A stretch of DNA of 64,000 bases, from the NCBI GenBank assembly GCA_965207735.1, contig OZ242296.1, positions 3,360,001-3,424,000 on the forward strand. The letters run 5' to 3'. How positions within the stretch are numbered: position 1 is the stretch's first letter; the number at the start of each line of letters is the position of its first letter. The translations under genes and the position numbers were made by a program. Below are positions 1 through 64,000 of the stretch, one piece after another. The notes below the pieces were generated by a model. That model searched no databases, had not been told where the DNA came from, and worked only from the letters and a program-made list of their open reading frames with translations. Source of the DNA: Candidatus Versatilivorator sp. GTDB lineage: Bacteria > Acidobacteriota > Terriglobia > Versatilivoradales > Versatilivoraceae.

Positions 1-1500
1 GACGAGATCGAGCGCATGCGGACCGAGTTCCTGGGACAGGTGAGCCACGAGCTGCGCGCGCCGCTGACCTCTATCCAGGGCTCGGCGGTCACGCTGCTCG
101 AGGAGACGGCCGACCTCGACCCCGCCGAGATGCGCGAATTCTTCCGCATCATCGCCGAGCAGGCCGGCCACATGCGCGGACTCATCCGCGACCTGCTCGA
201 CGCGGGGCGCATCGACTCGGGCACGCTCACGGTCACCCCCGAGCCCTCGGAGGTGGCCGCCCTGGTCGAGCGGTCGCGAAGCACGTTCGTGAGCGTCGCC
301 GGCCGGCACGCCGTCCTCGTCGACCTGCCGGCTGGGTTGCCCCCCGTGATGGCTGACCGCCGGCGCATCGTGCAGGTGCTCAACAACCTCTTGTCGAACG
401 CCGCGAGGCACGCGCCCGAGGCGACCCCGATCCGCGTCGTCGCCGTGCGCGAGGACGCACACGTCGCCGTCTCGGTCTTCGACGAGGGCAGCGGCGTGGC
501 GCCCGAGCGGTTGCCGCACCTGTTCAGCAAGCACGCCGGCGCCAGGCAGGGCGCGACGGCGGGCCAGGGACTCGGACTCGCCATCTCGAAGGGGCTCGTC
601 GAGGCGCACGGCGGCCGCATTCGGGCCGAGAGCCCCGGCCCCGGCCGCGGCACGACCGTCACCTTCACGCTGCCGGTGGCCGGGGAGGCCCGGGCCGGGG
701 CGCCTGGCCACGCCGCCGTCCCGCCGGCGCCCCCCGAAGCCGGGGAGCCGCCGCGCATCCTCGTGGTCGACGACGACCCGCGGATGCTGCGTTTCGTCCG
801 CGCCGCGCTCGCCGAGGCCGGCTACGCCCCGCTGGTCACGGGCGCGCCGCAGGACCTCCCGCGCATCATCCGCACCGAACGGCCGCGCCTCGTACTGCTC
901 GACCTGATGCTGCCCGACACCGACGGCATCGAGCTGATGCGGCAGGTCCCCGAGCTTGCCGATCTGCCCGTCATCTTCATCTCCGCCTACCGCCGGGACG
1001 AAACCGTCGCCAAGGCGCTCGAGTCGGGCGCGGCCGACTACATCGTCAAGCCCTTCTCGCCGACCGAACTGGTCGCCCGGGTCCGGGCGGCGCTCAGACG
1101 AAGCGAGGAGCCCGAGCCGTTCGTGGTCGGAAATCTCGCCATCGACTACGGGCAGCGGCGGGTGACGGTCGGCGGAGAGGCGGTCGAGCTCACCGTGACC
1201 GAGTACGAGCTGCTTCGCGTGCTCTCGCTCGACGCGGGACGCGTCGTGACCTTCGAGACGCTGCTGCGCCGGGTCTGGGCCAAGGACGAGATCACCGACG
1301 CGAACCTGGTGCGCAATTTCGTCAGGAACCTGCGCCGCAAGCTCGGCGACAGCGCGTCCAGCCCCGCCTACCTGTTCAACGAGCGCGGCGTCGGCTACCG
1401 CATGGCGAAGCCTCCGGGCCGCACTGCCGGATCGCCCCGGGTCTACTGGACCGATCACGTCCCGCGGAAGAGCGGGCGGCCCCATTTGCGCCACCCCTAG
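1..1500 (+). CDS. Hybrid sensor histidine kinase / receiver / OmpR-type winged-helix regulator in one polypeptide (5' end outside window)
   Basis: H-box SHELRAPLTSI, N-box QVLNNLLSNA, G-boxes DEGSG and GQGLGLAI, receiver ILVVDDD...LLDLMLP...KPF, wHTH LTVTEYELL...LRRKLGD...GVGY. Frame is open back to base 1. Confidence 0.9.
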   Translation, partial: DEIERMRTEFLGQVSHELRAPLTSIQGSAVTLLEETADLDPAEMREFFRIIAEQAGHMRGLIRDLLDAGRIDSGTLTVTPEPSEVAALVERSRSTFVSVAGRHAVLVDLPAGLPPVMADRRRIVQVLNNLLSNAARHAPEATPIRVVAVREDAHVAVSVFDEGSGVAPERLPHLFSKHAGARQGATAGQGLGLAISKGLVEAHGGRIRAESPGPGRGTTVTFTLPVAGEARAGAPGHAAVPPAPPEAGEPPRILVVDDDPRMLRFVRAALAEAGYAPLVTGAPQDLPRIIRTERPRLVLLDLMLPDTDGIELMRQVPELADLPVIFISAYRRDETVAKALESGAADYIVKPFSPTELVARVRAALRRSEEPEPFVVGNLAIDYGQRRVTVGGEAVELTVTEYELLRVLSLDAGRVVTFETLLRRVWAKDEITDANLVRNFVRNLRRKLGDSASSPAYLFNERGVGYRMAKPPGRTAGSPRVYWTDHVPRKSGRPHLRHP

Positions 1501-1502
1501 TG

Positions 1503-1586
1503 CCGGGAGCGACCCCTCCAAAACCGGCGGTTTCGCGGCGCAATAGGTGTTCCTCCGTTACACCCATCGCGCGGGGTCGCTCCCGG
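1503..1586. repeat. Long inverted repeat / hairpin (CCGGGAGCGACCCC ... GGGGTCGCTCCCGG)
   Basis: Perfect 14-bp arms at 1503-1516 and 1573-1586; core 12-mer recurs at 19390-19401. Confidence 0.75.
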
Positions 1587-1689
1587 TGAATTGTTCCCTC
1601 CGGGAAGGGTGCGGGCGTCGCAGTGCCTGCGTCCGCGGGGCCGTGACAGCCGGGCGCGGGCTACCGGGACCGAGCGTGCGACGACCGGT

Positions 1690-2075
1690 CGCGGCCCGGG
1701 CGACGCTTCGGTGGCACCCCAGGGCGTCGCGCACCATCTCCCGTTCGAGGTCCTCGCGGGCCTCGGCGGGCGTCGGGCGCCGGTCGGCGGCGGCGGACTT
1801 CCGGAAGGCAGACGGCAGGGCGTCCGGGCCGACGGGGCCGTAGCTCGGCCCGCTGATGGTGAGGTTGGCGAGCACGATCTGCAGCTCGCGGACGTTGCCG
1901 GGCCAGGAGTGCGCCGCAAGCGCCGTGACCGTCTCCCGCGCCAGGGCCGCGCGGCTGCCGGCCGCGGCCGCGATGCCCTTCAAGCAGTGGTCGGCGAGCC
2001 GGGCGACGTCCGGCCCGCGCTCGCGCAGCAGCGGGGCGGTGAGCGCGACGACGTTGAGGCGGTAGAGCAGGTCGC
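1690..2075 (-). pseudogene. Fragment of a sigma54-dependent (NtrC/Fis-family) transcriptional activator
   Basis: Reads DLLYRLNVV..LRERGPDV..HSWPGNVREL and start of Fis HTH (LEREMVRDAL..SVARAA). Walker A/B and GAFTGA region and the end of the HTH are missing. Confidence 0.8.
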
Positions 2076-2082
2076 ACCCTGA

Positions 2083-2118
2083 CCTGAAGAGCAGTATTCC
2101 GGTCCGAAGACCTTCAGG
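2083..2118 (-). terminator. Stem-loop just downstream of the adhesin stop (GGTC-TTCG-GACC inside CCTGAAG/CTTCAGG arms)
   Basis: UUCG tetraloop hairpin on the adhesin sense strand 20 nt after the stop. No U-tract, so terminator function is uncertain. Confidence 0.3.
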
Positions 2119-2137
2119 CGGATCGCATGCCCCACAC

Positions 2138-5100
2138 TCAGAAGTTCAGAACAAGACTGATGCCGATACGGTAGTCAGGGGAGCCGGACGGTCCGACCGA
2201 CAGGCCGGCAGCAGGATCCGGGCGACGACGGCGATAATCGCCGAACAACTCCAGCCGAAGACCATCGGCCACCATTTCGGATATCGACTTGGATGCACCC
2301 GAGACCTCCAGGCGCAGGCCACCTCCCAGGCGGGGGGAGTCCAAACCCTCCAGGTCCATCTTTGCAAAGGGTCCCAGCCGCCCGCGGCCACCCCAAGTTT
2401 CCAGTCTGTAGCTAAGGTCCGCCTGGGTGCGGTTGGGTCGCAAGTGCACGCCGGTCTGCTCTTCCGTTCGGTTGCGTCCGACCGGCATCTGCTCGCTTCT
2501 CCACAGGGCATCGGCGCCTCCCGAGGTATTCCCCCACAGTGGAGCCAGGGAGAAGCCCCATCCCTTGCCGTCAGCTCCCGGGTCCAGGCGGACCGTGAGG
2601 CGGGCGCCCCGCTCCCTGAAGTTCCGGTCCTGGTGAGCGATCAGCCAGTGTCCGCGGGCTTCCACCACCAGCCCCAGGCGCCGGTTGGCAAACGAGGCTC
2701 CACCGGCCAGCTCCGCCCCAATGCCCGTTTCGGCGTCGCCTCCGTCCATCCGGGCGCCCACCTCCAGACTGGGGGTCAGGCGGGAGTTGGAGGACAAGGT
2801 CCAGTCGGTGCGGCCCTCCAGCATCAGGCGCGCCCGCTGGGTGTGACCGTTGACCGCCTTGAGGCCCCCCACCGCCTCCGAGCCGACGCTCACGGCGAAG
2901 GCATCGGCCTTCAGCGCCAGATCGACGGCTCCCAGTCGTGTCAGGTCGCTGCGACCGCCCAAGGCCGCCAAGCGTACATCGATGCCCATCTCAACCGAGT
3001 CGCCTTCAACCTCCACCTCGGCGGCGCCCCGCCCATAGCCCATCAGACCCCACAGATCGAATCCCGGACGAGGCGACCATTTCAGATAGGGGAGCGCGCT
3101 GGTCAGCCGCGCCCCCACCTCCAGATCGTTCCCGCCGTTTCCCCCGTTCGCGAAATCCAGGACTCCAACGCTGTGAGAGGCGGCCAGGCCCACCAGCGCC
3201 TTTGCCCCCCAGCGGCGGTCCGCCCCCAGGTAGGCCGCGCCCACCCGGCCGTCCAATCCCATGTCCGGCTGAGGTTGACCGTGCAAGCTGCTGCGCACTC
3301 CCTGGCCCCACAGCATCCAGTTGCTTCCTTGAGAACCGTCCTTGTCCGGTGCAAACTGGAAGGAGCTGTTGGACATCAGATTCCGGCTTGAGAGGCGGTT
3401 GAAGCCGTTTCGACCGGTAGCAAGGGGAAGGGAACCGGCTCCAAACCCTCCTGCCCCGCTACCGCCGCTCAAGCCGCCGCCGGGGGATAGCTCTGTCTGC
3501 GTTTTGGCTTGCCGCCCGGCTACGTCCCACTGCCCGGGCACAGGCCGGCCTGCTGCAGGTGTTCTGGTGAGAGAATCGGACGCAATAGATTCCGTGCCCA
3601 GCAAACTCGCCGCGGTCTGCAACCACTCGGCAACCCGGCTCCGGCCTTGATCATCGGGTGCAGTCTCGACGTCGAGCCTACGCCCGCCGAAGTTGGCGCG
3701 GGATTCCCGAGACGACACCTCGAAACGGCCGCCGATCGCGTCCACCGCCTGACTAGCTACCGTCCGGCCAAAAACCGCCAGCGACAACTCCAGTAACCGG
3801 CTGCGCCGGTCTTGAACGGACTCGACCATTACTCCAAAGGACTGCTCTGCGCTCAAGCCCTCGGGGTCGCGCGCCGTTACCGTGATGCGGGTGGAGGCTA
3901 TGGCCACCGGCGTAAGCACCACCTCACTGCCCGACAGGTTAACTTCCACCGTGCTGCTTCCATCCGATGCCCGTGCGTCGTAGCTCAGCGGATCTCCGTC
4001 CGGGTCGGTGAAGTAGCTCGCTACATCCACCGTTCCGTCACTTCCCAACGTCAGCACTTGGTCCGGAATGGGTTCCCCTTCCGGCCCGGCGTTCAAACTA
4101 ATGACCATGATCTTCACCGTCGCAATATTGCTCGAGGCGCCGTGGCTGTCCCTTACCTGGTAGGTAAAGCGGTCCTCGTGAGACCCTCTGCTGCCGTCAT
4201 GCACGAAGGTGAAGGTTCCGTCCCTGTTCAGAGTCAAGTGGCCGTGGTCGGGGCTGGTGATCAACTCCACCGACAACTGGTCTAAACCATCCTCCAAGTC
4301 GCTATCGTTGGCCAACACGCTGGATTGCGGGAAGAAGTTGGACTGTGGCGACTGCAACTGGTCCCAGTCGTTGTTGGTGTCGTCAGGAGGTTCCTCTGTC
4401 CTGCCGGTTGGATATTCTTCGCGGTTCACGGCGTAGGCGGATTTGTACTCGTTCGACAGTAACGAGATCGTGCCTCCTCGGAGCACCGTGATACTGTCGT
4501 CCACCGCCACGGGAGCATGGTTCTTCCCGGTGTCGCCCCCGTTGTCGTTGGTGATGGTGCCGGTGGCTGGGCCGCCCGCCGTTACGCCCGAGGGGGCGTT
4601 CGACACGTTCAGGCTCACCGTGAAGGTCTCGTCGTCTTCCACTACCTCATCCTCGATAGTCTCCACCGTGAAGGTCTGCTCCTCGCCCGCCGTGCCGGTG
4701 AAGCCGAGCGCCGCCGTGTTCTCCGTGTAGTCCGTGCCCGCCACGGCTGTGCCGTCACTGAAACCGGGCGTCACCGCCAGACCTCCCTGCACAGCCTGGT
4801 TCAGCGTTACCGTGAAGGTCAGAGAATCGCCTTCCACCGCGCTCGCATTGGCGATCGTCACCGTCGGGGTGCCGCCGGTCGCGCCGTCGTCGTCGGAAAT
4901 CGTTCCCGTGGCGGGATCGCCGACCGTCACTCCTGAAGGAGCGTTCGACACGTTCAGGCTCACCGTGAAGGTCTCGTCGTCTTCCACTACCTCATCCTCG
5001 ATAGTCTCCACCGTGAAGGTCTGCTCCTCGCCCGCCGTGCCGGTGAAGCTGAGCGCCGCCGTGTTCTCCGTGTAGTCCGTGCCCGCCACGGCTGTGCCGT

Positions 5101-8100
5101 CACTGAAACCGGGCGTCACCGTCAGGCCGCCCTGCACAGCCTGGTTCAGCGTTACCGTGAAGGTCAGAGAATCGCCTTCCACCGCGCTCGCATTGGCGAT
5201 CGTCACCGTCGGGGTGCCGCCGGTCGCGCCGTCGTCGTCGGAAATCGTTCCCGTGGCGGGATCGCCGACCGTCACTCCTGAAGGAGCGTTCGACACGTTC
5301 AGGCTCACCGTGAAGGTCTCGTCGTCTTCCACTACCTCATCCTCGATAGTCTCCACCGTGAAGGTCTGCTCCTCGCCCGCCGTGCCGGTGAAGCTGAGCG
5401 CCGCCGTGTTCTCCGTGTAGTCCGTGCCCGCCACGGCTGTGCCGTCACTGAAACCGGGCGTCACCGCCAGACCTCCCTGCACAGCCTGGTTCAGCGTTAC
5501 CGTGAAGGTCAGAGAATCGCCTTCCACCGCGCTCGCATCGGCGATCGTCACCGTCGGGGTGCCGCCGGTCGCGCCGTCGTCGTCGGAAATCGTTCCCGTG
5601 GCGGGATCGCCGACCGTCACTCCTGAAGGAGCGTTCGACACGTTCAGGCTCACCGTGAAGGTCTCGTCGTCTTCCACTACCTCATCCTCGATAGTCTCCA
5701 CCGTGAAGGTCTGCTCCTCGCCCGCCGTGCCGGTGAAGCTGAGCGCCGCCGTGTTCTCCGTGTAGTCCGTGCCCGCCACGGCTGTGCCGTCACTGAAACC
5801 GGGCGTCACCGCCAGACCTCCCTGCACAGCCTGGTTCAGCGTTACCGTGAAGGTCAGAGAATCGCCTTCCACCGCGCTCGCATTGGCGATCGTCACCGTC
5901 GGGGTGCCGCCGGTCGCGCCGTCGTCGTCGGAAATCGTTCCCGTGGCGGGATCGCCGACCGTCACTCCTGAAGGAGCGTTGGACACGCTCAGGCTTACCG
6001 TGAAGGTTTCGTCCTCTTCCACCACTGTATCCTCGACGGTCTCCACCGTGATGGTTTGCTGCTCCCCGGCCGTGCCGGTGAAGCTCAAAGGAACCGGGTT
6101 GGCCGTGTAGTCGGTGCTCTCTGTGGCCGTGCCGTCGCTGAAGCTCGGCGTCACCGTCAGCCCGCCCTGCACCGCCTGGTTCAGCGTTACCGTGAAGGTC
6201 AGAGAATTGCCTTCCACCGCGCTCGCATTGGCGATCGTCACGGTGGCGTTGCCCCCGGTCGTGCCGCCGTCGTCATCGGTGATCGTGCCCGTAGCCGTAT
6301 CGGTTGCCGTCACTGTAGTCGAGGCCCCGGAGACGGCCAGGCTGACGGTGAAGGTCTCGTCCGCTTCCACTACTGCATCCTCGACAGTCTCCACCGTGAT
6401 GGTTTGCTGCTCCCCGGCCGTGCCGGTGAAGCTCAAAGGAACCGGGTCGGCCGTGTAGTCGGTGCTCTCTGTGGCGGTGCCGTCGCTGAAGCTTGGGGTC
6501 ACCGTCAGCCCGCCCTGCACTACCTGATTCAGCGTTACCGTGAAGGTCATCGGATCGCCCTCGTCGGTCGATGCGTCGGCCACCGTCACGGCCGGCTCGG
6601 CGCCATCGTCGTCAGAAATGGTGCCTGTAGCGGGATCTCCCACCGTCACCCCTGAGGGAGCGTTCGACACGCTCAGGCTCACGGTGAACGTCTCCTCGGT
6701 TTCCGCCGCCGCATCCTCGACGGTCTCCACCACGATGGTTTGCGTCTCTCCAAGCGTGCCGACAAAACTCAATGCCTCCACGTTCGCCGTGTAGTCGCTG
6801 TCCGCGACCGCCGTGCCGTCAGCAAAGCTCGGCGTCACCGTCAGCCCACCCTGGACCGCCCGGTTCAGCGTTACCGTGAAGGTCAGAGAATCGCCTTCCA
6901 CCGCGCTCGCATTGGCAATCGTCACGGTGGCGTTGTTCCCGGTCGTACCGCCGTCGTCGTCGGTAATCGTTCCTGTTGCGGGATCGCCGACCGTCACCCC
7001 AGAGGGAGCGTCCGACACGCTCAGGCTCACGGTGAAGGTCTCGTCCTCCTCCACCACCGCATCCTCGGTGGTCGCCACCGTGATGGTCTGCTCCTCGCCC
7101 GTCGTCCCAGTGAAGCTGAGGGCTGCCGTGTTCTCGGTGTAGTCCGTACCCCCCGTCGCCGTGTCGTCCGTGAAGCTTGGTGTCACCGTCAGACCACCCT
7201 GTACTGCCAGGTTCAAGGTCACCCTGAAGGTCAGCGATTCCCCTTCCGCGGCGCTCGCACTCGCGATCGTCACCACGGCGGTCCCACGGCTCGGCAGGCC
7301 GTCGTCGTTGGTGATCGTCCCCGTGGCCGTATCCGTCGCCCTCACCGTCGTCGAGGTGTCGGAGACGTTCAGGCTCACGGTGAAGGTCTCGTCCTCCTCC
7401 ACCACCCTATCCTCGGTCGTCGTGACCGTGAAGCTCTGCGTCTCACCTGCCGTGCCGGTGAAGCCGAGCGCCGCCGTGTTCTCCGTGTAGTCCGTCCCTT
7501 CGGCCGCCGTCCCGTCGGCGAAGCCCGGCGTCACCGTCAGGCCCCCCGACACGGCCTTGTCCAGCGTCACGGTGAACGTCAGCGAGTCGCCTTCGCTGGC
7601 CGACGCGTCGCCAATCGTCACGGCCGCCAGCGCACCATCGTCGTTCGTGATCGTCCCCGTGGCGGTGTCGGTCGCCGTCACCGTCGCCTGCGTCCCCGAG
7701 ACGGTCAGGTTGACAGTAAACGTCTCGTCGTTCTCTGCGTCGGAATCTTCGGTCGTCGCCACGGTAAAGGTCTGCGTCTCGCCCGCTGTGCCCGTGAAGG
7801 TGAGAGCGGTTGTGTTCTCGGTGTAGTCGGTGCCCTCCGTCGCGGTCTCGTCGGTGAAGGCAGGCGTCACCGTCAATCCGCCGGACACCGCCTTGTCGAG
7901 GGTCACGGTGAACGTGATCTGGTCGCCCTCGGCGGCCGACGCGTCCTCGATGGTGACGGCGGGAACGGCGCCGTCGTCGTTGGTGATGGTGCCGGTGGCG
8001 GTGTCGGTCGCCGCTACCGGCGACTGTGTCCCGGAAACGGTCAGGTCGACGGTGAAGGTCTCGTCGAGCTCTGCGTCGGTGTCTTCGGTCGTCGCCACGG

Positions 8101-11100
8101 TGAAGGTCTGCGTCTCGCCCGCCGTCCCGGTGAAGGTGAGCGCGGCCGTGTTCTCGGTGTAGTCGGTGCCCTCCGTCGCGGTCTCGTCGGTGAAGGCAGG
8201 CGTCACCGTCAATCCGCCGGACACCGCCTTGTCGAGGGTCACGGTGAACGTGATCTGGTCGCCTTCGGCGGCCGACGCGTCCTCGATGGTGACGGCGGCC
8301 ACGGTACCGTCGTCGTTGGTGATGGTGCCGGTGGCGGTGTCGGTCGCCGCTACCGGCGTCTGTGTCGTGGTGACGGTCAGGTCGACGGTGAAGGTCTCGT
8401 CGAGCTCTGCGTCGGCGTCCTCGGTCGTCGCCACGGTGAAGGTCTGCGTCTCGCCCGTGCTGCCGGCGAATGTGACGGCGGCCGTGTTCTCGGTGTAGTC
8501 CGTGCCCTTCGTCGCCGTGCCGTCGGTGAAGCTCGGCGTCACCGTCAGACCACCGGACACCGCCTTGTCCAGCGTCACCGTGAAGGTCAGCGAGTCGCCC
8601 TCACTGGCCGATGCGTCCGCGATGCTCAGGGCCGGTAACTCGTCGTCGACGATCGTCCCCGTCGCGGTGTCGGTCGCCGTCACCGTCTCCGGCCCCGAGA
8701 GTCCGGAGACGGCCAGACCGACGGTGAACGTCTCGTCGGATTCCCCTTCGGTGTCCTCGGTCGTCGCCACGGTGAAGGTCTGCGTCTCGCCCGTGCTGCC
8801 GGCGAATGTGATGGCGGCCGTGTTCTCGGTGTAGTCCGTGCCCTTCGTCGCCGTGCCGTCGGTGAAGCTCGGCGTCACCGTCAGACCACCGGACACCGCC
8901 TTGTCGAGCGTCACGGTGAAGGTGATCGCGTCACCTTCGTCGGCCGAGGCGTCGGCCACCGTCACCACCGCCGGGCTGTGACCCATGTGGTCGTCGTCGG
9001 TGACGGTTCCGATCGCCGTGTCCGACGCCACCGTCGCCGATGTTCCCGACACGGTCAGGCTCACGGTGAACGTCTCGTCCGATTCCCCTTCAGTGTCCTC
9101 GGTCGTCGCCACCGTGAAGGTCTGCTCTTCGCCAGCGGTGCCGGTGAAGGTGAGCGCGTCGGTGTTCTCGGTGTAGTCGGTGCCCTCCGTCGCGGTCTCG
9201 TCGGTGAAGACAGGCGTCACCGCCAGCCCGCCGGACACCGCCTTGTCCAGCGTCACTGTGAAGGTAATCGAATCACCCTCTTCGGCTGACGCGTCGGCAA
9301 TCGTCAATGCCGCTTCGCCGTCGTCGTTGGTGATCGTGCCCCTAGCAATGTCGGTCGCCCTCACCGTTTCGGAGGTGCCGGAGACGGTCAGGCTCACCGT
9401 GAAGGTCTCGTCCGACTCGACGCCGGTGTCCTCGGTCGTCGCCACCGTGAAGCTCTGCGTCTCGTCCGCCGTCCCGGTGAAGGTCAGGGCCGCGGTGTTT
9501 TCGGTGTAGTCGGTCCCTTCCGTCGCCGTGCCGTCTGTGAAGCTCGGTGTCACCGTCAGCCCGCCCGACACCGCGTTGTCCAGCGTCACCGTGAACGTGA
9601 TCGAGTCACCCTCCGCGGCCGAGGCGTCGTCGACGGTCACCGCCGGCGCGTCGTCGTCGATGATCAACCCTTTCACGTCCTCCACAGTCACCTTCGCCGT
9701 CGTCCCCGAGACGCTCAGGCTCATCTCTAACACCTCATTCGGCTCGGGGTCGGCGTCGTCGATCGTCGCCACCGTGAGGGTCTGCTGCTCGCCCGCCGTG
9801 CCCTTGAAGCTGAGCGCCGCCGTGTTCTCCGTGTAGTCGGTCCCCTTCGTCGCCGTGACGTCGGTGAAGCTCGGCGTCACGGTGAAGCCGCCCGAGACCG
9901 CGTTGTTCAGCGTCATCGTGAACGTCAGCGAGTCACCCTCGGCTGCGATCCCGTCGGCAATCGTGACCCCCGTCCGTTGCAGCACGTCGTCGTCGGTGAT
10001 TGTTCCGGTCGCGATTTCGGTGTCGGTCACCGCCAGCGACGTCCCCGAAACGCTCAGGCCCACGGTGAAGGTCTCGTCCGGCTCGTTGGCGGCGTCCTCG
10101 ATAGTGGCCACCGTGAAGGTCTGCTCCTCGCCCGCCGTGCCCTTGAAGCTGAGCGCCGCGGTGTTCTCCGTGTAGTCGGTCCCCTTCGTCGCCGTGACGT
10201 CGATGAAGCTCGGCGTCACGGTGAAGCCGCCCGAGACGTCCTTGTCCAGCGTCACCGTGAACGTCATCGAGTCGCCCTCGCTGGCCGATTCATCGAAGAT
10301 CGTCAACTTCGGGTCGTCCAGATTGACCTGCACCCTGCATCGTTGCGCCGCGAGGTTGCCGTGGCCCTCTCCATCCGCGGCCACATTCTCAGCCACGTCC
10401 ACCGTCAGCGTCCCGGTGGCCGCCGGCGTGATCGTGGCCGTGTAGCTCGCCCCCGAACCGGTCAACGCCGTTACGGTTCCGTTGCCCACCGTCGCCTCCG
10501 CCTGTTCGAATCCCGTCACCGACTCCGAGAAGGCGATGCCCACGTCGAACGCTCCCGTCTGAGTGACGGTCGGACAACTGATGACCACCGTCGGCCGTGT
10601 CAGATCCACCGGGACCGTGAATTGATCCGCCGCCGTGTTGCCGTTGCCCGCTCCATCCTCGGCCACATTCTCGTCCACATCCACCGTCAGCGTCCCGCTG
10701 GCCGTCGGCGTGATCGTGGCCGTGTAGCTAGCCCCCGAACCGGTCAACGCCGTCGCGGCCCCGTTGCCCACCGTCACCTCTTCTTGCTCGAATCCCGTCA
10801 CCGACTCCGTGAAGGTGATCGTCACGTCGAAGGAGTCACTCTGGCTGGCCGTCGGGCCGGTGATGCTCACCGTCGGAGCATCCAGGTCAGCCTCCACGGA
10901 GTACCGGCTTGCCGCCGTGTTGCCGTTGCTCGCTCCATCCTCGGCCACATTCTCGTCCACATCCACCGTCACCGTCCCGCTGGCCGTCGGCGTGATCGTG
11001 GCCGTATAGCTCGACCCCGAACCGGACAGCGCCGTCGCGGTCCCGTTCCCCACCGTCACGTCCCCTTTCTCAAACCCGGTCACCGACTCCGTGAAGGTGA

Positions 11101-14100
11101 TCGTCACGTCGAAGGCGCCGTTCTGCGCATCCGCCGGGCCGCTGACTTGTACGTCCGGACGCGACGAAATCACCGTAATCGTGAACGTATCCGTGACCGG
11201 GCTCAACCAACCCGGGCCGTCGCCGTCTGCGGTGATCGTGACCGTGTAGTCCTTTATTTCCGCGTTCGCGTCCACCGTTCCCGTTACCTGCTCCGACGCG
11301 GACTCGTACGACAAGCTGTCCGGCAGCCCTGTCAGTTCCACCTCCTTGTACTTCTCGTCGGCATCAACCACGATGTCAAACGCCGCAATCTGCTCGCCCT
11401 GCTGATACGTCTTGTCGCCCGGCGACGTGATATGCGGTCTCCCCCACATCACGAAGTAATTAAAACTGTGGGTCACCACGGCGTTCACGCCGTCGTCCGC
11501 GTTGATTTTCACAATGAACGCGTTATCCCTGCGGGCCGGAATCCGGTGCGTATTCGGCATCACCGTCCCGCTGACCGTGCCGCCCGAACATGAATCCGAA
11601 TCCGAATGGGACAGTCCCTGCGGCAGGCCTGTCACCGTCACCGTCACCTCGTCGCCGTCGTCGTCATGCACCTTGATGCACCACGGTAGGATCGTCTGGT
11701 ACTGAAAATCGTAATGTCGAATATTCAGCGGCTTGATCACCGGAGGACTGTTCGTCGTTGTGTCACCGTCGTCGAGGATCGTCCCTGTCGCCGTGTCGGT
11801 CGCCCTTACCGATAGCGACGCGCCGGAGACGCTCAGGCCCACGGTGAAGGTCTCGTCGGCTTCCTGGTACGCGTCCTCGGTCGTCGCCACGGTGAAGGTC
11901 CGTGTCTCGCCCGCCGTCCCGGCGAAAGTGATCGCCGTGGTGTTCTGGGTGTAGTCCACGCCGCTCCTCGCCGTGACGTCGGTGAAGCTCGGCGTCACGA
12001 TGAAGCCGACCGCCACCGCGCTGTCCAGCGTCACCGTGAACGTCATCGAATCGCCTTCGCTGGCCGAGGCGTCGGCAATCGTCACGGTCGCCGGATCGTC
12101 GTCGTTGATGATCGTTCCCGTCGCCGTGTCGCTCGCCGTTATGGTCTCCGTGGGCGCCGAGACGGCCAGGCTGACGGTAAAGGTTTCGTCCGCCTCGACA
12201 TCGGCGTCCTCGGTCGTCGCCACCGTGAAGGTCTGCTGCTCGCCCGCCGTCCCGGCGAAGCTGAGCGCGGCCGTGTTCTCCGTGTAGTCCGTGCCCTTCG
12301 CCGCCGTGACGTCGGTGAAGCTCGGCGTCACTGTGAAGCCGCCAGCCACCGCCTTGTTCAGCGTCACCGTGAACGTGAGGGAGTCGCCCTCGCCGGCCGA
12401 GGCGTCGGCCACGGTCACGGCGGTCGCGCCGTCGTCGTCGATGATCGTCCCCGTCGCCGTGTCGCTCGCCGTTATGGTCTCCGAGGTCCCCGAGGCGCGC
12501 AAGCTCACCGTGAAGGTCTCGTTTACCTCGACATCGGTATCCTCAATGGTCGCCATCGTGAAGGTCTGCTGCTCGCCCGCCGTCCCGGCGAACTCGAGAG
12601 CCTCTTCGTAAGCGGTGTAGTCGGTCCCCTCGGTCGCCGTGCCGTCGGTGAAGCTCAGATCGACGAGGAACTGGCCGGACACCGCCGCGTCCAGCGTCAC
12701 CGTGAACGTCATCGATTCGCCTTCGCTGGCCGAGGCGTCGGCAATCGTCAATGCCGGCGCGTCGTCGTTGGTGATCGTCCCCGTCGCCGTGTCGCTCGCC
12801 GTCACGGTCTCCGAGGTCCCCGAGACGGCCAGGCTGACGGTAAAGGTTTCGTCCGCCTCGATATCGGCGTCCTCGGTCGTCGCCACCGTGAAGGTCTGCT
12901 GCTCGCCCGCCGTCCCGGCGAAGCTGAGCGCGGCCGTGTTCTCCGTGTAGTCCGTGCCCTTCGCCGCCGTGACGTCGGTGAAGCTCGGCGTCACCGTCAG
13001 CCCGCCGGACACCGCCTTGTTCAGCGTCACCGTGAACGTGAGGGAGTCGCCCTCGCCGGCCGAGGCGTCGGCCACGGTCACGGCGGTCGCGCCGTCGTCG
13101 TCGATGATCGTCCCCCTCGCCGTGTCGCTCGCTGTCACCGCCAACTGCGTCCCCGACACGCTCAGGCTCACCGTGAACGTCTCGTGTGCCTCGACATCGG
13201 TATCCTCGGTGGTCACCATCGTGAAGGTCTGCTGCTCGCCCGCCGTCCCGGCGAACTCGAGAGCCTCTTCGTAAGCGGTGTAGTCGGTCCCCTCGGTCGC
13301 CGTGCCATCGGTGAAGCTCAGATCGACGAGGAACTGGCCGGACACCGCCGCGTCCAGCGTCACCGTGAACGTCATCGATTCGCCTTCGCTGGCCGAGGCG
13401 TCGGCAATCGTCAATGCCGGCGCGTCGTCGTTGGTGATCGTCCCCGTCGCCGTGTCGCTCGCCGTCACGGTCTCCGAGGTCCCCGAGACGGCCAGGCTGA
13501 CGGTAAAGGTTTCGTCCGCCTCGATATCGGCGTCCTCGGTCGTCGCCACCGTGAAGGTCTGCTGCTCGCCCGCCGTCCCGGCGAAGCTGAGCGCGGCCGT
13601 GTTCTCCGTGTAGTCCGTGCCCTTCGCCGCCGTGACGTCGGTGAAGCTCGGCGTCACCGTCAGCCCGCCGGACACCGCCCTGCTCAGCGTCACCGTGAAC
13701 GAGATCGAGTCCCCCTCATCGGCTGAAACGTCCTCGATCGTCACTTTCGGCGCCCCCGGTGGGGTCACCGTGATCGTGAACGTCTCCGTCACAGCGGGAT
13801 AGCCCCGGCCGTCGGCGGTGATCTTGACCGTGTAGGCCTTGACATCCGCGTCCGCAGCCACGGTCCCCTGCACCTGCCCCGACGCGTACGACAAACCCGT
13901 CGGCAGACCCGTCACCGTGACCGTCGTGCTGCTTGGGTCGGTGACCTGGATGGCGAACGGCGCGATCGCCTCGCCCTGCTCATACGTCTTGTCGCCGGGC
14001 ACCGTGATCTCCGGCGCGCCCCAATACACGGTGTATTGGAAGATTCTGGTCACTGTCGCGGCCACGCCATCGTCCGCCTTGATGGTCACGTACCAAAATT

Positions 14101-17100
14101 TGGACTGTCCGGCCGGAATCCGGGGGGCGTCCGGCAGTGGCGTTCCTCGTACGGCGCCGTCCGAATAGGACAGCCCGGGCGGCAGATTCTCCAGCGTCAG
14201 CGTCAACGTGTCGCCGTCGGCATCGCTTACGGGGATGGTCCACGGCTCAAGCGGCTGGTACTGGAAAGCGCGGATTCCATCTAGCTCCCCGATCACTGGC
14301 GGCGAGTTCGGTCCCTCGGGCTCTGACGGCTCCGGCGCTGCGGTGTCGAGGATCGTCCCCGTCGCCGTGTCGGTCGCCTTCACCCACAACGACGTGTTGG
14401 TGAGGCTCAAGCCCACCGTGAACGTCTTGCTCGATGTGTCCTGCTGGTCAGCGGTCGTCGCCACGGTGAAGGTCTTCTGCTCGCCCGCGTTGCCGGCGAA
14501 GGTGAGCGCCGCGGTGTTCTGGGTGTAGTCCGTGCCGCTCGCCGCCGTGCCGTCGGTAAAGCTCGGCGTCACGGTGAAGCCGCCGACGACCGCTCTGTCC
14601 ACCGTCGCGGTGAAGGTGATCGCGTTCCCCTCCCTGGCTGACGCGTCAGAGATTGTCACGGCTGCGCCGTCGTCGTCGGTGATCGTCACCGTCCCGGTGT
14701 CGGTCGCCGTCACCCCCGGCGGCGCGCCGGATACTTCGAAGCCGACGGTGAAGGTCTCCGTCCCCTCGACGATCTCGTCGTTGACGGTATTGAACGATAG
14801 GTCACGGCTCTCGTTGGGCCAGCCGCCGAAGGGGAGCTGAATAGGGATGCCGCGGAAGTCGCTGTCCTTGGTGGCGGTGCCGTTGGTGACTACCGTTTTC
14901 AGGAGGAGGCCGCCCTGCACCCCCTTGTCGATCCTCACACTGAAGGCCATGGGCACCAACGACGTGTAGGTCTCCACCCCGGTTGCGTCATCGACCGTCA
15001 CGGTCGCGAAGTCGTCGTTGGTAACCGTGCCGGTCGCCGTATCGGTTGCCGTTACGGTCTCCGACGTCCCGGAGACGGCCAGGCTCACCGTGAACGTCTC
15101 GTCGTATTCCACCACCTCGTCCTCGGTGGTGGCCACCGTGAAGGTGCGCTGCTCGCCCGCCGTCCCGGTGAAGCTGATGCCCGCCGTGTTCGCGGTGTAG
15201 TCGGTACCCTTCGCGGCCTTCCCGCCACTGAAGGAGGGCGTCACGGTGAAGCCGCCCGACACCGCCTTGTTCAGCGTCACCGTGAACGTGAGCGAGTCGC
15301 CCTCGCCGGCCGATGCGTCGGTGACCGTCACGGACGTCGTCCCGTCGTCGTCGATGATCGTCCCCGTCGCCGGATCGGTCGCCTTCATCGGCTCCGTCGT
15401 CCCGGAGACGCTCAGACTGACGGTGAAGGTCTCATGGGCTTCCACGGCCGCATCCTCGGTCGTGGCCACGGTGAAGGTCTGCGTCTCGCCCGCCGTGCCG
15501 GCGAAGCTGATCCCCGCCGTGTTCGCGGTGTAGTCCGTGCCCTTGGTGGCGGTGCCGCCGGCGAAGCCGGGCGTCACGGTGAAGCCGCCCGACACCGCCT
15601 TGTCCAGCGCCACCGTGAACGTGATCTGGTCGCCCTCGGAGGCAGATGCGTCAGCCACGGTCAGGGCGGGAGCATCCAGGTCGGCCTGCACGCTGCATGG
15701 CTGCGCCGCCAGGTTGCCGTAACCGTCATTGTCCGTAGCCACGTTCGCTGGAACGCCAATCGTCACCGTCCCGCTGGCTGCCGGCGTGATGTAGACCGAG
15801 GCGGTTCCATTCGTTTCGGCCCACCCGGTCACCCGTCCGTTGTCCACCGTCACGTCGGCCCGCGCGAACCCGGACACCGACTCCGAAAACTTGATGCTCA
15901 ACCCGAATGTGTCCGTCTGCACACCGGTCGGACAACTGATGGTCACCGTCGGCTCACCCAAGTTGGCCTGCACTGAATACTGGACCGCCGCCAAGTTGCC
16001 GTTGTTATCGCCATCCGTGGCCACATTCTCCGCCACGTCCACCGTCACCGTCCCGCTGGCCGCCGGCGTGATGTAGACCGTGGCGTTTCCATTCGTCTCG
16101 GCCCACCCGGTCACCCGTCCGTTGCCCACCGTCACGTCCGCCTGCGCGAACCCAGACACCGACTCCGAGAAGGTGATCGTCACTTGGAACGCGCCCGCCT
16201 GCGCACTCGTCGGACCACTGATGACCACCGTCGGCTGCGCCAGAGCCACGGTCACGCTGAATCGGCTCGCCGCCGTGTTGCTGTGGCCCGCTCCATCCAC
16301 GGCCACGCCCGCGGCCACATCCACCGTCAGCGTCCCGCTGGCCGTCGGCGTGATCGTGGCCGTATAGCTCGACCCCGAACCGGAAAGCGCCGCCGCGGCC
16401 CCGCCGCCGACCGTCACGTCTCCTTTATCGAACCCGGTCACCGACTCCGAGAAGGTGATCGTCACGTCGAAGGAGTCGCTCTGGCTGGCCGTCGGGCCAC
16501 TGATGCTCACCGTCGGAGCATCGAAGTCAGCCTCCACCGAATATTGGGGCGCCGCCACGTTACCGTACTCCACCCCGTCCTCGACTACGTTCTCCGCTAC
16601 GTCCACCGTCACCGTTCCCGTGGCCGCCGGCGTGATCGTGGCCGACCAGGTATCGTACGAGCCGGAAAAATTGGTCATCGACCCGTTGCCGACCGTCACA
16701 TCTCCCTGCGTGAACCCGTACACCTCCTCCGAAAAGACGATCCTGACGAGAAACGCCCCTTTCTGAGTAGTGGTCGGACCCGTGATGTCCACCGTCGGAC
16801 GATTCCAATGCGGCTCGACCGTGATCGTGAACGTCTCCGTCACCGCCGTGTTCACGCCGTCATCGGCCGAGACCGTCACGGTGTGGTCCTGTATTGCCGC
16901 GTTGACCGCCACGATCCCCTGCACCTGGCCGCTCGCGTACGACAGCCCCGAGGGCAGGCCGGTCAGCGTCACCGTCACCGTGTCCTGGTCTGCATCCGTC
17001 ACCGTGATCCCGAACGCCGTGATGCTCTCCCCCTGCTCGTAGCTCTTGTCGCCCGGTGTGGTGATCACCGGAGCGGAGTTGACCGTCTGCCTCGCCCGAG

Positions 17101-18442
17101 CCGGCTTGGTCACCGTGATCGTGAACGTCTCCGTCACCGCCGCGTTGACCCCGTCGTCCGCCGAGATCGTCACGGTGTGGTCCTGCGCCGCCGCGTCGCC
17201 CGCCACCGTTCCCTGCACCTGGCCGCTCGTGTACGACAGCCCCGACGGCAGGCCGGAGAGCTCCACCGTCACCGTATCCTCGTCGGCATCCGTCACCGTG
17301 ATCCCGAACGAGGTGATCGTCTCGCCCTGCTCGTAGGTCTTGTCGCCGGGCGCGGTAATCACCGGCGCCGCGTTCGACGCCGCCTCCGCCTGCACCGAAT
17401 GCCGGCTCGCCGGCATGTTGGGGTTGCCCGTTGCATCCGTTGCCCTGTGCGCGGCCACGTCAACCGTCACGGTCCCGGCGTCCGCCGGCGCGATCGTCGC
17501 CGTGTAGCTCCGCCCCGAACCGGAAAAGGCCGTCACCGACCCGTTGCCCACTGTCAGGTCCCCCTGCTCGAATCCCGTCATCGATTCCGTGAAGGTGAAG
17601 GTCACGTCAAACGGTCCAGTCTGGAGTCCCGTCGGGCCACTGATGGTCACCGTGGGACGAGTCTGGTCCCCCTCCACCGAAAACCGGCTCGCCGCCGTGT
17701 TGCCGTTGTCATCCGCATCCGCAGCCACGTTCGCGCCCACGTCCACCGTCACCGTTCCGGAGAACCCCGGAGTGATCCTGATCTTGGCTCTATAGCTGGC
17801 TCCCGAACCGGAAAACTCCCTGACGAATCCATTGCCCACCGCCACGTCCGCCTTCTCGAACCCCGTCACCGGCTCGGAGAAGGCGATGCGCACGTCGAAC
17901 GCGCCTCTCTGGGGCGCCGTCGGGCCGCTGATGGTCACCGTTGGAGAGGTTTGATCCGCTGGAGGGGTTTGATCCGCCTCGCTCACCGTGATCGTGAACG
18001 TCTCCGTCACCGCCGCGTTCACCCCGTCGTCCGCCGAAATCGTCGCGGTGTAAGCCTGCGCCGTGGCACCGGCGGCTACCGTCCCCTGAACCTGGTCGCT
18101 GGTGTAGGACAGCCCCGACGGCAGCCCCGTCACCGTTACCGTTACCGTGTCCCCGTCCGCGTCCGACACCATGATCCCGAACGAAGTGATCGTCTCTCCC
18201 TGCTCGTAGGACTCGTCTCCAGGAGACGTGATCACCGGCGGAGCGTTGGCCGGGGCCGATTGCCCTAATGCCGACCCAACAGACAGGATGGCATTCATCG
18301 CGACGACAGCGACGGCCAGGAGGGGGATGGCCGCCTTGGCCAAGGCATGGCAAGCCCCGGAGAGCTTGCCATAAGCTAACAGGTTGGGCGGCTGTGCGGA
18401 GGGTGATGAGATTCCATCGAGCATTGGCGGAAACCCTTTCAC
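2138..18442 (-). CDS. Giant (5434 aa) repetitive surface adhesin with Calx-beta, putative-Ig (He_PIG-like), bacterial Ig-like and cadherin-like domains and a C-terminal autotransporter-like beta-barrel
   Basis: N-terminal hydrophobic signal. By my count ~27 Calx-beta repeats (ADASA.EGD.LTFTVTL..ATEGTDY..DETFTV..ATGTI.DDD), 7 He_PIG-like (GLPSGLSY..GQVQGT) and 9 Ig-like (PTVTISGP..FSE.V.GF) units, then NHAPVAVDD cadherin-like domains, a helical linker FGRTVASQAVDAI, and amphipathic strands ending YRIGISLVLNF. Confidence 0.9.
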   Translation of the reverse strand: MKGFPPMLDGISSPSAQPPNLLAYGKLSGACHALAKAAIPLLAVAVVAMNAILSVGSALGQSAPANAPPVITSPGDESYEQGETITSFGIMVSDADGDTVTVTVTGLPSGLSYTSDQVQGTVAAGATAQAYTATISADDGVNAAVTETFTITVSEADQTPPADQTSPTVTISGPTAPQRGAFDVRIAFSEPVTGFEKADVAVGNGFVREFSGSGASYRAKIRITPGFSGTVTVDVGANVAADADDNGNTAASRFSVEGDQTRPTVTISGPTGLQTGPFDVTFTFTESMTGFEQGDLTVGNGSVTAFSGSGRSYTATIAPADAGTVTVDVAAHRATDATGNPNMPASRHSVQAEAASNAAPVITAPGDKTYEQGETITSFGITVTDADEDTVTVELSGLPSGLSYTSGQVQGTVAGDAAAQDHTVTISADDGVNAAVTETFTITVTKPARARQTVNSAPVITTPGDKSYEQGESITAFGITVTDADQDTVTVTLTGLPSGLSYASGQVQGIVAVNAAIQDHTVTVSADDGVNTAVTETFTITVEPHWNRPTVDITGPTTTQKGAFLVRIVFSEEVYGFTQGDVTVGNGSMTNFSGSYDTWSATITPAATGTVTVDVAENVVEDGVEYGNVAAPQYSVEADFDAPTVSISGPTASQSDSFDVTITFSESVTGFDKGDVTVGGGAAAALSGSGSSYTATITPTASGTLTVDVAAGVAVDGAGHSNTAASRFSVTVALAQPTVVISGPTSAQAGAFQVTITFSESVSGFAQADVTVGNGRVTGWAETNGNATVYITPAASGTVTVDVAENVATDGDNNGNLAAVQYSVQANLGEPTVTISCPTGVQTDTFGLSIKFSESVSGFARADVTVDNGRVTGWAETNGTASVYITPAASGTVTIGVPANVATDNDGYGNLAAQPCSVQADLDAPALTVADASASEGDQITFTVALDKAVSGGFTVTPGFAGGTATKGTDYTANTAGISFAGTAGETQTFTVATTEDAAVEAHETFTVSLSVSGTTEPMKATDPATGTIIDDDGTTSVTVTDASAGEGDSLTFTVTLNKAVSGGFTVTPSFSGGKAAKGTDYTANTAGISFTGTAGEQRTFTVATTEDEVVEYDETFTVSLAVSGTSETVTATDTATGTVTNDDFATVTVDDATGVETYTSLVPMAFSVRIDKGVQGGLLLKTVVTNGTATKDSDFRGIPIQLPFGGWPNESRDLSFNTVNDEIVEGTETFTVGFEVSGAPPGVTATDTGTVTITDDDGAAVTISDASAREGNAITFTATVDRAVVGGFTVTPSFTDGTAASGTDYTQNTAALTFAGNAGEQKTFTVATTADQQDTSSKTFTVGLSLTNTSLWVKATDTATGTILDTAAPEPSEPEGPNSPPVIGELDGIRAFQYQPLEPWTIPVSDADGDTLTLTLENLPPGLSYSDGAVRGTPLPDAPRIPAGQSKFWYVTIKADDGVAATVTRIFQYTVYWGAPEITVPGDKTYEQGEAIAPFAIQVTDPSSTTVTVTGLPTGLSYASGQVQGTVAADADVKAYTVKITADGRGYPAVTETFTITVTPPGAPKVTIEDVSADEGDSISFTVTLSRAVSGGLTVTPSFTDVTAAKGTDYTENTAALSFAGTAGEQQTFTVATTEDADIEADETFTVSLAVSGTSETVTASDTATGTITNDDAPALTIADASASEGESMTFTVTLDAAVSGQFLVDLSFTDGTATEGTDYTAYEEALEFAGTAGEQQTFTMVTTEDTDVEAHETFTVSLSVSGTQLAVTASDTARGTIIDDDGATAVTVADASAGEGDSLTFTVTLNKAVSGGLTVTPSFTDVTAAKGTDYTENTAALSFAGTAGEQQTFTVATTEDADIEADETFTVSLAVSGTSETVTASDTATGTITNDDAPALTIADASASEGESMTFTVTLDAAVSGQFLVDLSFTDGTATEGTDYTAYEEALEFAGTAGEQQTFTMATIEDTDVEVNETFTVSLRASGTSETITASDTATGTIIDDDGATAVTVADASAGEGDSLTFTVTLNKAVAGGFTVTPSFTDVTAAKGTDYTENTAALSFAGTAGEQQTFTVATTEDADVEADETFTVSLAVSAPTETITASDTATGTIINDDDPATVTIADASASEGDSMTFTVTLDSAVAVGFIVTPSFTDVTARSGVDYTQNTTAITFAGTAGETRTFTVATTEDAYQEADETFTVGLSVSGASLSVRATDTATGTILDDGDTTTNSPPVIKPLNIRHYDFQYQTILPWCIKVHDDDGDEVTVTVTGLPQGLSHSDSDSCSGGTVSGTVMPNTHRIPARRDNAFIVKINADDGVNAVVTHSFNYFVMWGRPHITSPGDKTYQQGEQIAAFDIVVDADEKYKEVELTGLPDSLSYESASEQVTGTVDANAEIKDYTVTITADGDGPGWLSPVTDTFTITVISSRPDVQVSGPADAQNGAFDVTITFTESVTGFEKGDVTVGNGTATALSGSGSSYTATITPTASGTVTVDVDENVAEDGASNGNTAASRYSVEADLDAPTVSITGPTASQSDSFDVTITFTESVTGFEQEEVTVGNGAATALTGSGASYTATITPTASGTLTVDVDENVAEDGAGNGNTAADQFTVPVDLTRPTVVISCPTVTQTGAFDVGIAFSESVTGFEQAEATVGNGTVTALTGSGASYTATITPAATGTLTVDVAENVAADGEGHGNLAAQRCRVQVNLDDPKLTIFDESASEGDSMTFTVTLDKDVSGGFTVTPSFIDVTATKGTDYTENTAALSFKGTAGEEQTFTVATIEDAANEPDETFTVGLSVSGTSLAVTDTEIATGTITDDDVLQRTGVTIADGIAAEGDSLTFTMTLNNAVSGGFTVTPSFTDVTATKGTDYTENTAALSFKGTAGEQQTLTVATIDDADPEPNEVLEMSLSVSGTTAKVTVEDVKGLIIDDDAPAVTVDDASAAEGDSITFTVTLDNAVSGGLTVTPSFTDGTATEGTDYTENTAALTFTGTADETQSFTVATTEDTGVESDETFTVSLTVSGTSETVRATDIARGTITNDDGEAALTIADASAEEGDSITFTVTLDKAVSGGLAVTPVFTDETATEGTDYTENTDALTFTGTAGEEQTFTVATTEDTEGESDETFTVSLTVSGTSATVASDTAIGTVTDDDHMGHSPAVVTVADASADEGDAITFTVTLDKAVSGGLTVTPSFTDGTATKGTDYTENTAAITFAGSTGETQTFTVATTEDTEGESDETFTVGLAVSGLSGPETVTATDTATGTIVDDELPALSIADASASEGDSLTFTVTLDKAVSGGLTVTPSFTDGTATKGTDYTENTAAVTFAGSTGETQTFTVATTEDADAELDETFTVDLTVTTTQTPVAATDTATGTITNDDGTVAAVTIEDASAAEGDQITFTVTLDKAVSGGLTVTPAFTDETATEGTDYTENTAALTFTGTAGETQTFTVATTEDTDAELDETFTVDLTVSGTQSPVAATDTATGTITNDDGAVPAVTIEDASAAEGDQITFTVTLDKAVSGGLTVTPAFTDETATEGTDYTENTTALTFTGTAGETQTFTVATTEDSDAENDETFTVNLTVSGTQATVTATDTATGTITNDDGALAAVTIGDASASEGDSLTFTVTLDKAVSGGLTVTPGFADGTAAEGTDYTENTAALGFTGTAGETQSFTVTTTEDRVVEEDETFTVSLNVSDTSTTVRATDTATGTITNDDGLPSRGTAVVTIASASAAEGESLTFRVTLNLAVQGGLTVTPSFTDDTATGGTDYTENTAALSFTGTTGEEQTITVATTEDAVVEEDETFTVSLSVSDAPSGVTVGDPATGTITDDDGGTTGNNATVTIANASAVEGDSLTFTVTLNRAVQGGLTVTPSFADGTAVADSDYTANVEALSFVGTLGETQTIVVETVEDAAAETEETFTVSLSVSNAPSGVTVGDPATGTISDDDGAEPAVTVADASTDEGDPMTFTVTLNQVVQGGLTVTPSFSDGTATESTDYTADPVPLSFTGTAGEQQTITVETVEDAVVEADETFTVSLAVSGASTTVTATDTATGTITDDDGGTTGGNATVTIANASAVEGNSLTFTVTLNQAVQGGLTVTPSFSDGTATESTDYTANPVPLSFTGTAGEQQTITVETVEDTVVEEDETFTVSLSVSNAPSGVTVGDPATGTISDDDGATGGTPTVTIANASAVEGDSLTFTVTLNQAVQGGLAVTPGFSDGTAVAGTDYTENTAALSFTGTAGEEQTFTVETIEDEVVEDDETFTVSLNVSNAPSGVTVGDPATGTISDDDGATGGTPTVTIADASAVEGDSLTFTVTLNQAVQGGLAVTPGFSDGTAVAGTDYTENTAALSFTGTAGEEQTFTVETIEDEVVEDDETFTVSLNVSNAPSGVTVGDPATGTISDDDGATGGTPTVTIANASAVEGDSLTFTVTLNQAVQGGLTVTPGFSDGTAVAGTDYTENTAALSFTGTAGEEQTFTVETIEDEVVEDDETFTVSLNVSNAPSGVTVGDPATGTISDDDGATGGTPTVTIANASAVEGDSLTFTVTLNQAVQGGLAVTPGFSDGTAVAGTDYTENTAALGFTGTAGEEQTFTVETIEDEVVEDDETFTVSLNVSNAPSGVTAGGPATGTITNDNGGDTGKNHAPVAVDDSITVLRGGTISLLSNEYKSAYAVNREEYPTGRTEEPPDDTNNDWDQLQSPQSNFFPQSSVLANDSDLEDGLDQLSVELITSPDHGHLTLNRDGTFTFVHDGSRGSHEDRFTYQVRDSHGASSNIATVKIMVISLNAGPEGEPIPDQVLTLGSDGTVDVASYFTDPDGDPLSYDARASDGSSTVEVNLSGSEVVLTPVAIASTRITVTARDPEGLSAEQSFGVMVESVQDRRSRLLELSLAVFGRTVASQAVDAIGGRFEVSSRESRANFGGRRLDVETAPDDQGRSRVAEWLQTAASLLGTESIASDSLTRTPAAGRPVPGQWDVAGRQAKTQTELSPGGGLSGGSGAGGFGAGSLPLATGRNGFNRLSSRNLMSNSSFQFAPDKDGSQGSNWMLWGQGVRSSLHGQPQPDMGLDGRVGAAYLGADRRWGAKALVGLAASHSVGVLDFANGGNGGNDLEVGARLTSALPYLKWSPRPGFDLWGLMGYGRGAAEVEVEGDSVEMGIDVRLAALGGRSDLTRLGAVDLALKADAFAVSVGSEAVGGLKAVNGHTQRARLMLEGRTDWTLSSNSRLTPSLEVGARMDGGDAETGIGAELAGGASFANRRLGLVVEARGHWLIAHQDRNFRERGARLTVRLDPGADGKGWGFSLAPLWGNTSGGADALWRSEQMPVGRNRTEEQTGVHLRPNRTQADLSYRLETWGGRGRLGPFAKMDLEGLDSPRLGGGLRLEVSGASKSISEMVADGLRLELFGDYRRRRPDPAAGLSVGPSGSPDYRIGISLVLNF
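4596..5975 (-). repeat. Four near-identical 345-bp tandem Calx-beta coding repeats
   Basis: Same sequence recurs at about 4596, 4941, 5286 and 5631; shadow ORFs start at 4734/5079/5424/5769 (345-bp period). Confidence 0.9.
12158..13680 (-). repeat. 663-bp period duplication (two-domain Calx-beta unit) inside adhesin
   Basis: CGAGACGGCCAGGCTGACGGTAAAGGTTTCGTCCGCCTCGA recurs near 12158, 12821 and 13484. Confidence 0.85.
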
Positions 18443-18498
18443 AATGGATGAATGTGGCCCTTGCGGCCGGAAGGCATGGCATGCCCATCACCACCAAG

Positions 18499-18515
18499 TG
18501 CAATTCCCGTGCCAA
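18499..18515 (-). promoter_or_regulatory. Sigma54 (-24/-12) promoter of the giant adhesin
   Basis: Minus strand TTGGCACGGGAATTGCA matches the consensus TGGCACG-N4-TTGCA, ~57 nt upstream of the GTG start, preceded by an AT-rich tract. Confidence 0.85.
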
Positions 18516-18593
18516 AGTAAAAAAAATTAAGTAAGTCCTTTTAAGGAAGCCACTTTGGATGTCGTGACCGCACAATGCTCAACTGACGCGAGC

Positions 18594-18723
18594 GTCTCAA
18601 CATGAGACTGTGATTCAACGACCTCGACGGCCTCTGTGGAAACAAGCCGCATGATTTCAGCTAGTTATAGGGAATTGGCAGGGGAGCGAGTCTCAATACT
18701 AAACCCAAGTCTCATCTTGAGAT
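18594..18723. promoter_or_regulatory. Putative enhancer (UAS) palindromes GTCTCA-N3-TGAGAY
   Basis: GTCTCA-ACA-TGAGAC at 18594-18608, GTCTCA-TCT-TGAGAT at 18709-18723, half-site at 18690. They lie ~80-210 bp upstream of the sigma54 site. Confidence 0.55.
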
Positions 18724-18888
18724 ACTCGACGAGGCAGGAATCGACGGTAAAGAGAGACTCGACCAGCAGGAAAGGCTGGCAGGCTTGGCCAACTTGGTGA
18801 GCCGATATTGAAAATGGGGGGTTTCGACAGCGCGGTGATCCATGACAGGCTGCCGAAAAAAATCGGGGTTGTAGGGTATATGCCGATT

Positions 18889-18911
18889 CAAATTGTGCAG
18901 ACAATTTGCCA
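18889..18911 (-). promoter_or_regulatory. Palindromic operator CAAATTGT-N4-ACAATTTG overlapping a weaker sigma54-like site
   Basis: Perfect 8-bp inverted repeat at 18889-18908; minus strand TGGCAAATTGTCTGCA keeps the GG-N10-GC spacing. Confidence 0.4.
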
Positions 18912-19384
18912 GACCCATGGTGTGTGCTATGAAGGCCGGGTGCCTACCCCTCCCGCGAATCCTGAATCACCCTTCCCTTGCCGACAGACGTGGCCATGTC
19001 ACTTTTTTGGCGCGTTGTATTGTGAGCAACCACACTGTTCCCCGCAGACGCGGCGATGAATCGGGGCAAGAAACGAACTCACTCGATGACCGTGGAATGA
19101 TCGACGATTTCCGTCTCTGGGGGTCAAGCAGATGCCGTCGTATGGGTGAAACGGCTGCAACGTAGCGATGTTCACCCAGCCGTTTCATGATTTCCACACC
19201 CACAACGCCATTCTCTCAGAGAGCGGAGCCCTCGCCGTTGTGGTTGGCGACTTTCCCCAAACACCGCGTCAGACACGGGACAACAAGGATTGCCCGTATC
19301 GGATGAGACAAGGCGAAGCAAGGCTGCGCCTCGCGCGTCCCCCTCCCGCCCGGCGCGGCGGCGCGCCGCACGAGAGGGGAGAAG

Positions 19385-19496
19385 GTGGAGGGAGCGACCC
19401 CCATATTTTTTGCCGCTGGTGCGGCATCGGGGAGGGTTAGCCGTTTCACTTCACAGTTCACGGTTAACCCTCCCCTTGGGGGGTCGCGCCCTCCAC
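19385..19496. repeat. Nested long hairpin element downstream of integrase remnant
   Basis: Outer stem 19385-19402/19479-19496 (1 mismatch), inner stem 19429-19444/19460-19475, side hairpin 19411-19426. Confidence 0.75.
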
Positions 19497-19609
19497 AGTG
19501 ATCCCTTCGGGAAGGTTAAAATGGAGATCTGGAGCCAGGTCATTCCAGTTAACCTGGCCTTGACGGCCGTGGGCCTGCGGGTGTGGCTCGATCCTTGGGC
19601 GAGGTTTCC

Positions 19610-19790
19610 TTACGGGACCTGGTGCGGGCAGCCCATTCCTTGGGCCAGGTAACGCGCCCAGTCGTCCATCAGGACACGCCTGCGCTCGAACAGGTCGGAG
19701 CGGGCATAGGCCGCCTCGACCCGATTGCGGACCACATGCGCCAGGGCCGCCTTGATCACCTCCCGGGGATGGTCGGTCTCTTCGGGCGCA
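19610..19790 (-). pseudogene. C-terminal remnant of P4-like tyrosine integrase
   Basis: EETDHPREVIKAALAHVVRNRVEAAYARSDLFERRRVLMDDWARYL contains the box II His and catalytic Tyr of phage integrases; the N-terminal part is absent. Confidence 0.85.
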
Positions 19791-19827
19791 CTGTCACTTC
19801 GTGGACTGACAGCCGCCGGAGGGGTCC

Positions 19828-22800
19828 CTACTCGATATCCAGGGGCGCGAATCCCGCGTCGCGGGCCAGTTGGTTGAAGGAGGCCGCCTCGCCCTGGCAC
19901 AGCTCCCGCAGCCTGGCGATCTGAACGTCGATCTGGGCGCAGATGTCGTCGAAGACTTCGTAGGCCTGCTTGGGCGGCGCCGCATCGGCAATGCCGACCA
20001 CGGCCACCAGCCCACCCAGCTTGGCGTTCAGGCGGTTGGGGTAGCGCAGCCGGTCGAAGGGGGTCTTGTCCTTGGTCTGAATCAAGGCCTTTTCGATGGA
20101 ATCCAGTCGATCCCTTAGGGCCTTGGCCTTTTCGGAGACAGGACTCGCCCCCCTCGCGTCGCCCTGATTCACCTTTTCGGTACGCTTGGACCACTCCGCC
20201 AGTTGCTCTTGCAGGCGGCGGGTGCGGTTGATGGCCCGATTGGTCTCCGTCAGCTTGTCCCGGATTCTGGTCCAAAACTCGAACTGCGCCTGAAAGTCCT
20301 CGGGCGTGGCCTCCACCCGTGGGTCCTTGAGGATCTCGAAGCTTTCGGTACAGGTGCGGCCGCCCGCGGTCAGCCGGACCCCGTAGGGGCCGGGAGGGGC
20401 CAGCGGGCCGTTCCCGCTCTTCTCGCGCGTGCCGAAGAGGGTGGACTGGTCTTTCCCCCGTTCCTCGACTTTCTCGGCGTCGGCGTAGTGCATATCCCAG
20501 ACGAAGCGGTTCAGTCCGGGCCGGGCGGTGAGGTAGCGGTCCGCCTTGGGGGAAGCTTCCCCGCCTCCGGCGTCCTCCGACTCCGCCGGCTTGCTGGTGA
20601 AGGTCTTGATCTCCCGGCCGTCGGCGTCAAGAAAGGTCAGTGAGATGGGCTCGCCGGGCGCCTCGGCCAGCCAGTAGTAGACGATGACTCCCGGGGGCGG
20701 GTTCTGACCCGCGTCCAGAAAGCGGCGGACCGATTCGCCCTCGGGGGTCTCATCCTGGTAGTAGCAGGCGTTGCCCCCCAAGCCCAACATGTAGTTCTTG
20801 CCCTTGTCGGCGAACATGTTGACGCTCCAGTTCAGCCGGGTGCGGTAGGTGGGACGGGGAGGGAACAGGCCGGCAGCGGCCCCGCTCGCTTCGGGGTCCA
20901 GCCGGCGCAAGGGCGTCAAGTCGTCCAGGATCCAGAAGGAGCGCCCGTGGGTGCCGGCCACCAAGTCGGAGTCCTTGATCTTGAGGTCGTAGACCGGCAC
21001 CACCGGGAGATTGCTCCGCAGCGGCTGCCAGTGTTCCCCGTCGTCGAAAGTGACGAAGACGCCCGTCTCGGTGCCGACGAAAAGCAGGCCCCCACGGAGG
21101 GGGTCGGCTCTCACCACCCGGGTGATCTGGTCCTTGGGAAAGTCTCCCGCTATGCTGCGCCAGCTGCGGCCGTAGTCCTCGGTCTTGTAGAGGAAGGGAC
21201 GGTAGTCGTCCAGCTTGTAGCGGGTGGCGGAGACATAGGCCGAGGCCGGATCGTGGGGAGAGACCTCCAGGCAACCCACGTAGGACCATTCCGGCAGGTC
21301 GGGTGGAGTGATGTTATCCCAATGGCCGCCGCCGTCTCGGGAGAGATGGACCAGTCCGTCGTCGGTGCCTGCCCAGAACACGCCGCGCTCGTGCTTCGAC
21401 TCCACGAAGGTGGAGAGGGTGGCGTACCCCTCGGCGCCGCTGGCGTCCTTGGTGACGGGCCCGCCGGAAGCCTCCAGCTTGCCGGGGTCGTTCCGCGACA
21501 GATCCGGACTGATGGCTTCCCAACTGCCGCCCTCATCGAGGCTGCGGAAAAGGATGTTTCCGCCGGCATAGAGCACGTTGGGGTCGTGGGGCGAAATGGC
21601 GATGGGATAGGTCCAGGCGAAGCGGTACTTGAGGTCCTTGGGCGCCCAGCCCGTCGACTCCTCGGGCCAGACGTTCACCAGGCGGATCTGCCCGGTCTTT
21701 CGATCGTAACGCTGCATCACGCCGTTGCCCCCCGGCGAGCTCCCTATCGCTCCCAGATAGACAATGTCCGGGTTCTCGGGGTGGACGGCGATGAATCCGC
21801 TCTCTCCGGTGCCGGGAGAGTAGCAGTGGCCCCAGGCGACGGCGCCGTATTCGGTGGCGCTGGGAACGCAAATGCTGGCGTTGTCCTGCTGGGTGGCGTA
21901 GACCCGGTAGGGGAACTGGTTGTCGATGTCCATGCGGTAGAGCTGCGAGGTGAGCTGATTGTAGATGGTCGACCAACTGCGCCCGCCGTTGAAGGAGATG
22001 CAGGCGCCCCCGTCATTCCCTTGAACCAGGTGGCGGGGATCGCTCGGGTCGATCCACAGGTCGTGGTTGTCTCCGTGGGGGGTGGTCACCTGCTCGAAGC
22101 GACAGCCGCCGTCGGTGGATTTCCACATCTTCAGGTTGGTGACGTAGACGGTGTCGGCGTGGCAGGGATCGGCGAAGACGTGGCAGTAATACCAGGGCCG
22201 GTGTATCAGGTCGCGGTTGTCGCTGACCCGTTGCCACTGCTGCCCGCCGTCATCCGACCGGTAGAGGCCTTCCTCCTCCGACTCCACGATCGCCCAGACC
22301 CGGTCCGCCTGAGCCGGTGAGACGGCCACACCGATCTTGCCCTTGATCCCCTTGGGCAGCCCCTGGTTGTCGCTGATCTCGGTCCAGGTGTCGCCGCCGT
22401 CGGTGGACTTGAAAAGGCCGCTGTCGGGGCCCCCGCTGGAAAGAGACCAGAAGTTACGGTAGGTCTCCCAGATGGAGGCGTAGAGCAGACGGGGATTGTT
22501 GGGGTCCATGGCCAGATCCACCGCACCCGCCTTGGGGCTGCGGTAGAGCACCTTTTCCCAGTTGCGGCCGCCGTCCCTGGAGCGGTAGACGCCCCGCTCC
22601 GGGTTGGGGCCGAAGGCGTGGCCCAGGGCCGCCGCGTAGACCAGGTCGGGATCGTTGGGATGGACGCGGATTTCGCCGATATGGCGCGTTTCCTCCAGCC
22701 CCATGTGGGTCCAGGTCTTGCCGGCGTCGGTGGACTTGTAGACCCCGTCCCCGTAGGAAACGTCCAGGCGAATGGTGGTTTCCCCGGTGCCGGCATAGAT

Positions 22801-23052
22801 GACGTTGGGGTCGGACGGAGCCACCGCCAGGGCGCCGACGGAGGAGGTGTTGAAGAAGCCGTCGGAGACGTTTTCCCAGTAGGTGCCGCCGTCGGTGGTT
22901 TTCCAGACTCCACCGGCCACGGCTCCAAAGTAGGCGGTCATGGGGTCCACCGGGTCGCCGGCCACGGCCACCACCCGGCCGCCGCGGGGCGGGCCGATGC
23001 AGCGCCACTGGAGGTCCTGCAAGAAGCTGGGATCGTAGGGGGGGATGCTCAT
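19828..23052 (-). CDS. BNR/Asp-box repeat glycosyl hydrolase-like protein (VPS10/sortilin-like beta-propeller)
   Basis: WRCIGPPRGGR start, many S.DGG.TW Asp-boxes, GTHGRSFWILDD. Likely ATG at 23052 after GAAGGGAG. Confidence 0.85.
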   Translation of the reverse strand: MSIPPYDPSFLQDLQWRCIGPPRGGRVVAVAGDPVDPMTAYFGAVAGGVWKTTDGGTYWENVSDGFFNTSSVGALAVAPSDPNVIYAGTGETTIRLDVSYGDGVYKSTDAGKTWTHMGLEETRHIGEIRVHPNDPDLVYAAALGHAFGPNPERGVYRSRDGGRNWEKVLYRSPKAGAVDLAMDPNNPRLLYASIWETYRNFWSLSSGGPDSGLFKSTDGGDTWTEISDNQGLPKGIKGKIGVAVSPAQADRVWAIVESEEEGLYRSDDGGQQWQRVSDNRDLIHRPWYYCHVFADPCHADTVYVTNLKMWKSTDGGCRFEQVTTPHGDNHDLWIDPSDPRHLVQGNDGGACISFNGGRSWSTIYNQLTSQLYRMDIDNQFPYRVYATQQDNASICVPSATEYGAVAWGHCYSPGTGESGFIAVHPENPDIVYLGAIGSSPGGNGVMQRYDRKTGQIRLVNVWPEESTGWAPKDLKYRFAWTYPIAISPHDPNVLYAGGNILFRSLDEGGSWEAISPDLSRNDPGKLEASGGPVTKDASGAEGYATLSTFVESKHERGVFWAGTDDGLVHLSRDGGGHWDNITPPDLPEWSYVGCLEVSPHDPASAYVSATRYKLDDYRPFLYKTEDYGRSWRSIAGDFPKDQITRVVRADPLRGGLLFVGTETGVFVTFDDGEHWQPLRSNLPVVPVYDLKIKDSDLVAGTHGRSFWILDDLTPLRRLDPEASGAAAGLFPPRPTYRTRLNWSVNMFADKGKNYMLGLGGNACYYQDETPEGESVRRFLDAGQNPPPGVIVYYWLAEAPGEPISLTFLDADGREIKTFTSKPAESEDAGGGEASPKADRYLTARPGLNRFVWDMHYADAEKVEERGKDQSTLFGTREKSGNGPLAPPGPYGVRLTAGGRTCTESFEILKDPRVEATPEDFQAQFEFWTRIRDKLTETNRAINRTRRLQEQLAEWSKRTEKVNQGDARGASPVSEKAKALRDRLDSIEKALIQTKDKTPFDRLRYPNRLNAKLGGLVAVVGIADAAPPKQAYEVFDDICAQIDVQIARLRELCQGEAASFNQLARDAGFAPLDIE

Positions 23053-23147
23053 GTACGTGGCTCCCTTCTGAGGACGGGCGACCCGCATGGCCGCGGTGCC
23101 GCCGGATGCATGACGGGAGTCATTATATATCCGCTGCCCTGTCAGTG

Positions 23148-25550
23148 TTACCAGTACCAGCGGACCTTGGCGGACAAGGTGCGGGGCTGCACCACGCGGG
23201 TCCCAACAAATACGGACTGGAAGTTGTAGAGCGCCGTCCGGTTAGTCAGGTTGGCCACCTGGAAAACCAGGTCCCAGACCCGGCGGTCGCCGCGAATGTG
23301 CTTGTAGCCGAGGGTGGCATCCAGGATGGTTCTGGCCTTCACTCGAGGGGGGTTCGAGGTCAGGTTCACCAGGGGCAGCTGGTCGAAGTAGTCCGGGTCT
23401 CGCGCCACCTCGGCCGGATCGGAAGGATTGGGCACCAGACCGCTGTCGTAGCGAACCTGCCAACTCGTCCACCAGTTCCTGCGCGGACGGCAGGTCAGCA
23501 GGCCGCTGACCGCCAGTTTCTGGTCGTGGTCGATCACGAAGGGGCCCTGGCCCAGGAGGTCCAGCGCGGCGCTTCCCAGGAAGAGACCGCCGGTAAAGGG
23601 CGGGGTGACGACCACGTGATAGTGGGTGGTGCTGATTGACCCGCTGAAACGGCGAATTTCCGGAAGGGTGAGGCGGGTTTCGAATCCGTTGACGTTGGAG
23701 CGGGCCAGCGAGGTGGGGAAGATGATTCCGGTATTGAGGAAGTTGTCGTTGTCCTGCAGATCCTGGGAATCCTTGTGGAAAAACGCGGCGTTCAGGCTGG
23801 CCCGGTCGCCCAGTCTCTGCTGCAGCCCCACCTCATAGACGTTCTGGCGCTGCGGGCCGATCAAGATGACCCCACCGTTCAGGCCGCGCCTCACGTCCGG
23901 CGGGGCCAAACGTTCGGCTGCCTCCGAGTTGGACAGCAGCAGATTCTCGTTGGGCGGGGTCTGATAGTTCCGATTGTAGGAAGCCCGTAGAACGGTTCCG
24001 GTCTCTCTGAGATGGTAGGCCACACCCAGGCGCGGCTGGAACTGCGCACCGGCCGTCAGGAAACGGTAGCGGTCGTAGCGCCCTCCCAGGTTGATCTGGA
24101 ACCGGCCCAGCCTGATGCGGTCCTGCAGAAAGACGGACTGCAGTCGGCCGGCGCCCTTGTCGGAAAAGCGGAACCAATGCCCCCCTCGAGTGAGGTCGTA
24201 GGGGACCAGGTTGGGGTTGAAGTCCCGCGACCCGGGAGAGTTGAAGCGGGGGTCGGAAATGCCGAAGAAGAAGTTCTCGCTGACGGGAAAATACTGGTAG
24301 TCGAATCCGACTCTCCATTGATGCCGGCCCCGCAGGATGTTGAAACGGTTGAAGGTGGAAAAGGTGGAAAGATGCCGGGCCAGCGAGGCCGTCACCGGGG
24401 TGTCTCCAGGGCTGGGGAAGAGTTGAGCCACCGTGGTTCGGTAGGAGGTAGTGGAATCGAAGGTGGCCGAGGAGGAGATCACCCGGACCCAGCCCAGTGA
24501 GACCGCCGCGTCGCGCAGGTGGCGCCTCTGTTGCTGGCCGTTCAGGTGCTGGGACCTCAAGTTGGCCAGCTGGAAGGCCGAGCGCCCGGCCAGCAGGCTC
24601 AGCCGAAGGTTGTCCTTCGGAGTGGGATGGTAGTCCAACCGCAGGAAGCCGCGCTCGGCATTGCCCCCGTTGTGGAGATTGTCGAGAGAAGGACTGTCGA
24701 GGAAGCGGTTGCTCTTCACCGCGGAGACGGAGGCGAAGTAACCCAGTTTTTCCCTGGCCCCACCCAGTTGCAGGATGGCCGAGGCGGTGTCGAACTGTGC
24801 GGCGCCGAGCTCCAGCATCCCGAAGAAATCGCCTCCCCCATCGAAGCCCGAATGGGTGGTGATATTGGCCACTCCCGAAACCTTGCTGCCGTAGTCCGGC
24901 GGAATATCTCCCGAATAGAGCTCGAGGGACTGCACCATGGAAGGATCGATGGAGGTGGCGAATGACCCGGTGAATTGATCGCTGATGGGCATGCCGTCGA
25001 TCACGTAGGTCATCTGATTGTGAGCTCCCCGCGGATGAACGGCTCCGTTGGCATTGGCGGCGAAGCCGGGGAAGCTGAGCAATATTCCTTCCAGTCCACG
25101 GGCTCCGGCCTGGACGGGCATCTCCTCGATGGCTTTGCGGTTGAGCTCGGTGCGGGTCCCGGTAGCCTTGGTATCGATCAGCGTGACTCGCTCGACCAGG
25201 GAGACCTCAATGGCCTCACGCCGAGTCGCCAGCGAGAGCCGGACAGGGATGAGGACGGGAACGTTGGAGCGAAGATGGACTGCCTGGGTGTGGGTGGCGA
25301 AGTCGGAGTGGCTTACCTGCAGCTCGTAGGTCTGGAAGGGAACGTTGAGGACCTGGAAGGAGCCATCCGATTGGCTGGCGGTCCGGCGCTCGAACCCGGT
25401 CAGCAGGTTGGTCAAGCGAACGCCGGCTCCGGCGACGGCGGCTCCCAGCGGATCGACCACGGTGCCGCTCAGTTGAGCGGTTGCCTGGGCTCCTGCCTGC
25501 CGGGGAATCGCAACAATTAACCAGATTCCCAGAAGGATCGAAAAGCCCAT
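23148..25550 (-). CDS. TonB-dependent receptor with N-terminal carboxypeptidase-regulatory-like domain
   Basis: Signal peptide, LSGTVVDPLGAAVAGA, plug motifs YVIDGMPI and YGSKVSGVANITT, barrel QPRLGVAY and NLTN, C-terminal aromatic VRWYW. Start uncertain (ORF open to 25739). Confidence 0.85.
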   Translation of the reverse strand: MGFSILLGIWLIVAIPRQAGAQATAQLSGTVVDPLGAAVAGAGVRLTNLLTGFERRTASQSDGSFQVLNVPFQTYELQVSHSDFATHTQAVHLRSNVPVLIPVRLSLATRREAIEVSLVERVTLIDTKATGTRTELNRKAIEEMPVQAGARGLEGILLSFPGFAANANGAVHPRGAHNQMTYVIDGMPISDQFTGSFATSIDPSMVQSLELYSGDIPPDYGSKVSGVANITTHSGFDGGGDFFGMLELGAAQFDTASAILQLGGAREKLGYFASVSAVKSNRFLDSPSLDNLHNGGNAERGFLRLDYHPTPKDNLRLSLLAGRSAFQLANLRSQHLNGQQQRRHLRDAAVSLGWVRVISSSATFDSTTSYRTTVAQLFPSPGDTPVTASLARHLSTFSTFNRFNILRGRHQWRVGFDYQYFPVSENFFFGISDPRFNSPGSRDFNPNLVPYDLTRGGHWFRFSDKGAGRLQSVFLQDRIRLGRFQINLGGRYDRYRFLTAGAQFQPRLGVAYHLRETGTVLRASYNRNYQTPPNENLLLSNSEAAERLAPPDVRRGLNGGVILIGPQRQNVYEVGLQQRLGDRASLNAAFFHKDSQDLQDNDNFLNTGIIFPTSLARSNVNGFETRLTLPEIRRFSGSISTTHYHVVVTPPFTGGLFLGSAALDLLGQGPFVIDHDQKLAVSGLLTCRPRRNWWTSWQVRYDSGLVPNPSDPAEVARDPDYFDQLPLVNLTSNPPRVKARTILDATLGYKHIRGDRRVWDLVFQVANLTNRTALYNFQSVFVGTRVVQPRTLSAKVRWYW

Positions 25551-25750
25551 GGCCCGCAGGCGCCTCGATGGGAGCGCGGGCGGGCGGCTGCTTTCCTGGC
25601 TGGAAGGTTGCCGGGGAGCACCGGTGAAACGACTGCCTGGGACACTCCGCCACACCGCTTTGTCCTCCTGGAGCCACCGGGCTGAATCCCTTCTTCGGAA
25701 GAAGCATGATTGCCCGCCTTTTTGCTTAAGCTTTTGCAAGCTTAAAATAA

Positions 25751-25779
25751 AGTTTAGATAAGACTAAATATTTTGTCAA
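25751..25779 (-). promoter_or_regulatory. Sigma70 promoter of TBDR with overlapping palindromic operator TTTAG-N6-CTAAA
   Basis: TTGACA-17 nt-TAAACT on the minus strand; palindrome at 25753-25768. Confidence 0.75.
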
Positions 25780-25838
25780 CGCTTGTGTGGGTGGGGGCTG
25801 CCCGTGGCGCCGATAGTCACTCACGAGGCGAGGCGTCT

Positions 25839-25910
25839 GCCCCCCTCCGGATCGACGGCGGGCTTCGCCCTTGTCTCTTGCCGACTCCCCCCTCAAGGGG
25901 GGAGTGATAC
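25839..25910 (+). repeat. REP/MITE-like element family A (ends GACTCCCCCCTCAAGGGGGGAGTGATAC)
   Basis: Related copies at 27551-27617 (inverted) and 31443-31511 (inverted); partials at 27311, 27365 and 31124. Confidence 0.75.
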
Positions 25911-25924
25911 GGGTGAACCAACGG

Positions 25925-27136
25925 TCAATTGGTAAGAAAGGACAGCAGCCAGCCCAGCGCCCCGCCCCCGACCACGACCCAGGCCAGGTTGATTTTCCAG
26001 CGGAGACCGATCAGGGTGGCCGCCACGGCGATGAGCCAGGCCGGCCAGGCGGTGAGAGTGGCCTGCCCCAGCTTTACGGTGACGGCGGCCATCAGGGCCA
26101 CGGCGCTGACGTTGACCGCGTCCAGAAAGGCAGCCGTCCAGGGGGACTTCCGAAGGCGCGGAATCCAGGGGTTGACCAGCGCGACAAACAGGAAGGAGGG
26201 AGCGAAAATGGCGGTGGTCGCCACTGCCGCTCCGCCGGCTCCGGCAATCAAGTAGCCAATGAAAGTGGCGGTGGACAGGACGGGTCCGGGGGTGAACTGA
26301 CCGATGGCAATGGCATCCAGCAGCTGCCGCTGAGTCAGCCAGCCATATTCGTGGACCAGGCCGCCCTGCAGAAAAGCGACCAGCACGTAGCCGCTTCCGT
26401 AGAGCACGGCGCCGACCTTCAGGAAGAAGAGACCCAGCTTCCACAACGAAACCGAGGCCGCTCCTGCCCCGCCGGCTCCCGCCGCGGCCGCCAGCAGAAC
26501 CCCGCTTTTCTTGCCCAGCCATTGGCCCAACCAAGCTCCTGCGACCGCCGGGAGGATCTTCGCCCGTCGAGATCGAACCGCCTGGGGCAGCCGCAACCAG
26601 AGCATGCCGGCAACACCTCCCAGCAGCAGGGCGGCCACCTCGTTGAGCTGCAGCAGGGAAGCCGCCAGAACGGCGGCGCCAATGGCCCCCAACGACCAGG
26701 TCTTGCAGGCCTTGTTCCCCAGCCGCCAGACGGAAACGGCAATGATGGCCAGCACGGCCGGCTTGATCCCCAGCAACCAGGGCGCAACCTGCGGGAGTTG
26801 ACCAAAGTGGACGTAGATCCAGGCCAGACCCGCGGTCAAGCCGACGGCAGGCAGAATGAAACAGGTCCCTGCAACCGCCAGGCCGATCCAACCGGCTCTG
26901 ACAAAGCCGAGATGGATGGCCATCTCGGTTGAGTTGGGACCCGGGATCAGGTTGGTAGCGCCCAACAGATCCAGAAAGCGCTCGCGCGTCAGCCAGCCTC
27001 GCCGCGCCACCACCTCCTCTTCCATCATGGCGATATGGGCCGCCGGCCCCCCGAAGCCCAGGATTCCCAGCTTCAGGAAGACCAGCGCCAGTTCCTTGAG
27101 GCGGGCGAGAGAGCATTGGTTCAAGGTCATGGTCAA
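25925..27136 (-). CDS. chrA: Chromate efflux transporter (CHR family)
   Basis: FLKLGILGFGGPAAHIAMM, IPGPNSTEMA, second repeat GAVLYGSGYVL and GQFTPGPV. Confidence 0.93.
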   Translation of the reverse strand: MTMTLNQCSLARLKELALVFLKLGILGFGGPAAHIAMMEEEVVARRGWLTRERFLDLLGATNLIPGPNSTEMAIHLGFVRAGWIGLAVAGTCFILPAVGLTAGLAWIYVHFGQLPQVAPWLLGIKPAVLAIIAVSVWRLGNKACKTWSLGAIGAAVLAASLLQLNEVAALLLGGVAGMLWLRLPQAVRSRRAKILPAVAGAWLGQWLGKKSGVLLAAAAGAGGAGAASVSLWKLGLFFLKVGAVLYGSGYVLVAFLQGGLVHEYGWLTQRQLLDAIAIGQFTPGPVLSTATFIGYLIAGAGGAAVATTAIFAPSFLFVALVNPWIPRLRKSPWTAAFLDAVNVSAVALMAAVTVKLGQATLTAWPAWLIAVAATLIGLRWKINLAWVVVGGGALGWLLSFLTN

Positions 27137-27271
27137 GCGGAAAGGGTCGAACAGAGGTCGTTGGCGATGCTACCACAGATCCGGCTGCCGGAAGCGGGAG
27201 AGAAAAGAGTTATCCACGAAGGGACACGAGGGAACAGGAGTAGCCACACGACAAGTCGGCTATTGGCCCCT

Positions 27272-27480
27272 CGGCGCACAAGATCTCGCCTGTGGCTCGC
27301 CTTGTGCGAACCCCCACCGCATCAGCCTTCGCCATTCGGCGCTGTCGTTCGGAGGCGCCGCGTTGGCCCCCCTCCGCATCAGCCTTCGCCTGTCGGCTCG
27401 ACTTCTGCGACTCCCCCACCGCAACCGACGCACGCCGGCGGTTACCGCTACGGCGCACAAGATCTCGCCTTTGGCTCGCC
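27272..27480 (+). repeat. Composite repeat cluster: two 30-bp direct repeats enclosing two partial family A elements
   Basis: CGGCGCACAAGATCTCGCCTKTGGCTCGCC at 27272-27301 and 27451-27480; CCGCATCAGCCTTCGCC twice between them. Confidence 0.75.
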
Positions 27481-27550
27481 ATGCGGTAGACCGGGAACAT
27501 GGTTTACATCCTGCCCAGCAATCGGGCAATAAGCCCTCTACAGACCTCAA

Positions 27551-27617
27551 GTATCACTCCCCCCTTGAGGGGGAGTCGGCGAGAGGGCGGAGCCCGCGGT
27601 CGAGCCGGAGGGGGGCC
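27551..27617 (-). repeat. REP/MITE-like element family A, inverted copy
   Basis: GTATCACTCCCCCCTTGAGGGGGAGTC...CGAGCCGGAGGGGGG is approximately the reverse complement of 25839-25910. Confidence 0.75.
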
Positions 27618-27808
27618 AGCGCGGCGCCCCGAAATTCACAAGAACAATTAACATCGATTCCCCCGCACCCGGCCGGCCTCCCCAGGGTGGGCCAGTGCCA
27701 TTTTGCTTTGGGTCCCTGGATCGGACTCGTCTATGATGCCGTCGAACCCGATGGTTTCGGGGGTTCAGAATTTCCGAGACAGAGACGGGAACTCACGAGG
27801 ACAGGAAA

Positions 27809-28294
27809 ATGACGCTGGCCAATTGGAAAACTCAGTCTTACAACGGGATTCAAAGCCTGCTTTTCAACAACCCCCATCGAGTTATCGAGTTTAGCGTCGC
27901 TCAGAGCGACGGCAGCCGGCGCAACCGGGCGGACATTCCGGCCCCGGTAAGAAGGCTCTATGAAACCGAGGCGCCGGAGGAACGCACGTGCCTGCAGACG
28001 ACCCAGTTCGTCCACCACATGATGATCCCTCCCGGGGGGCGCCACGTGGCCGAACTCCACATCCATCCGGATGCGGAAGAGATCCTGGTAGTGACCAGGG
28101 GGAGTGGCCAGGCTCGCATTGCAGGCCAAAGCCATCCGGTGGCAAGAGAGGACGTGCTCTACGTCCCTCCCGGAGCCGAACACGAAATTCGTAACACCGG
28201 TGAGGAGTTTTTAGGTATACTGTTTATCAATGTGCCGACGGGAGAAGGTCTGAAGAAGCTGCTGTCGGCCCAGGAGAAGACCAAGAGCCCATGA
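27809..28294 (+). CDS. Cupin domain protein
   Basis: HIHPDAEE..VTRGSG and LYVPPGAEHEIRN cupin motifs; RBS AGGA. Confidence 0.85.
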   Translation: MTLANWKTQSYNGIQSLLFNNPHRVIEFSVAQSDGSRRNRADIPAPVRRLYETEAPEERTCLQTTQFVHHMMIPPGGRHVAELHIHPDAEEILVVTRGSGQARIAGQSHPVAREDVLYVPPGAEHEIRNTGEEFLGILFINVPTGEGLKKLLSAQEKTKSP

Positions 28295-28607
28295 TCCCCT
28301 CGCACCGCCGGCTCAAAATCGGACCGGGGCGGTGCATCGCCGAAGTGATGTGGCGATCGACCCGGTTTTGCTGTAGTTCGGTTTCCCACCGACGACGAGC
28401 ATGAGTTTTTAGAGAGACCCTCCCGGACAGGATCCTCAGCGCTTCCCCATCAGGCAGCCGTTCCTCCCATCAGGATTCATCCTGAGACGATGCAACTTTC
28501 CGCACGGGAAAGACATCTGGTTAGGAGGCACGTCGCTGTCTCCGGTTGAGACGGGACAAGCGCCGGCGCCTGCCGGCATGAATTGATCGATTGAAGGAGA
28601 GTATTGA

Positions 28608-28793
28608 ATGTTTGTGACTTGCCCCAAATGCAACCGGGGACTTACCGTCAAGGAACTGGTGACCGATTCTCACCAGTGCAGAACGGAGAAGCCCTCCTAC
28701 CAGGCCACGCGGTCGAGCAGGACTCCCCGCAACCCGAAGTACATCAAGGACAACTTCGATTCCTTGGTTGCTGCTGCCCTGAAGAACTCCTAA
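28608..28793 (+). CDS. Small putative zinc-binding protein (61 aa)
   Basis: CPKC...HQC ligands; strong RBS GAAGGAG; gene-like codon use; occupies an intergenic gap. Confidence 0.6.
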   Translation: MFVTCPKCNRGLTVKELVTDSHQCRTEKPSYQATRSSRTPRNPKYIKDNFDSLVAAALKNS

Positions 28794-28839
28794 AGGTTCT
28801 CCTCCCCCTAACCCCGGCGGCCGGCGGCTCGCCCTGAAC

Positions 28840-30689
<1,850 letters not shown>

Positions 30690-30693
<4 letters not shown>

Positions 30694-31043
30694 GGCTGTT
30701 CCTCCCGATCGCCTTGCTTCAGGCCTTGCATCTCGGCGTGGTGCCTGGCGTCAAGCCGGTTTAACAGCAGCGAATAGATCAGTATCAGGATCACGAAGAC
30801 GATGATGGACCCCTGCTGGGCAAACCAGAATCCCAGGGGATAGCCCCCCAGGCTGTAGGCGTTGAGAGAATCGGCAAAGAGAACCCCGCAACCGAGACCG
30901 GCGATCGCCCAAACCACCAGCAGCACCATCATGATCTTCAGGTTGGAGCGCCAGTAATGCTTCCGCGATTCCTGAAGAGCCGCGGTCAGAAACTCGGGGC
31001 GGGGCTGGGCGGGTGTGTCCTCCGACGATATCTGGTGAGACAT
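30690..31043 (-). CDS. DUF4212 / solute symporter small subunit
   Basis: YWRSNL..GYPLGFWFAQQGSI; overlaps the actP start (ATGA). ATG at 31043 with RBS AGAGGA. Confidence 0.85.
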
Positions 31044-31195
31044 GTCTTTCCTCTGGTTGAGCTGACGACTCGACGCAAAGGCGCCCATGTTACCAGCATT
31101 CGTTGGGTTTCGGAACGCCGCATTGCCCCCCTCCGGCTCGACGGCGGGCCGTGCCTTTGTGGGAGGTCGTGCGTTGGGGGACGCGGCTCTTAATT

Positions 31196-31345
31196 CGCCG
31201 CCTACGCGGCTCGGTTGGCGTAGAACTCACACGACCCCGGGTTTCCACCCGGGGCTACACGAGGCCGCAGCTACGCTGCTCGATAAGGATGACCTTTAAG
31301 CGACCTTGTCTCAGGTAACCCACGCTAACCGCCGCATACGCGGCT
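31196..31345 (+). repeat. REP-like cluster family B (CGCCGCNTACGCGGCT; CCCCGGGTTTCCACCCGGGGCTAC)
   Basis: Three related GCCGC..TACGC.GCT units and a palindromic CCCCGGGT/ACCCGGGG hairpin. Confidence 0.6.
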
Positions 31346-31442
31346 CTCCCTTAACCCACGACACTGCCGGTGTATAGGATTTCAATTGACTATCTCCGGG
31401 CGCCTGCTCCCCAAATTGGCAAAACGTCCTTCAAGAAACTCA

Positions 31443-31511
31443 GTATCGCCCCCCCCTTGAAGGGGAGTCGCAGAGAAGTCGAGCCGAATGGCGAAGGCTG
31501 ATGCGGGGGGC
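31443..31511 (-). repeat. REP/MITE-like element family A copy
   Basis: GTATCGCCCCCCCCTTGAAGGGGAGTCGCAGAGAAGTCGAGCCGAATGGCGAAGGCTGATGCGG; its reverse complement matches 27311-27417. Confidence 0.7.
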
Positions 31512-31661
31512 AATTACTCCTTGCGTTGGGACGGGGCAGACGGCAGTATGGGGGCTCTCACACACGGCGGTTGGCTGGAGATTTTCCGGCCGGGAGAACC
31601 GGGAAGGCTCGAATGCCGCCTGGAGTTCAAACTTGTTCGAATCAAAGGAGCTGAACCGACC

Positions 31662-33386
31662 ATGCAACGTCGAACTTTCTTAAGGACCGTAGGAGCCGCG
31701 GCTCCCGGGGCTTTGGCTGCACCTCTCGTCTCTGCATCGGCTGCCGGCCCGTCACCCTCCAAGGACTCCCGGGGATCCGGGGATCCGCGGGTCTTCTTCT
31801 TCGACGACGGGCGCCACGCCGCAGACCTGTACTGCTTCGAACCCCCAGTGACCCCTTCCGATCACGCCTTCATCGTAGACCAGCTCGCCAGCAGCGGTGT
31901 GGACGCCTTTGTCTATTTCGCCGGCGTCGAAGGGGGCACCATGCTCTACGACAGCAAGGTGGCTCAGATGTGGGGAGCGGAGGTCAAGCAATGGACCCAC
32001 TATGTCTGGTATCGGGCGGGACGGATACTGAAGCAGCTCGTCGAGGACGGCCACGATCCCCTCAAGATCATGGTGGACCGCTGCCACCAGCAGGGTATTC
32101 TGATGATCGCCAGCACCTGGGTGAGCCTGCAGGGAGGGACCCGCGAAAAAAACGAAGGCCTGGGCCGATGGTCGGCCTTCGCCATGGACAACCCGCAGTA
32201 CCACGTGGGAGATGATCCCGACCCCCGTGCCAGGGATATCAACAAGACGCGCTTCAATTTCATGCACGAGGCGGTGCGGGAGGAACGGTTTCCGGTTTTC
32301 GAGGAGCTGCTGTCCCGCTATGAGACCGACGGCATCGAGCTGAATCTGACCTCGGCCACGCCCTTCTGCCGCTTCGATCAGGCCGGGGAGATGGCGCCGG
32401 TGATGACCCAATGGATCCGGGAACTGCGCAAGGTGGCCGACAAGGCCCAGCAGGCGCAGGGACGGCGAAAGCGCATCTACGCCCGCGTCCCTGCCCACCC
32501 GGACGCCTGGAAGCTGGTGGGCTACGAGGTTCCCACCTGGATTTCGGAGAAACTGGTGGACGGTCTCTTCTGTGAAGGCAGCTACACCGAGGACGAGGGA
32601 ATCGTGCAGGACGTGGATTGCACCCGGGTGGTGAAGCTCACCCGTGAGACCGGAACCCGCGCCTACTTTTCCATGCACAACGGGCTGGGCCGGCAGTTCG
32701 CCCGATACGCCACCCCCGAAATGATCTGGGCCGGCGCCGCCACCGCCTACGATCAGGGGGTGGACGGCGTCGCCATGGCCGACCACCTCTGGACCCCCCA
32801 AGGATGGCCCTGGACGGCCCAGGAATACGACACCCTGCGCCTGTTGCCTCACCCGGAACTGCTGGCCACGGCCGACAAGCTCTACATGGTTCGGACCCGC
32901 AAGGAGCAGGACACCTCCATGGACTGGTTGCCCGACAGGTCGAAGGGTCTGCCCCAGGAGCTTGCCGAGGGGGCCTCGACCGAGGTCTCCTTCCCCATGG
33001 CGGACGATATCGAGCACTGGCGAAAGCTGGGACGGGTTCGCTCGGTGGTCCTGAGGGTGCGCTTCGGGGGCATCGTCCCGGACATCGATCGGGTCCGGGT
33101 CGAGTTCAACGGCGAGGTACTCCCCGATTCCATCCTGCAGAAGGTGGACATGACCTATCGGCTGGTGGGCCAGAATTCCAGCTCCCATTCCATCGGACCC
33201 TACGGATACGGCTACGACTACCATCTGGGTCCGGAGTTCACACCCAAGAAGGGCCGCAACAGGCTGAAGGTCACCGTTCTGAAGAGGGACCGCGACATCC
33301 AGGGGAACCTTTCCCTGGTCCGTGTCGACTGCAGAGTGGCCTATCGACGCCACCGCCACTTCGAAGAACGGCCTATTGAGTATTGA
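31662..33386 (+). CDS. Tat-exported putative glycoside hydrolase-like TIM-barrel protein
   Basis: MQRRTFLRT Tat signal; FFDDGRH, DPLKIMVDRCH, FNFMHEAVRE, YETDGIEL motifs resemble GHL10/DUF187-like proteins; RBS AAAGGAG. Confidence 0.65.
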   Translation: MQRRTFLRTVGAAAPGALAAPLVSASAAGPSPSKDSRGSGDPRVFFFDDGRHAADLYCFEPPVTPSDHAFIVDQLASSGVDAFVYFAGVEGGTMLYDSKVAQMWGAEVKQWTHYVWYRAGRILKQLVEDGHDPLKIMVDRCHQQGILMIASTWVSLQGGTREKNEGLGRWSAFAMDNPQYHVGDDPDPRARDINKTRFNFMHEAVREERFPVFEELLSRYETDGIELNLTSATPFCRFDQAGEMAPVMTQWIRELRKVADKAQQAQGRRKRIYARVPAHPDAWKLVGYEVPTWISEKLVDGLFCEGSYTEDEGIVQDVDCTRVVKLTRETGTRAYFSMHNGLGRQFARYATPEMIWAGAATAYDQGVDGVAMADHLWTPQGWPWTAQEYDTLRLLPHPELLATADKLYMVRTRKEQDTSMDWLPDRSKGLPQELAEGASTEVSFPMADDIEHWRKLGRVRSVVLRVRFGGIVPDIDRVRVEFNGEVLPDSILQKVDMTYRLVGQNSSSHSIGPYGYGYDYHLGPEFTPKKGRNRLKVTVLKRDRDIQGNLSLVRVDCRVAYRRHRHFEERPIEY

Positions 33387-33418
33387 GGTCCGGTGAAATT
33401 TGCGGGCTGGGGCCGGCG

Positions 33419-34933
33419 TCAGCCGGCAAGCGCATGGTAGACCGGTTGGAGTTGCTGCTGGATCTCCCGGTATCGCTGAAAGAGCGCAGTGTAGCCTCGG
33501 GCTCGCTCGGGGTCGGGTGAAACGATCTCGAGGTTCTGCCTGGACCCGGCCAGCGCTTGGGAGACATCCGAGAAGAGGCCGATTCCCACCAGCCCCAGCA
33601 GCGCCGCGCCATAGGCGGAGTCCGTCACCCGAGATACCTGCAGGGGCTTCCCCAGCACGTCGCAGACGATCCGGGTCCACAGCTTGCCCGCCGTGCCGCC
33701 GCCCACCACCGTGATGGTCCCCCGCGGGCCTCCCAGGTCATCCAGCACCCCCAGCGCATCCCGCAGGGAGAAGGCCGTGCCCTCGTAGGCGGCCCGAACG
33801 AAGTGCTCGGGACGGTGGCCGAAGGTGGCTCCGGTAAAGCTGGCCCGCAGCCGGCCGTCCCAGTAGGGACAGCGCTCGCCCGAAAGGTAGGGGTGGAAGA
33901 ACAGCCCCTCGGCCCCCTGCGGAACGGATTCCACGCCCGAATCCCACTCCTGGAAGGTCCCCGGCCGGCCGGCGCCCACGCTCCGGAACACCCACTGGAG
34001 AGCTGAAGTGCAGGAGTTGGTGCCGGCTTGAGAGTACCAGAGCGGGGCCACCGGATGAGGGTAGGTGATGAGTCCGGGGTGAGGGTGGGGCTCCTCCAGG
34101 ACCAGGTGGATCCCTCCCGCCGTGGCCAGCCGCAGCAGGCAGTCGCCGGGGCGAACCACCCCGGCGCCGTAGGTCTCAGCCGCGCTGTCCAGGGTTCCGT
34201 TGATCACCGGAACCCCGGCGGGAATTCCCAGGTCCTCGGCTGCAGCGGCCGCCAGCGAGCCGACCTGCGCCGTGGAGGGGTGCACCCGGGGCAGCACCTC
34301 GTCCGTCAGCCCCAACGGCTCCAGCAAGGGTCGGGACCAACTTCCGGCATGGGCGTCAAAGAGCAGGGAGGAAAGGGCGGTGGCGGGATCGGTCGTCCAC
34401 CGGCCCGTGAGCCATTTCGACAGGTAATCCTTGGAAAGAGCCACCCGGCGGACCCTGGACCACACCTCCGGTTCCTGCCGCCGCACCCACAGGAGCTGGG
34501 GCAGCGTCCAGGTGGGAGAGACACTGTTGTGGGACACCCTGAAGATCTCCTGGCCCCGTTGAGACTTCAGCTCCTCCACCTCGCTCAGGGAGCGCTGGTC
34601 ATACCACAGGATGGCGTTTCTCAGGGGACTGCCGCCGGCATCCAGCAGCACCGGAATGTGGGCAGCGCTGGACAGGGAAATCCCTTCGACCTGATCGGGC
34701 GGAACCGGGCTTTCCGACAGAAGCCGGCGGGTGGCCCCGGTGACTGCAGGCACCCAGTGTTGGGGGTCCTGCTCGGCCCAGCCGGCCCGCGGGGTGAGGG
34801 TGGGATAACCCGCGCTGCGCGCCCCCAGGCGCCGGCCCGAAGCATCCACCGCGCACACTTTGCAGGAGGAGGTGCCCAGATCGATCCCCAGAAGGAAGGG
34901 AGGGCGACCGGGCTGGATGGTGTCGGTGCTCAT
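33419..34933 (-). CDS. xylB: Xylulokinase / FGGY-family carbohydrate kinase
   Basis: LGIDLGTSSCK, AEQDP, AILWYDQR, PYLSGERCP, VVGGG. Confidence 0.85.
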   Translation of the reverse strand: MSTDTIQPGRPPFLLGIDLGTSSCKVCAVDASGRRLGARSAGYPTLTPRAGWAEQDPQHWVPAVTGATRRLLSESPVPPDQVEGISLSSAAHIPVLLDAGGSPLRNAILWYDQRSLSEVEELKSQRGQEIFRVSHNSVSPTWTLPQLLWVRRQEPEVWSRVRRVALSKDYLSKWLTGRWTTDPATALSSLLFDAHAGSWSRPLLEPLGLTDEVLPRVHPSTAQVGSLAAAAAEDLGIPAGVPVINGTLDSAAETYGAGVVRPGDCLLRLATAGGIHLVLEEPHPHPGLITYPHPVAPLWYSQAGTNSCTSALQWVFRSVGAGRPGTFQEWDSGVESVPQGAEGLFFHPYLSGERCPYWDGRLRASFTGATFGHRPEHFVRAAYEGTAFSLRDALGVLDDLGGPRGTITVVGGGTAGKLWTRIVCDVLGKPLQVSRVTDSAYGAALLGLVGIGLFSDVSQALAGSRQNLEIVSPDPERARGYTALFQRYREIQQQLQPVYHALAG

Positions 34934-35017
34934 CGGTCCTCGGTTTTCAGCCCGGAAACCGGGGCATGACCGGAGACAGCGCGGTGGGTGGAATACTCCG
35001 GTTCAGGCCGATCCGGC

Positions 35018-35953
35018 TTATCGGGACGGCTCCGACCCGGCCACGCGGGTCAGGCCGTGCCGCTCCAGGAATTCACTGATGATGGTGTGGGCCCGCAGCG
35101 TCTCTTCCGGACTGAAGGGCCCGTGCGGTCCCTCGGGTATGGTCACCAGGCGATTGGGGACACCGGCCTCGGTCAAGGCCTGGTGCAACCGAACGGCCTG
35201 CTGGTAGGGTACCAGCGGATCGTTCTCGCCGTGAACCGTCAGGATGGGGGGCAGCCCCGGGCGGACGTAGGTCAGCGGAGAGACCCTTCTGGCCAGCGAC
35301 TCCCTGTCCGGCCGCACTCCCAGCCAACGGAGCGCATATCTCTGAAGGTTGTCGCCCTGGATCAGATCCAGCACATCGGTGATGCCGTACCAGTTGACGA
35401 TGGCGGCCACCTTGGGTTCTCCCTTGCCCAGGCAGCGGTAGTCCAGTCCGGCCGCGGTCGTCAGCATGCCGGTGGTCAGAGCCAGGTGCCCCCCGGCCGA
35501 ATGGCCGGAGACCACGATGCGGTCGGGATCCAGGTTGTACTGGCCGGCGTGGTCCAGAACCCAGCGCAGGGCGCAGCGGCAGTCCTCCACCGCGGCCGGC
35601 GCCAGCGAAACCCCGCTCAACCGGTACTCGACGTTCACCACCGCCCACCCCATTTCGAGGTAGGGCAGCAGCCTCAGTATGGGCTCGTCCTTGTCGCCGG
35701 TGTACCAGCCTCCGCCGTGAAAGTAAACCAGCGTGGGCGCGGGCTCGCTCAGCCCGGTCGGCTGGTACAGATCCAGCTCGGCCTGCCAGTTGCTGGCGGT
35801 GAGATAGGTGATGTCCGGCTGCACCCGGTAGTTCTTGAAGGCAGTGGCCGCCCAGGCGGCCCTGGGGGAAAGCTGCCCCCAGGCCGGCAAGGCCCAGGCC
35901 ATTGTTAAAACCATTGCCGGAATGCCCGCGCGCAAGAATAGGCTTTGGAACAC
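35018..35953 (-). CDS. Secreted alpha/beta hydrolase (HSL-like esterase/lipase)
   Basis: YFHGGGW oxyanion motif, GHSAGG nucleophile elbow, HGENDPLVP, signal peptide. Confidence 0.88.
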   Translation of the reverse strand: MFQSLFLRAGIPAMVLTMAWALPAWGQLSPRAAWAATAFKNYRVQPDITYLTASNWQAELDLYQPTGLSEPAPTLVYFHGGGWYTGDKDEPILRLLPYLEMGWAVVNVEYRLSGVSLAPAAVEDCRCALRWVLDHAGQYNLDPDRIVVSGHSAGGHLALTTGMLTTAAGLDYRCLGKGEPKVAAIVNWYGITDVLDLIQGDNLQRYALRWLGVRPDRESLARRVSPLTYVRPGLPPILTVHGENDPLVPYQQAVRLHQALTEAGVPNRLVTIPEGPHGPFSPEETLRAHTIISEFLERHGLTRVAGSEPSR

Positions 35954-35969
35954 TTCTCCTCCTTCCTCC

Positions 35970-37412
35970 CTATACCAGAATGTCGTGGACCACGTTGCCG
36001 TAAACGTCGGTCAGACGCATGTCGCGGCCGCTGAAATGGTAGGTCAGCTTCGTATGGTCCAGACCCAGCAGATGGAGGATGGTGGCATGGAGGTCATGGA
36101 CATGCACCTTGTTCTCGACCGCGTAGTAGCCATACTCATCGGTGGCTCCGTAGACGGTTCCGGGCTTGACCCCGCCCCCGGCCAGCCACATGGTGAAGCC
36201 GAAGGGATTGTGGTCCCGGCCTACCTGGGAGAGGTCGCCGTCGTCCGGGGTCTGGGCCGTGGGGGTCCTCCCGAACTCACCGCCCCAGACCACCAGGGTC
36301 TGATCCAGCAGCCCGCGCGCCTTGAGATCCTTCAACAGTCCGGCAATGGGCTTGTCGGTGGCCTTGGCGTTGATTCGGTGGCGCTCTTGCAGACGGATGT
36401 GCTGGTCCCAGCGGTCGATCCGCCGTTGGGGGCTGAGGCATTCGATGAAGCGCACACCCCTCTCCACCAGGCGGCGGGCCAGCAGGCACTCCCGTCCGAA
36501 CTCCTCGGTTTCGGGCTCATCCAGCCCGTAGAGCTTCCGGGTCGCTTCCGATTCGTCACCCATGTCCAGCAGCTCCGGGACGGCCGATTGCATGCGGAAG
36601 GCCAACTCGTAGTTGGCGATGGTGGCCTCCAGCTCGCTGACCGCGCCAAAGCGGCCCACCACGCCGGCATTCAGCTTGCGGATGAGGTCCAGCTTGTCGA
36701 GCTGCAGCTCGGGGGCAGCCTCGCGAGGCCGGATGTCGGCGATCGGGTGCCGCCCCTTGCGGAACAGGGTTCCCTGGTAGGAGGCCGGTAGAAAGCCGCT
36801 GCCGAACAGATCGAGCCCTCCGGGAGGAACCATTTCGCTTTCCAGCACAATGAAGCCGGGGAGGTTGTCCGACTCGCTTCCCAGGCCGTAGGTCACCCAG
36901 GACCCCAGGCTGGGCCGGCCCTGAAAGCCGGTCCCGGAATGCATGAAGTAGTTGGCGGCGGTGTGCTCGGAGTGGTCGGCCACCATGGACCGAACGAAGG
37001 TCATGTCATCCACGCAGGTGGCCAGATGGGGAAAGAGCTCGCTGACCGCGGCGCCCGAGTGGCCGTAGCGCTTGAAGCTGTAAGGCGACCCCAGCACCAT
37101 CCGGCTGATCTGGAAAACAGTGGCCGGCGTCTCCATCCGGATGGGTTGGCCGCTCTCCTTCTGCAGCCTGGGCTTGGGGTCGAAGGTGTCCATCTGCGAG
37201 GGCCCCCCGTCCATGAAGAGAAAGATCACCGACCTGGCCTTGGGCGGATGGTGAGTGACTCTGGGAGCCAGAGGAGAGGTCGAGGTTCCGGCGGCCAGGC
37301 CCTGCTTCTCGGCCAGGAGGCAGGACAGGGCCAGGCCGCCGAAGCCGTTGGCGCACCGCCACAGCATTTCTCGGCGGCTGATTCCAGGCGGGGAAGTATT
37401 TGCCCAATGCAT
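35970..37412 (-). CDS. DUF1501 domain protein (Tat signal)
   Basis: SRREML, VIFLFMDGGPSQMDTFDPKP, WGGEFGRTP, GRDHNP, HVHDLHATIL. Confidence 0.92.
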   Translation of the reverse strand: MHWANTSPPGISRREMLWRCANGFGGLALSCLLAEKQGLAAGTSTSPLAPRVTHHPPKARSVIFLFMDGGPSQMDTFDPKPRLQKESGQPIRMETPATVFQISRMVLGSPYSFKRYGHSGAAVSELFPHLATCVDDMTFVRSMVADHSEHTAANYFMHSGTGFQGRPSLGSWVTYGLGSESDNLPGFIVLESEMVPPGGLDLFGSGFLPASYQGTLFRKGRHPIADIRPREAAPELQLDKLDLIRKLNAGVVGRFGAVSELEATIANYELAFRMQSAVPELLDMGDESEATRKLYGLDEPETEEFGRECLLARRLVERGVRFIECLSPQRRIDRWDQHIRLQERHRINAKATDKPIAGLLKDLKARGLLDQTLVVWGGEFGRTPTAQTPDDGDLSQVGRDHNPFGFTMWLAGGGVKPGTVYGATDEYGYYAVENKVHVHDLHATILHLLGLDHTKLTYHFSGRDMRLTDVYGNVVHDILV

Positions 37413-37421
37413 GTCAGTCCC

Positions 37422-40400
37422 TCAACGCAGATAAATGAATTCAGCCGAGTTCATCAAGGCGTGGCCCAGGTCGGCCCACACCCGTTGCTCCACGCTCTCC
37501 GTATTCTTTTCTTTGTCTCCCAGACTGCGGTATCGGTCCCCCGCTGAAGCCGCAAACTGCAGCAGGTCCCTCACCTCTCGCGGCTCCGGACGCCGGCCGT
37601 AGGCTTCCAGCACCATGCGCTCGGCTCGCCGGCCGGGGACGGTTTCCTCCGCGACCATGCGCCGGGCCCAAGCTTGCGCTTCCCCGGCAATGAACTCGTT
37701 GTTCAGCATCATCAGGGCCTGGGAAGGGACGGTGGAGACCCCTCTGCGCCCGATGGTCGAAATGGGCGGGGGGTAGTCGAACGCCAGAAACAGGGGCGTC
37801 AGGAAGTTGCGGCGGACCTGCACGTACAAGCTGCGACGGCCGTTCCCGTCCAGCGGTCCCGACTTGGGCTTGCCCCGGCCGTCCTGATAGGGGCTGATGT
37901 GGGGCGGCACGCTGGGACCGAAGAGTTGGCGATCGAGGTTGCCGCTCACGGCCAGGACGGAATCGCGGACCGCCTCGGCTTCCAGCCTGCGCACGGAGAC
38001 GTGATGGAGCAGCCGGTTGTCGGGATCGAGACTCAAGGCCCGAGCCTCCTGCCGGCCCGACATCCGGTAGGTGCTGCTCAGCAGAATCAGGCGCTGGACG
38101 GCCTTGACCGACCACCCCTCCCTCACGAAGCGATGGGCCAGGAAATCCAACAGCTCGGGGTGGCTGGGCCGGTCTCCCTGCTTGCCGAAATTGTCCACCG
38201 AGCGCACCAAGCCTTGCCCGAAGTGGTGCTTCCAGATGCGATTGACCATCACCCGGGCCGTGAGCGGATTGCGCGGGTCGACCAGCCGGTCGGCCAACTG
38301 CAGTCGGCCGCTTCCCTTCAGGATGGGGGGCTGTTCCTTCCCGGCCAGGATCTGCAGGAAGCGCCGCGGAACCTCCGGGCCCAGGTTCTTGTGATCCCCG
38401 CTCAGGTGGACGCGCACGTTGCGCGGATCCCTGTCCTGACTGCACATGGCGAACAGGGAAGGCGGAACCCGGTCGTCCAGAACCTGGCGTTGACCCTGCA
38501 TCCGCGCCACCGTTTCCCGCCCGTCCTTCCACAGGAGGGCGCCGAGGTCCTCCAGCCGGCCGCTCGGACTGAGGGAGGCCAGCAGCCAGCGGTGCCCCGG
38601 GGTCAGCGGGCCCGCGGCGTCCAGAGCCTCCAGGAAAAGGTCCCGGTAGGTTCGAGCCAGAAACCCCAGGGAGGAGGGGTTCCCCGAGACGATCCTTTGC
38701 AGCACTTCCAGGTGGGGGGCGTCCAGGTGGAGAGGAGGCTCCTTGGAGTTGGAGAAGACGATCTTGTCCACGACGATGTGCCCGGCGGCGCTGCGGTCCA
38801 GAATCTCGAAATGGCAGATTCGGCCCACCTGAATGGTCATCCGGGAGGTCTTCCACTGCAGTCGGCCGCCCTGCGGAATGAAGTTCGAACTCCTGACGCC
38901 GTCCGCAATCAGGCTTAGGCTCAAGGGAGGGAACGGTCGGCTGACTGCCGATTCCTCGGGTTTGCTTCCGGCCAACCTGACGTGCAGGTAGGTGCCATGC
39001 TCCCGGTAGTCCCGGGGGAGCTCAGGCACGGTGAACTTGCGGGAGGTCAGGCTGCCCATGAATCGGTTGGACCCGGCGCCAAAGGAGTTGGCCAGGGGCT
39101 GGCCCTGGTAGCTGCGGAGGGCCTGGTTGGACGGAATCCCCCGCTCCGGTCCGGTCCCGAAGGCCTGTCCCTGCACGGTCCATCCCTGGTAGTCGGGTTT
39201 GCCGAAATCCTCGAAGAGCACGTCCACCCGCTCTGGACCGTCGGACTCAGCTTTCGCCTCCGGCTTGTCCCTTTTTCCCAACTGGCCGCGAACCGCCTCC
39301 AGCCCCTCGGCAAATGAGCCGAATCGCCGGCTGGCCAGACCATCAATCAGGGCGGCCACTGGGTAGAACAGATCCTCCGGCTCCCCGCAAGCCTGCCGGA
39401 GGGTTTCGACCCAGGCTTGCAACAGGCCGGCATCCAACAGCCGCCGGCCGGCCAACTCGGCGACCTCGAAGGGCCCGCCCGAGGCCCGGGGGGAGGCCAG
39501 CTCGGCCGCCGCCAGCAGGTAGGGCTCGATCTGCCGGGCCATGCTCCAGCGGACCGGTTGCAGCAGAGTCCGGATGCCGGAGGTGCGATCCCGGATCTCC
39601 CGCCGGAGGGAGGCGATCTCCTGCCGCCGGGAAGCCGAATCGATGACCGCCTGGGCAAAATCGGTGCTGTGCAGCACACCGGCCAAGGCGTAGTAGTCGG
39701 TGGTGGGGATGGGGTCGAACTTGTGGTCGTGGCAGCGGGCGCAGGCCACTGTCAGGCCCAGGAAGGCCTTGGAGAGTACGTCGATCTGGTTGTCGACCTC
39801 GTCGGCCCGGGCCTTGACCGAGTCGATGGCGCCGTTGAGGCGTTCCCCCAGCCAGAAAAAACTGGTGCCGACCGGAGATTCCCAGTGGATTCCATCGGGC
39901 CCCAAACGCTTTTCCGCCAGCAGGTCTCCGGCGATGTGCTCGCGAACGAAGCGGTCATAGGGAACGTCCTGGTTGAAGGCCCGAATCACGGCGTCGCGGT
40001 AGCGCCAGACATCGGGCTTGGTGCGGTCGAACTCGTGACCGTCGGTTTCAGCAAAGCTGACCAGATCCAGCCAATGGCGTCCCCAGCGCTCGCCGTAGTG
40101 GGGAGAGGCCAGTAGCCGTTCCACGACCTTCAGGTGGCTTTCAGGGGAATCGTCGGCTTCAAACCGCTCGACTTCGCCTGTTGCAGGCGGCAGGCCGGTC
40201 AAACCGAAGGTGACCCGGCGGAGCCAGCTACGCTTGTCGGCTGGCGGGGCCGGTTTCAGTTCCTTGGACTCCAATCTGGAGAGCACGAAGTTGTCGACGG
40301 GAGAGGAAACCCAGCGGCTGTCCTTGACCGCCGGCAGCGGGGGATCCTGGATCGGGCGAAAAGACCAGAACCGGCGGCCCGCTTCCCAGTCGATGCCCCC

Positions 40401-40805
40401 AACGGGGTCGATCGAAGCCGATGCGGACTCGGGAAAGAATGCCCCCAACTTCACCCACCGGACCAAGTCCTCGATTTCCCGATCGTTCAGCCGGCCCGTG
40501 GGTGGCATCTTGAGCTCGGGGTCCTCGAAGGAGACGGCCCGGATCAGCAGGCTCTCCTCCGGCCTGCCTGGCGCAACGGCCGGTCCTCGGGTGCCGCCAG
40601 CCAGCATGGCCTCGGCCGAGTCCAGCCTCAACCCTCCCATGGGACTGGGAGATTCCCGGCTGTGACAGGCATGGCAGCGTTCGATCAGCAGCGGTCGGAT
40701 GCGCTTCTCGAAGAACTCGGCCTGGACGGGATCCGAGGCGCCCAGCCCCACCGGCGCCGAAAAGACGACCAGCCAGGCGGCGATACTGAGCCGTTGGAAA
40801 GACAT
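37422..40805 (-). CDS. Planctomycete-type cytochrome c / DUF1549 / DUF1553 (PSD1) protein
   Basis: FFEKRIRPLL..CHACH, YGERWGRHWLD, CARCHDHKFDPI, NPLTARVMVNRIW, TVPSQAL. Confidence 0.92.
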   Translation of the reverse strand: MSFQRLSIAAWLVVFSAPVGLGASDPVQAEFFEKRIRPLLIERCHACHSRESPSPMGGLRLDSAEAMLAGGTRGPAVAPGRPEESLLIRAVSFEDPELKMPPTGRLNDREIEDLVRWVKLGAFFPESASASIDPVGGIDWEAGRRFWSFRPIQDPPLPAVKDSRWVSSPVDNFVLSRLESKELKPAPPADKRSWLRRVTFGLTGLPPATGEVERFEADDSPESHLKVVERLLASPHYGERWGRHWLDLVSFAETDGHEFDRTKPDVWRYRDAVIRAFNQDVPYDRFVREHIAGDLLAEKRLGPDGIHWESPVGTSFFWLGERLNGAIDSVKARADEVDNQIDVLSKAFLGLTVACARCHDHKFDPIPTTDYYALAGVLHSTDFAQAVIDSASRRQEIASLRREIRDRTSGIRTLLQPVRWSMARQIEPYLLAAAELASPRASGGPFEVAELAGRRLLDAGLLQAWVETLRQACGEPEDLFYPVAALIDGLASRRFGSFAEGLEAVRGQLGKRDKPEAKAESDGPERVDVLFEDFGKPDYQGWTVQGQAFGTGPERGIPSNQALRSYQGQPLANSFGAGSNRFMGSLTSRKFTVPELPRDYREHGTYLHVRLAGSKPEESAVSRPFPPLSLSLIADGVRSSNFIPQGGRLQWKTSRMTIQVGRICHFEILDRSAAGHIVVDKIVFSNSKEPPLHLDAPHLEVLQRIVSGNPSSLGFLARTYRDLFLEALDAAGPLTPGHRWLLASLSPSGRLEDLGALLWKDGRETVARMQGQRQVLDDRVPPSLFAMCSQDRDPRNVRVHLSGDHKNLGPEVPRRFLQILAGKEQPPILKGSGRLQLADRLVDPRNPLTARVMVNRIWKHHFGQGLVRSVDNFGKQGDRPSHPELLDFLAHRFVREGWSVKAVQRLILLSSTYRMSGRQEARALSLDPDNRLLHHVSVRRLEAEAVRDSVLAVSGNLDRQLFGPSVPPHISPYQDGRGKPKSGPLDGNGRRSLYVQVRRNFLTPLFLAFDYPPPISTIGRRGVSTVPSQALMMLNNEFIAGEAQAWARRMVAEETVPGRRAERMVLEAYGRRPEPREVRDLLQFAASAGDRYRSLGDKEKNTESVEQRVWADLGHALMNSAEFIYLR

Positions 40806-40867
40806 GCCGAGGGTTCCCCGTGGGAAGAGGCGTCCGCGAGTCCGCGACTCTGCGGCGCCTCCTGCAT

Positions 40868-40952
40868 AGTCTATCCAAGCCCATGCAGGGGCTCAAGAGC
40901 GCTTTTCAGCAGCCACGGGCTGCTTGACTCGCCGAACGGCCCTTCCTAGAAT
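40868..40952. promoter_or_regulatory. Divergent sigma70 promoters (PSD1 operon on minus; SSS gene on plus)
   Basis: Minus TTGAGC-17-TAGACT (40896-40868); plus TTGACT-17-TAGAAT (40924-40952). Confidence 0.6.
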
Positions 40953-40997
40953 CCCGGAGCTGACGGCCTTGACGGAATTCGGATTGGAGTTGAACCC

Positions 40998-42521
40998 TTG
41001 GGATTCCTGCACCCCCTGGACTGGACCCTCTTTGGCGGCTACCTGGTGGCTGTGCTGGCCCTGGGCCTGTGGTTCGCCCGGGAGCAGCACTCCAACGAGG
41101 ACTTTTTCCTGGGGGGGCGGAAAATGTCCTGGATGCCGGTGGGCCTTTCCATGTTCGCCTCCATCTTCAGCTCCAATTCCTTCGTGGGCCTTCCCACCCA
41201 GGCGGCCTTCGGCAACTACCACATCTACTTCGCCATCATTACCATTCCGTTCCTGGTGGTGCCGGTGGTCGGCTGGGTCTTCGTGCCGCTGTTCCACCGC
41301 CTGGGGGTGACCAGCGCCTACGAATACCTGGAGCTGCGCTTCAACCGGCCCATCCGGCTGATCGGCAGTTCGCTGTTCATGATCTACACCTTCGCCTGGA
41401 TGGGGAACCTCCTCTACGCCGTCAGCCACGTCATCGAACCGGTGCTGGGTCTGAGCACGGACGACCTGGCCACCACGGCCTGGCTGCTGGTGGGCATCGG
41501 CGCCTTCGCCACCCTGTACACGGCCCTGGGAGGGTTCAAGGCCGTGATCTGGACCGACATCTTCCAAGCCGTCGCCCTCGGAGGCGGGATGCTGGCCGTG
41601 CTGTGGCTGGCGCTGGGCCGGATCGAGGGAGGCTGGGATGGAATGATCGCGGTGGGGCAGGCTCAGGGCAAGTTCGAGATGTTCGACCTTCGCTTCGACA
41701 TGTCCCCGGGCGTGGACAATGTCTATTCCTCGCTGGCCATCGGCCTGTTCGCTTTCTTCCCCTGGTACGCGGTGACGCTGACGGCGGTGCAGCGCTACGT
41801 GTCCATGCCCACGCCGCGCGCGGCCCAGCGCTCCCTGATCGTCAACGGGGTGATGTCGGGAGCCGTGTGCCTGATCTTCTTCCTGGTGGGCTCCACTCTC
41901 TATGCCTTCTACCACCAGGACGTCCCGGGGGCCGCCACAGCCGCCGCGGGTTTTCCCCCGCTCCATCAAAATCAGATCCTGCCCAACTTCGTGCTGACCG
42001 AGATCGCCCAGGTGGGCCTGCTGGGGCTGTTGTTGTCGGGACTGTTCGCGGCTGCCATGAGCAGCATCGACAGCGGCATCAACGCCCTGACCGCCACCGT
42101 GGTCTGCGACTGGATGTCCAACCGCCAACTCGAGGTGGGGTTCAGCCGGCTGCTCTGCGGTGTCTTCGGCGCCGGCGGCATCCTGGCAGCGGTGTTGATC
42201 CTCTACTTGCAGTCGGAGGTCTACCAGCTCATCATCAGCCTGTCGGGAACCTTTCTGGGCCTGCTGCTGGGCATCTTCCTGCTGGGAATGCTGTCCAAGC
42301 GGGCCAATGGGTCGGGCGTGCTGATCGGCCTGGCGGCGGGTTCCCTGACCCTGGCCCTGACCTGGACCCACGTCGGCGGCCAATGGTACGGCGCCTTCAC
42401 CTGCCTGCCCACGGTGGCGGTGGGCTGGCTGGCCAGCCGTTATTTCGAGGCCCCACCCGCCTCCAAGTTGAAGGGGCTGGTGTTGGGCCAGCGCCTGCAG
42501 AGGGAAGACCCTCTGGGGTAA
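40998..42521 (+). CDS. Sodium:solute symporter
   Basis: EDFFLGGR, SAYEYLELRF, YTALGGFKAVIWTD, VQRY, AAAMSSIDSGIN. Confidence 0.9.
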   Translation: MGFLHPLDWTLFGGYLVAVLALGLWFAREQHSNEDFFLGGRKMSWMPVGLSMFASIFSSNSFVGLPTQAAFGNYHIYFAIITIPFLVVPVVGWVFVPLFHRLGVTSAYEYLELRFNRPIRLIGSSLFMIYTFAWMGNLLYAVSHVIEPVLGLSTDDLATTAWLLVGIGAFATLYTALGGFKAVIWTDIFQAVALGGGMLAVLWLALGRIEGGWDGMIAVGQAQGKFEMFDLRFDMSPGVDNVYSSLAIGLFAFFPWYAVTLTAVQRYVSMPTPRAAQRSLIVNGVMSGAVCLIFFLVGSTLYAFYHQDVPGAATAAAGFPPLHQNQILPNFVLTEIAQVGLLGLLLSGLFAAAMSSIDSGINALTATVVCDWMSNRQLEVGFSRLLCGVFGAGGILAAVLILYLQSEVYQLIISLSGTFLGLLLGIFLLGMLSKRANGSGVLIGLAAGSLTLALTWTHVGGQWYGAFTCLPTVAVGWLASRYFEAPPASKLKGLVLGQRLQREDPLG

Positions 42522-42880
42522 TCGTCAGGGGCGGGACTGGCTTGTCATTTCCCAACCGGCTGCCGTGGGCAAACACGGTGGTGAAACCCAGACGTATCCC
42601 CTCGTAGAGCATCACTTCCATGTTGTAGAATTGACGATATCTCCCGTCTGCCTCTTCAGTCCGGAGAAGGGGGCGGGGCGGCGTCCAGTTGACGAAATCG
42701 CGGCTCTCCGCCTGAGCCGGAGTCTTATGCCTGGACTTGCCTGAGCGAGTCCGCTGCCGCAGGATGGCCACGTACCGGCTCAGCCCCGGATCCCAATAAG
42801 CCGCCATGTGACTGTCGGCAAAGTGTCCGTCCGGGAATTGGCTGATCACGGGCGCCCCAACCTTGCGGGGAGACAGCCAT
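42521..42880 (-). pseudogene. Fragment of a beta-propeller glycoside hydrolase-like gene
   Basis: AYWDPGLSRYVAILR..AESRDFVNWTPPRPLL..QFYNMEVMLYEGIRLGF resembles 5-bladed propeller hydrolases; truncated at both ends. Confidence 0.55.
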
Positions 42881-43237
42881 AGTCTATCCGGTCATTCCCA
42901 GCCCAGGCGTCGTTCATTAACGAGGATGGTAGCAACCTCTCGGCCCAGAAACCTAAGGCCTGGATTGATTTGAACGGAGGCAGGGGACTCTCTTGAATAA
43001 CGAGAAGCATCGGATTCGGCAACTCTGGAAACCCGTGGCGATGGCTGGCTACGTAAACCCCGACTATCGGGCGACTTCCGCTCGCCCGGATTTCTCAAAG
43101 GGTCCTCGAGATTGAATCGAAAGGGCAAGCCGTCCGAAGAACTTTGCAGCCCAGCCAAGGCTCGAATATGATCTCCGTGCCGGAAGGACCCAAAGGGCAG
43201 TCCTGGCCACGGCAAAGCACCGGTGGGTGAATACAAC

Positions 43238-43528
43238 ATGAACAGAGATGAAGTCCTGAAGGTGCTCCGAGCGCACAAGGCGACCCTTTCGCAACGATTT
43301 GGGGTCACCGATCTCGTCCTCTTCGGATCCGTGGCTCGCGACCAGGCATCGGAAGGCAGCGACATCGACATCCTGGTTCGTTTCGACGGACCGACAACCT
43401 CCAAAGGCTACTTCGGCGCCCAATTCTACCTGGAAGACCTGCTGGGATGTCCCGTCGATCTGGTAACTGACAAGGCGCTGCGGGCGGAACTTCGCCCTTA
43501 TGTCGAGCGGGAGGCCGTCCATGTCTAG
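43238..43528 (+). CDS. mntA: Minimal nucleotidyltransferase antitoxin (MNT)
   Basis: GS-X10-DXD (FGSVARDQASEGSDIDI), VDLVT; overlaps the HEPN gene. Confidence 0.88.
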   Translation: MNRDEVLKVLRAHKATLSQRFGVTDLVLFGSVARDQASEGSDIDILVRFDGPTTSKGYFGAQFYLEDLLGCPVDLVTDKALRAELRPYVEREAVHV

Positions 43529-43883
43529 CGCCGGTGAAGGATCACGGGAGTGGCGTTTCTATGTGGCCGACATGATCGAATTCGCTGAGAAGGTCCGCAC
43601 TTATACCTCCGGAATGGATCAAGCCACTTTCATCGACGACGCGGTCACCTATGATGCTACCCTGCGCAACCTGGAATTGATCGGCGAGGCAGCTACCCAC
43701 ATTCCCATGGCTATCCGCGACGAGCATCCAGACGTCCCTTGGCGGGCGATCATTGCAGCGCGAAACCGCTTGGCGCACAGTTATCTGAGCGTGGATGATG
43801 ACCTCATCTGGAACATCATCCAGGACGACGTTCCGAAATTGCTGCCGGCGTTGCGCGGCCTGTTGGATACAAGCAAGCCCTGA
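43521..43883 (+). CDS. hepT: HEPN (DUF86) RNase toxin
   Basis: RNLELIGEAA, PDVPWR, RX4HXY motif RNRLAHSY. Confidence 0.88.
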   Translation: MSSAGEGSREWRFYVADMIEFAEKVRTYTSGMDQATFIDDAVTYDATLRNLELIGEAATHIPMAIRDEHPDVPWRAIIAARNRLAHSYLSVDDDLIWNIIQDDVPKLLPALRGLLDTSKP

Positions 43884-43982
43884 CCAACGCCGGGCCGACG
43901 GACAGGAATGGCCAGGAGCCGCCACCCCGAAGTGACGGTAACGGCTCGGGAGACCTAAATGAATACTGTAAAAGGAGGCGAC

Positions 43983-44267
43983 ATGATTCGACCCACTGAA
44001 GTCGAACCGCGAGAGGGGTACCGGATATGGCTCCAGTACTCGGACGGCGCTGCCGGGGAAATTGCCCTGTCTTGTCTCGCAGGGCGTGGCGTGTTCAAAG
44101 CCTGGAACAACCGTGCTTATTTCGAGACGGTGCATATCGCTCCGGCTGGAGGGATCGCCTGGGGAGAAGAGGTCGAACTTTGCCCGGATGCGCTCTACCT
44201 GCAGCTCACCGGCAAGTCTATCGCTGAAGTGATGCCGGGTGCACAGCTTCTGGTTGAAAATGCCTGA
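43983..44267 (+). CDS. DUF2442 domain protein (putative antitoxin)
   Basis: VEPREGYRIWLQYSDG..GVF..IAWGEEVELCPDALY; RBS AAAGGAGG. Confidence 0.8.
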   Translation: MIRPTEVEPREGYRIWLQYSDGAAGEIALSCLAGRGVFKAWNNRAYFETVHIAPAGGIAWGEEVELCPDALYLQLTGKSIAEVMPGAQLLVENA

Positions 44268-44545
44268 ACTCTGCCGGTTCTATCGAAAGACAGCGACATC
44301 GACATCCTGGTTCGTTTCGACGGACCGGCGGACTGGAAACGATACTTCGGGGCCCAGTTCTACCTGGAGGACCTGCTGGGACGCTCCGTCGATCTGGTGA
44401 CTCAGAAGGCGTTGCGGGCGGAACTGCGTCCGTACGTTGAGCGGGAGGCCGTCGATGTCTAGCACCGGCGAGGGGTCACGGGATTGGCGCTTCTATGTGA
44501 CCGATATGATCGAATTCGCTGACAAGGTTCGAGCCTATACGTCGA
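44260..44545 (+). pseudogene. Chimeric remnant: DUF4160-like start (MPELCRFY) joined to 3' half of a second mntA and 5' end of a second hepT
   Basis: 44283-44543 is a diverged copy of about 43349-43609; the hepT copy breaks after AYTS. Confidence 0.8.
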
Positions 44546-44815
44546 AAACGGAGCGGGGGACGTTGTTGAATTACGAGAATAACTGGGTGTCGCCATTCAT
44601 TCCGAAGGCAATCAGAGGCATTCAGGGATAGCGGATAGGGACGACCCACGCGCCGCCCTTGCTCGGAAGCCCGTCAAAGTTATTCCAGTAATTCAACAAC
44701 GTCCACAACTGTTTCCCTAATTCCATATTCGGCGATCCGAGTACGGGAACCGAAACTCGAGCGCCTGATACCGGCGTAATGGCAATCGGTTTCCCGAAAC
44801 ACAAGGTTCTGCCAC

Positions 44816-45889
44816 ATGACCACGTCTCAAGACAAACCAGCTCAGCGTCACTTCGTGCACAAGGAAATCGACTGGAAGCGCGTTGAGCGTTGTCTTGAGC
44901 GCTACCCGTCGATTGGACGTGTATTTCCACTGAATACACTGAAGCAGCACTGTGAGAGTCCGCCTTACTATTGCCACTACATGTCTTGGCGTCTTGGCGC
45001 CTGGCCGGATGAGTCTCTATTGCAGCGTATAGAAGAATTGCTTTGTTGCGCCGAGGCACTTCCTCATTGGGAGAACGAACGATCATTACTCCGTTCAGCA
45101 GAATTTGGCGATTTTTGGTCGCTAGTCTGGCAGCTACAAGTCGCCGAACATCTCTGTGAGGTTGGAACTGATGTGAGTTGGGCCAAGTCCGGTCCAGACT
45201 TGTCGGTAAAGATAAGTGGCGAACGCTGGTTCGTAGAATGTTACACCTACCACAAGTCGTTCGACTTGCTGTTGTTCCTTAATGAGCTTCTAGGAAAACT
45301 CGATCAGGCTGTTTGTACCAGCTACGACGTATGCTCGCCATTTCGACTGCCCCAAAATTCAGATCGGACAGCTTTTCTTCACCAAGTTCTGTCCCCTTTC
45401 CTTGATCCTGCCTTTGTCGAAAATGCCAAAGAGAAAGCAAAGCGGAAGTATCCGGAGGTTCTCCACAAGCATCCGAGCAGTTCGCTTTACGTGTATGTCG
45501 ACGGTGATGACGTAGATACTTACGAACCAGGTATTGTTCCTAACAATGTCGGCAATCCCGCACGCTATCTTCAGGTGGCATTAGGAGAGGCAGTAAGCGC
45601 AAAGCGCTGCTCGAATGACCTGAAGAACCATCATCCAAATATTGTTGCGGTTAACTATTTGCTCAGCACAGACTACCAAGTGGCAAAGAGTTTACCGGAG
45701 AGAGTGCACTCTCTGACCCTTCCCGAAATTGAACCCAATATCGATGTGCTGGCGGCTTCCGCGATTGGAATCGATGAGCGAATGGCCAGAGAAAAGCTTG
45801 AAGTAATAAGAGCGATCAGATCTCAGGTGAATTGCAATCACTTGAGCCAAATCGCAGATCTATCAAGCTCGGGAACTCAGTCCTGGTAG
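44816..45889 (+). CDS. Hypothetical protein, possible restriction-endonuclease-like (PD-(D/E)XK) fold
   Basis: 357-aa ORF, visibly lower GC than flanks; helix LQVAEHL followed by GPDLSV...WFVECY. Confidence 0.65.
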   Translation: MTTSQDKPAQRHFVHKEIDWKRVERCLERYPSIGRVFPLNTLKQHCESPPYYCHYMSWRLGAWPDESLLQRIEELLCCAEALPHWENERSLLRSAEFGDFWSLVWQLQVAEHLCEVGTDVSWAKSGPDLSVKISGERWFVECYTYHKSFDLLLFLNELLGKLDQAVCTSYDVCSPFRLPQNSDRTAFLHQVLSPFLDPAFVENAKEKAKRKYPEVLHKHPSSSLYVYVDGDDVDTYEPGIVPNNVGNPARYLQVALGEAVSAKRCSNDLKNHHPNIVAVNYLLSTDYQVAKSLPERVHSLTLPEIEPNIDVLAASAIGIDERMAREKLEVIRAIRSQVNCNHLSQIADLSSSGTQSW

Positions 45890-45916
45890 AGAAGATATTC
45901 CCAAGGAGGCAGACTC

Positions 45917-46900
45917 GTGCGCAAGATCTATTTCGATGAAGACGTCGACCTGGCCCCACTGAAAGACCGCCTCATCGGCGTGATCGGATACGGCAACCAG
46001 GGAAGCGCCCAGGCCCGCAACCTGCGGGACAGCGGGCTGGAAGTGATCGTGGGCAACCGCCGGGACGCCTACTACCAGGAAGCCCAGCGAGACGGGTTTC
46101 CGGTTTTTTCGATCGCTCAGGCGACCTCCAGGGCCGACCTGGTCCTGGTGGGCATTCCGGACGAAATCCAGCAGCAGGTCTACGAGCGGCACATGCAAAA
46201 GCACATCCGCGGCGGGCAAGTGCTGGATTTCGCCAGCAGTTACGGCTACCGCTTCAAGTGCATCCAGCCTCCCCCCGACGTCGACGTGGTGATGATGTCC
46301 CCCCGTGCAATGGGTGTCACCGTGCGTGAGCTGTTCGTGGAAGGAAAGGGCGTCCCGGCCTTCGTGGCCGTGGGCCACGACGCCTCCGGCCAGGCCCGCC
46401 AAATCGCGCTGGCGCTGGCCAAGGGGGTGGGGTGCACCCGCGCCGGGGTTCTGGAGTGCACCTTCCAGGACGAGGCCGACGTGAACCTCTTCGGCGAGCA
46501 GGCTCTGTGGCCGCTCTTCAATCAGGCCCTGCTGCTCTCCTACGAGGTGCTGGTGGAGGCGGGAGTGCCCCCCGAGCTGGTTGCCCTGGAGTTTTACGCC
46601 TCCGGAGAGGCCGGCGAGATTTTCCACAAGATGGCGGTCGAGGGAATGTTCGAGCAGACCCGCTATCACTCCCCTACCTCCCAATACGGAACGCTGACCC
46701 GGCACGAACAGCTCCCCGCCGAAGAAGTCAAGCAGCGCATGAAGGACATCCTGAGGGACATCCGCAACGGGCGTTTCGCCGAAGAGTGGGCCCGCGAGCA
46801 GGCCGATGGCTACCCCAATCTCAAGAGGCTGCGGCGGCAAGCGTTCCGTCATCCCCTGAATCGGATCGAGAAGAACATCCGGCCCTTGACGCCGCGCTGA
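45917..46900 (+). CDS. ilvC: Ketol-acid reductoisomerase-like protein (divergent active site)
   Basis: VIGYGNQG..NLRDSG, LFGEQ, SPTSQYG, IRNGRFAEEW; RBS AAGGAGG before GTG. Confidence 0.8.
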   Translation: MRKIYFDEDVDLAPLKDRLIGVIGYGNQGSAQARNLRDSGLEVIVGNRRDAYYQEAQRDGFPVFSIAQATSRADLVLVGIPDEIQQQVYERHMQKHIRGGQVLDFASSYGYRFKCIQPPPDVDVVMMSPRAMGVTVRELFVEGKGVPAFVAVGHDASGQARQIALALAKGVGCTRAGVLECTFQDEADVNLFGEQALWPLFNQALLLSYEVLVEAGVPPELVALEFYASGEAGEIFHKMAVEGMFEQTRYHSPTSQYGTLTRHEQLPAEEVKQRMKDILRDIRNGRFAEEWAREQADGYPNLKRLRRQAFRHPLNRIEKNIRPLTPR

Positions 46901-47020
46901 CGCCCGCAGTTCTTGCTGGGGGCTGCACTCTCCTGAAGAGGGGAAGGTTGTGCGTGGTTCGGGCTCCGACGGCCGCACGAGGTCTCATTGACCCATCCCC
47001 ATCCTCCCCGACGTTCCTTA

Positions 47021-48001
47021 ATGTCAGGATCCGGCGGCAAAAGGTTGCGCGCCTTGCTGATGCTGCTGGGCCTGGGCCTGGCGGCCTACCTGGTCTATCG
47101 GCTCGGCCCCGGCCGCATTCTCTCCCTGCTGCTCCGGATCGGCTGGCACCTGGCGCCCCTGGCGGGCATTCACGCTCTTTACCAGGCCGTGCGCGCCGCC
47201 GCGCTCTCCCGCTGCCTGCTCGGCATCCAGGTTTCTTATCTGGACGTCCTGTGGATTCGAATCTCCGGCGAAGCCGTGCGGGTCCTGACCTCCACCGGGC
47301 CTTTGCTGGCGGAACCCGCCAAGGCCTGGCTGCTCAAGCGGCGGGGCTTGGCTCTCCACCAGGCCTTCGCCTCCACCCTGTCCGAGATCCTCTTCTACAA
47401 CCTCAGCGCGGTGGCCATTGCCGCGGGAGGTCTTGCCGTCCTGGCTCTCCAGTTCCCCCTGGAACCCTCGCTGCGGGCGTCGGTCTGGGGCGGCGTGCTC
47501 CTCCTGGGCGGCATCTTGCTGGTGGCCGTGGTTGCCTTTGCCCGCCGGTCCTATCTCTTTCATTCCATTCTCAAACGGCTCAGCCGGCGACCCTGGTTCT
47601 CCGGCCGGGTGACGCCCCATCTGGAACGGGTGAGACAGATGGAAGAGGTCCTCTTCAGGGTGGTCTACGACCGGCCGGCCCGGTTCCTGATGGTTGTCGC
47701 GCTGGAGGCAGCGGCCCACCTGCTGCTGATACTGGAGGTGTACTGGGTGCTGGCGGTGCTGGGGGATCCGCCGCCGCTGCTCCATCCCCTGTTGATTGAA
47801 ACCGCCAGCAAGTTCATCAGCCTCCTCTTTCTGTTTGTTCCCCTGCAGTTGGGGGTGGCGGAGGGAGCCTACGCCTTTGTGCTTGTCCTGCTGGGTCTTC
47901 CGGCCGCCGTCGGCGTAACCCTCTCACTGGTCCGCCGCCTGCGCAGTCTGCTGGTGACCGGAGTCGGCCTGCTCTGCTGGTGGGCCCTGAGCCGCCGGTA
48001 G
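47021..48001 (+). CDS. Lysylphosphatidylglycerol synthase TM / flippase-like (UPF0104) membrane protein
   Basis: Multi-TM; GEAV..AEPAKAWLL and FVPLQLGVAEG..SLVRRLR. Confidence 0.75.
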   Translation: MSGSGGKRLRALLMLLGLGLAAYLVYRLGPGRILSLLLRIGWHLAPLAGIHALYQAVRAAALSRCLLGIQVSYLDVLWIRISGEAVRVLTSTGPLLAEPAKAWLLKRRGLALHQAFASTLSEILFYNLSAVAIAAGGLAVLALQFPLEPSLRASVWGGVLLLGGILLVAVVAFARRSYLFHSILKRLSRRPWFSGRVTPHLERVRQMEEVLFRVVYDRPARFLMVVALEAAAHLLLILEVYWVLAVLGDPPPLLHPLLIETASKFISLLFLFVPLQLGVAEGAYAFVLVLLGLPAAVGVTLSLVRRLRSLLVTGVGLLCWWALSRR

Positions 48002-48162
48002 TGTGCTTTGCAAACAAACTGGACAAGAATTGCCAAGCAGCAGAGCGCATTCAGCCGGGGATGACGTAGAATCTGGGCGCGACGGGGCGCCCGGCCGGAG
48101 GATTGCCCCGGTCCACCCGCATTCCGGCGTTCGCACCTGCCCAAAGAGGAGAACCGTCATCC

Positions 48163-49119
48163 ATGGATTTCGATAAGGCCCGGCAACGTTTGTGCGGCTG
48201 TTACGTCACCGTCCCCACGCTGTTCCACGACGACGCCGAGCTGTCGTTGAATCTGGCAGGAATCCGGCAGCACGTGGACTTCCTCCTCGACGGTGGTCTC
48301 AAGAGCGGCAACGCCGTCTTCCTGGCCGGGGGCGCCGCTGGCGATTTTTCGACCCTGACCTTTGAGGAGCGGGTGGCCGTGGCCAAGACCGTGGTCGAGG
48401 CGGTGGAAGGACGAGCCCCGGTGGCCATGGGTGCCCAGACCACCAGCACCGCCGAACTGCGCCGCCTCGCCAGGGCCGCCCGAGACCTCGGCGCAGACTA
48501 CATCCAGGTCTCCTGCCCCTTTTACTTTCAACATTCCGAAGAGGACTTCTACGAATACGTGGTAGCGGCCACCGAAGCCAGCGACGTTGGAATCATCGTC
48601 TACAACACCTTCTGGACCAGCACCGGCGTCTCTCTGGACCTGGTCGGCAGGCTGGCCGAAATACCCAACGTGGTGGGACTCAAGTGGGCCACTCCCCACC
48701 CCAGCTGGATGACCTTCGAGCAGGTGGTGCAAGTCTACGGCCGGCGGTTTTCGGTGATCGACAACCAGATGCACTTCGTGGCCAGCCACATACTGGGGGC
48801 CCGGGGCTTCGAGGTCCACGTCTGCAACTACTGGCCGGAGTGGGGCGCCCAATTGATCGATCAACTGAATCGGAAGGACTACCCTCAGGTTCAAGCCATG
48901 TTGACCCAGGCGGCCCAACCCTTCGTGAAGCTGTGGTCGCAGATCGAGCAGGAGTACACCTCGGGCGACGGCTATCTGGACAAGCTGTGCATGGAGCTGG
49001 TGGGCCTGCCTTCCAGCCGCTGCCGACCTCCCACTCGGGACGTCCGAGCGCGCTACCGGGAGGAGGCGCGTCGCATGCTCCTTCAGGTCGGAGTGCCCAG
49101 GGTCCGGACGACAGCCTGA
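48163..49119 (+). CDS. Dihydrodipicolinate synthase-family aldolase/lyase
   Basis: TVPTLF, GAAGDFSTLTFEER, IIVYN, Schiff-base Lys in VVGLKW. Confidence 0.85.
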   Translation: MDFDKARQRLCGCYVTVPTLFHDDAELSLNLAGIRQHVDFLLDGGLKSGNAVFLAGGAAGDFSTLTFEERVAVAKTVVEAVEGRAPVAMGAQTTSTAELRRLARAARDLGADYIQVSCPFYFQHSEEDFYEYVVAATEASDVGIIVYNTFWTSTGVSLDLVGRLAEIPNVVGLKWATPHPSWMTFEQVVQVYGRRFSVIDNQMHFVASHILGARGFEVHVCNYWPEWGAQLIDQLNRKDYPQVQAMLTQAAQPFVKLWSQIEQEYTSGDGYLDKLCMELVGLPSSRCRPPTRDVRARYREEARRMLLQVGVPRVRTTA

Positions 49120-49257
49120 AGGCCGCCGGGCATAGTTCCGAGAAGAGAGACCGTCCTGCAGCTTCGTTTGCGGAAGCCATTCAGGAACAGAACCTGCTAG
49201 GATTGGGCCGGACCGCCGGTCCGAGCCAAAGATCCGCACGCACAAGGAGATGAAACC

Positions 49258-50424
49258 ATGGGGGAAGCCTGGACTCGCAGCCAAGACGAGGTGCTGGCCA
49301 CGCTGCAGGACGTGGTGGCCATTGATAGCGTGAATCCCGGATTGCCCGGCGGTCAGCGGGGAGAATCGGGGATGGTGGAATACCTCTCCGAATTTTTCCG
49401 CAAGGCCGGAATGGGCTGCGAAACCCAAGAGGTCCTACCGGGGCGAAGCAACTTTATCGGCACCCTGGAAGGACGAGACCCGGAACGGGTGCTGCTGTTC
49501 GAATGTCATATGGATACCGCCTCGGTGGGAGTGATGACCATTCCCCCCTTCGAGCCCCATATCCGGGACGGCTTCCTCTATGGACGCGGGTCCTGCGACA
49601 CCAAGGCCGGCGGCGTGGCCATGATCCACGCCATGAAACGCCTCAAGGAATCGGGCCGGGTTCCCCCCTGCACCATTCAGTTTGCGGGGGCGGTGGACGA
49701 GGAGTATCTCTTCCGCGGCGCCTTGAGCCTGGCGGCCACGGTGAAATCGGAGGCGGTCGTGGTGGCGGAGCCCACCGATCTGGCGGTGATTCGTGCCCAC
49801 AAGGGATTGGCCCGGTTTCGAATCCGGGTGGAGGGAGTGGCGGCTCACAGCTCCAAGCCCCATCTGGGCATCAACGCCATCGTCAAGATGGCCCGGCTGA
49901 TCAGCGACATCGAGAACGAGATCGCGCCCGGACTGCGGCGGAAAGAACACCCCCTGACCGGCAGCCCCACGCTCAATATCGGGGTGATCCACGGGGGCGC
50001 CCAAGTGAATTTCGTGCCTCACGAGTGCGTGGTGGAAGTGGACCGGCGCACCATTCCCGGGGAATCCCCCCAGGACACGCTGGCGGAATTCGAAAACTTG
50101 CTGGAGCGGGCCCGGGCCGCCGACCCCGAATTGAAGGTGAGCCTGCAGGAACCCTTCCTGCTGGACAACGCCATGGAAACTCTGGAGGATTCTCCCGTCG
50201 TGCAAGTCGCCTGCGAAGCCAGCCGGGCGGCCCTGGGGAATTCCACCGTCTCCGGTGTCCCCTACGGCACCGACGCCAGCAAGTTCACCTCGGTGGGAAC
50301 CCCGGCAATCGTGCTCGGGCCCGGCAGCATCGACCAGGCTCACGGGGCCGTGGAGTGGGTTGAGTGCAAGCAAGTCCTGCAGGCCACCGAGATCTATCGG
50401 TCCATGATGATGAACTTCACCTAG
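49258..50424 (+). CDS. M20 family metallopeptidase/deacylase (ArgE/DapE-like)
   Basis: HMDT, YGRGSCDTKAG, VDEE, AEPT, AHSS, GPGSIDQAH. Confidence 0.9.
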   Translation: MGEAWTRSQDEVLATLQDVVAIDSVNPGLPGGQRGESGMVEYLSEFFRKAGMGCETQEVLPGRSNFIGTLEGRDPERVLLFECHMDTASVGVMTIPPFEPHIRDGFLYGRGSCDTKAGGVAMIHAMKRLKESGRVPPCTIQFAGAVDEEYLFRGALSLAATVKSEAVVVAEPTDLAVIRAHKGLARFRIRVEGVAAHSSKPHLGINAIVKMARLISDIENEIAPGLRRKEHPLTGSPTLNIGVIHGGAQVNFVPHECVVEVDRRTIPGESPQDTLAEFENLLERARAADPELKVSLQEPFLLDNAMETLEDSPVVQVACEASRAALGNSTVSGVPYGTDASKFTSVGTPAIVLGPGSIDQAHGAVEWVECKQVLQATEIYRSMMMNFT

Positions 50425-50499
50425 AATTTCCGATTCGGCGGCAGGTTTAGCCCCGGGGAGGCCGTCGGCCTCCGGCTGTACCCGCGGTCGCCTCTTCCC

Positions 50500-52191
50500 A
50501 TGACCCTGTTGGACTGGCTCATCGTGGTCGCCGCCAACGGCGCCATCGTCGGCTACGGGCTGCTGCTCTCGCGCCGCACCCGGCGCTCCTCCGACTGGCT
50601 CCTGGCCGCCAAGAGCCTCCCTTGGTGGATGGTGGGCCTGTCGATGTTCGCCACCGCCGTGGACAGCGGGGATTACGTGGCCGTGGTCGGCGGGGCCTAC
50701 ACCTTCGGGCTCTCCAACCTGGCCACCTGGTGGCTGGGGCTGCCCATCGGTTGGCTGGTGGCGGCCTACTTCGTATTCCTGCCGCTCTACCGCGGGGGCA
50801 TGTTCACCAATGCCGAGTACCTGGAATACCGCTTCGGTCCGGCGGCCCGGTTCTTGAGCGCCTTCATTCAGATTCAGAACCGCACAAACGTTCTGGGCAA
50901 TATCGCCTTCTCGCTCTACCTCACCTTTTCGATCCTGACCCATTGGGGGAGTTCAGCCTGGTGGCTGGTAGCAGCCATCGCCATGGCGTCTGCCCTCTAC
51001 ACGGCCACCGGCGGACTCCGATCGGTGGCCGCCACCGACGCTCTCCAGTCCATCGTGATGCTGATGGCATCGGTCCTGCTGTGGTGGGTGCTGTGGAGCG
51101 CGGTCGGGGGGTGGACGGGCCTGGAAAGCCGTTTCCAGCAGATCGATCCCCAACTGGTCGACACCATGATGCACATCGGCCGAGACGAGCCGGGGGTGCC
51201 GGCGCCCTTGATCATCTTCGGCTGGGTCATCGTCCTGACGGCCTATTGCCTGGTGAACCACTCCCAGTCCATGCGTCTGCTGGCGGCCCGCTCGGAGTGG
51301 GACCTCAAAACCGCCGCCCTGACCGCCAGCGTGGTGACCGTGGGAGTGATGTGGTTCAACATCACCCTGGGGATTCTCGGGAGAGCGGTCATGCCGGAGC
51401 TTGCGGCGCCCGATCGGATCTACCCGCTCCTGGTGCAGGAGTACCTGACCCCCGGCCTGGTGGGCCTGGTGGTGGCGGGTGTGCTGGCGGGAGGGATTTC
51501 CACCTACGACTCCATCGGGTCCTCGCTGGCGGCCGTCTTCACCCGGGACGTCTACGCCCGGTTTCTGGTGAAGGGGCGAAAGGACGTCCACTACCTCAGG
51601 GTTTCCCGCTGGGCCACGCCCGTGATCATCGCCGCCTCCTTTCTATACATTCCCTTTCTCCAGGAAGGCATGGTTCGCTTCTATCTGCGCATCACCAGCG
51701 TGACCGTGATGCCTCTGTTCACCATGTATCTCATGGGAACCCTGACTCCGGTCCATCGCCGCGCCGGTTTGGCGGGGCTGTTAGCCGGCATCGGCTACGG
51801 CCTCAGCTCCCTGCTGGGAGAGGCGCTGGACTGGCCTCTGCCGCTGTGGTGGACCAATACCTGGTGGGCCTATCTCTGGAGTCCGCTGGTCAGCGCCGGG
51901 ACCATGCTGGGGCTGAGTTGGCGATGGGGGTGGATGTCGGACCGGGAGCTGCAGGGGCTTACCTTCCGCTTTGGCGAAGGAGACCCGTCCGACCACAAGT
52001 CCCGGACCCCGGAGCCTCTGGCGGCAACCCGGGGGACCTGGCTGGAGGAGTCCCGCCAGGAGTTGTCCTCCGCGCCCAAGTATCCCTTCGACGTCCCACC
52101 GGGGGGATTGCCCTGGTATGGTCAACCCTCGACCTGGAACGGGCTGTTTCTGGCGCTGGTCGCCTATCTGGCCCTGGTGGTTCTGTGGTGA
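50500..52191 (+). CDS. Sodium:solute symporter
   Basis: LPWWMVGLSMFAT, AEYLEYRF, YTATGGLRSVAATD, GLVGLVVAGVLA. Confidence 0.88.
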   Translation: MTLLDWLIVVAANGAIVGYGLLLSRRTRRSSDWLLAAKSLPWWMVGLSMFATAVDSGDYVAVVGGAYTFGLSNLATWWLGLPIGWLVAAYFVFLPLYRGGMFTNAEYLEYRFGPAARFLSAFIQIQNRTNVLGNIAFSLYLTFSILTHWGSSAWWLVAAIAMASALYTATGGLRSVAATDALQSIVMLMASVLLWWVLWSAVGGWTGLESRFQQIDPQLVDTMMHIGRDEPGVPAPLIIFGWVIVLTAYCLVNHSQSMRLLAARSEWDLKTAALTASVVTVGVMWFNITLGILGRAVMPELAAPDRIYPLLVQEYLTPGLVGLVVAGVLAGGISTYDSIGSSLAAVFTRDVYARFLVKGRKDVHYLRVSRWATPVIIAASFLYIPFLQEGMVRFYLRITSVTVMPLFTMYLMGTLTPVHRRAGLAGLLAGIGYGLSSLLGEALDWPLPLWWTNTWWAYLWSPLVSAGTMLGLSWRWGWMSDRELQGLTFRFGEGDPSDHKSRTPEPLAATRGTWLEESRQELSSAPKYPFDVPPGGLPWYGQPSTWNGLFLALVAYLALVVLW

Positions 52192-52295
52192 TGCTCCCCG
52201 GCCTGGGAAACTCCGGCAGCATCCTTGGCAAAAACGGGCCCGGAACCGGAAGATTGCCGGGCCCAAGGAGAGGAAGTCAGACAGAGGTGCGGCCC

Positions 52296-52631
52296 TCATT
52301 GGCCGGTTTTGGCCTTGCAGACCACGTGAGACTTGAGCCGCTCGAGAGTCTTGTCACCGATGCCCTTCACCCGCTTCAGCTCCTGAATCGACTTGAAAGG
52401 CCGGGCCTCGATGATCCGCTTGGCCATTTGCGGTCCGATTCCAGGCAGCGAAACCAGTTGCTTTGCGGTGGCCGTGTTGATGTCGACGGCCTTGGACGGT
52501 AGTTTCCCGGCCCCGTTCTTCTGCGGGGTGTTGGCTTGGCTATTGACCGGCTCCGCCTGAGCCGGGCCGGCGATGGATGCCAGCGCAAGCAGCAAGGTCA
52601 AACAGACGATCGACAAAATGTGCTTTCTCAT
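52296..52631 (-). CDS. comEA: ComEA-family helix-hairpin-helix DNA-binding protein
   Basis: Signal peptide; VDINTAT..LPGIGP..A.RII..VKGIGDKTLE. Confidence 0.85.
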   Translation of the reverse strand: MRKHILSIVCLTLLLALASIAGPAQAEPVNSQANTPQKNGAGKLPSKAVDINTATAKQLVSLPGIGPQMAKRIIEARPFKSIQELKRVKGIGDKTLERLKSHVVCKAKTGQ

Positions 52632-52854
52632 GCAAATCCCCCTTTTGCTTCGGTTGGCAGGGAAGCATCGACCCGCGGACGCACTCGGGCGCAAACCGGG
52701 CGACCGGTCCTGCTGTGCAGGCCGCGACGACGAACCTCACTGCCAGGTATTTGGAAGGTGTTTGGTTTTCGAGGGAGAGGCGCTAGGCTATACCCGGCCT
52801 TTCGGGATGTCAACAGAAAAGGCCGACACAGAGAAGGCCGTTTGGAGTTGACCT

Positions 52855-54363
52855 ATGGCCCCTATCGACTGGATTGTGGTTGCAGCCTACCTGGTGGTTG
52901 TCGCCTGGCTGGGAACCCGCCTGGCCCGACGGCAGACCGACACCGAAGCCTACTTCATCGGCGGGCGGGCCATCCCCTGGTGGGCCGTGGGCTGCTCCTT
53001 CTTTGGAACTTCCATCAGCACCGCGACCTTCATTGCTCTGCCCGGACAGGCTTACGGCGGCGACTGGCGGCCCCATCTCGCCAACTTGATGCTGCCGCTG
53101 GCCGCCATCTTCATCGCCCTGGTGGTGATCCCCTTCTACCGGCAGCACGTCCGGATGAGCGCCTACGAGTTCCTGGAGGAGCGCTTCGGCTACGGCGCCC
53201 GCTGCTACACCTCCTGCTTCTATCTGATCAGCCGTCTGTTCCGCTCCGGACTGGTCCTTTTCTTGATGGCCAAGGCTATCAGCGCCATGACCGGATGGAG
53301 CCCCTTCACCATTGTCCTGGTCAGCGGCGTCATCGCCCTGGTCTACACCATACTGGGAGGCCTGGAGGCTGTGATCTGGACCGACGTGATCCAGTCGGTG
53401 ACCCTGTTCGGCGGGGGACTCTTCTGCGTAGCGCTCCTATGGTTCGGGGAGGACGGAAGCACCCAGCTTCTGAGCGTCGCCCAGGAATCGGACAAGTTCA
53501 GGATGGTGGACTGGTCGCTGGATCTGAGCGAAATGACCGTCCTGGTTACCCTCGCCTACGGCGCCTTCGGCTTCCTCAGCAACTACACCGTCCAGCAGGA
53601 TGCCGCCCAGCGATATCTGGCCTCGCCTTCGACTCGCGAAGCCCAGAAAGCCATCTGGTTCGGAGCCATTGGCTGCGTGGTGACCTGGAACCTCTTCATG
53701 CTGATCGGCAGCCTGCTCTTTTCCTACTACAGCCTGCACCCTGCCGAGCTGCCGGCTCACATTGCAGCCAGCGAAACCGAGGTGTTCCCCTACTTCGTGG
53801 TGACCCGGATTCCGGCAGGGATGACCGGGGTGATCCTGGCCGGCATGTGCGCCGCCGCCATGTCCAGCCTGGACACCATGATCAACAGCATGGCCATGGT
53901 CACGGTCCGGGACTTCTACCTCCACTTCCGGCCCAAGGCCAGCGACCGTTCCCAGTTGATGCTGGGCCGGGCCGCCTCGGCGTTTTGGGGAGTGCTCGGT
54001 CTAGGGGTGGGACTGGTGCTGCTGCTGGGTGTGGAACAAGCGCTCCAGTTCAGCTTTACCGTCTTCTCGATTCTGGGCGGAGGGTTGTTCGGAATGTTCC
54101 TGCTGGCCTTCTTCGTGAAACGGGCCCATGCCCTGGGCGTCTACCTGGGCCTGGCCTGCGGGGTGTTGATCTCTGCCTGGACCCTGATCGACCAAGCCCT
54201 GGCGGCGGCGGGCGCTGAGCTGGGATTGGCCTGGGCCGCCCAACTCGCCGAGACGCTACGCTATCCCTTCCATCCCTGGCTGACCCTCTTCCTGGCCAAC
54301 TTGGTCTCCTTTACCGTCGGCTGGGCCGCCAGCCTCATCCTCCCGGACGTTCGGAAGCGGTAA
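52855..54363 (+). CDS. Sodium:solute symporter
   Basis: YFIGGR, SAYEFLEERF, YTILGGLEAVIWTD, QRYL, AAAMSSLD. Confidence 0.9.
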   Translation: MAPIDWIVVAAYLVVVAWLGTRLARRQTDTEAYFIGGRAIPWWAVGCSFFGTSISTATFIALPGQAYGGDWRPHLANLMLPLAAIFIALVVIPFYRQHVRMSAYEFLEERFGYGARCYTSCFYLISRLFRSGLVLFLMAKAISAMTGWSPFTIVLVSGVIALVYTILGGLEAVIWTDVIQSVTLFGGGLFCVALLWFGEDGSTQLLSVAQESDKFRMVDWSLDLSEMTVLVTLAYGAFGFLSNYTVQQDAAQRYLASPSTREAQKAIWFGAIGCVVTWNLFMLIGSLLFSYYSLHPAELPAHIAASETEVFPYFVVTRIPAGMTGVILAGMCAAAMSSLDTMINSMAMVTVRDFYLHFRPKASDRSQLMLGRAASAFWGVLGLGVGLVLLLGVEQALQFSFTVFSILGGGLFGMFLLAFFVKRAHALGVYLGLACGVLISAWTLIDQALAAAGAELGLAWAAQLAETLRYPFHPWLTLFLANLVSFTVGWAASLILPDVRKR

Positions 54364-54601
54364 AATTTCGAGTGAGCGCAGTGAAGTCCTACATGTAACG
54401 GAGAAGATCCGGTCAGGCCTTCCGACATCCTATCGCCCCGCAATCAACGTCCGTTCCAACAACCGTCGATATTCTTCCAACCCCATCATGCCTATCCGTA
54501 CTCTTTCCAAAAAAATAGTGAAGGAGGAAGCCAACGCCGCATGTACACTGGATGAACCGCAAGGGAACGACATCTGACTCACAACGCCCAACGGAGGAGA
54601 A

Positions 54602-54889
54602 ATGGCCGCTTACGTAATCATCGATGCCAGAGTGACAAATGAAGCCGCGTTCCGAACCCACCTCGAAAAGGTGCCGGCAATCGTCAAGGCTCACGGCGGC
54701 AGGTACTTGGTGCGCGGCGGGGCTCATGAAGTCATCCGGGGCAACTGGACACCGGACCGCCTCGTCGTGCTCGAATTCGACAGCTTCCAACAGGCAAAGG
54801 AGTGGCAGACAGCGCCGGACTACGCCGACCTCAGAGAGGATCTCAACAGGTTCGCCGAGACCAATGTCGTCGTCGTAGAGGGAGTGTAG
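54602..54889 (+). CDS. DUF1330 domain protein
   Basis: MAAYVI..HGGRYLVRGG..RLVVLEFDS..VVVEGV; RBS GGAGGAG. Confidence 0.9.
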   Translation: MAAYVIIDARVTNEAAFRTHLEKVPAIVKAHGGRYLVRGGAHEVIRGNWTPDRLVVLEFDSFQQAKEWQTAPDYADLREDLNRFAETNVVVVEGV

Positions 54890-55010
54890 AAGCTGTCGAG
54901 GATCGTTGTTGCAACCGAAGTGCCTGGTGGCGGGATCGGTTCTCCTGCTGGCGAGCTTTGCGCAGCAGGCACCGGCCAGAAATTCGTTTGGCAGCAACCT
55001 GCGGCTGCGG

Positions 55011-56369
55011 TCAAACCCGCTTGAATCGCCAGCCGTACAGGGTGCGGCCGTAGAAATTGAACCACTTCCTGGCTTCGGGATCTTCGAAGGGATACCCGGC
55101 GCCCAGCTGCCTGGCCGCTGCGAGACCGGTTACGAAACAGGTCTCCTGGCTGTTGACCAGGGTGTGTGCCCCGCAGTGCCAGGATCTGCGCTTCCCTTGA
55201 ATGAACCGGAACAGGAACACCAGCAAGGCAATATGCCGGACATCGTGAACGATGTGCTGGAACCAGCGCTTCCGGATGATTTTCGACTCATCCACCGGCT
55301 TGACGGGATTGTAGGTCACCAGGCAGGGCTTGTCCGAGTTGCGAGCCCAGGGCTGCTGATTGTGCATGATGTAGGTGATCTCGTAGTTGTCCGGCCTGTC
55401 CCCGTATTGCTCGATGTGATTGCTGCGTGTTGCCAGCGGTCGGGCCTCGTTCTCCGGCAGAACCGACGCATCGGAGTGAACGATCGTATGGTTATGCAGC
55501 TCGCTCTCATAGCGTATGGTTGAGAGGAGACAGGTTTCGAAGCGGGTCGGCTTGTCCAGGATCATCAAGGTCTGATTGGCATTGCAGGCAAAAACCACCT
55601 CGTCGAAGGGCGTGGTTCGGCCTTGCGCATCCTCCACCAATACCCCCGTCTTTCGTCGATACACTTTTCGTACCGGACAGTTCAGCAAAATCTTTTCCTT
55701 GAAATCAGCTGACATAGCCTCATAGATGCGCCGGGTGCCCTGGTCCCAGGTCGTCATGGGGGTTGTGCGCTCGATATCGAAAAACTCCAGGTAATAGGAA
55801 AACAGCGCGGCCGGCATATCGAACACATTGGTCGCCATCAGGAAATTCACGAACATCGGCTTCAGGACTTTGTACCTGAAGTCCCCGGAAAACTTTCCCC
55901 AGTTGAGAACGGCCCCCATGCTCACGTAGTTGAATGGATTGAGCATGGCCAGCAGCGCCGACCTGGAGCGATTGAGGCCATTGAAAGTCTTCAGGAATTT
56001 GAGCACCTTTTGAAACCTGACGATCTCCGGCCGCAGCTTCCGGCGAATCGTCGAATCCAGATCGTGGGCGTAGATTTCATCGTGGTACTTCACGCTGTAG
56101 CTGAACCTGGTGTCGATGAGCTCAATGCCGTGCTGCTTCATGAACTGAACGATGTGGTGGTACACCGTCGGGATGCAGGCAGTCACCGAGATGTCGAACG
56201 GGATGGAAGTGCCGTCGGCCTGAGGCATATCGACCGTTACGGCATTGCCGCCGATGCGGTCGTTGGCTTCGTAGAGCCGGAAGTCGAATCGGTCCGGATG
56301 CCTGTTCAGAGCCCAGGCGACCCCCAGGCCTGAGATCCCGGCACCGATAATGGCTATTCTCTGGGGCAT
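55011..56369 (-). CDS. FAD-dependent oxidoreductase (amine oxidase / COG2907-like)
   Basis: IAIIGAGISGL..YEANDRIGGNA Rossmann start; HSDASVLP, TYNP, IQG..WHCGA. Confidence 0.85.
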   Translation of the reverse strand: MPQRIAIIGAGISGLGVAWALNRHPDRFDFRLYEANDRIGGNAVTVDMPQADGTSIPFDISVTACIPTVYHHIVQFMKQHGIELIDTRFSYSVKYHDEIYAHDLDSTIRRKLRPEIVRFQKVLKFLKTFNGLNRSRSALLAMLNPFNYVSMGAVLNWGKFSGDFRYKVLKPMFVNFLMATNVFDMPAALFSYYLEFFDIERTTPMTTWDQGTRRIYEAMSADFKEKILLNCPVRKVYRRKTGVLVEDAQGRTTPFDEVVFACNANQTLMILDKPTRFETCLLSTIRYESELHNHTIVHSDASVLPENEARPLATRSNHIEQYGDRPDNYEITYIMHNQQPWARNSDKPCLVTYNPVKPVDESKIIRKRWFQHIVHDVRHIALLVFLFRFIQGKRRSWHCGAHTLVNSQETCFVTGLAAARQLGAGYPFEDPEARKWFNFYGRTLYGWRFKRV

Positions 56370-56387
56370 GGGAGCAAGATCAGACCC

Positions 56388-57701
56388 TCAAGGCTTCACC
56401 AGGGAGCCGTCCATTCCCCGGACCGTGGTCCAATCGGCGTTGCGGTGGTCGTCCACCAGGGGGTAGCGACCGGCCATGGCCTCGTTGATATCGATGCCCA
56501 GCCCCGGACCGTCGCTGCCGTAGAGGTAGCCGCCGCGAATGCGGGCCGTTCCCGGCATCAGCTCGTGAACGTCTTCCGGGAAGAGGTTGTCCTCCTGGAT
56601 GCCGAAGCTGGGAATGGTCAGGTCCACGTGGTAGGCCGCCAACTGGTTCACCGGATCGTTTTCGCCGCCTTCCTGCCAAGCCGTCCGGACCCCGAACTGC
56701 TCGCAGAGGGCTGCAATCTTCTTGGCCTGGGTGATCCCTCCGATGGCGCAGACGCGACAACGGATGAAGTCGATCAGGCGCTCGGAAATCAGCGGACGCC
56801 ATTCATGGGGGTGAGTGAACAACTCTCCCATGGCCATGGGGGTGGAGGTGAGGGCGCGGATCTGCCGGAAGTAATCGATCTGCTCGGGCGGGAGGATGTC
56901 TTCCACAAAGAACATGCGAATGGGCTGCATGCGCCTGGCGAACTCCAGGGCCAGCGTCGGCGTCAGGTGCTCGTGGACGTCGTGGAGGAGCTTGACCTGC
57001 CACCCCAGCGTGTCCCGTACCTGCTCAAACATCTTGGGAACCGTCTCCAGGTAGCGTTCCTCGTCGAAGGCCGCACCCCGCAAGCCGCTCTCGGGTCGAC
57101 TCCCCTCTCCCGGCGGCAGGAAGCCGCCTCCGCCGTAGCCGCCTCCGCCCATCTGAACACGAATGTGCCGAAAACCCTGCTCCATGTAAGCCTGCACGTT
57201 TTCCACGCAGGCTTCGGGGGTCTCGCCGCTGGCGTGGGCGTAGAGGGGGACCGCGTCCCTGACCTTTCCACCCAGAAGCTGATAGAGAGGCATGTTGGCC
57301 CGCTTGCCCTTGATGTCCCACAGGGCCATATCCAGAGCCGCCTGGGCAACGTTGGTGATAGTTCCGTTGCGCCAATAGGAACGCACATGGGTCCACTGCC
57401 ACAGGTCTTCGATTCGCTCGGGATCCTTGCCCACCCAGAAGGGTCCCAGGTGTTTTTCGATGGCGGCCTTGACGGCCCAAGACAGGTAGGCGTTGTTGGC
57501 AGACCCCAGCCCGTAGAGTCCAGGCTCGCTGGTGATGACCTTGACGAAGACCCAGGAATAGTGGGGTCGCGGGCTGGTGGCGATGACCTTGACGTCCCGG
57601 ATCTTCAGTGGAGGCAATCCGCGGGTGGCCTGGGCGTAGGGTTCGGCGGCCCACCAGGGGTTCACCAGGGCCGTCTTGAGAATCTCCCTGCGGTTGAGCA
57701 T
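56388..57701 (-). CDS. Mannonate dehydratase / RspA-like enolase superfamily protein
   Basis: YWRNG, DMALWDIKGK, LLHDVHE, FFVED, MGEL, FGIQE; N-terminal NRREIL. Confidence 0.85.
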   Translation of the reverse strand: MLNRREILKTALVNPWWAAEPYAQATRGLPPLKIRDVKVIATSPRPHYSWVFVKVITSEPGLYGLGSANNAYLSWAVKAAIEKHLGPFWVGKDPERIEDLWQWTHVRSYWRNGTITNVAQAALDMALWDIKGKRANMPLYQLLGGKVRDAVPLYAHASGETPEACVENVQAYMEQGFRHIRVQMGGGGYGGGGFLPPGEGSRPESGLRGAAFDEERYLETVPKMFEQVRDTLGWQVKLLHDVHEHLTPTLALEFARRMQPIRMFFVEDILPPEQIDYFRQIRALTSTPMAMGELFTHPHEWRPLISERLIDFIRCRVCAIGGITQAKKIAALCEQFGVRTAWQEGGENDPVNQLAAYHVDLTIPSFGIQEDNLFPEDVHELMPGTARIRGGYLYGSDGPGLGIDINEAMAGRYPLVDDHRNADWTTVRGMDGSLVKP

Positions 57702-57742
57702 GACGCTTGCCTCCTAAAGGAGCGTCCGGGGGCCGGTAGTGA

Positions 57743-58291
57743 CTACGGCTCCGCCAGCACCTCTTCCATGACGGCCCGGACCCGTTGCAGCCAGACCTCC
57801 CCGTGTCCGTTCAGGCTCTGCACCGACCGCCGCCCCCTGGGATCGACGAGCCAGTTTTGGGGGACCTCGCTGACGGGATGAATCTTCTCCGCCAGCTCGA
57901 AGGAGCGGATCACCGGGAAGGCGTAACCGCCGGCTTGCATGTATCCCGGCACCAGACTTGGGTCCTCATCCAGGTTGAGAGTCAGCACCTGCAGCCCGGG
58001 GACGTTTTCGAGGGCTTTGTGGAGCCTCTGCACATACGGCAGCTCCACCCGGCAGGGGGCGCACCAGGTAGCCCAGACGTTGATCAGAGTCACCTTCCCC
58101 TTCAGGTCCGAAAGCGTCCAAGTCCGTCCCTCGAGGTCCTTCAGCTTGAACTCGGGCAGCGGCCGTTCGAACCTCAGCCTTTTCGAGCGGCTGGGCCTTC
58201 GGCTCTCCGCGGCTTCGGAGGGAGGATCTGCAGGGAGCAGCAGCAACCCCAAAGCCGCCGCCGTCAGAAAGCGGAAGGTGGAGTGAATCAT
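57743..58291 (-). CDS. TlpA-family thiol:disulfide oxidoreductase
   Basis: LKGKVTLINVWATWCAPCRVELP; N-terminal signal. Confidence 0.88.
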   Translation of the reverse strand: MIHSTFRFLTAAALGLLLLPADPPSEAAESRRPSRSKRLRFERPLPEFKLKDLEGRTWTLSDLKGKVTLINVWATWCAPCRVELPYVQRLHKALENVPGLQVLTLNLDEDPSLVPGYMQAGGYAFPVIRSFELAEKIHPVSEVPQNWLVDPRGRRSVQSLNGHGEVWLQRVRAVMEEVLAEP

Positions 58292-58553
58292 CGGTTCTCG
58301 CGATCGGCCAGCAAAAGAGCCTCTAGCATAAGGCTTTATGTACGACTGTGCCAGCCGGAAATCGTCAGGAGACGGGCGAGCGGAGAGACCTCGTTCAACC
58401 CTTCTGCCTGCTTTGCACAAAGGCCGGGCGAGACCGGAAGCAGCCCAAAAAGGTCGGAGTCCCTCTCAGAGACTATGCCACGGACAAACCGGGTGATACT
58501 CTCCCCTGAGGAACAATCCTGTGCAACAGGGGATCGAGTGAGAGGCGGTTGAG

Positions 58554-58994
58554 ATGGGATCGAAGCTGCGAGACCTGCGGATTTCACCGAGGCGTCTGCT
58601 GCCTGCCGGGTTGCTGAGTGCGACGTTCTCCCGCTCGGGAGGACCGGGGGGCCAGAACGTCAACAAGGTGGAGACCAGGGTGGACCTTCGGATGGACCTG
58701 GAAGGCGCCGCCGATGTCATTGGCCGACCCTCGGTGGAACGCATCCGAACCAAGCTGGCGACCCGCCTGGACAGGCACGGCAATCTGCGGGTCGTCAGCA
58801 GCAAGCACCGCCTCCAGGGTCAAAACCTGGAAGCGGCTCTGGACAGGATGGAGACCCTGATCCGGGAGGCCCTGGCGCGTCCCCGGAAGCGCCTCCCCAC
58901 CGAGCCCACCGGAACCAGCCGCGAACGGCGGCTCGCCGCCAAGAAGCGAAAAGGGCGCTTGAAGCAGAACCGCACCGCACCGCCAGAGGACTAG
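58554..58994 (+). CDS. arfB: Alternative ribosome rescue peptidyl-tRNA hydrolase ArfB (YaeJ)
   Basis: RSGGPGGQNVNKV GGQ motif; basic tail RERRLAAKKRKGRLKQNR. Confidence 0.92.
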   Translation: MGSKLRDLRISPRRLLPAGLLSATFSRSGGPGGQNVNKVETRVDLRMDLEGAADVIGRPSVERIRTKLATRLDRHGNLRVVSSKHRLQGQNLEAALDRMETLIREALARPRKRLPTEPTGTSRERRLAAKKRKGRLKQNRTAPPED

Positions 58995-59006
58995 CAAACT
59001 CCCCGC

Positions 59007-59807
59007 TCACTCCAATTCACCTTCCAGTTCGTCCGGCTTTTTCCCCCAATGGATGATGTCCGCCAGGGCGCGGGTGGTGCGGGCCGGGTCGGAACTCTGC
59101 CACACGTTGCGCCCCAGAGCCACCCCGGCGGCTCCACAATCCATGGCCTCTCCGACCATTTCCAGCAGGTCCCGGGTGGTCCCCTTCCTGGGGCCTCCCG
59201 CCACTACCACCGGAACCGGACAGAACGCCACCAGCTTCTCGAAAGTCCGGGGGTCTCCCGTATAGGAGGTCTTGACGATGTCGGCGCCCAGTTCGGCCCC
59301 GGCGCGAGCAGCCAGCAACTCGGCCTCGGCGCCCCGCTGCTTCAGCAACTCCTCGGTCGGGTACATCATGGCCAGCAGGGGGAGGCTCCAGCGCTGGCAC
59401 TCCTCGGCCACCTGGCGGAAGTTGTCGAGCATGTGCCGCTCGTGAGGCGAGCCCACCATGACCTGAACCGAGATGGCGTCGGCCGCCTGCTTCAGAGCGT
59501 ACTCGACGCTGCCGATCAGGGTGAGGTCGTTTTCGCCGGTGATGATGTTGGACAGATTGAAGACCGAGCCGCAACGGTTGGCGTATTCGGGGTAGAGGTT
59601 TCCCGCCATGCCGGCATTGAAGATGACGGCGTCCGCCCCCCCGGCCACCACTCGCCGCACCGTTTCACGGGGGTCCTCGATGCCCGCCACGGGGCCCAGG
59701 ATGACGCCATGATCCAGCGGGATCATCACCGTTTTGCCGGTAGCGGGATTGACGATGCGGTCGTAGCGCACCTTCTTGCCGACGTCGAAGGTTCGTTCGT
59801 TGCTCAT
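59007..59807 (-). CDS. Class I aldolase, DhnA/archaeal FBA / ADH synthase family
   Basis: IPLDHG, LLAMMYP, ELGADIVKTSY, VVVAGG, GRNVWQ. Confidence 0.88.
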   Translation of the reverse strand: MSNERTFDVGKKVRYDRIVNPATGKTVMIPLDHGVILGPVAGIEDPRETVRRVVAGGADAVIFNAGMAGNLYPEYANRCGSVFNLSNIITGENDLTLIGSVEYALKQAADAISVQVMVGSPHERHMLDNFRQVAEECQRWSLPLLAMMYPTEELLKQRGAEAELLAARAGAELGADIVKTSYTGDPRTFEKLVAFCPVPVVVAGGPRKGTTRDLLEMVGEAMDCGAAGVALGRNVWQSSDPARTTRALADIIHWGKKPDELEGELE

Positions 59808-60751
59808 GGGTGGCCCCCTTCCGGCTCATCCGTCTGAAAGTAGCGTGAATTGCGATCCCGGAGAAATCGATGGGCCTGTTGCCGATCGGGAATGCCGGTT
59901 CGCCCCCCCAGCCGCGTGCACTTGATGGCGGCTACCGCCGAGGCGAACTCAACCGTTTTCACCAGTTCCCACTGCTGCAACATCCCGTAGATAAAGGCGC
60001 CGTGGAAGACATCGCCCGCTCCGGTGGTATCCACCACCTCCACCCGGAAGGCGGGATGGTGGAACCTGCGCCCCTCGGCCTGTCCGCGGCAGCCCTGTTC
60101 CCCCAGGGTGACCAGCACCACCGTTGGGCCGTAGTCCAGGAGGCAATCGATGGCCAAGTCCACATCTTCGGTCTTGGCAAACGAGCCGGCAAAGGCCAGC
60201 GAGGCAATCAGGATGTCGGTTTGCCGCAGCAGTTCGGAAATGTCGCCTTCCAGGGCCAGGACATCGGCATCCAGCACCACCGGCACCCCTGCATGCCGTG
60301 CCCGCCCGGCGGCTTCCAGCGCGGCCGACCGGTGAACCCCGTCCAGATGCAGGACCCCGGCCTGCTCGATTAACTGCGTTGGCAGTTGCGACGGCTGCAA
60401 CTCGCTGTAGGTGGGCACGCAGGCCAGGATGCTGCGTTGCCCGGTGGCTCGGTCCACCAGCACAACCGAGGCCTGGGAGAGTGCGCCCGGTTCCACCAGG
60501 AGGTGCCGGGTGTCGATTCCGTATTGGTCCAACTCCCGGCGGATGAAATTGCCGAAGGCGTCGTCACCGACTTTGCCGGCACAGGCTACCGAGCACCCCA
60601 ATCGCGCCAGGGTGACCAAAGCGGTGGCCACCTCGCCGCCTCCCTGCTGCCGGGTCTCCAGCATGCGGATCTCCTCGTCCGGCCCCGGCATGTGCGGCAC
60701 CACACCCAGCAGGTCAAAGCAGCAACACCCCAATCCCACCACGTCAACCAT
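59804..60751 (-). CDS. PfkB-family carbohydrate kinase
   Basis: GGGEVATA..LARLG, GKVGDD, VTLGEQG, VVDTTGAGDVFHGAF. Confidence 0.9.
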   Translation of the reverse strand: MVDVVGLGCCCFDLLGVVPHMPGPDEEIRMLETRQQGGGEVATALVTLARLGCSVACAGKVGDDAFGNFIRRELDQYGIDTRHLLVEPGALSQASVVLVDRATGQRSILACVPTYSELQPSQLPTQLIEQAGVLHLDGVHRSAALEAAGRARHAGVPVVLDADVLALEGDISELLRQTDILIASLAFAGSFAKTEDVDLAIDCLLDYGPTVVLVTLGEQGCRGQAEGRRFHHPAFRVEVVDTTGAGDVFHGAFIYGMLQQWELVKTVEFASAVAAIKCTRLGGRTGIPDRQQAHRFLRDRNSRYFQTDEPEGGHP

Positions 60752-60761
60752 CAAGCTTTCC

Positions 60762-61139
60762 CTACGCGTTCATCGTACGAACCCCATAGAGGGGGATACG
60801 AACATCCCGGGTGACGAGGATCAACCCCTCCACCTGAGCTTGCGCGATCAGCATTCGGTCGAACGGATCTCCGTGTTGCGGTGGAAGCGCACCCGCCTGC
60901 TCCGCGTGAAGAAACGTGAGATTCAGAGGGATGAAGTCCTGTTCCTTGACCGCCGCTTCCAGATTTTCCGGAGCCTTCAGCTTCCCCAGAGCCCGCTTGA
61001 CGGCAATCTCCCAACCACTGACCGAACTGGCGAAGACTTCGTTTCCTGCATCCTGCAAAGCATCGCGGGTACGACGACTTAGCTTGCGGGGCTCAGTCAA
61101 CGACCACAGCAGAACATGGGTATCCAACAGCAAGCGCAC
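60762..61139 (-). CDS. vapC: PIN-domain toxin VapC
   Basis: LLLDTHVLLW, SGWEIAVK, HGDPFDRMLIAQA, VTRD. Confidence 0.92.
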   Translation of the reverse strand: MRLLLDTHVLLWSLTEPRKLSRRTRDALQDAGNEVFASSVSGWEIAVKRALGKLKAPENLEAAVKEQDFIPLNLTFLHAEQAGALPPQHGDPFDRMLIAQAQVEGLILVTRDVRIPLYGVRTMNA

Positions 61140-61141
61140 GA

Positions 61142-61399
61142 CTACTTCTCTTCATCGGGAAATATCTTCGAGTTCCAGAAGGCGTCGATGACCTCCTGGG
61201 GCGTCTCATCAAAGTCCGGAGCAATCCAGATCTGTCCTTTCAGCGCCCCCAGCTTACGCTTGGTCTTATTCTCGCGAAACGGCACCAGGCGCAAATAGGG
61301 TTCGCCGGCCTTGGCGATCACGATCTGCTCTCCTTCCCAGGCCAACTTTCCGAGCCGTGAGAGCTGCGACTTGGCTTCGTGCATGTTGACTTTCTTCAT
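61142..61399 (-). CDS. Phd/YefM-family antitoxin
   Basis: VNMHEAKSQLSRL..GEQIVIAKAG..LVP..GQIWIAPDFD. Confidence 0.9.
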   Translation of the reverse strand: MKKVNMHEAKSQLSRLGKLAWEGEQIVIAKAGEPYLRLVPFRENKTKRKLGALKGQIWIAPDFDETPQEVIDAFWNSKIFPDEEK

Positions 61400-61408
61400 T
61401 GGAACTCT

Positions 61409-61437
61409 AAAGTAGCTAAGTTAGCTAATGTTGTCAA
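61409..61437 (-). promoter_or_regulatory. TA promoter with autorepression operator
   Basis: TTGACA-17-TACTTT; perfect palindrome TAGCTAA-G-TTAGCTA at 61413-61427; start codon only ~9 nt after the -10 (near-leaderless). Confidence 0.7.
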
Positions 61438-61505
61438 CTTTGGAGCAGCCGCCAAAACATCTTCTGAGTGAACACTCCGATCCGTCGATAACCGACAAGC
61501 CGCCG

Positions 61506-62147
61506 TCACTCCGACTTCGGTTTCGACCGGCGGCGCCGACGCGACTTCCTTGCCTCATGATCTTCCGGGGTGATCTTGCCTATGGCTTCCATCTCGCGAA
61601 TAAAGGCTCGATAGTCCGCCAACAACGCGGTCACGTCCTCCTCTACATCCGGATAGCGGGAGAAGGCACACTCCCGAACGTCCAGCACCACTACCACTTG
61701 AGGGTCACCTGAATAACCGCGGATGAAGAACTGATACCGAAACTGTTCCGCCTGCGGATAGAGCACGAAATAGGAGCGCCACTGAACACTGCCCGAATAC
61801 TTCTCCACCTTGGGGTAACGACTCAGCAACTTGTAATCCAGAATGGTCTTGCCCTGAATGGCATCCAGACGGCCGACCAGCTTCACATTCTCCCCGCCAA
61901 TGGCAAACTCCCGGGACAAGGGAATTTCACAGGAATCGGGCTGTATCGGAGTGAAATCCAGTTTGAATACAACCCGGTCGGCGTAGTCGCGACCTCCAGT
62001 TTCCAGAAACCGGTGAAACCTGGTGCCGGCTCGCATCGCCGGCGTCGGAGGAATCAGGCGCTTCCATCGCGCCAACCACTGCTCGAAGGTCTGATCGGTA
62101 TTCCTGAACCTCCGGTAATCAGCCAGCTCCGTAACTGAAACCCTCAT
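61506..62147 (-). CDS. PD-(D/E)XK (RecB/Cas4-like, phage exonuclease-type) nuclease
   Basis: VSVTEL, AMRAGTRFH..LE, E.PL, LVGRLDA, ILDYK, QWRSY. RBS GGAAAGGA before ATG 62147; frame also open to 62213. Confidence 0.75.
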   Translation of the reverse strand: MRVSVTELADYRRFRNTDQTFEQWLARWKRLIPPTPAMRAGTRFHRFLETGGRDYADRVVFKLDFTPIQPDSCEIPLSREFAIGGENVKLVGRLDAIQGKTILDYKLLSRYPKVEKYSGSVQWRSYFVLYPQAEQFRYQFFIRGYSGDPQVVVVLDVRECAFSRYPDVEEDVTALLADYRAFIREMEAIGKITPEDHEARKSRRRRRSKPKSE

Positions 62148-62169
62148 AGTCCTTTCCCATGAATTTCTC

Positions 62170-62213
62170 GGTACGCAGGTAGCAAATCCAGACCGAATAC
62201 CGACCGGAATCAT
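62170..62213 (-). pseudogene. Decayed 5' remnant of a vapC toxin gene
   Basis: ATG ATT CCG GTC GGT AT- TCG GTC TGG ATT TGC TAC CTG CGT = MIPVG(x)SVWICYLR, resembling the VapC start MILVDTSVWIDYLR with a 1-nt deletion; ATGA overlap with vapB. Confidence 0.55.
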
Positions 62214-62407
62214 GTCAAGCGAACCTGCCGGCGCGGGACCGATTCCAGTTCCGGCTCGCTTCCGCCAAGACGGACCAACCGCCGGGCGCTACCGCGCTCA
62301 ATGAGAGCACGCAAACCTTCCCGGATCAATGCCGACTTGCTCTTTAAGCCAGTAAGGCGTTGAGCTTCTTCCAGCAAGCGGTCATCAATGTTGACGGTGG
62401 TCTTCAT
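62210..62407 (-). CDS. vapB: VapB-family (ribbon-helix-helix) antitoxin
   Basis: MKTTVNIDDRLLEEAQRLTG..LIREGLRALIER..RRLVRLGGSEP. Confidence 0.85.
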   Translation of the reverse strand: MKTTVNIDDRLLEEAQRLTGLKSKSALIREGLRALIERGSARRLVRLGGSEPELESVPRRQVRLT

Positions 62408-62699
62408 CCGATCCCCCTGTCTCAAGCTGTAAAATACGCGCCGCATGAATCGTTTACATCCAAGATGACATCATTTTGGTGATGGCATTCACTCTGGGTT
62501 GGCGTTCGGCAAGCCTTCGACGAATCACTTGGCATGGTACCTGGATTCTCCACCGTTTGGGCTTGATGAGCATGGCTTGTTGGCATAGCCTTGTCGCGGC
62601 TCCGCGGCGGCGCGGAGCGATGGACGCGGCTCGGACCGCCGCCTGAGACCCGGGCCTGCAAGGTCCCCGCAGATTTGGGAAGAGAGAAAATTCGGCTCC

Positions 62700-63740
62700 A
62701 TGCTCCTGCGCCCACTCATTCACACTCTGGAGAGACGGTTCCATCAGCGGGACATCGACCGCCGCCTGGTCAGACCCTTCGAGTGGGGAAACGAGTTTCT
62801 GGATGACGGGCGCCCCGGTGGCAGCCCCCTCGACCGGATTCAGGAGCACAACCGTCAGGCCCTGGCCGCCAGCCACGCCTACTTCGCCCCTCCTCCCTCC
62901 AAGCCCGGCCAATTCGATTTCGACGGCTTCCGGCTGCGCTTTCCCAGCGCCATCCAAACTCCCTATCCCGAAAACAACACCGTACATGCGCGCTACTTTC
63001 CGGCAGGCGAGATGGCGGCCATCGTCCTTCCCCAGTGGAACGGCGACGAGCAGGCCCACGTGGGGCTCTGCAAGGCGCTGCAGCGCTTCGGTGTCGGTGC
63101 CCTGCGTCTCAGTCTGCCCTACCACGACCGGCGCCGCCCGGAGGGCCTGGAACGCGCCGACTACATGGTGGGTCCCAATATCGGCCGCACCATTCAGGCC
63201 GTCCGGCAGGCGGTTCAGGACGTGCGCCGAGCCGCCGACTGGCTGGCGGGCCAGGGGATTCGCCGCATCGGACTGCTGGGAACCAGCATCGGCTCCTGCG
63301 TGGGCTGGCTGGCCTTCGTGCACGACCCGCGGCTCGATCTGGGGGCCTTCAACCACGTGTCGAGTTACTTCGGGGACGTGGTGTGGCGGGGAATCACCAC
63401 CTCTCACATCCGCAAGACGCTGGAACAGCACATGACCCAGGCGGAAGTCCGCCAGGCCTGGCTGGCCCTGAGTCCGATTGCCTACGTCTCCAGGCTCAAG
63501 GGCAATTCCCGCCCCATGCTGATGCTTTCGGCTCTCTACGACCTGTCGTTTCCGCCCGACCTCTCGCGCCGGCTTTTCGATCAGGTGGACCGGGAGCAAA
63601 TCCGGGTCCGGAAGGTCTTTCTTCCCTGCGGGCACTATACCGGCGGAAGGCCGCCTTTCAGCTACCTGACCGGCTTTCATCTCGTCAACTTCTTCCGCCG
63701 CCAGCGGCAAGCCTTCCTCAAGAGCGAATCCGCGACCTGA
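62700..63740 (+). CDS. Alpha/beta hydrolase (abhydrolase domain-containing 18-like)
   Basis: LPQWNGD, SLPYHDRRRP, GTSIG nucleophile, YDLSF, PCGHY. Confidence 0.8.
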   Translation: MLLRPLIHTLERRFHQRDIDRRLVRPFEWGNEFLDDGRPGGSPLDRIQEHNRQALAASHAYFAPPPSKPGQFDFDGFRLRFPSAIQTPYPENNTVHARYFPAGEMAAIVLPQWNGDEQAHVGLCKALQRFGVGALRLSLPYHDRRRPEGLERADYMVGPNIGRTIQAVRQAVQDVRRAADWLAGQGIRRIGLLGTSIGSCVGWLAFVHDPRLDLGAFNHVSSYFGDVVWRGITTSHIRKTLEQHMTQAEVRQAWLALSPIAYVSRLKGNSRPMLMLSALYDLSFPPDLSRRLFDQVDREQIRVRKVFLPCGHYTGGRPPFSYLTGFHLVNFFRRQRQAFLKSESAT

Positions 63741-63757
63741 CCAACGAGTGTCAATCT

Positions 63758-64000
63758 TCACCGACCGGGATAGCGCCGAACCGTCATTTCAGGCTCAACG
63801 GTCTCGGGCATGGCATCCAGCGGGTAAACCGGCCTGCGAATGCGCCGAAAGGGCAGCATGCGCATATCGGCGGGCGTGGGCCCGGGAACGGCCACCACGA
63901 AGAAGTCTTTCATGATGCCGCCGTAGCCCACCCGGAAGTTCATCATGTTCTTGACGCAGATGAACTTGGCCTGGCGGGGGTCCAGTCCCGTCGAGCGGTA
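63758..64000 (-). CDS. mlrC: MlrC / M81 metallopeptidase C-terminal end (5' part outside window)
   Basis: YRSTGLDPRQAKFICVKNMMNFRVGY..PG..LPFRRIRRPVYPLD. Confidence 0.8.
   Translation of the reverse strand, partial: YRSTGLDPRQAKFICVKNMMNFRVGYGGIMKDFFVVAVPGPTPADMRMLPFRRIRRPVYPLDAMPETVEPEMTVRRYPGR

Follow-up and report, generated by a model that had tools for sequence, protein, structure and literature searches.

A strain-specific island with a predicted giant adhesin gene, bounded by ends of a multi-copy integrase family that targets REP-like repeats

A gene for a predicted giant surface protein lies close to the remnant of a tyrosine integrase in Candidatus Versatilivorator sp. (assembly GCA_965207735.1, contig OZ242296.1), which raises the question of what kind of mobile DNA, if any, brought it there. 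For the window, meaning the whole 64,000-nucleotide stretch that was analysed, genome position equals window position plus 3,360,000; negative positions lie to its left. The reading that we consider probable is that a 28-kb strain-specific island lies here between the attR and the integrase stub of a REP-targeting, multi-copy family, and that a kinase, an activator and the predicted adhesin likely form one cassette, which likely arrived as cargo and became fixed at the site once attL was lost. The features are as follows:

Genome 3351762-3351770 (left of the window): attR core within a REP-like repeat
Genome ~3351771-3352850 (left of the window): element backbone
Genome 3353078-3354985, minus strand (left of the window): sigma54 activator, 635 aa, REC-AAA+(GAFTGA)-Fis HTH
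Genome 3355069-3358227, minus strand (left of the window): multi-PAS histidine kinase, 1052 aa
1-19795, minus strand: in-window portion of the 28-kb island, the rest extending left of the window
1-1500, plus strand: 3' part of a GAF-PAS-HisKA-HATPase-REC-wHTH sensor-regulator (the fusion gene) whose start lies 1005 bases to the left of the window
1500-1620, minus strand: further backbone hairpin copy, seen in the sequence inside a block 87% identical to a sister element
1561-2082, minus strand: 5'-truncated sigma54 activator stub, AAA lid only, 77% GC
2138-18442, minus strand: giant surface protein of autotransporter-like build; 5434 aa when counted from GTG, with ATG 18424 as the likely start
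2141-3433, minus strand: C-terminal beta-barrel region (residues about 5004-5434) according to a structure model
18499-18514, minus strand: sigma54 -24/-12 promoter element
18594-18608, 18690-18704 and 18709-18723 (within 18594-18723): three enhancer-like dyads
19035-19610: element backbone, with the tail of a 331-aa gene, variable direct repeats and hairpins
19610-19795 (ORF part 19613-19795), minus strand: remnant of a type-1 integrase, its final 60 codons
19828-23088, minus strand: BNR-repeat glycosyl-hydrolase-like gene, the right core flank

The island spans about 28 kb, from -8238 to 19795, and is bigger than first thought. Its left flank is a radical-SAM gene, and an ortholog of the BNR gene adjoining a radical-SAM gene is present in all 13 same-genus genomes, where the site between them is empty or otherwise filled (13/13). 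The candidate mobile island proposed in the preliminary description therefore stands as strain-specific and integrase-derived, and the adhesin and regulator are not syntenic core genes in the relatives; on the left, however, it extends past base 1 to about -8240. Unrelated inserts of 13 kb, 7 kb and 5 kb in genomes G002, G006 and G004, respectively, mark the site as an insertion hotspot. Of the 16 type-1 attR ends in the genome, 15 have a same-strand attL partner, the sole exception being the island in the window, whose integrase stub lies 28.0 kb from attR on the same strand. This copy has retained attR and lost attL together with the first ~370 integrase codons, and with them the HxxR motif and the first catalytic Arg, and the element is likely immobile because attL and most of the integrase are gone.

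Multi-copy repeats make up both ends of the island and several joints within it, so that an assembly artefact, in which repeats joined unrelated metagenome pieces, has to be weighed. We find this barely credible, given that the source genome is a single 5.26-Mb contig without N, that a separately assembled contig of identical sequence (run X1, possibly the source sample) bridges the integrase-BNR junction, that other contigs span the kinase-activator and promoter-backbone joins, and that the flanks are two genes adjacent in all relatives.

The 60-codon integrase stub is up to 95% identical to intact copies in the genome and belongs to a P4/IntSXT-type family whose 23 elements, of 2-44 kb, total 385 kb or 7.3% of the genome. 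The parts listed in the preliminary description are all present, but stub and hairpins are no unique landmark, being a dispersed repeat with 64 tblastn matches. An intact sister integrase comprises Arm-DNA-bind_3 (DUF4102), Phage_int_M and Phage_integrase domains. The elements end at a fixed position inside REP-like repeats, an intergenic target: the attR junction is identical in all 16 type-1 right ends of this genome, and the junctions of relatives conform (11/11 attL and 9/9 checked attR). At the family level, attL and attR share a short core of 7-9 bp that is single in the empty site. The genome holds 86 unoccupied repeat cores, compared with 0 in shuffled controls (n=3). These target repeats are short, abundant, intergenic palindromes with visible doublets, like REP/REPIN repeats; for a cognate RAYT transposase, there is one weak Y1_Tnp match genome-wide. 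Orthologous empty sites were compared for six elements, two of them informative, and two orthologous empty cores were found in G002. At E2, E5, E16 and E22 the orthologous sites in relatives have no repeat or a differing one and give no empty-site test because they lack the same repeat, and at E7, one of the two informative cases, the empty site is one repeat unit shorter than its two flanks imply. Two other candidate arrangements were rejected. A tRNA gene as target is ruled out, as 0 of 47 ends (0/22 attL and 0/25 attR rows) lie within 3 kb of a tRNA, and so is a split integrase with att inside the gene, because intact copies have both ends outside it. Looked for in the 50 tRNA calls, the cores gave a single 7-bp match, in a tRNA-Leu, and none in tRNA-Arg.

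The integrases fall into four related clades, 62-95% identical, that differ in the repeat core used. In the integrase tree, each of types 2, 3 and 4 falls on a single starred branch and type 1 forms another branch, including two truncated copies, so that clade tracks repeat. The type-4 target is defined from four left ends and a by-eye likeness to the backbone hairpin, and the pattern for empty type-4 targets gave 0 matches in the search. In the mechanism that we propose, an intact integrase would recombine the 7-9 bp core on an excised circle with any of the ~90 repeat copies, and a site-specific integrase would thereby act as a multi-site enzyme; no such circle (attP) was seen.

Next to the stub, the backbone at 19035-19610 is 89% identical to a sister element and folds far more stably than expected (z -6.56; 0/100 shuffles equally stable), whereas 18520-19035 does not (z -0.08). 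Of the hairpin-rich 1.1-kb region described earlier, the first stretch thus holds up and the second is instead the adhesin promoter. The 331-aa backbone gene belongs to none of the Pfam or NCBIfam families and matches only unnamed Acidobacteriota clusters, and no relaxase or replication family was recognised in the backbone in these searches. The hairpin/repeat region is possibly an origin.

We then ask whether the family is specialised for adhesins, as had been claimed: a dedicated giant-adhesin integrative element, regulated by the one-chain kinase-REC-wHTH protein. The adhesin does lie within an integrase-bounded island here. Sister elements, however, carry defence, ankyrin, Sel1, LRR and IS genes; a Pfam scan of 192 of their 225 predicted ORFs, many without a family, matched no conjugation or capsid-related family and no Calx-beta, Big_12, He_PIG or Autotransporter domain (0 of 192). 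Inside the 23 elements lie 1 of 22 giant surface genes strictly defined (1.6 expected) and 3 of 34 broadly defined (2.4 expected), and neither these genes nor the fusion gene are enriched there (p 0.80, 0.45, 0.18). Joint travel of adhesin and integrase is not supported either, with no integrase match in 5/5 adhesin regions of relatives or at any of 13 activator loci.

The fusion gene bears on the same question. It encodes 834 aa, including GAF and PAS, at 72% GC, and is one of nine near-full copies in the genome; the block containing it is 87% identical over 2.7 kb to part of the sister element at 3164881-3184461. Seven of the nine copies have a giant surface gene no more than 3 kb away (0.8 expected; 0/5000 permutations), and the fusion adjoins the cassette at 4 of 13 activator loci and in G008, both of which speak for a dedicated element. 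Against it, the wHTH of the fusion is of the OmpR type, the protein lacks an AAA+ domain, and the gene is not beside the cassette in G004, G005 and G001. Specialisation for adhesins is already largely refuted, and we regard it as very improbable. The HK-REC-wHTH gene and the truncated activator were both correctly described, except that the fusion extends left to -1004; the GC-rich block noted at 1-2080 is indeed richer (72-74% at 1-2000, genome 61.9%) but likewise starts there. The stub comes from an unrelated sigma54 activator (39% identical to the island's intact one). Opening of a sigma54 promoter needs an AAA+ activator domain, and neither fusion nor stub, the regulators assumed at first, has an intact one, so that neither is the likely regulator of this promoter; the co-occurring activator lies left of the window. 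The fusion is a frequent neighbour of giant surface genes and likely regulates a sigma70-type neighbour rather than the adhesin promoter.

The consensus sigma54 promoter seen ahead of the adhesin is one of only two strict TGGCAC-N5-TTGCW matches in 5.26 Mb and is conserved upstream of orthologous adhesins; rpoN was found in the genome. The activator has the REC Asp, Walker A/B, GAFTGA and Fis HTH. Orthologous promoters have the dyads at matching offsets, and the base changes in them are symmetric; the island's activator and promoter carry the same variant pairing as locus L107, a helix-dyad pairing based on two versus four related sequences. The activator occurs in 7 of 14 genomes (8 copies), and all seven assessable copies adjoin a barrel adhesin, six of them on its promoter side. 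The cassette of kinase, activator, dyads, promoter and adhesin sits at another chromosomal site in each relative and is found in tandem copies in G008; activator loci also occur in records titled Latescibacterota and Bryobacterales. At five more distant activator loci (52-66%) the kinase is present and the adhesin domains are unmatched within the available flank. Judged from sequence, kinase, activator and giant adhesin are likely one switch-plus-output cassette, in which the pair likely switches on the adhesin promoter; in that respect, the earlier view that the adhesin arrives with its own signalling is supported. In the proposed switch, the membrane multi-PAS kinase would phosphorylate the activator, which would bind the three dyads ~90-210 bp upstream and open the sigma54 promoter.

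The main alternative is accretion in place, whereby a small element integrated and decayed, and adhesin, kinase-activator and GC-rich block were added separately later by recombination via shared backbone, IS activity or tandem duplication and deletion, the integrase never having moved the adhesin. The three backbone copies inside the island and the 72-77% GC block, part of which resembles another element at 87% identity, fit stepwise accretion as well as single arrival. The hotspot character of the site, the relatives' cassettes without integrase (5/5 regions) and a near-identical promoter contig of run X8 that departs from the reference at 18940, ahead of the backbone, also favour accretion. 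On the other side, all cargo lies between one attR and a same-strand, same-type integrase stub, loads of 20-44 kb are normal in sister elements with both ends intact, and the promoter-backbone join recurs in run X3, from another study. We therefore consider accretion unlikely, though well ahead of the other alternatives. The cassette order in the island (adhesin-fusion-kinase-activator) is permuted relative to that of relatives. On the cargo reading, it would be a circular permutation, as expected if the cassette had passed through a circular form that opened at a point between activator and promoter, and the permuted activator would still work in trans; the tandem cassettes of G008 could also give the permuted order under accretion.

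The adhesin has a signal-peptide-like N-terminus (judged by eye, with orthologous starts considered), followed by about 7 PIG (He_PIG), 9 Big_12 and 28 Calx-beta repeats, Big_9/cadherin-like domains, a helical linker (by eye) and a barrel ending in Phe. The barrel model has ~18 strands rather than 12 (pLDDT 83.7 with an alignment of 92 sequences; only 29.5 from the single sequence), of which the first 12 align to type Va autotransporter barrels (rmsd 4.2-5.1); one fold match is BrkA (Z 15.5, rmsd 4.6, model 39-281). Searched against the sequences of solved structures, alignment A1 matched only Calx-beta chains and nothing for the barrel, and Pfam Autotransporter did not match the window adhesin, although it matched 7 of 120 among the homologs listed. 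On this modelling, the barrel may be related to that of autotransporters but larger. The adhesin would be exported by Sec and its barrel inserted by BAM, displaying an acidic, Thr-rich Calx-beta/Ig stalk, probably calcium-stiffened, that would attach to host matrix or other cells. It shares with BrkA, AIDA-I, EspP and NalP a signal-peptide-like start, repeat passenger, linker helix and aromatic-ending barrel, but its model has ~6 extra strands and its passenger is Ig/Calx-beta rather than beta-helix. Giant repeat adhesins (LapA, BapA, SiiE) are also comparable; those of the Lap/Bap kind differ in using type I secretion. The switch resembles NtrB/NtrC, ZraS/ZraR and AtoS/AtoC in its PAS kinase, REC-AAA+-Fis activator, upstream dyads and -24/-12 promoter, whereas its activator falls below the cut-off of the AtoC, NtrC and ZraR models and it is accessory, moving with one giant output gene.

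P4-type integrases are textbook single-site enzymes that mark island ends. REP-targeting IS (IS1397, IS621, ISPpu10) likewise find a safe landing site in a palindrome with many intergenic copies, but they are compact and have DDE or IS110-type enzymes, whereas here the enzyme is an arm-binding tyrosine integrase and the elements span 2-44 kb. The present elements match integrative mobilisable or hitcher elements in integrase, hairpin-rich non-coding backbone, defence cargo and lack of any transfer machinery found, and differ in that no relaxase or replication family was recognised in their backbone. In the IntSXT/P4 subgroup, according to PMC8138268, each cluster of islands inserts beside a conserved gene (tRNA, guaA, prfC). 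Those islands share with ours three integrase domains, an integrase at one end, a short shared core and accessory cargo; here, in contrast, targets are dispersed, clade-specific repeats, 0/47 ends are near tRNA and ~23 elements coexist. Tn916, described in the same source as entering AT-rich DNA without strict sequence (PMC8138268), also offers a tyrosine integrase many sites per genome, yet the junction here is sequence-fixed in a GC-rich repeat.

More broadly, and tentatively, a tyrosine-integrase lineage may have left single-gene targets and repeatedly retargeted among dispersed repeat families, REP-like repeats forming a landing-pad network, to become a main vehicle of the genes for defence, eukaryote-like repeats and adhesion whose movement among sponge symbionts is known; one load would be a self-contained, cross-phylum adhesin switch with a matching enhancer code and an enlarged ~18-strand autotransporter barrel, functional after permutation. 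In sponge microbiomes, genes for adhesion, ankyrin-type proteins and restriction pass from one symbiont lineage to another, potentially via mobile elements, according to PMC8163846, and the REP-targeting elements carry such gene types. Island finders based on tRNA would overlook these 385 kb, the four clades with different repeat cores offer a natural series for change in integrase target choice, and the cassette suggests how a surface protein that is very costly can come together with a switch of its own, off by default.

Searches of the available literature found no description of a REP-targeting tyrosine integrase, of a sigma54 giant-adhesin cassette, of Calx-beta autotransporters of sponge symbionts, or of the genus name together with sponge. 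A paper on precise island mapping reportedly discusses site-promiscuous integrase clades, which may affect how new the present family is. A search of 400 other genomes of the phylum (two candidates scored per genome) did not find type-1 left-end DNA. A metagenome scan for the integrase gave nine loci; the type-1 junction is absent at four more distant ones with upstream sequence, and one close copy shows it.

The island that carries the giant adhesin is absent from the orthologous site in 13/13 same-genus genomes, and all the parts listed in the preliminary description are present in the DNA (integrase C-terminus, hairpins, σ54 promoter, adhesin, truncated σ54 activator and kinase-REC-wHTH fusion). 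The island is thus real, but its boundary is not at base 1, as its left end lies ~28 kb from its right end. The BNR gene of the right flank has an ortholog in 13/13 same-genus genomes, and its downstream neighbour in all 13 is a radical-SAM gene, the same gene that ends near -8450 in the genome under study (G000; the window is C1:3360001-3424000, and negative positions lie left of it). The two genes are <1 kb apart in 10/13 relatives and separated by unrelated inserts of ~13, 7 and 5 kb in the remaining three; from this adjacency it follows that the island spans ~28 kb and that the site is a hotspot. The ~13-kb insert, in relative G002 (L010:7929-19428), holds genes for an SNF2 helicase, an unknown ORF, a DndB-like protein, a radical-SAM-like protein and an HATPase, and is a defence-like cluster where G000 has the adhesin island. 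The integrase-BNR junction is bridged by an identical contig of metagenome run X1, possibly the source sample, while BNR contigs from runs X7 and X8 part from the reference at 19827.

The integrase C-terminus had been taken as a landmark of this island, but together with its hairpins it is a dispersed repeat in G000 (single contig, 5.26 Mb, 61.9% GC), with 64 tblastn matches to the stub and 79 to a full integrase; by the cut-off used, 20 of the 79 are full-length. Of the DNA described as hairpin-rich and non-coding, only 19035-19610 has more structure than expected by chance (z -6.56); the stretch 18520-19035, which is the adhesin promoter, has no such excess (z -0.08). Intact integrases combine Arm-DNA-bind_3 with Phage_int_M and Phage_integrase domains, a layout shared with the IntSXT subgroup, which includes P4. 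Clusters of that subgroup are described as inserting beside tRNA, guaA or prfC (PMC8138268). No tRNA was found within 3 kb of any mapped element end of G000.

Mapping of the element ends yielded 22 rows for left ends and 25 for right ends, two of the latter not clean ends. The 15 type-1 attL read TGCTGYCGCCGCC, some with one or two changes, followed by element DNA, and the 16 type-1 attR read element DNA followed by GTCGCCGCCTWCGCGGCT. Fifteen of these attR pair with a same-strand attL at 2-44 kb; the sixteenth is the island's own (-8238 to -8230), whose only partner is the integrase stub, on the same strand 28.0 kb off. The uninterrupted repeat core occurs in 86 copies at ≤1 mismatch in G000 and in none of three shuffles, and G002 keeps it at the orthologous left flank for 2/6 elements tested, the other four being uninformative. 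Junctions in relatives conform in 11/11 left ends, a count biased towards conforming since these were chosen from alignments containing the core, and in 9/9 right ends, for which the query contained only one base of core. A left end could be assigned to 21 of the 27 integrases placed in a tree. Each of types 2, 3 and 4 falls on a single starred branch, and type 1 occupies one branch, on which two 5'-truncated copies also lie. Some clustering is expected because the type labels are partly element-side sequence; the host-side repeat also differs between types, and 13 unoccupied type-2 sites are present. The 23 element intervals total 385 kb, or 7.3% of G000. The family is a repeat-targeting variant of P4-type islands, for which no paper was found in the literature searched. 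Excision of the island would be unlikely even with help in trans, since attL is absent and the stub has neither the first catalytic Arg nor the HxxR motif.

Four members of the family, one backbone protein and one cargo cluster are listed here:

G000:C1:1087279-1089369, 4406544-4408634, 5151281-5153371 and 3236912-3239330: near-minimal elements of 2.1-2.4 kb with both ends and a common internal integrase deletion
L059:1933-2925 and four paralogs: 331-aa backbone protein of type-2/3 elements, with unnamed Acidobacteriota clusters as atlas neighbours
L059:4255-10674, in element 5052428-5071872: Aminotransferase V, DUF4007, large unknown ORF and PAPS-reductase genes

The four near-minimal elements are non-autonomous copies, apparently spread after the integrase deletion. 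The 331-aa protein matches no Pfam or NCBIfam family, and variable direct repeats adjoining the 3' end of its gene look like candidate binding sites. The left ends of a fourth integrase clade (~62% identical; G000:C1:636510, 1013993, 1124506 and 2498876) look like the backbone hairpin that the elements themselves carry, which would fit insertion of this clade into other elements; a pattern search found no empty target sites for it. In relative G005, two small contigs, C1 (L137) and C2, duplicate the element ends of C3:1.66-1.69 Mb and may be alternative haplotypes or free forms.

The elements had also been proposed to be specialised for giant adhesins, which their contents contradict: 1/22 giant genes with an adhesin-type barrel or GDGA-type C-terminus lie inside elements versus 1.6 expected, and 3/34 of a broader hand-picked set versus 2.4. 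The family is not adhesin-specialised. The cargo scan covered 192/225 predicted ORFs of 22 sister elements (leaving out nine ORFs that crossed locus edges and most of the integrases), and Calx-beta, Big_12, He_PIG and Autotransporter domains occurred in 0 of the 192, many of which have no family. Sister cargo includes defence-type genes (type III, MmeI, type ISP and Mrr restriction genes, an OLD-type nuclease and HEPN), eight ankyrin, two Sel1 and two LRR proteins, magnesium transporters and many IS. The aminotransferase-DUF4007-PAPS-reductase cluster resembles an Ssp phosphorothioation system. The closest named records of the island activator (81-83% identity) are titled Candidatus Versatilivorator, Terriglobia and Acidobacteria, and these, with the ankyrin-rich gene content, suggest that the lineage is sponge-associated. 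The cargo classes match gene classes reported to be enriched in sponge symbionts and to be transferred laterally there (PMC8163846, PMC10947273).

The adhesin co-occurs with its likely regulators. A 1052-aa multi-PAS kinase is encoded left of the window, as is a 635-aa REC-AAA+-HTH activator that contains GAFTGA. Adhesin-barrel homologs occur in 13/13 same-genus genomes, close ones (53-77%) in five, and in 0/17 other genomes searched. The activator, with eight copies in 7/14 genomes, adjoins a barrel adhesin in 7/7 assessable copies, on the promoter side in six, and is co-directional with it in G002, G005 and G008 (twice) and divergent in G004 and G001. Each cassette in relatives occupies a different core-genome site. 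The suggested co-occurrence of adhesin and integrase fails here, as no integrase match was found in five relatives' cassette regions of 40-100 kb each, nor within the available flank of the 13 activator loci from a GTDB scan. A backbone hairpin fragment lies at the edge of the G008 region, and short attR-like pieces lie 13 kb from the cassette in G005 and 30 kb in G004, both beyond core DNA. Eight GTDB loci have at least 72% identity, two of them at contig edges, and the adhesin is present in 6/6 with enough flank; three of these six are DNA already counted among the genomes, and the new ones come from records titled Latescibacterota, Bryobacterales and another Terriglobia. Five loci at 52-66% (Poribacteria, Binatia) have the kinase and no adhesin-domain match within the flank covered. 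The cassette is likely a portable σ54-switched adhesin unit made of known parts. The G002 adhesin ortholog reaches 10,805 aa as an open frame and keeps this arrangement of kinase, activator and promoter (G002:C1:2222785-2255200; L031-L033). At G008:C1:3428600-3468600 (L038-L040), kinase, activator and adhesin are present twice in tandem, the adhesins being 5032 and 4797 aa long, and a kinase-REC-wHTH fusion comes after them.

The adhesin's -24/-12 element is one of two strict σ54 matches in G000, where rpoN is present. It stands, exact or with one change, before 10/10 cassette adhesins inspected, the window's included, and is missing before a G001 barrel gene that has no activator. Dyads RTYKCA-N3-TGMRAY lie ~92, 186 and 205 bases upstream in 5/9 aligned promoters; the remaining four have fewer of them or have them at shifted positions. 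The dyad consensus derives from these same promoters, but the fixed offsets and symmetric changes do not. Of 11 perfect matches genome-wide, two fall within the adhesin promoter. The activator recognition helix has Gly before Arg in the island and L107, with half-sites TGAGA, and Asn in four others, with TGCGA, a pairing of helix and half-site variants that is suggestive only. The truncated activator is unrelated to the island activator (39%). The fusion, previously described as a sensor-regulator, cannot supply AAA+ activity and is unlikely to be the activator of this promoter; the gene itself is as described except in extent, with its true start at -1004 and GAF and PAS domains also present. 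It occurs in 13/14 genomes, lies ≤3 kb from a giant surface gene in 7/9 copies versus 0.8 expected, is inside elements in only 2/9 (p 0.18), and is head-to-head with the cassette kinase in loci L108 and L109, as in the island.

In relatives the order is fusion, kinase, activator, promoter, adhesin; in the island the promoter and adhesin come first, followed by fusion, kinase and activator in that order, and element backbone lies on either side. The island order is a circular permutation of the relatives' order, and may reflect passage through a circle; tandem duplication with loss, or accretion, would also fit this order. The promoter-backbone join is shared by metagenome run X3 and absent in X8.

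By pattern count the adhesin has ~7 PIG, 9 Big_12 and 28 Calx-beta repeats, and it comprises 17% Thr, 14% Asp plus Glu and 3.5% Lys plus Arg; these domain families imply a probable role in adhesion and calcium binding. Its last 431 residues, modelled with 92 sequences (pLDDT 83.7), form ~18 strands. In fold searches the porin CymA scores best (Z 17.0, rmsd 4.5, 257 aligned). Residues 36-283 of the model are matched by autotransporter barrels (BrkA, Z 15.5, rmsd 4.6), and the whole model is covered, with lower Z, by TonB-dependent barrels. Together these matches suggest an enlarged barrel. G000 also has 18 ORFs of 1300-4845 aa for giant surface proteins with a common GDGA-containing C-terminal domain and no barrel, several of them head-to-head with kinase-REC-wHTH fusions. 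Elsewhere in the window, a 357-aa ORF at 44816-45889, AT-rich (49-56% GC) and surrounded by core genes, is likely a separate small acquisition.
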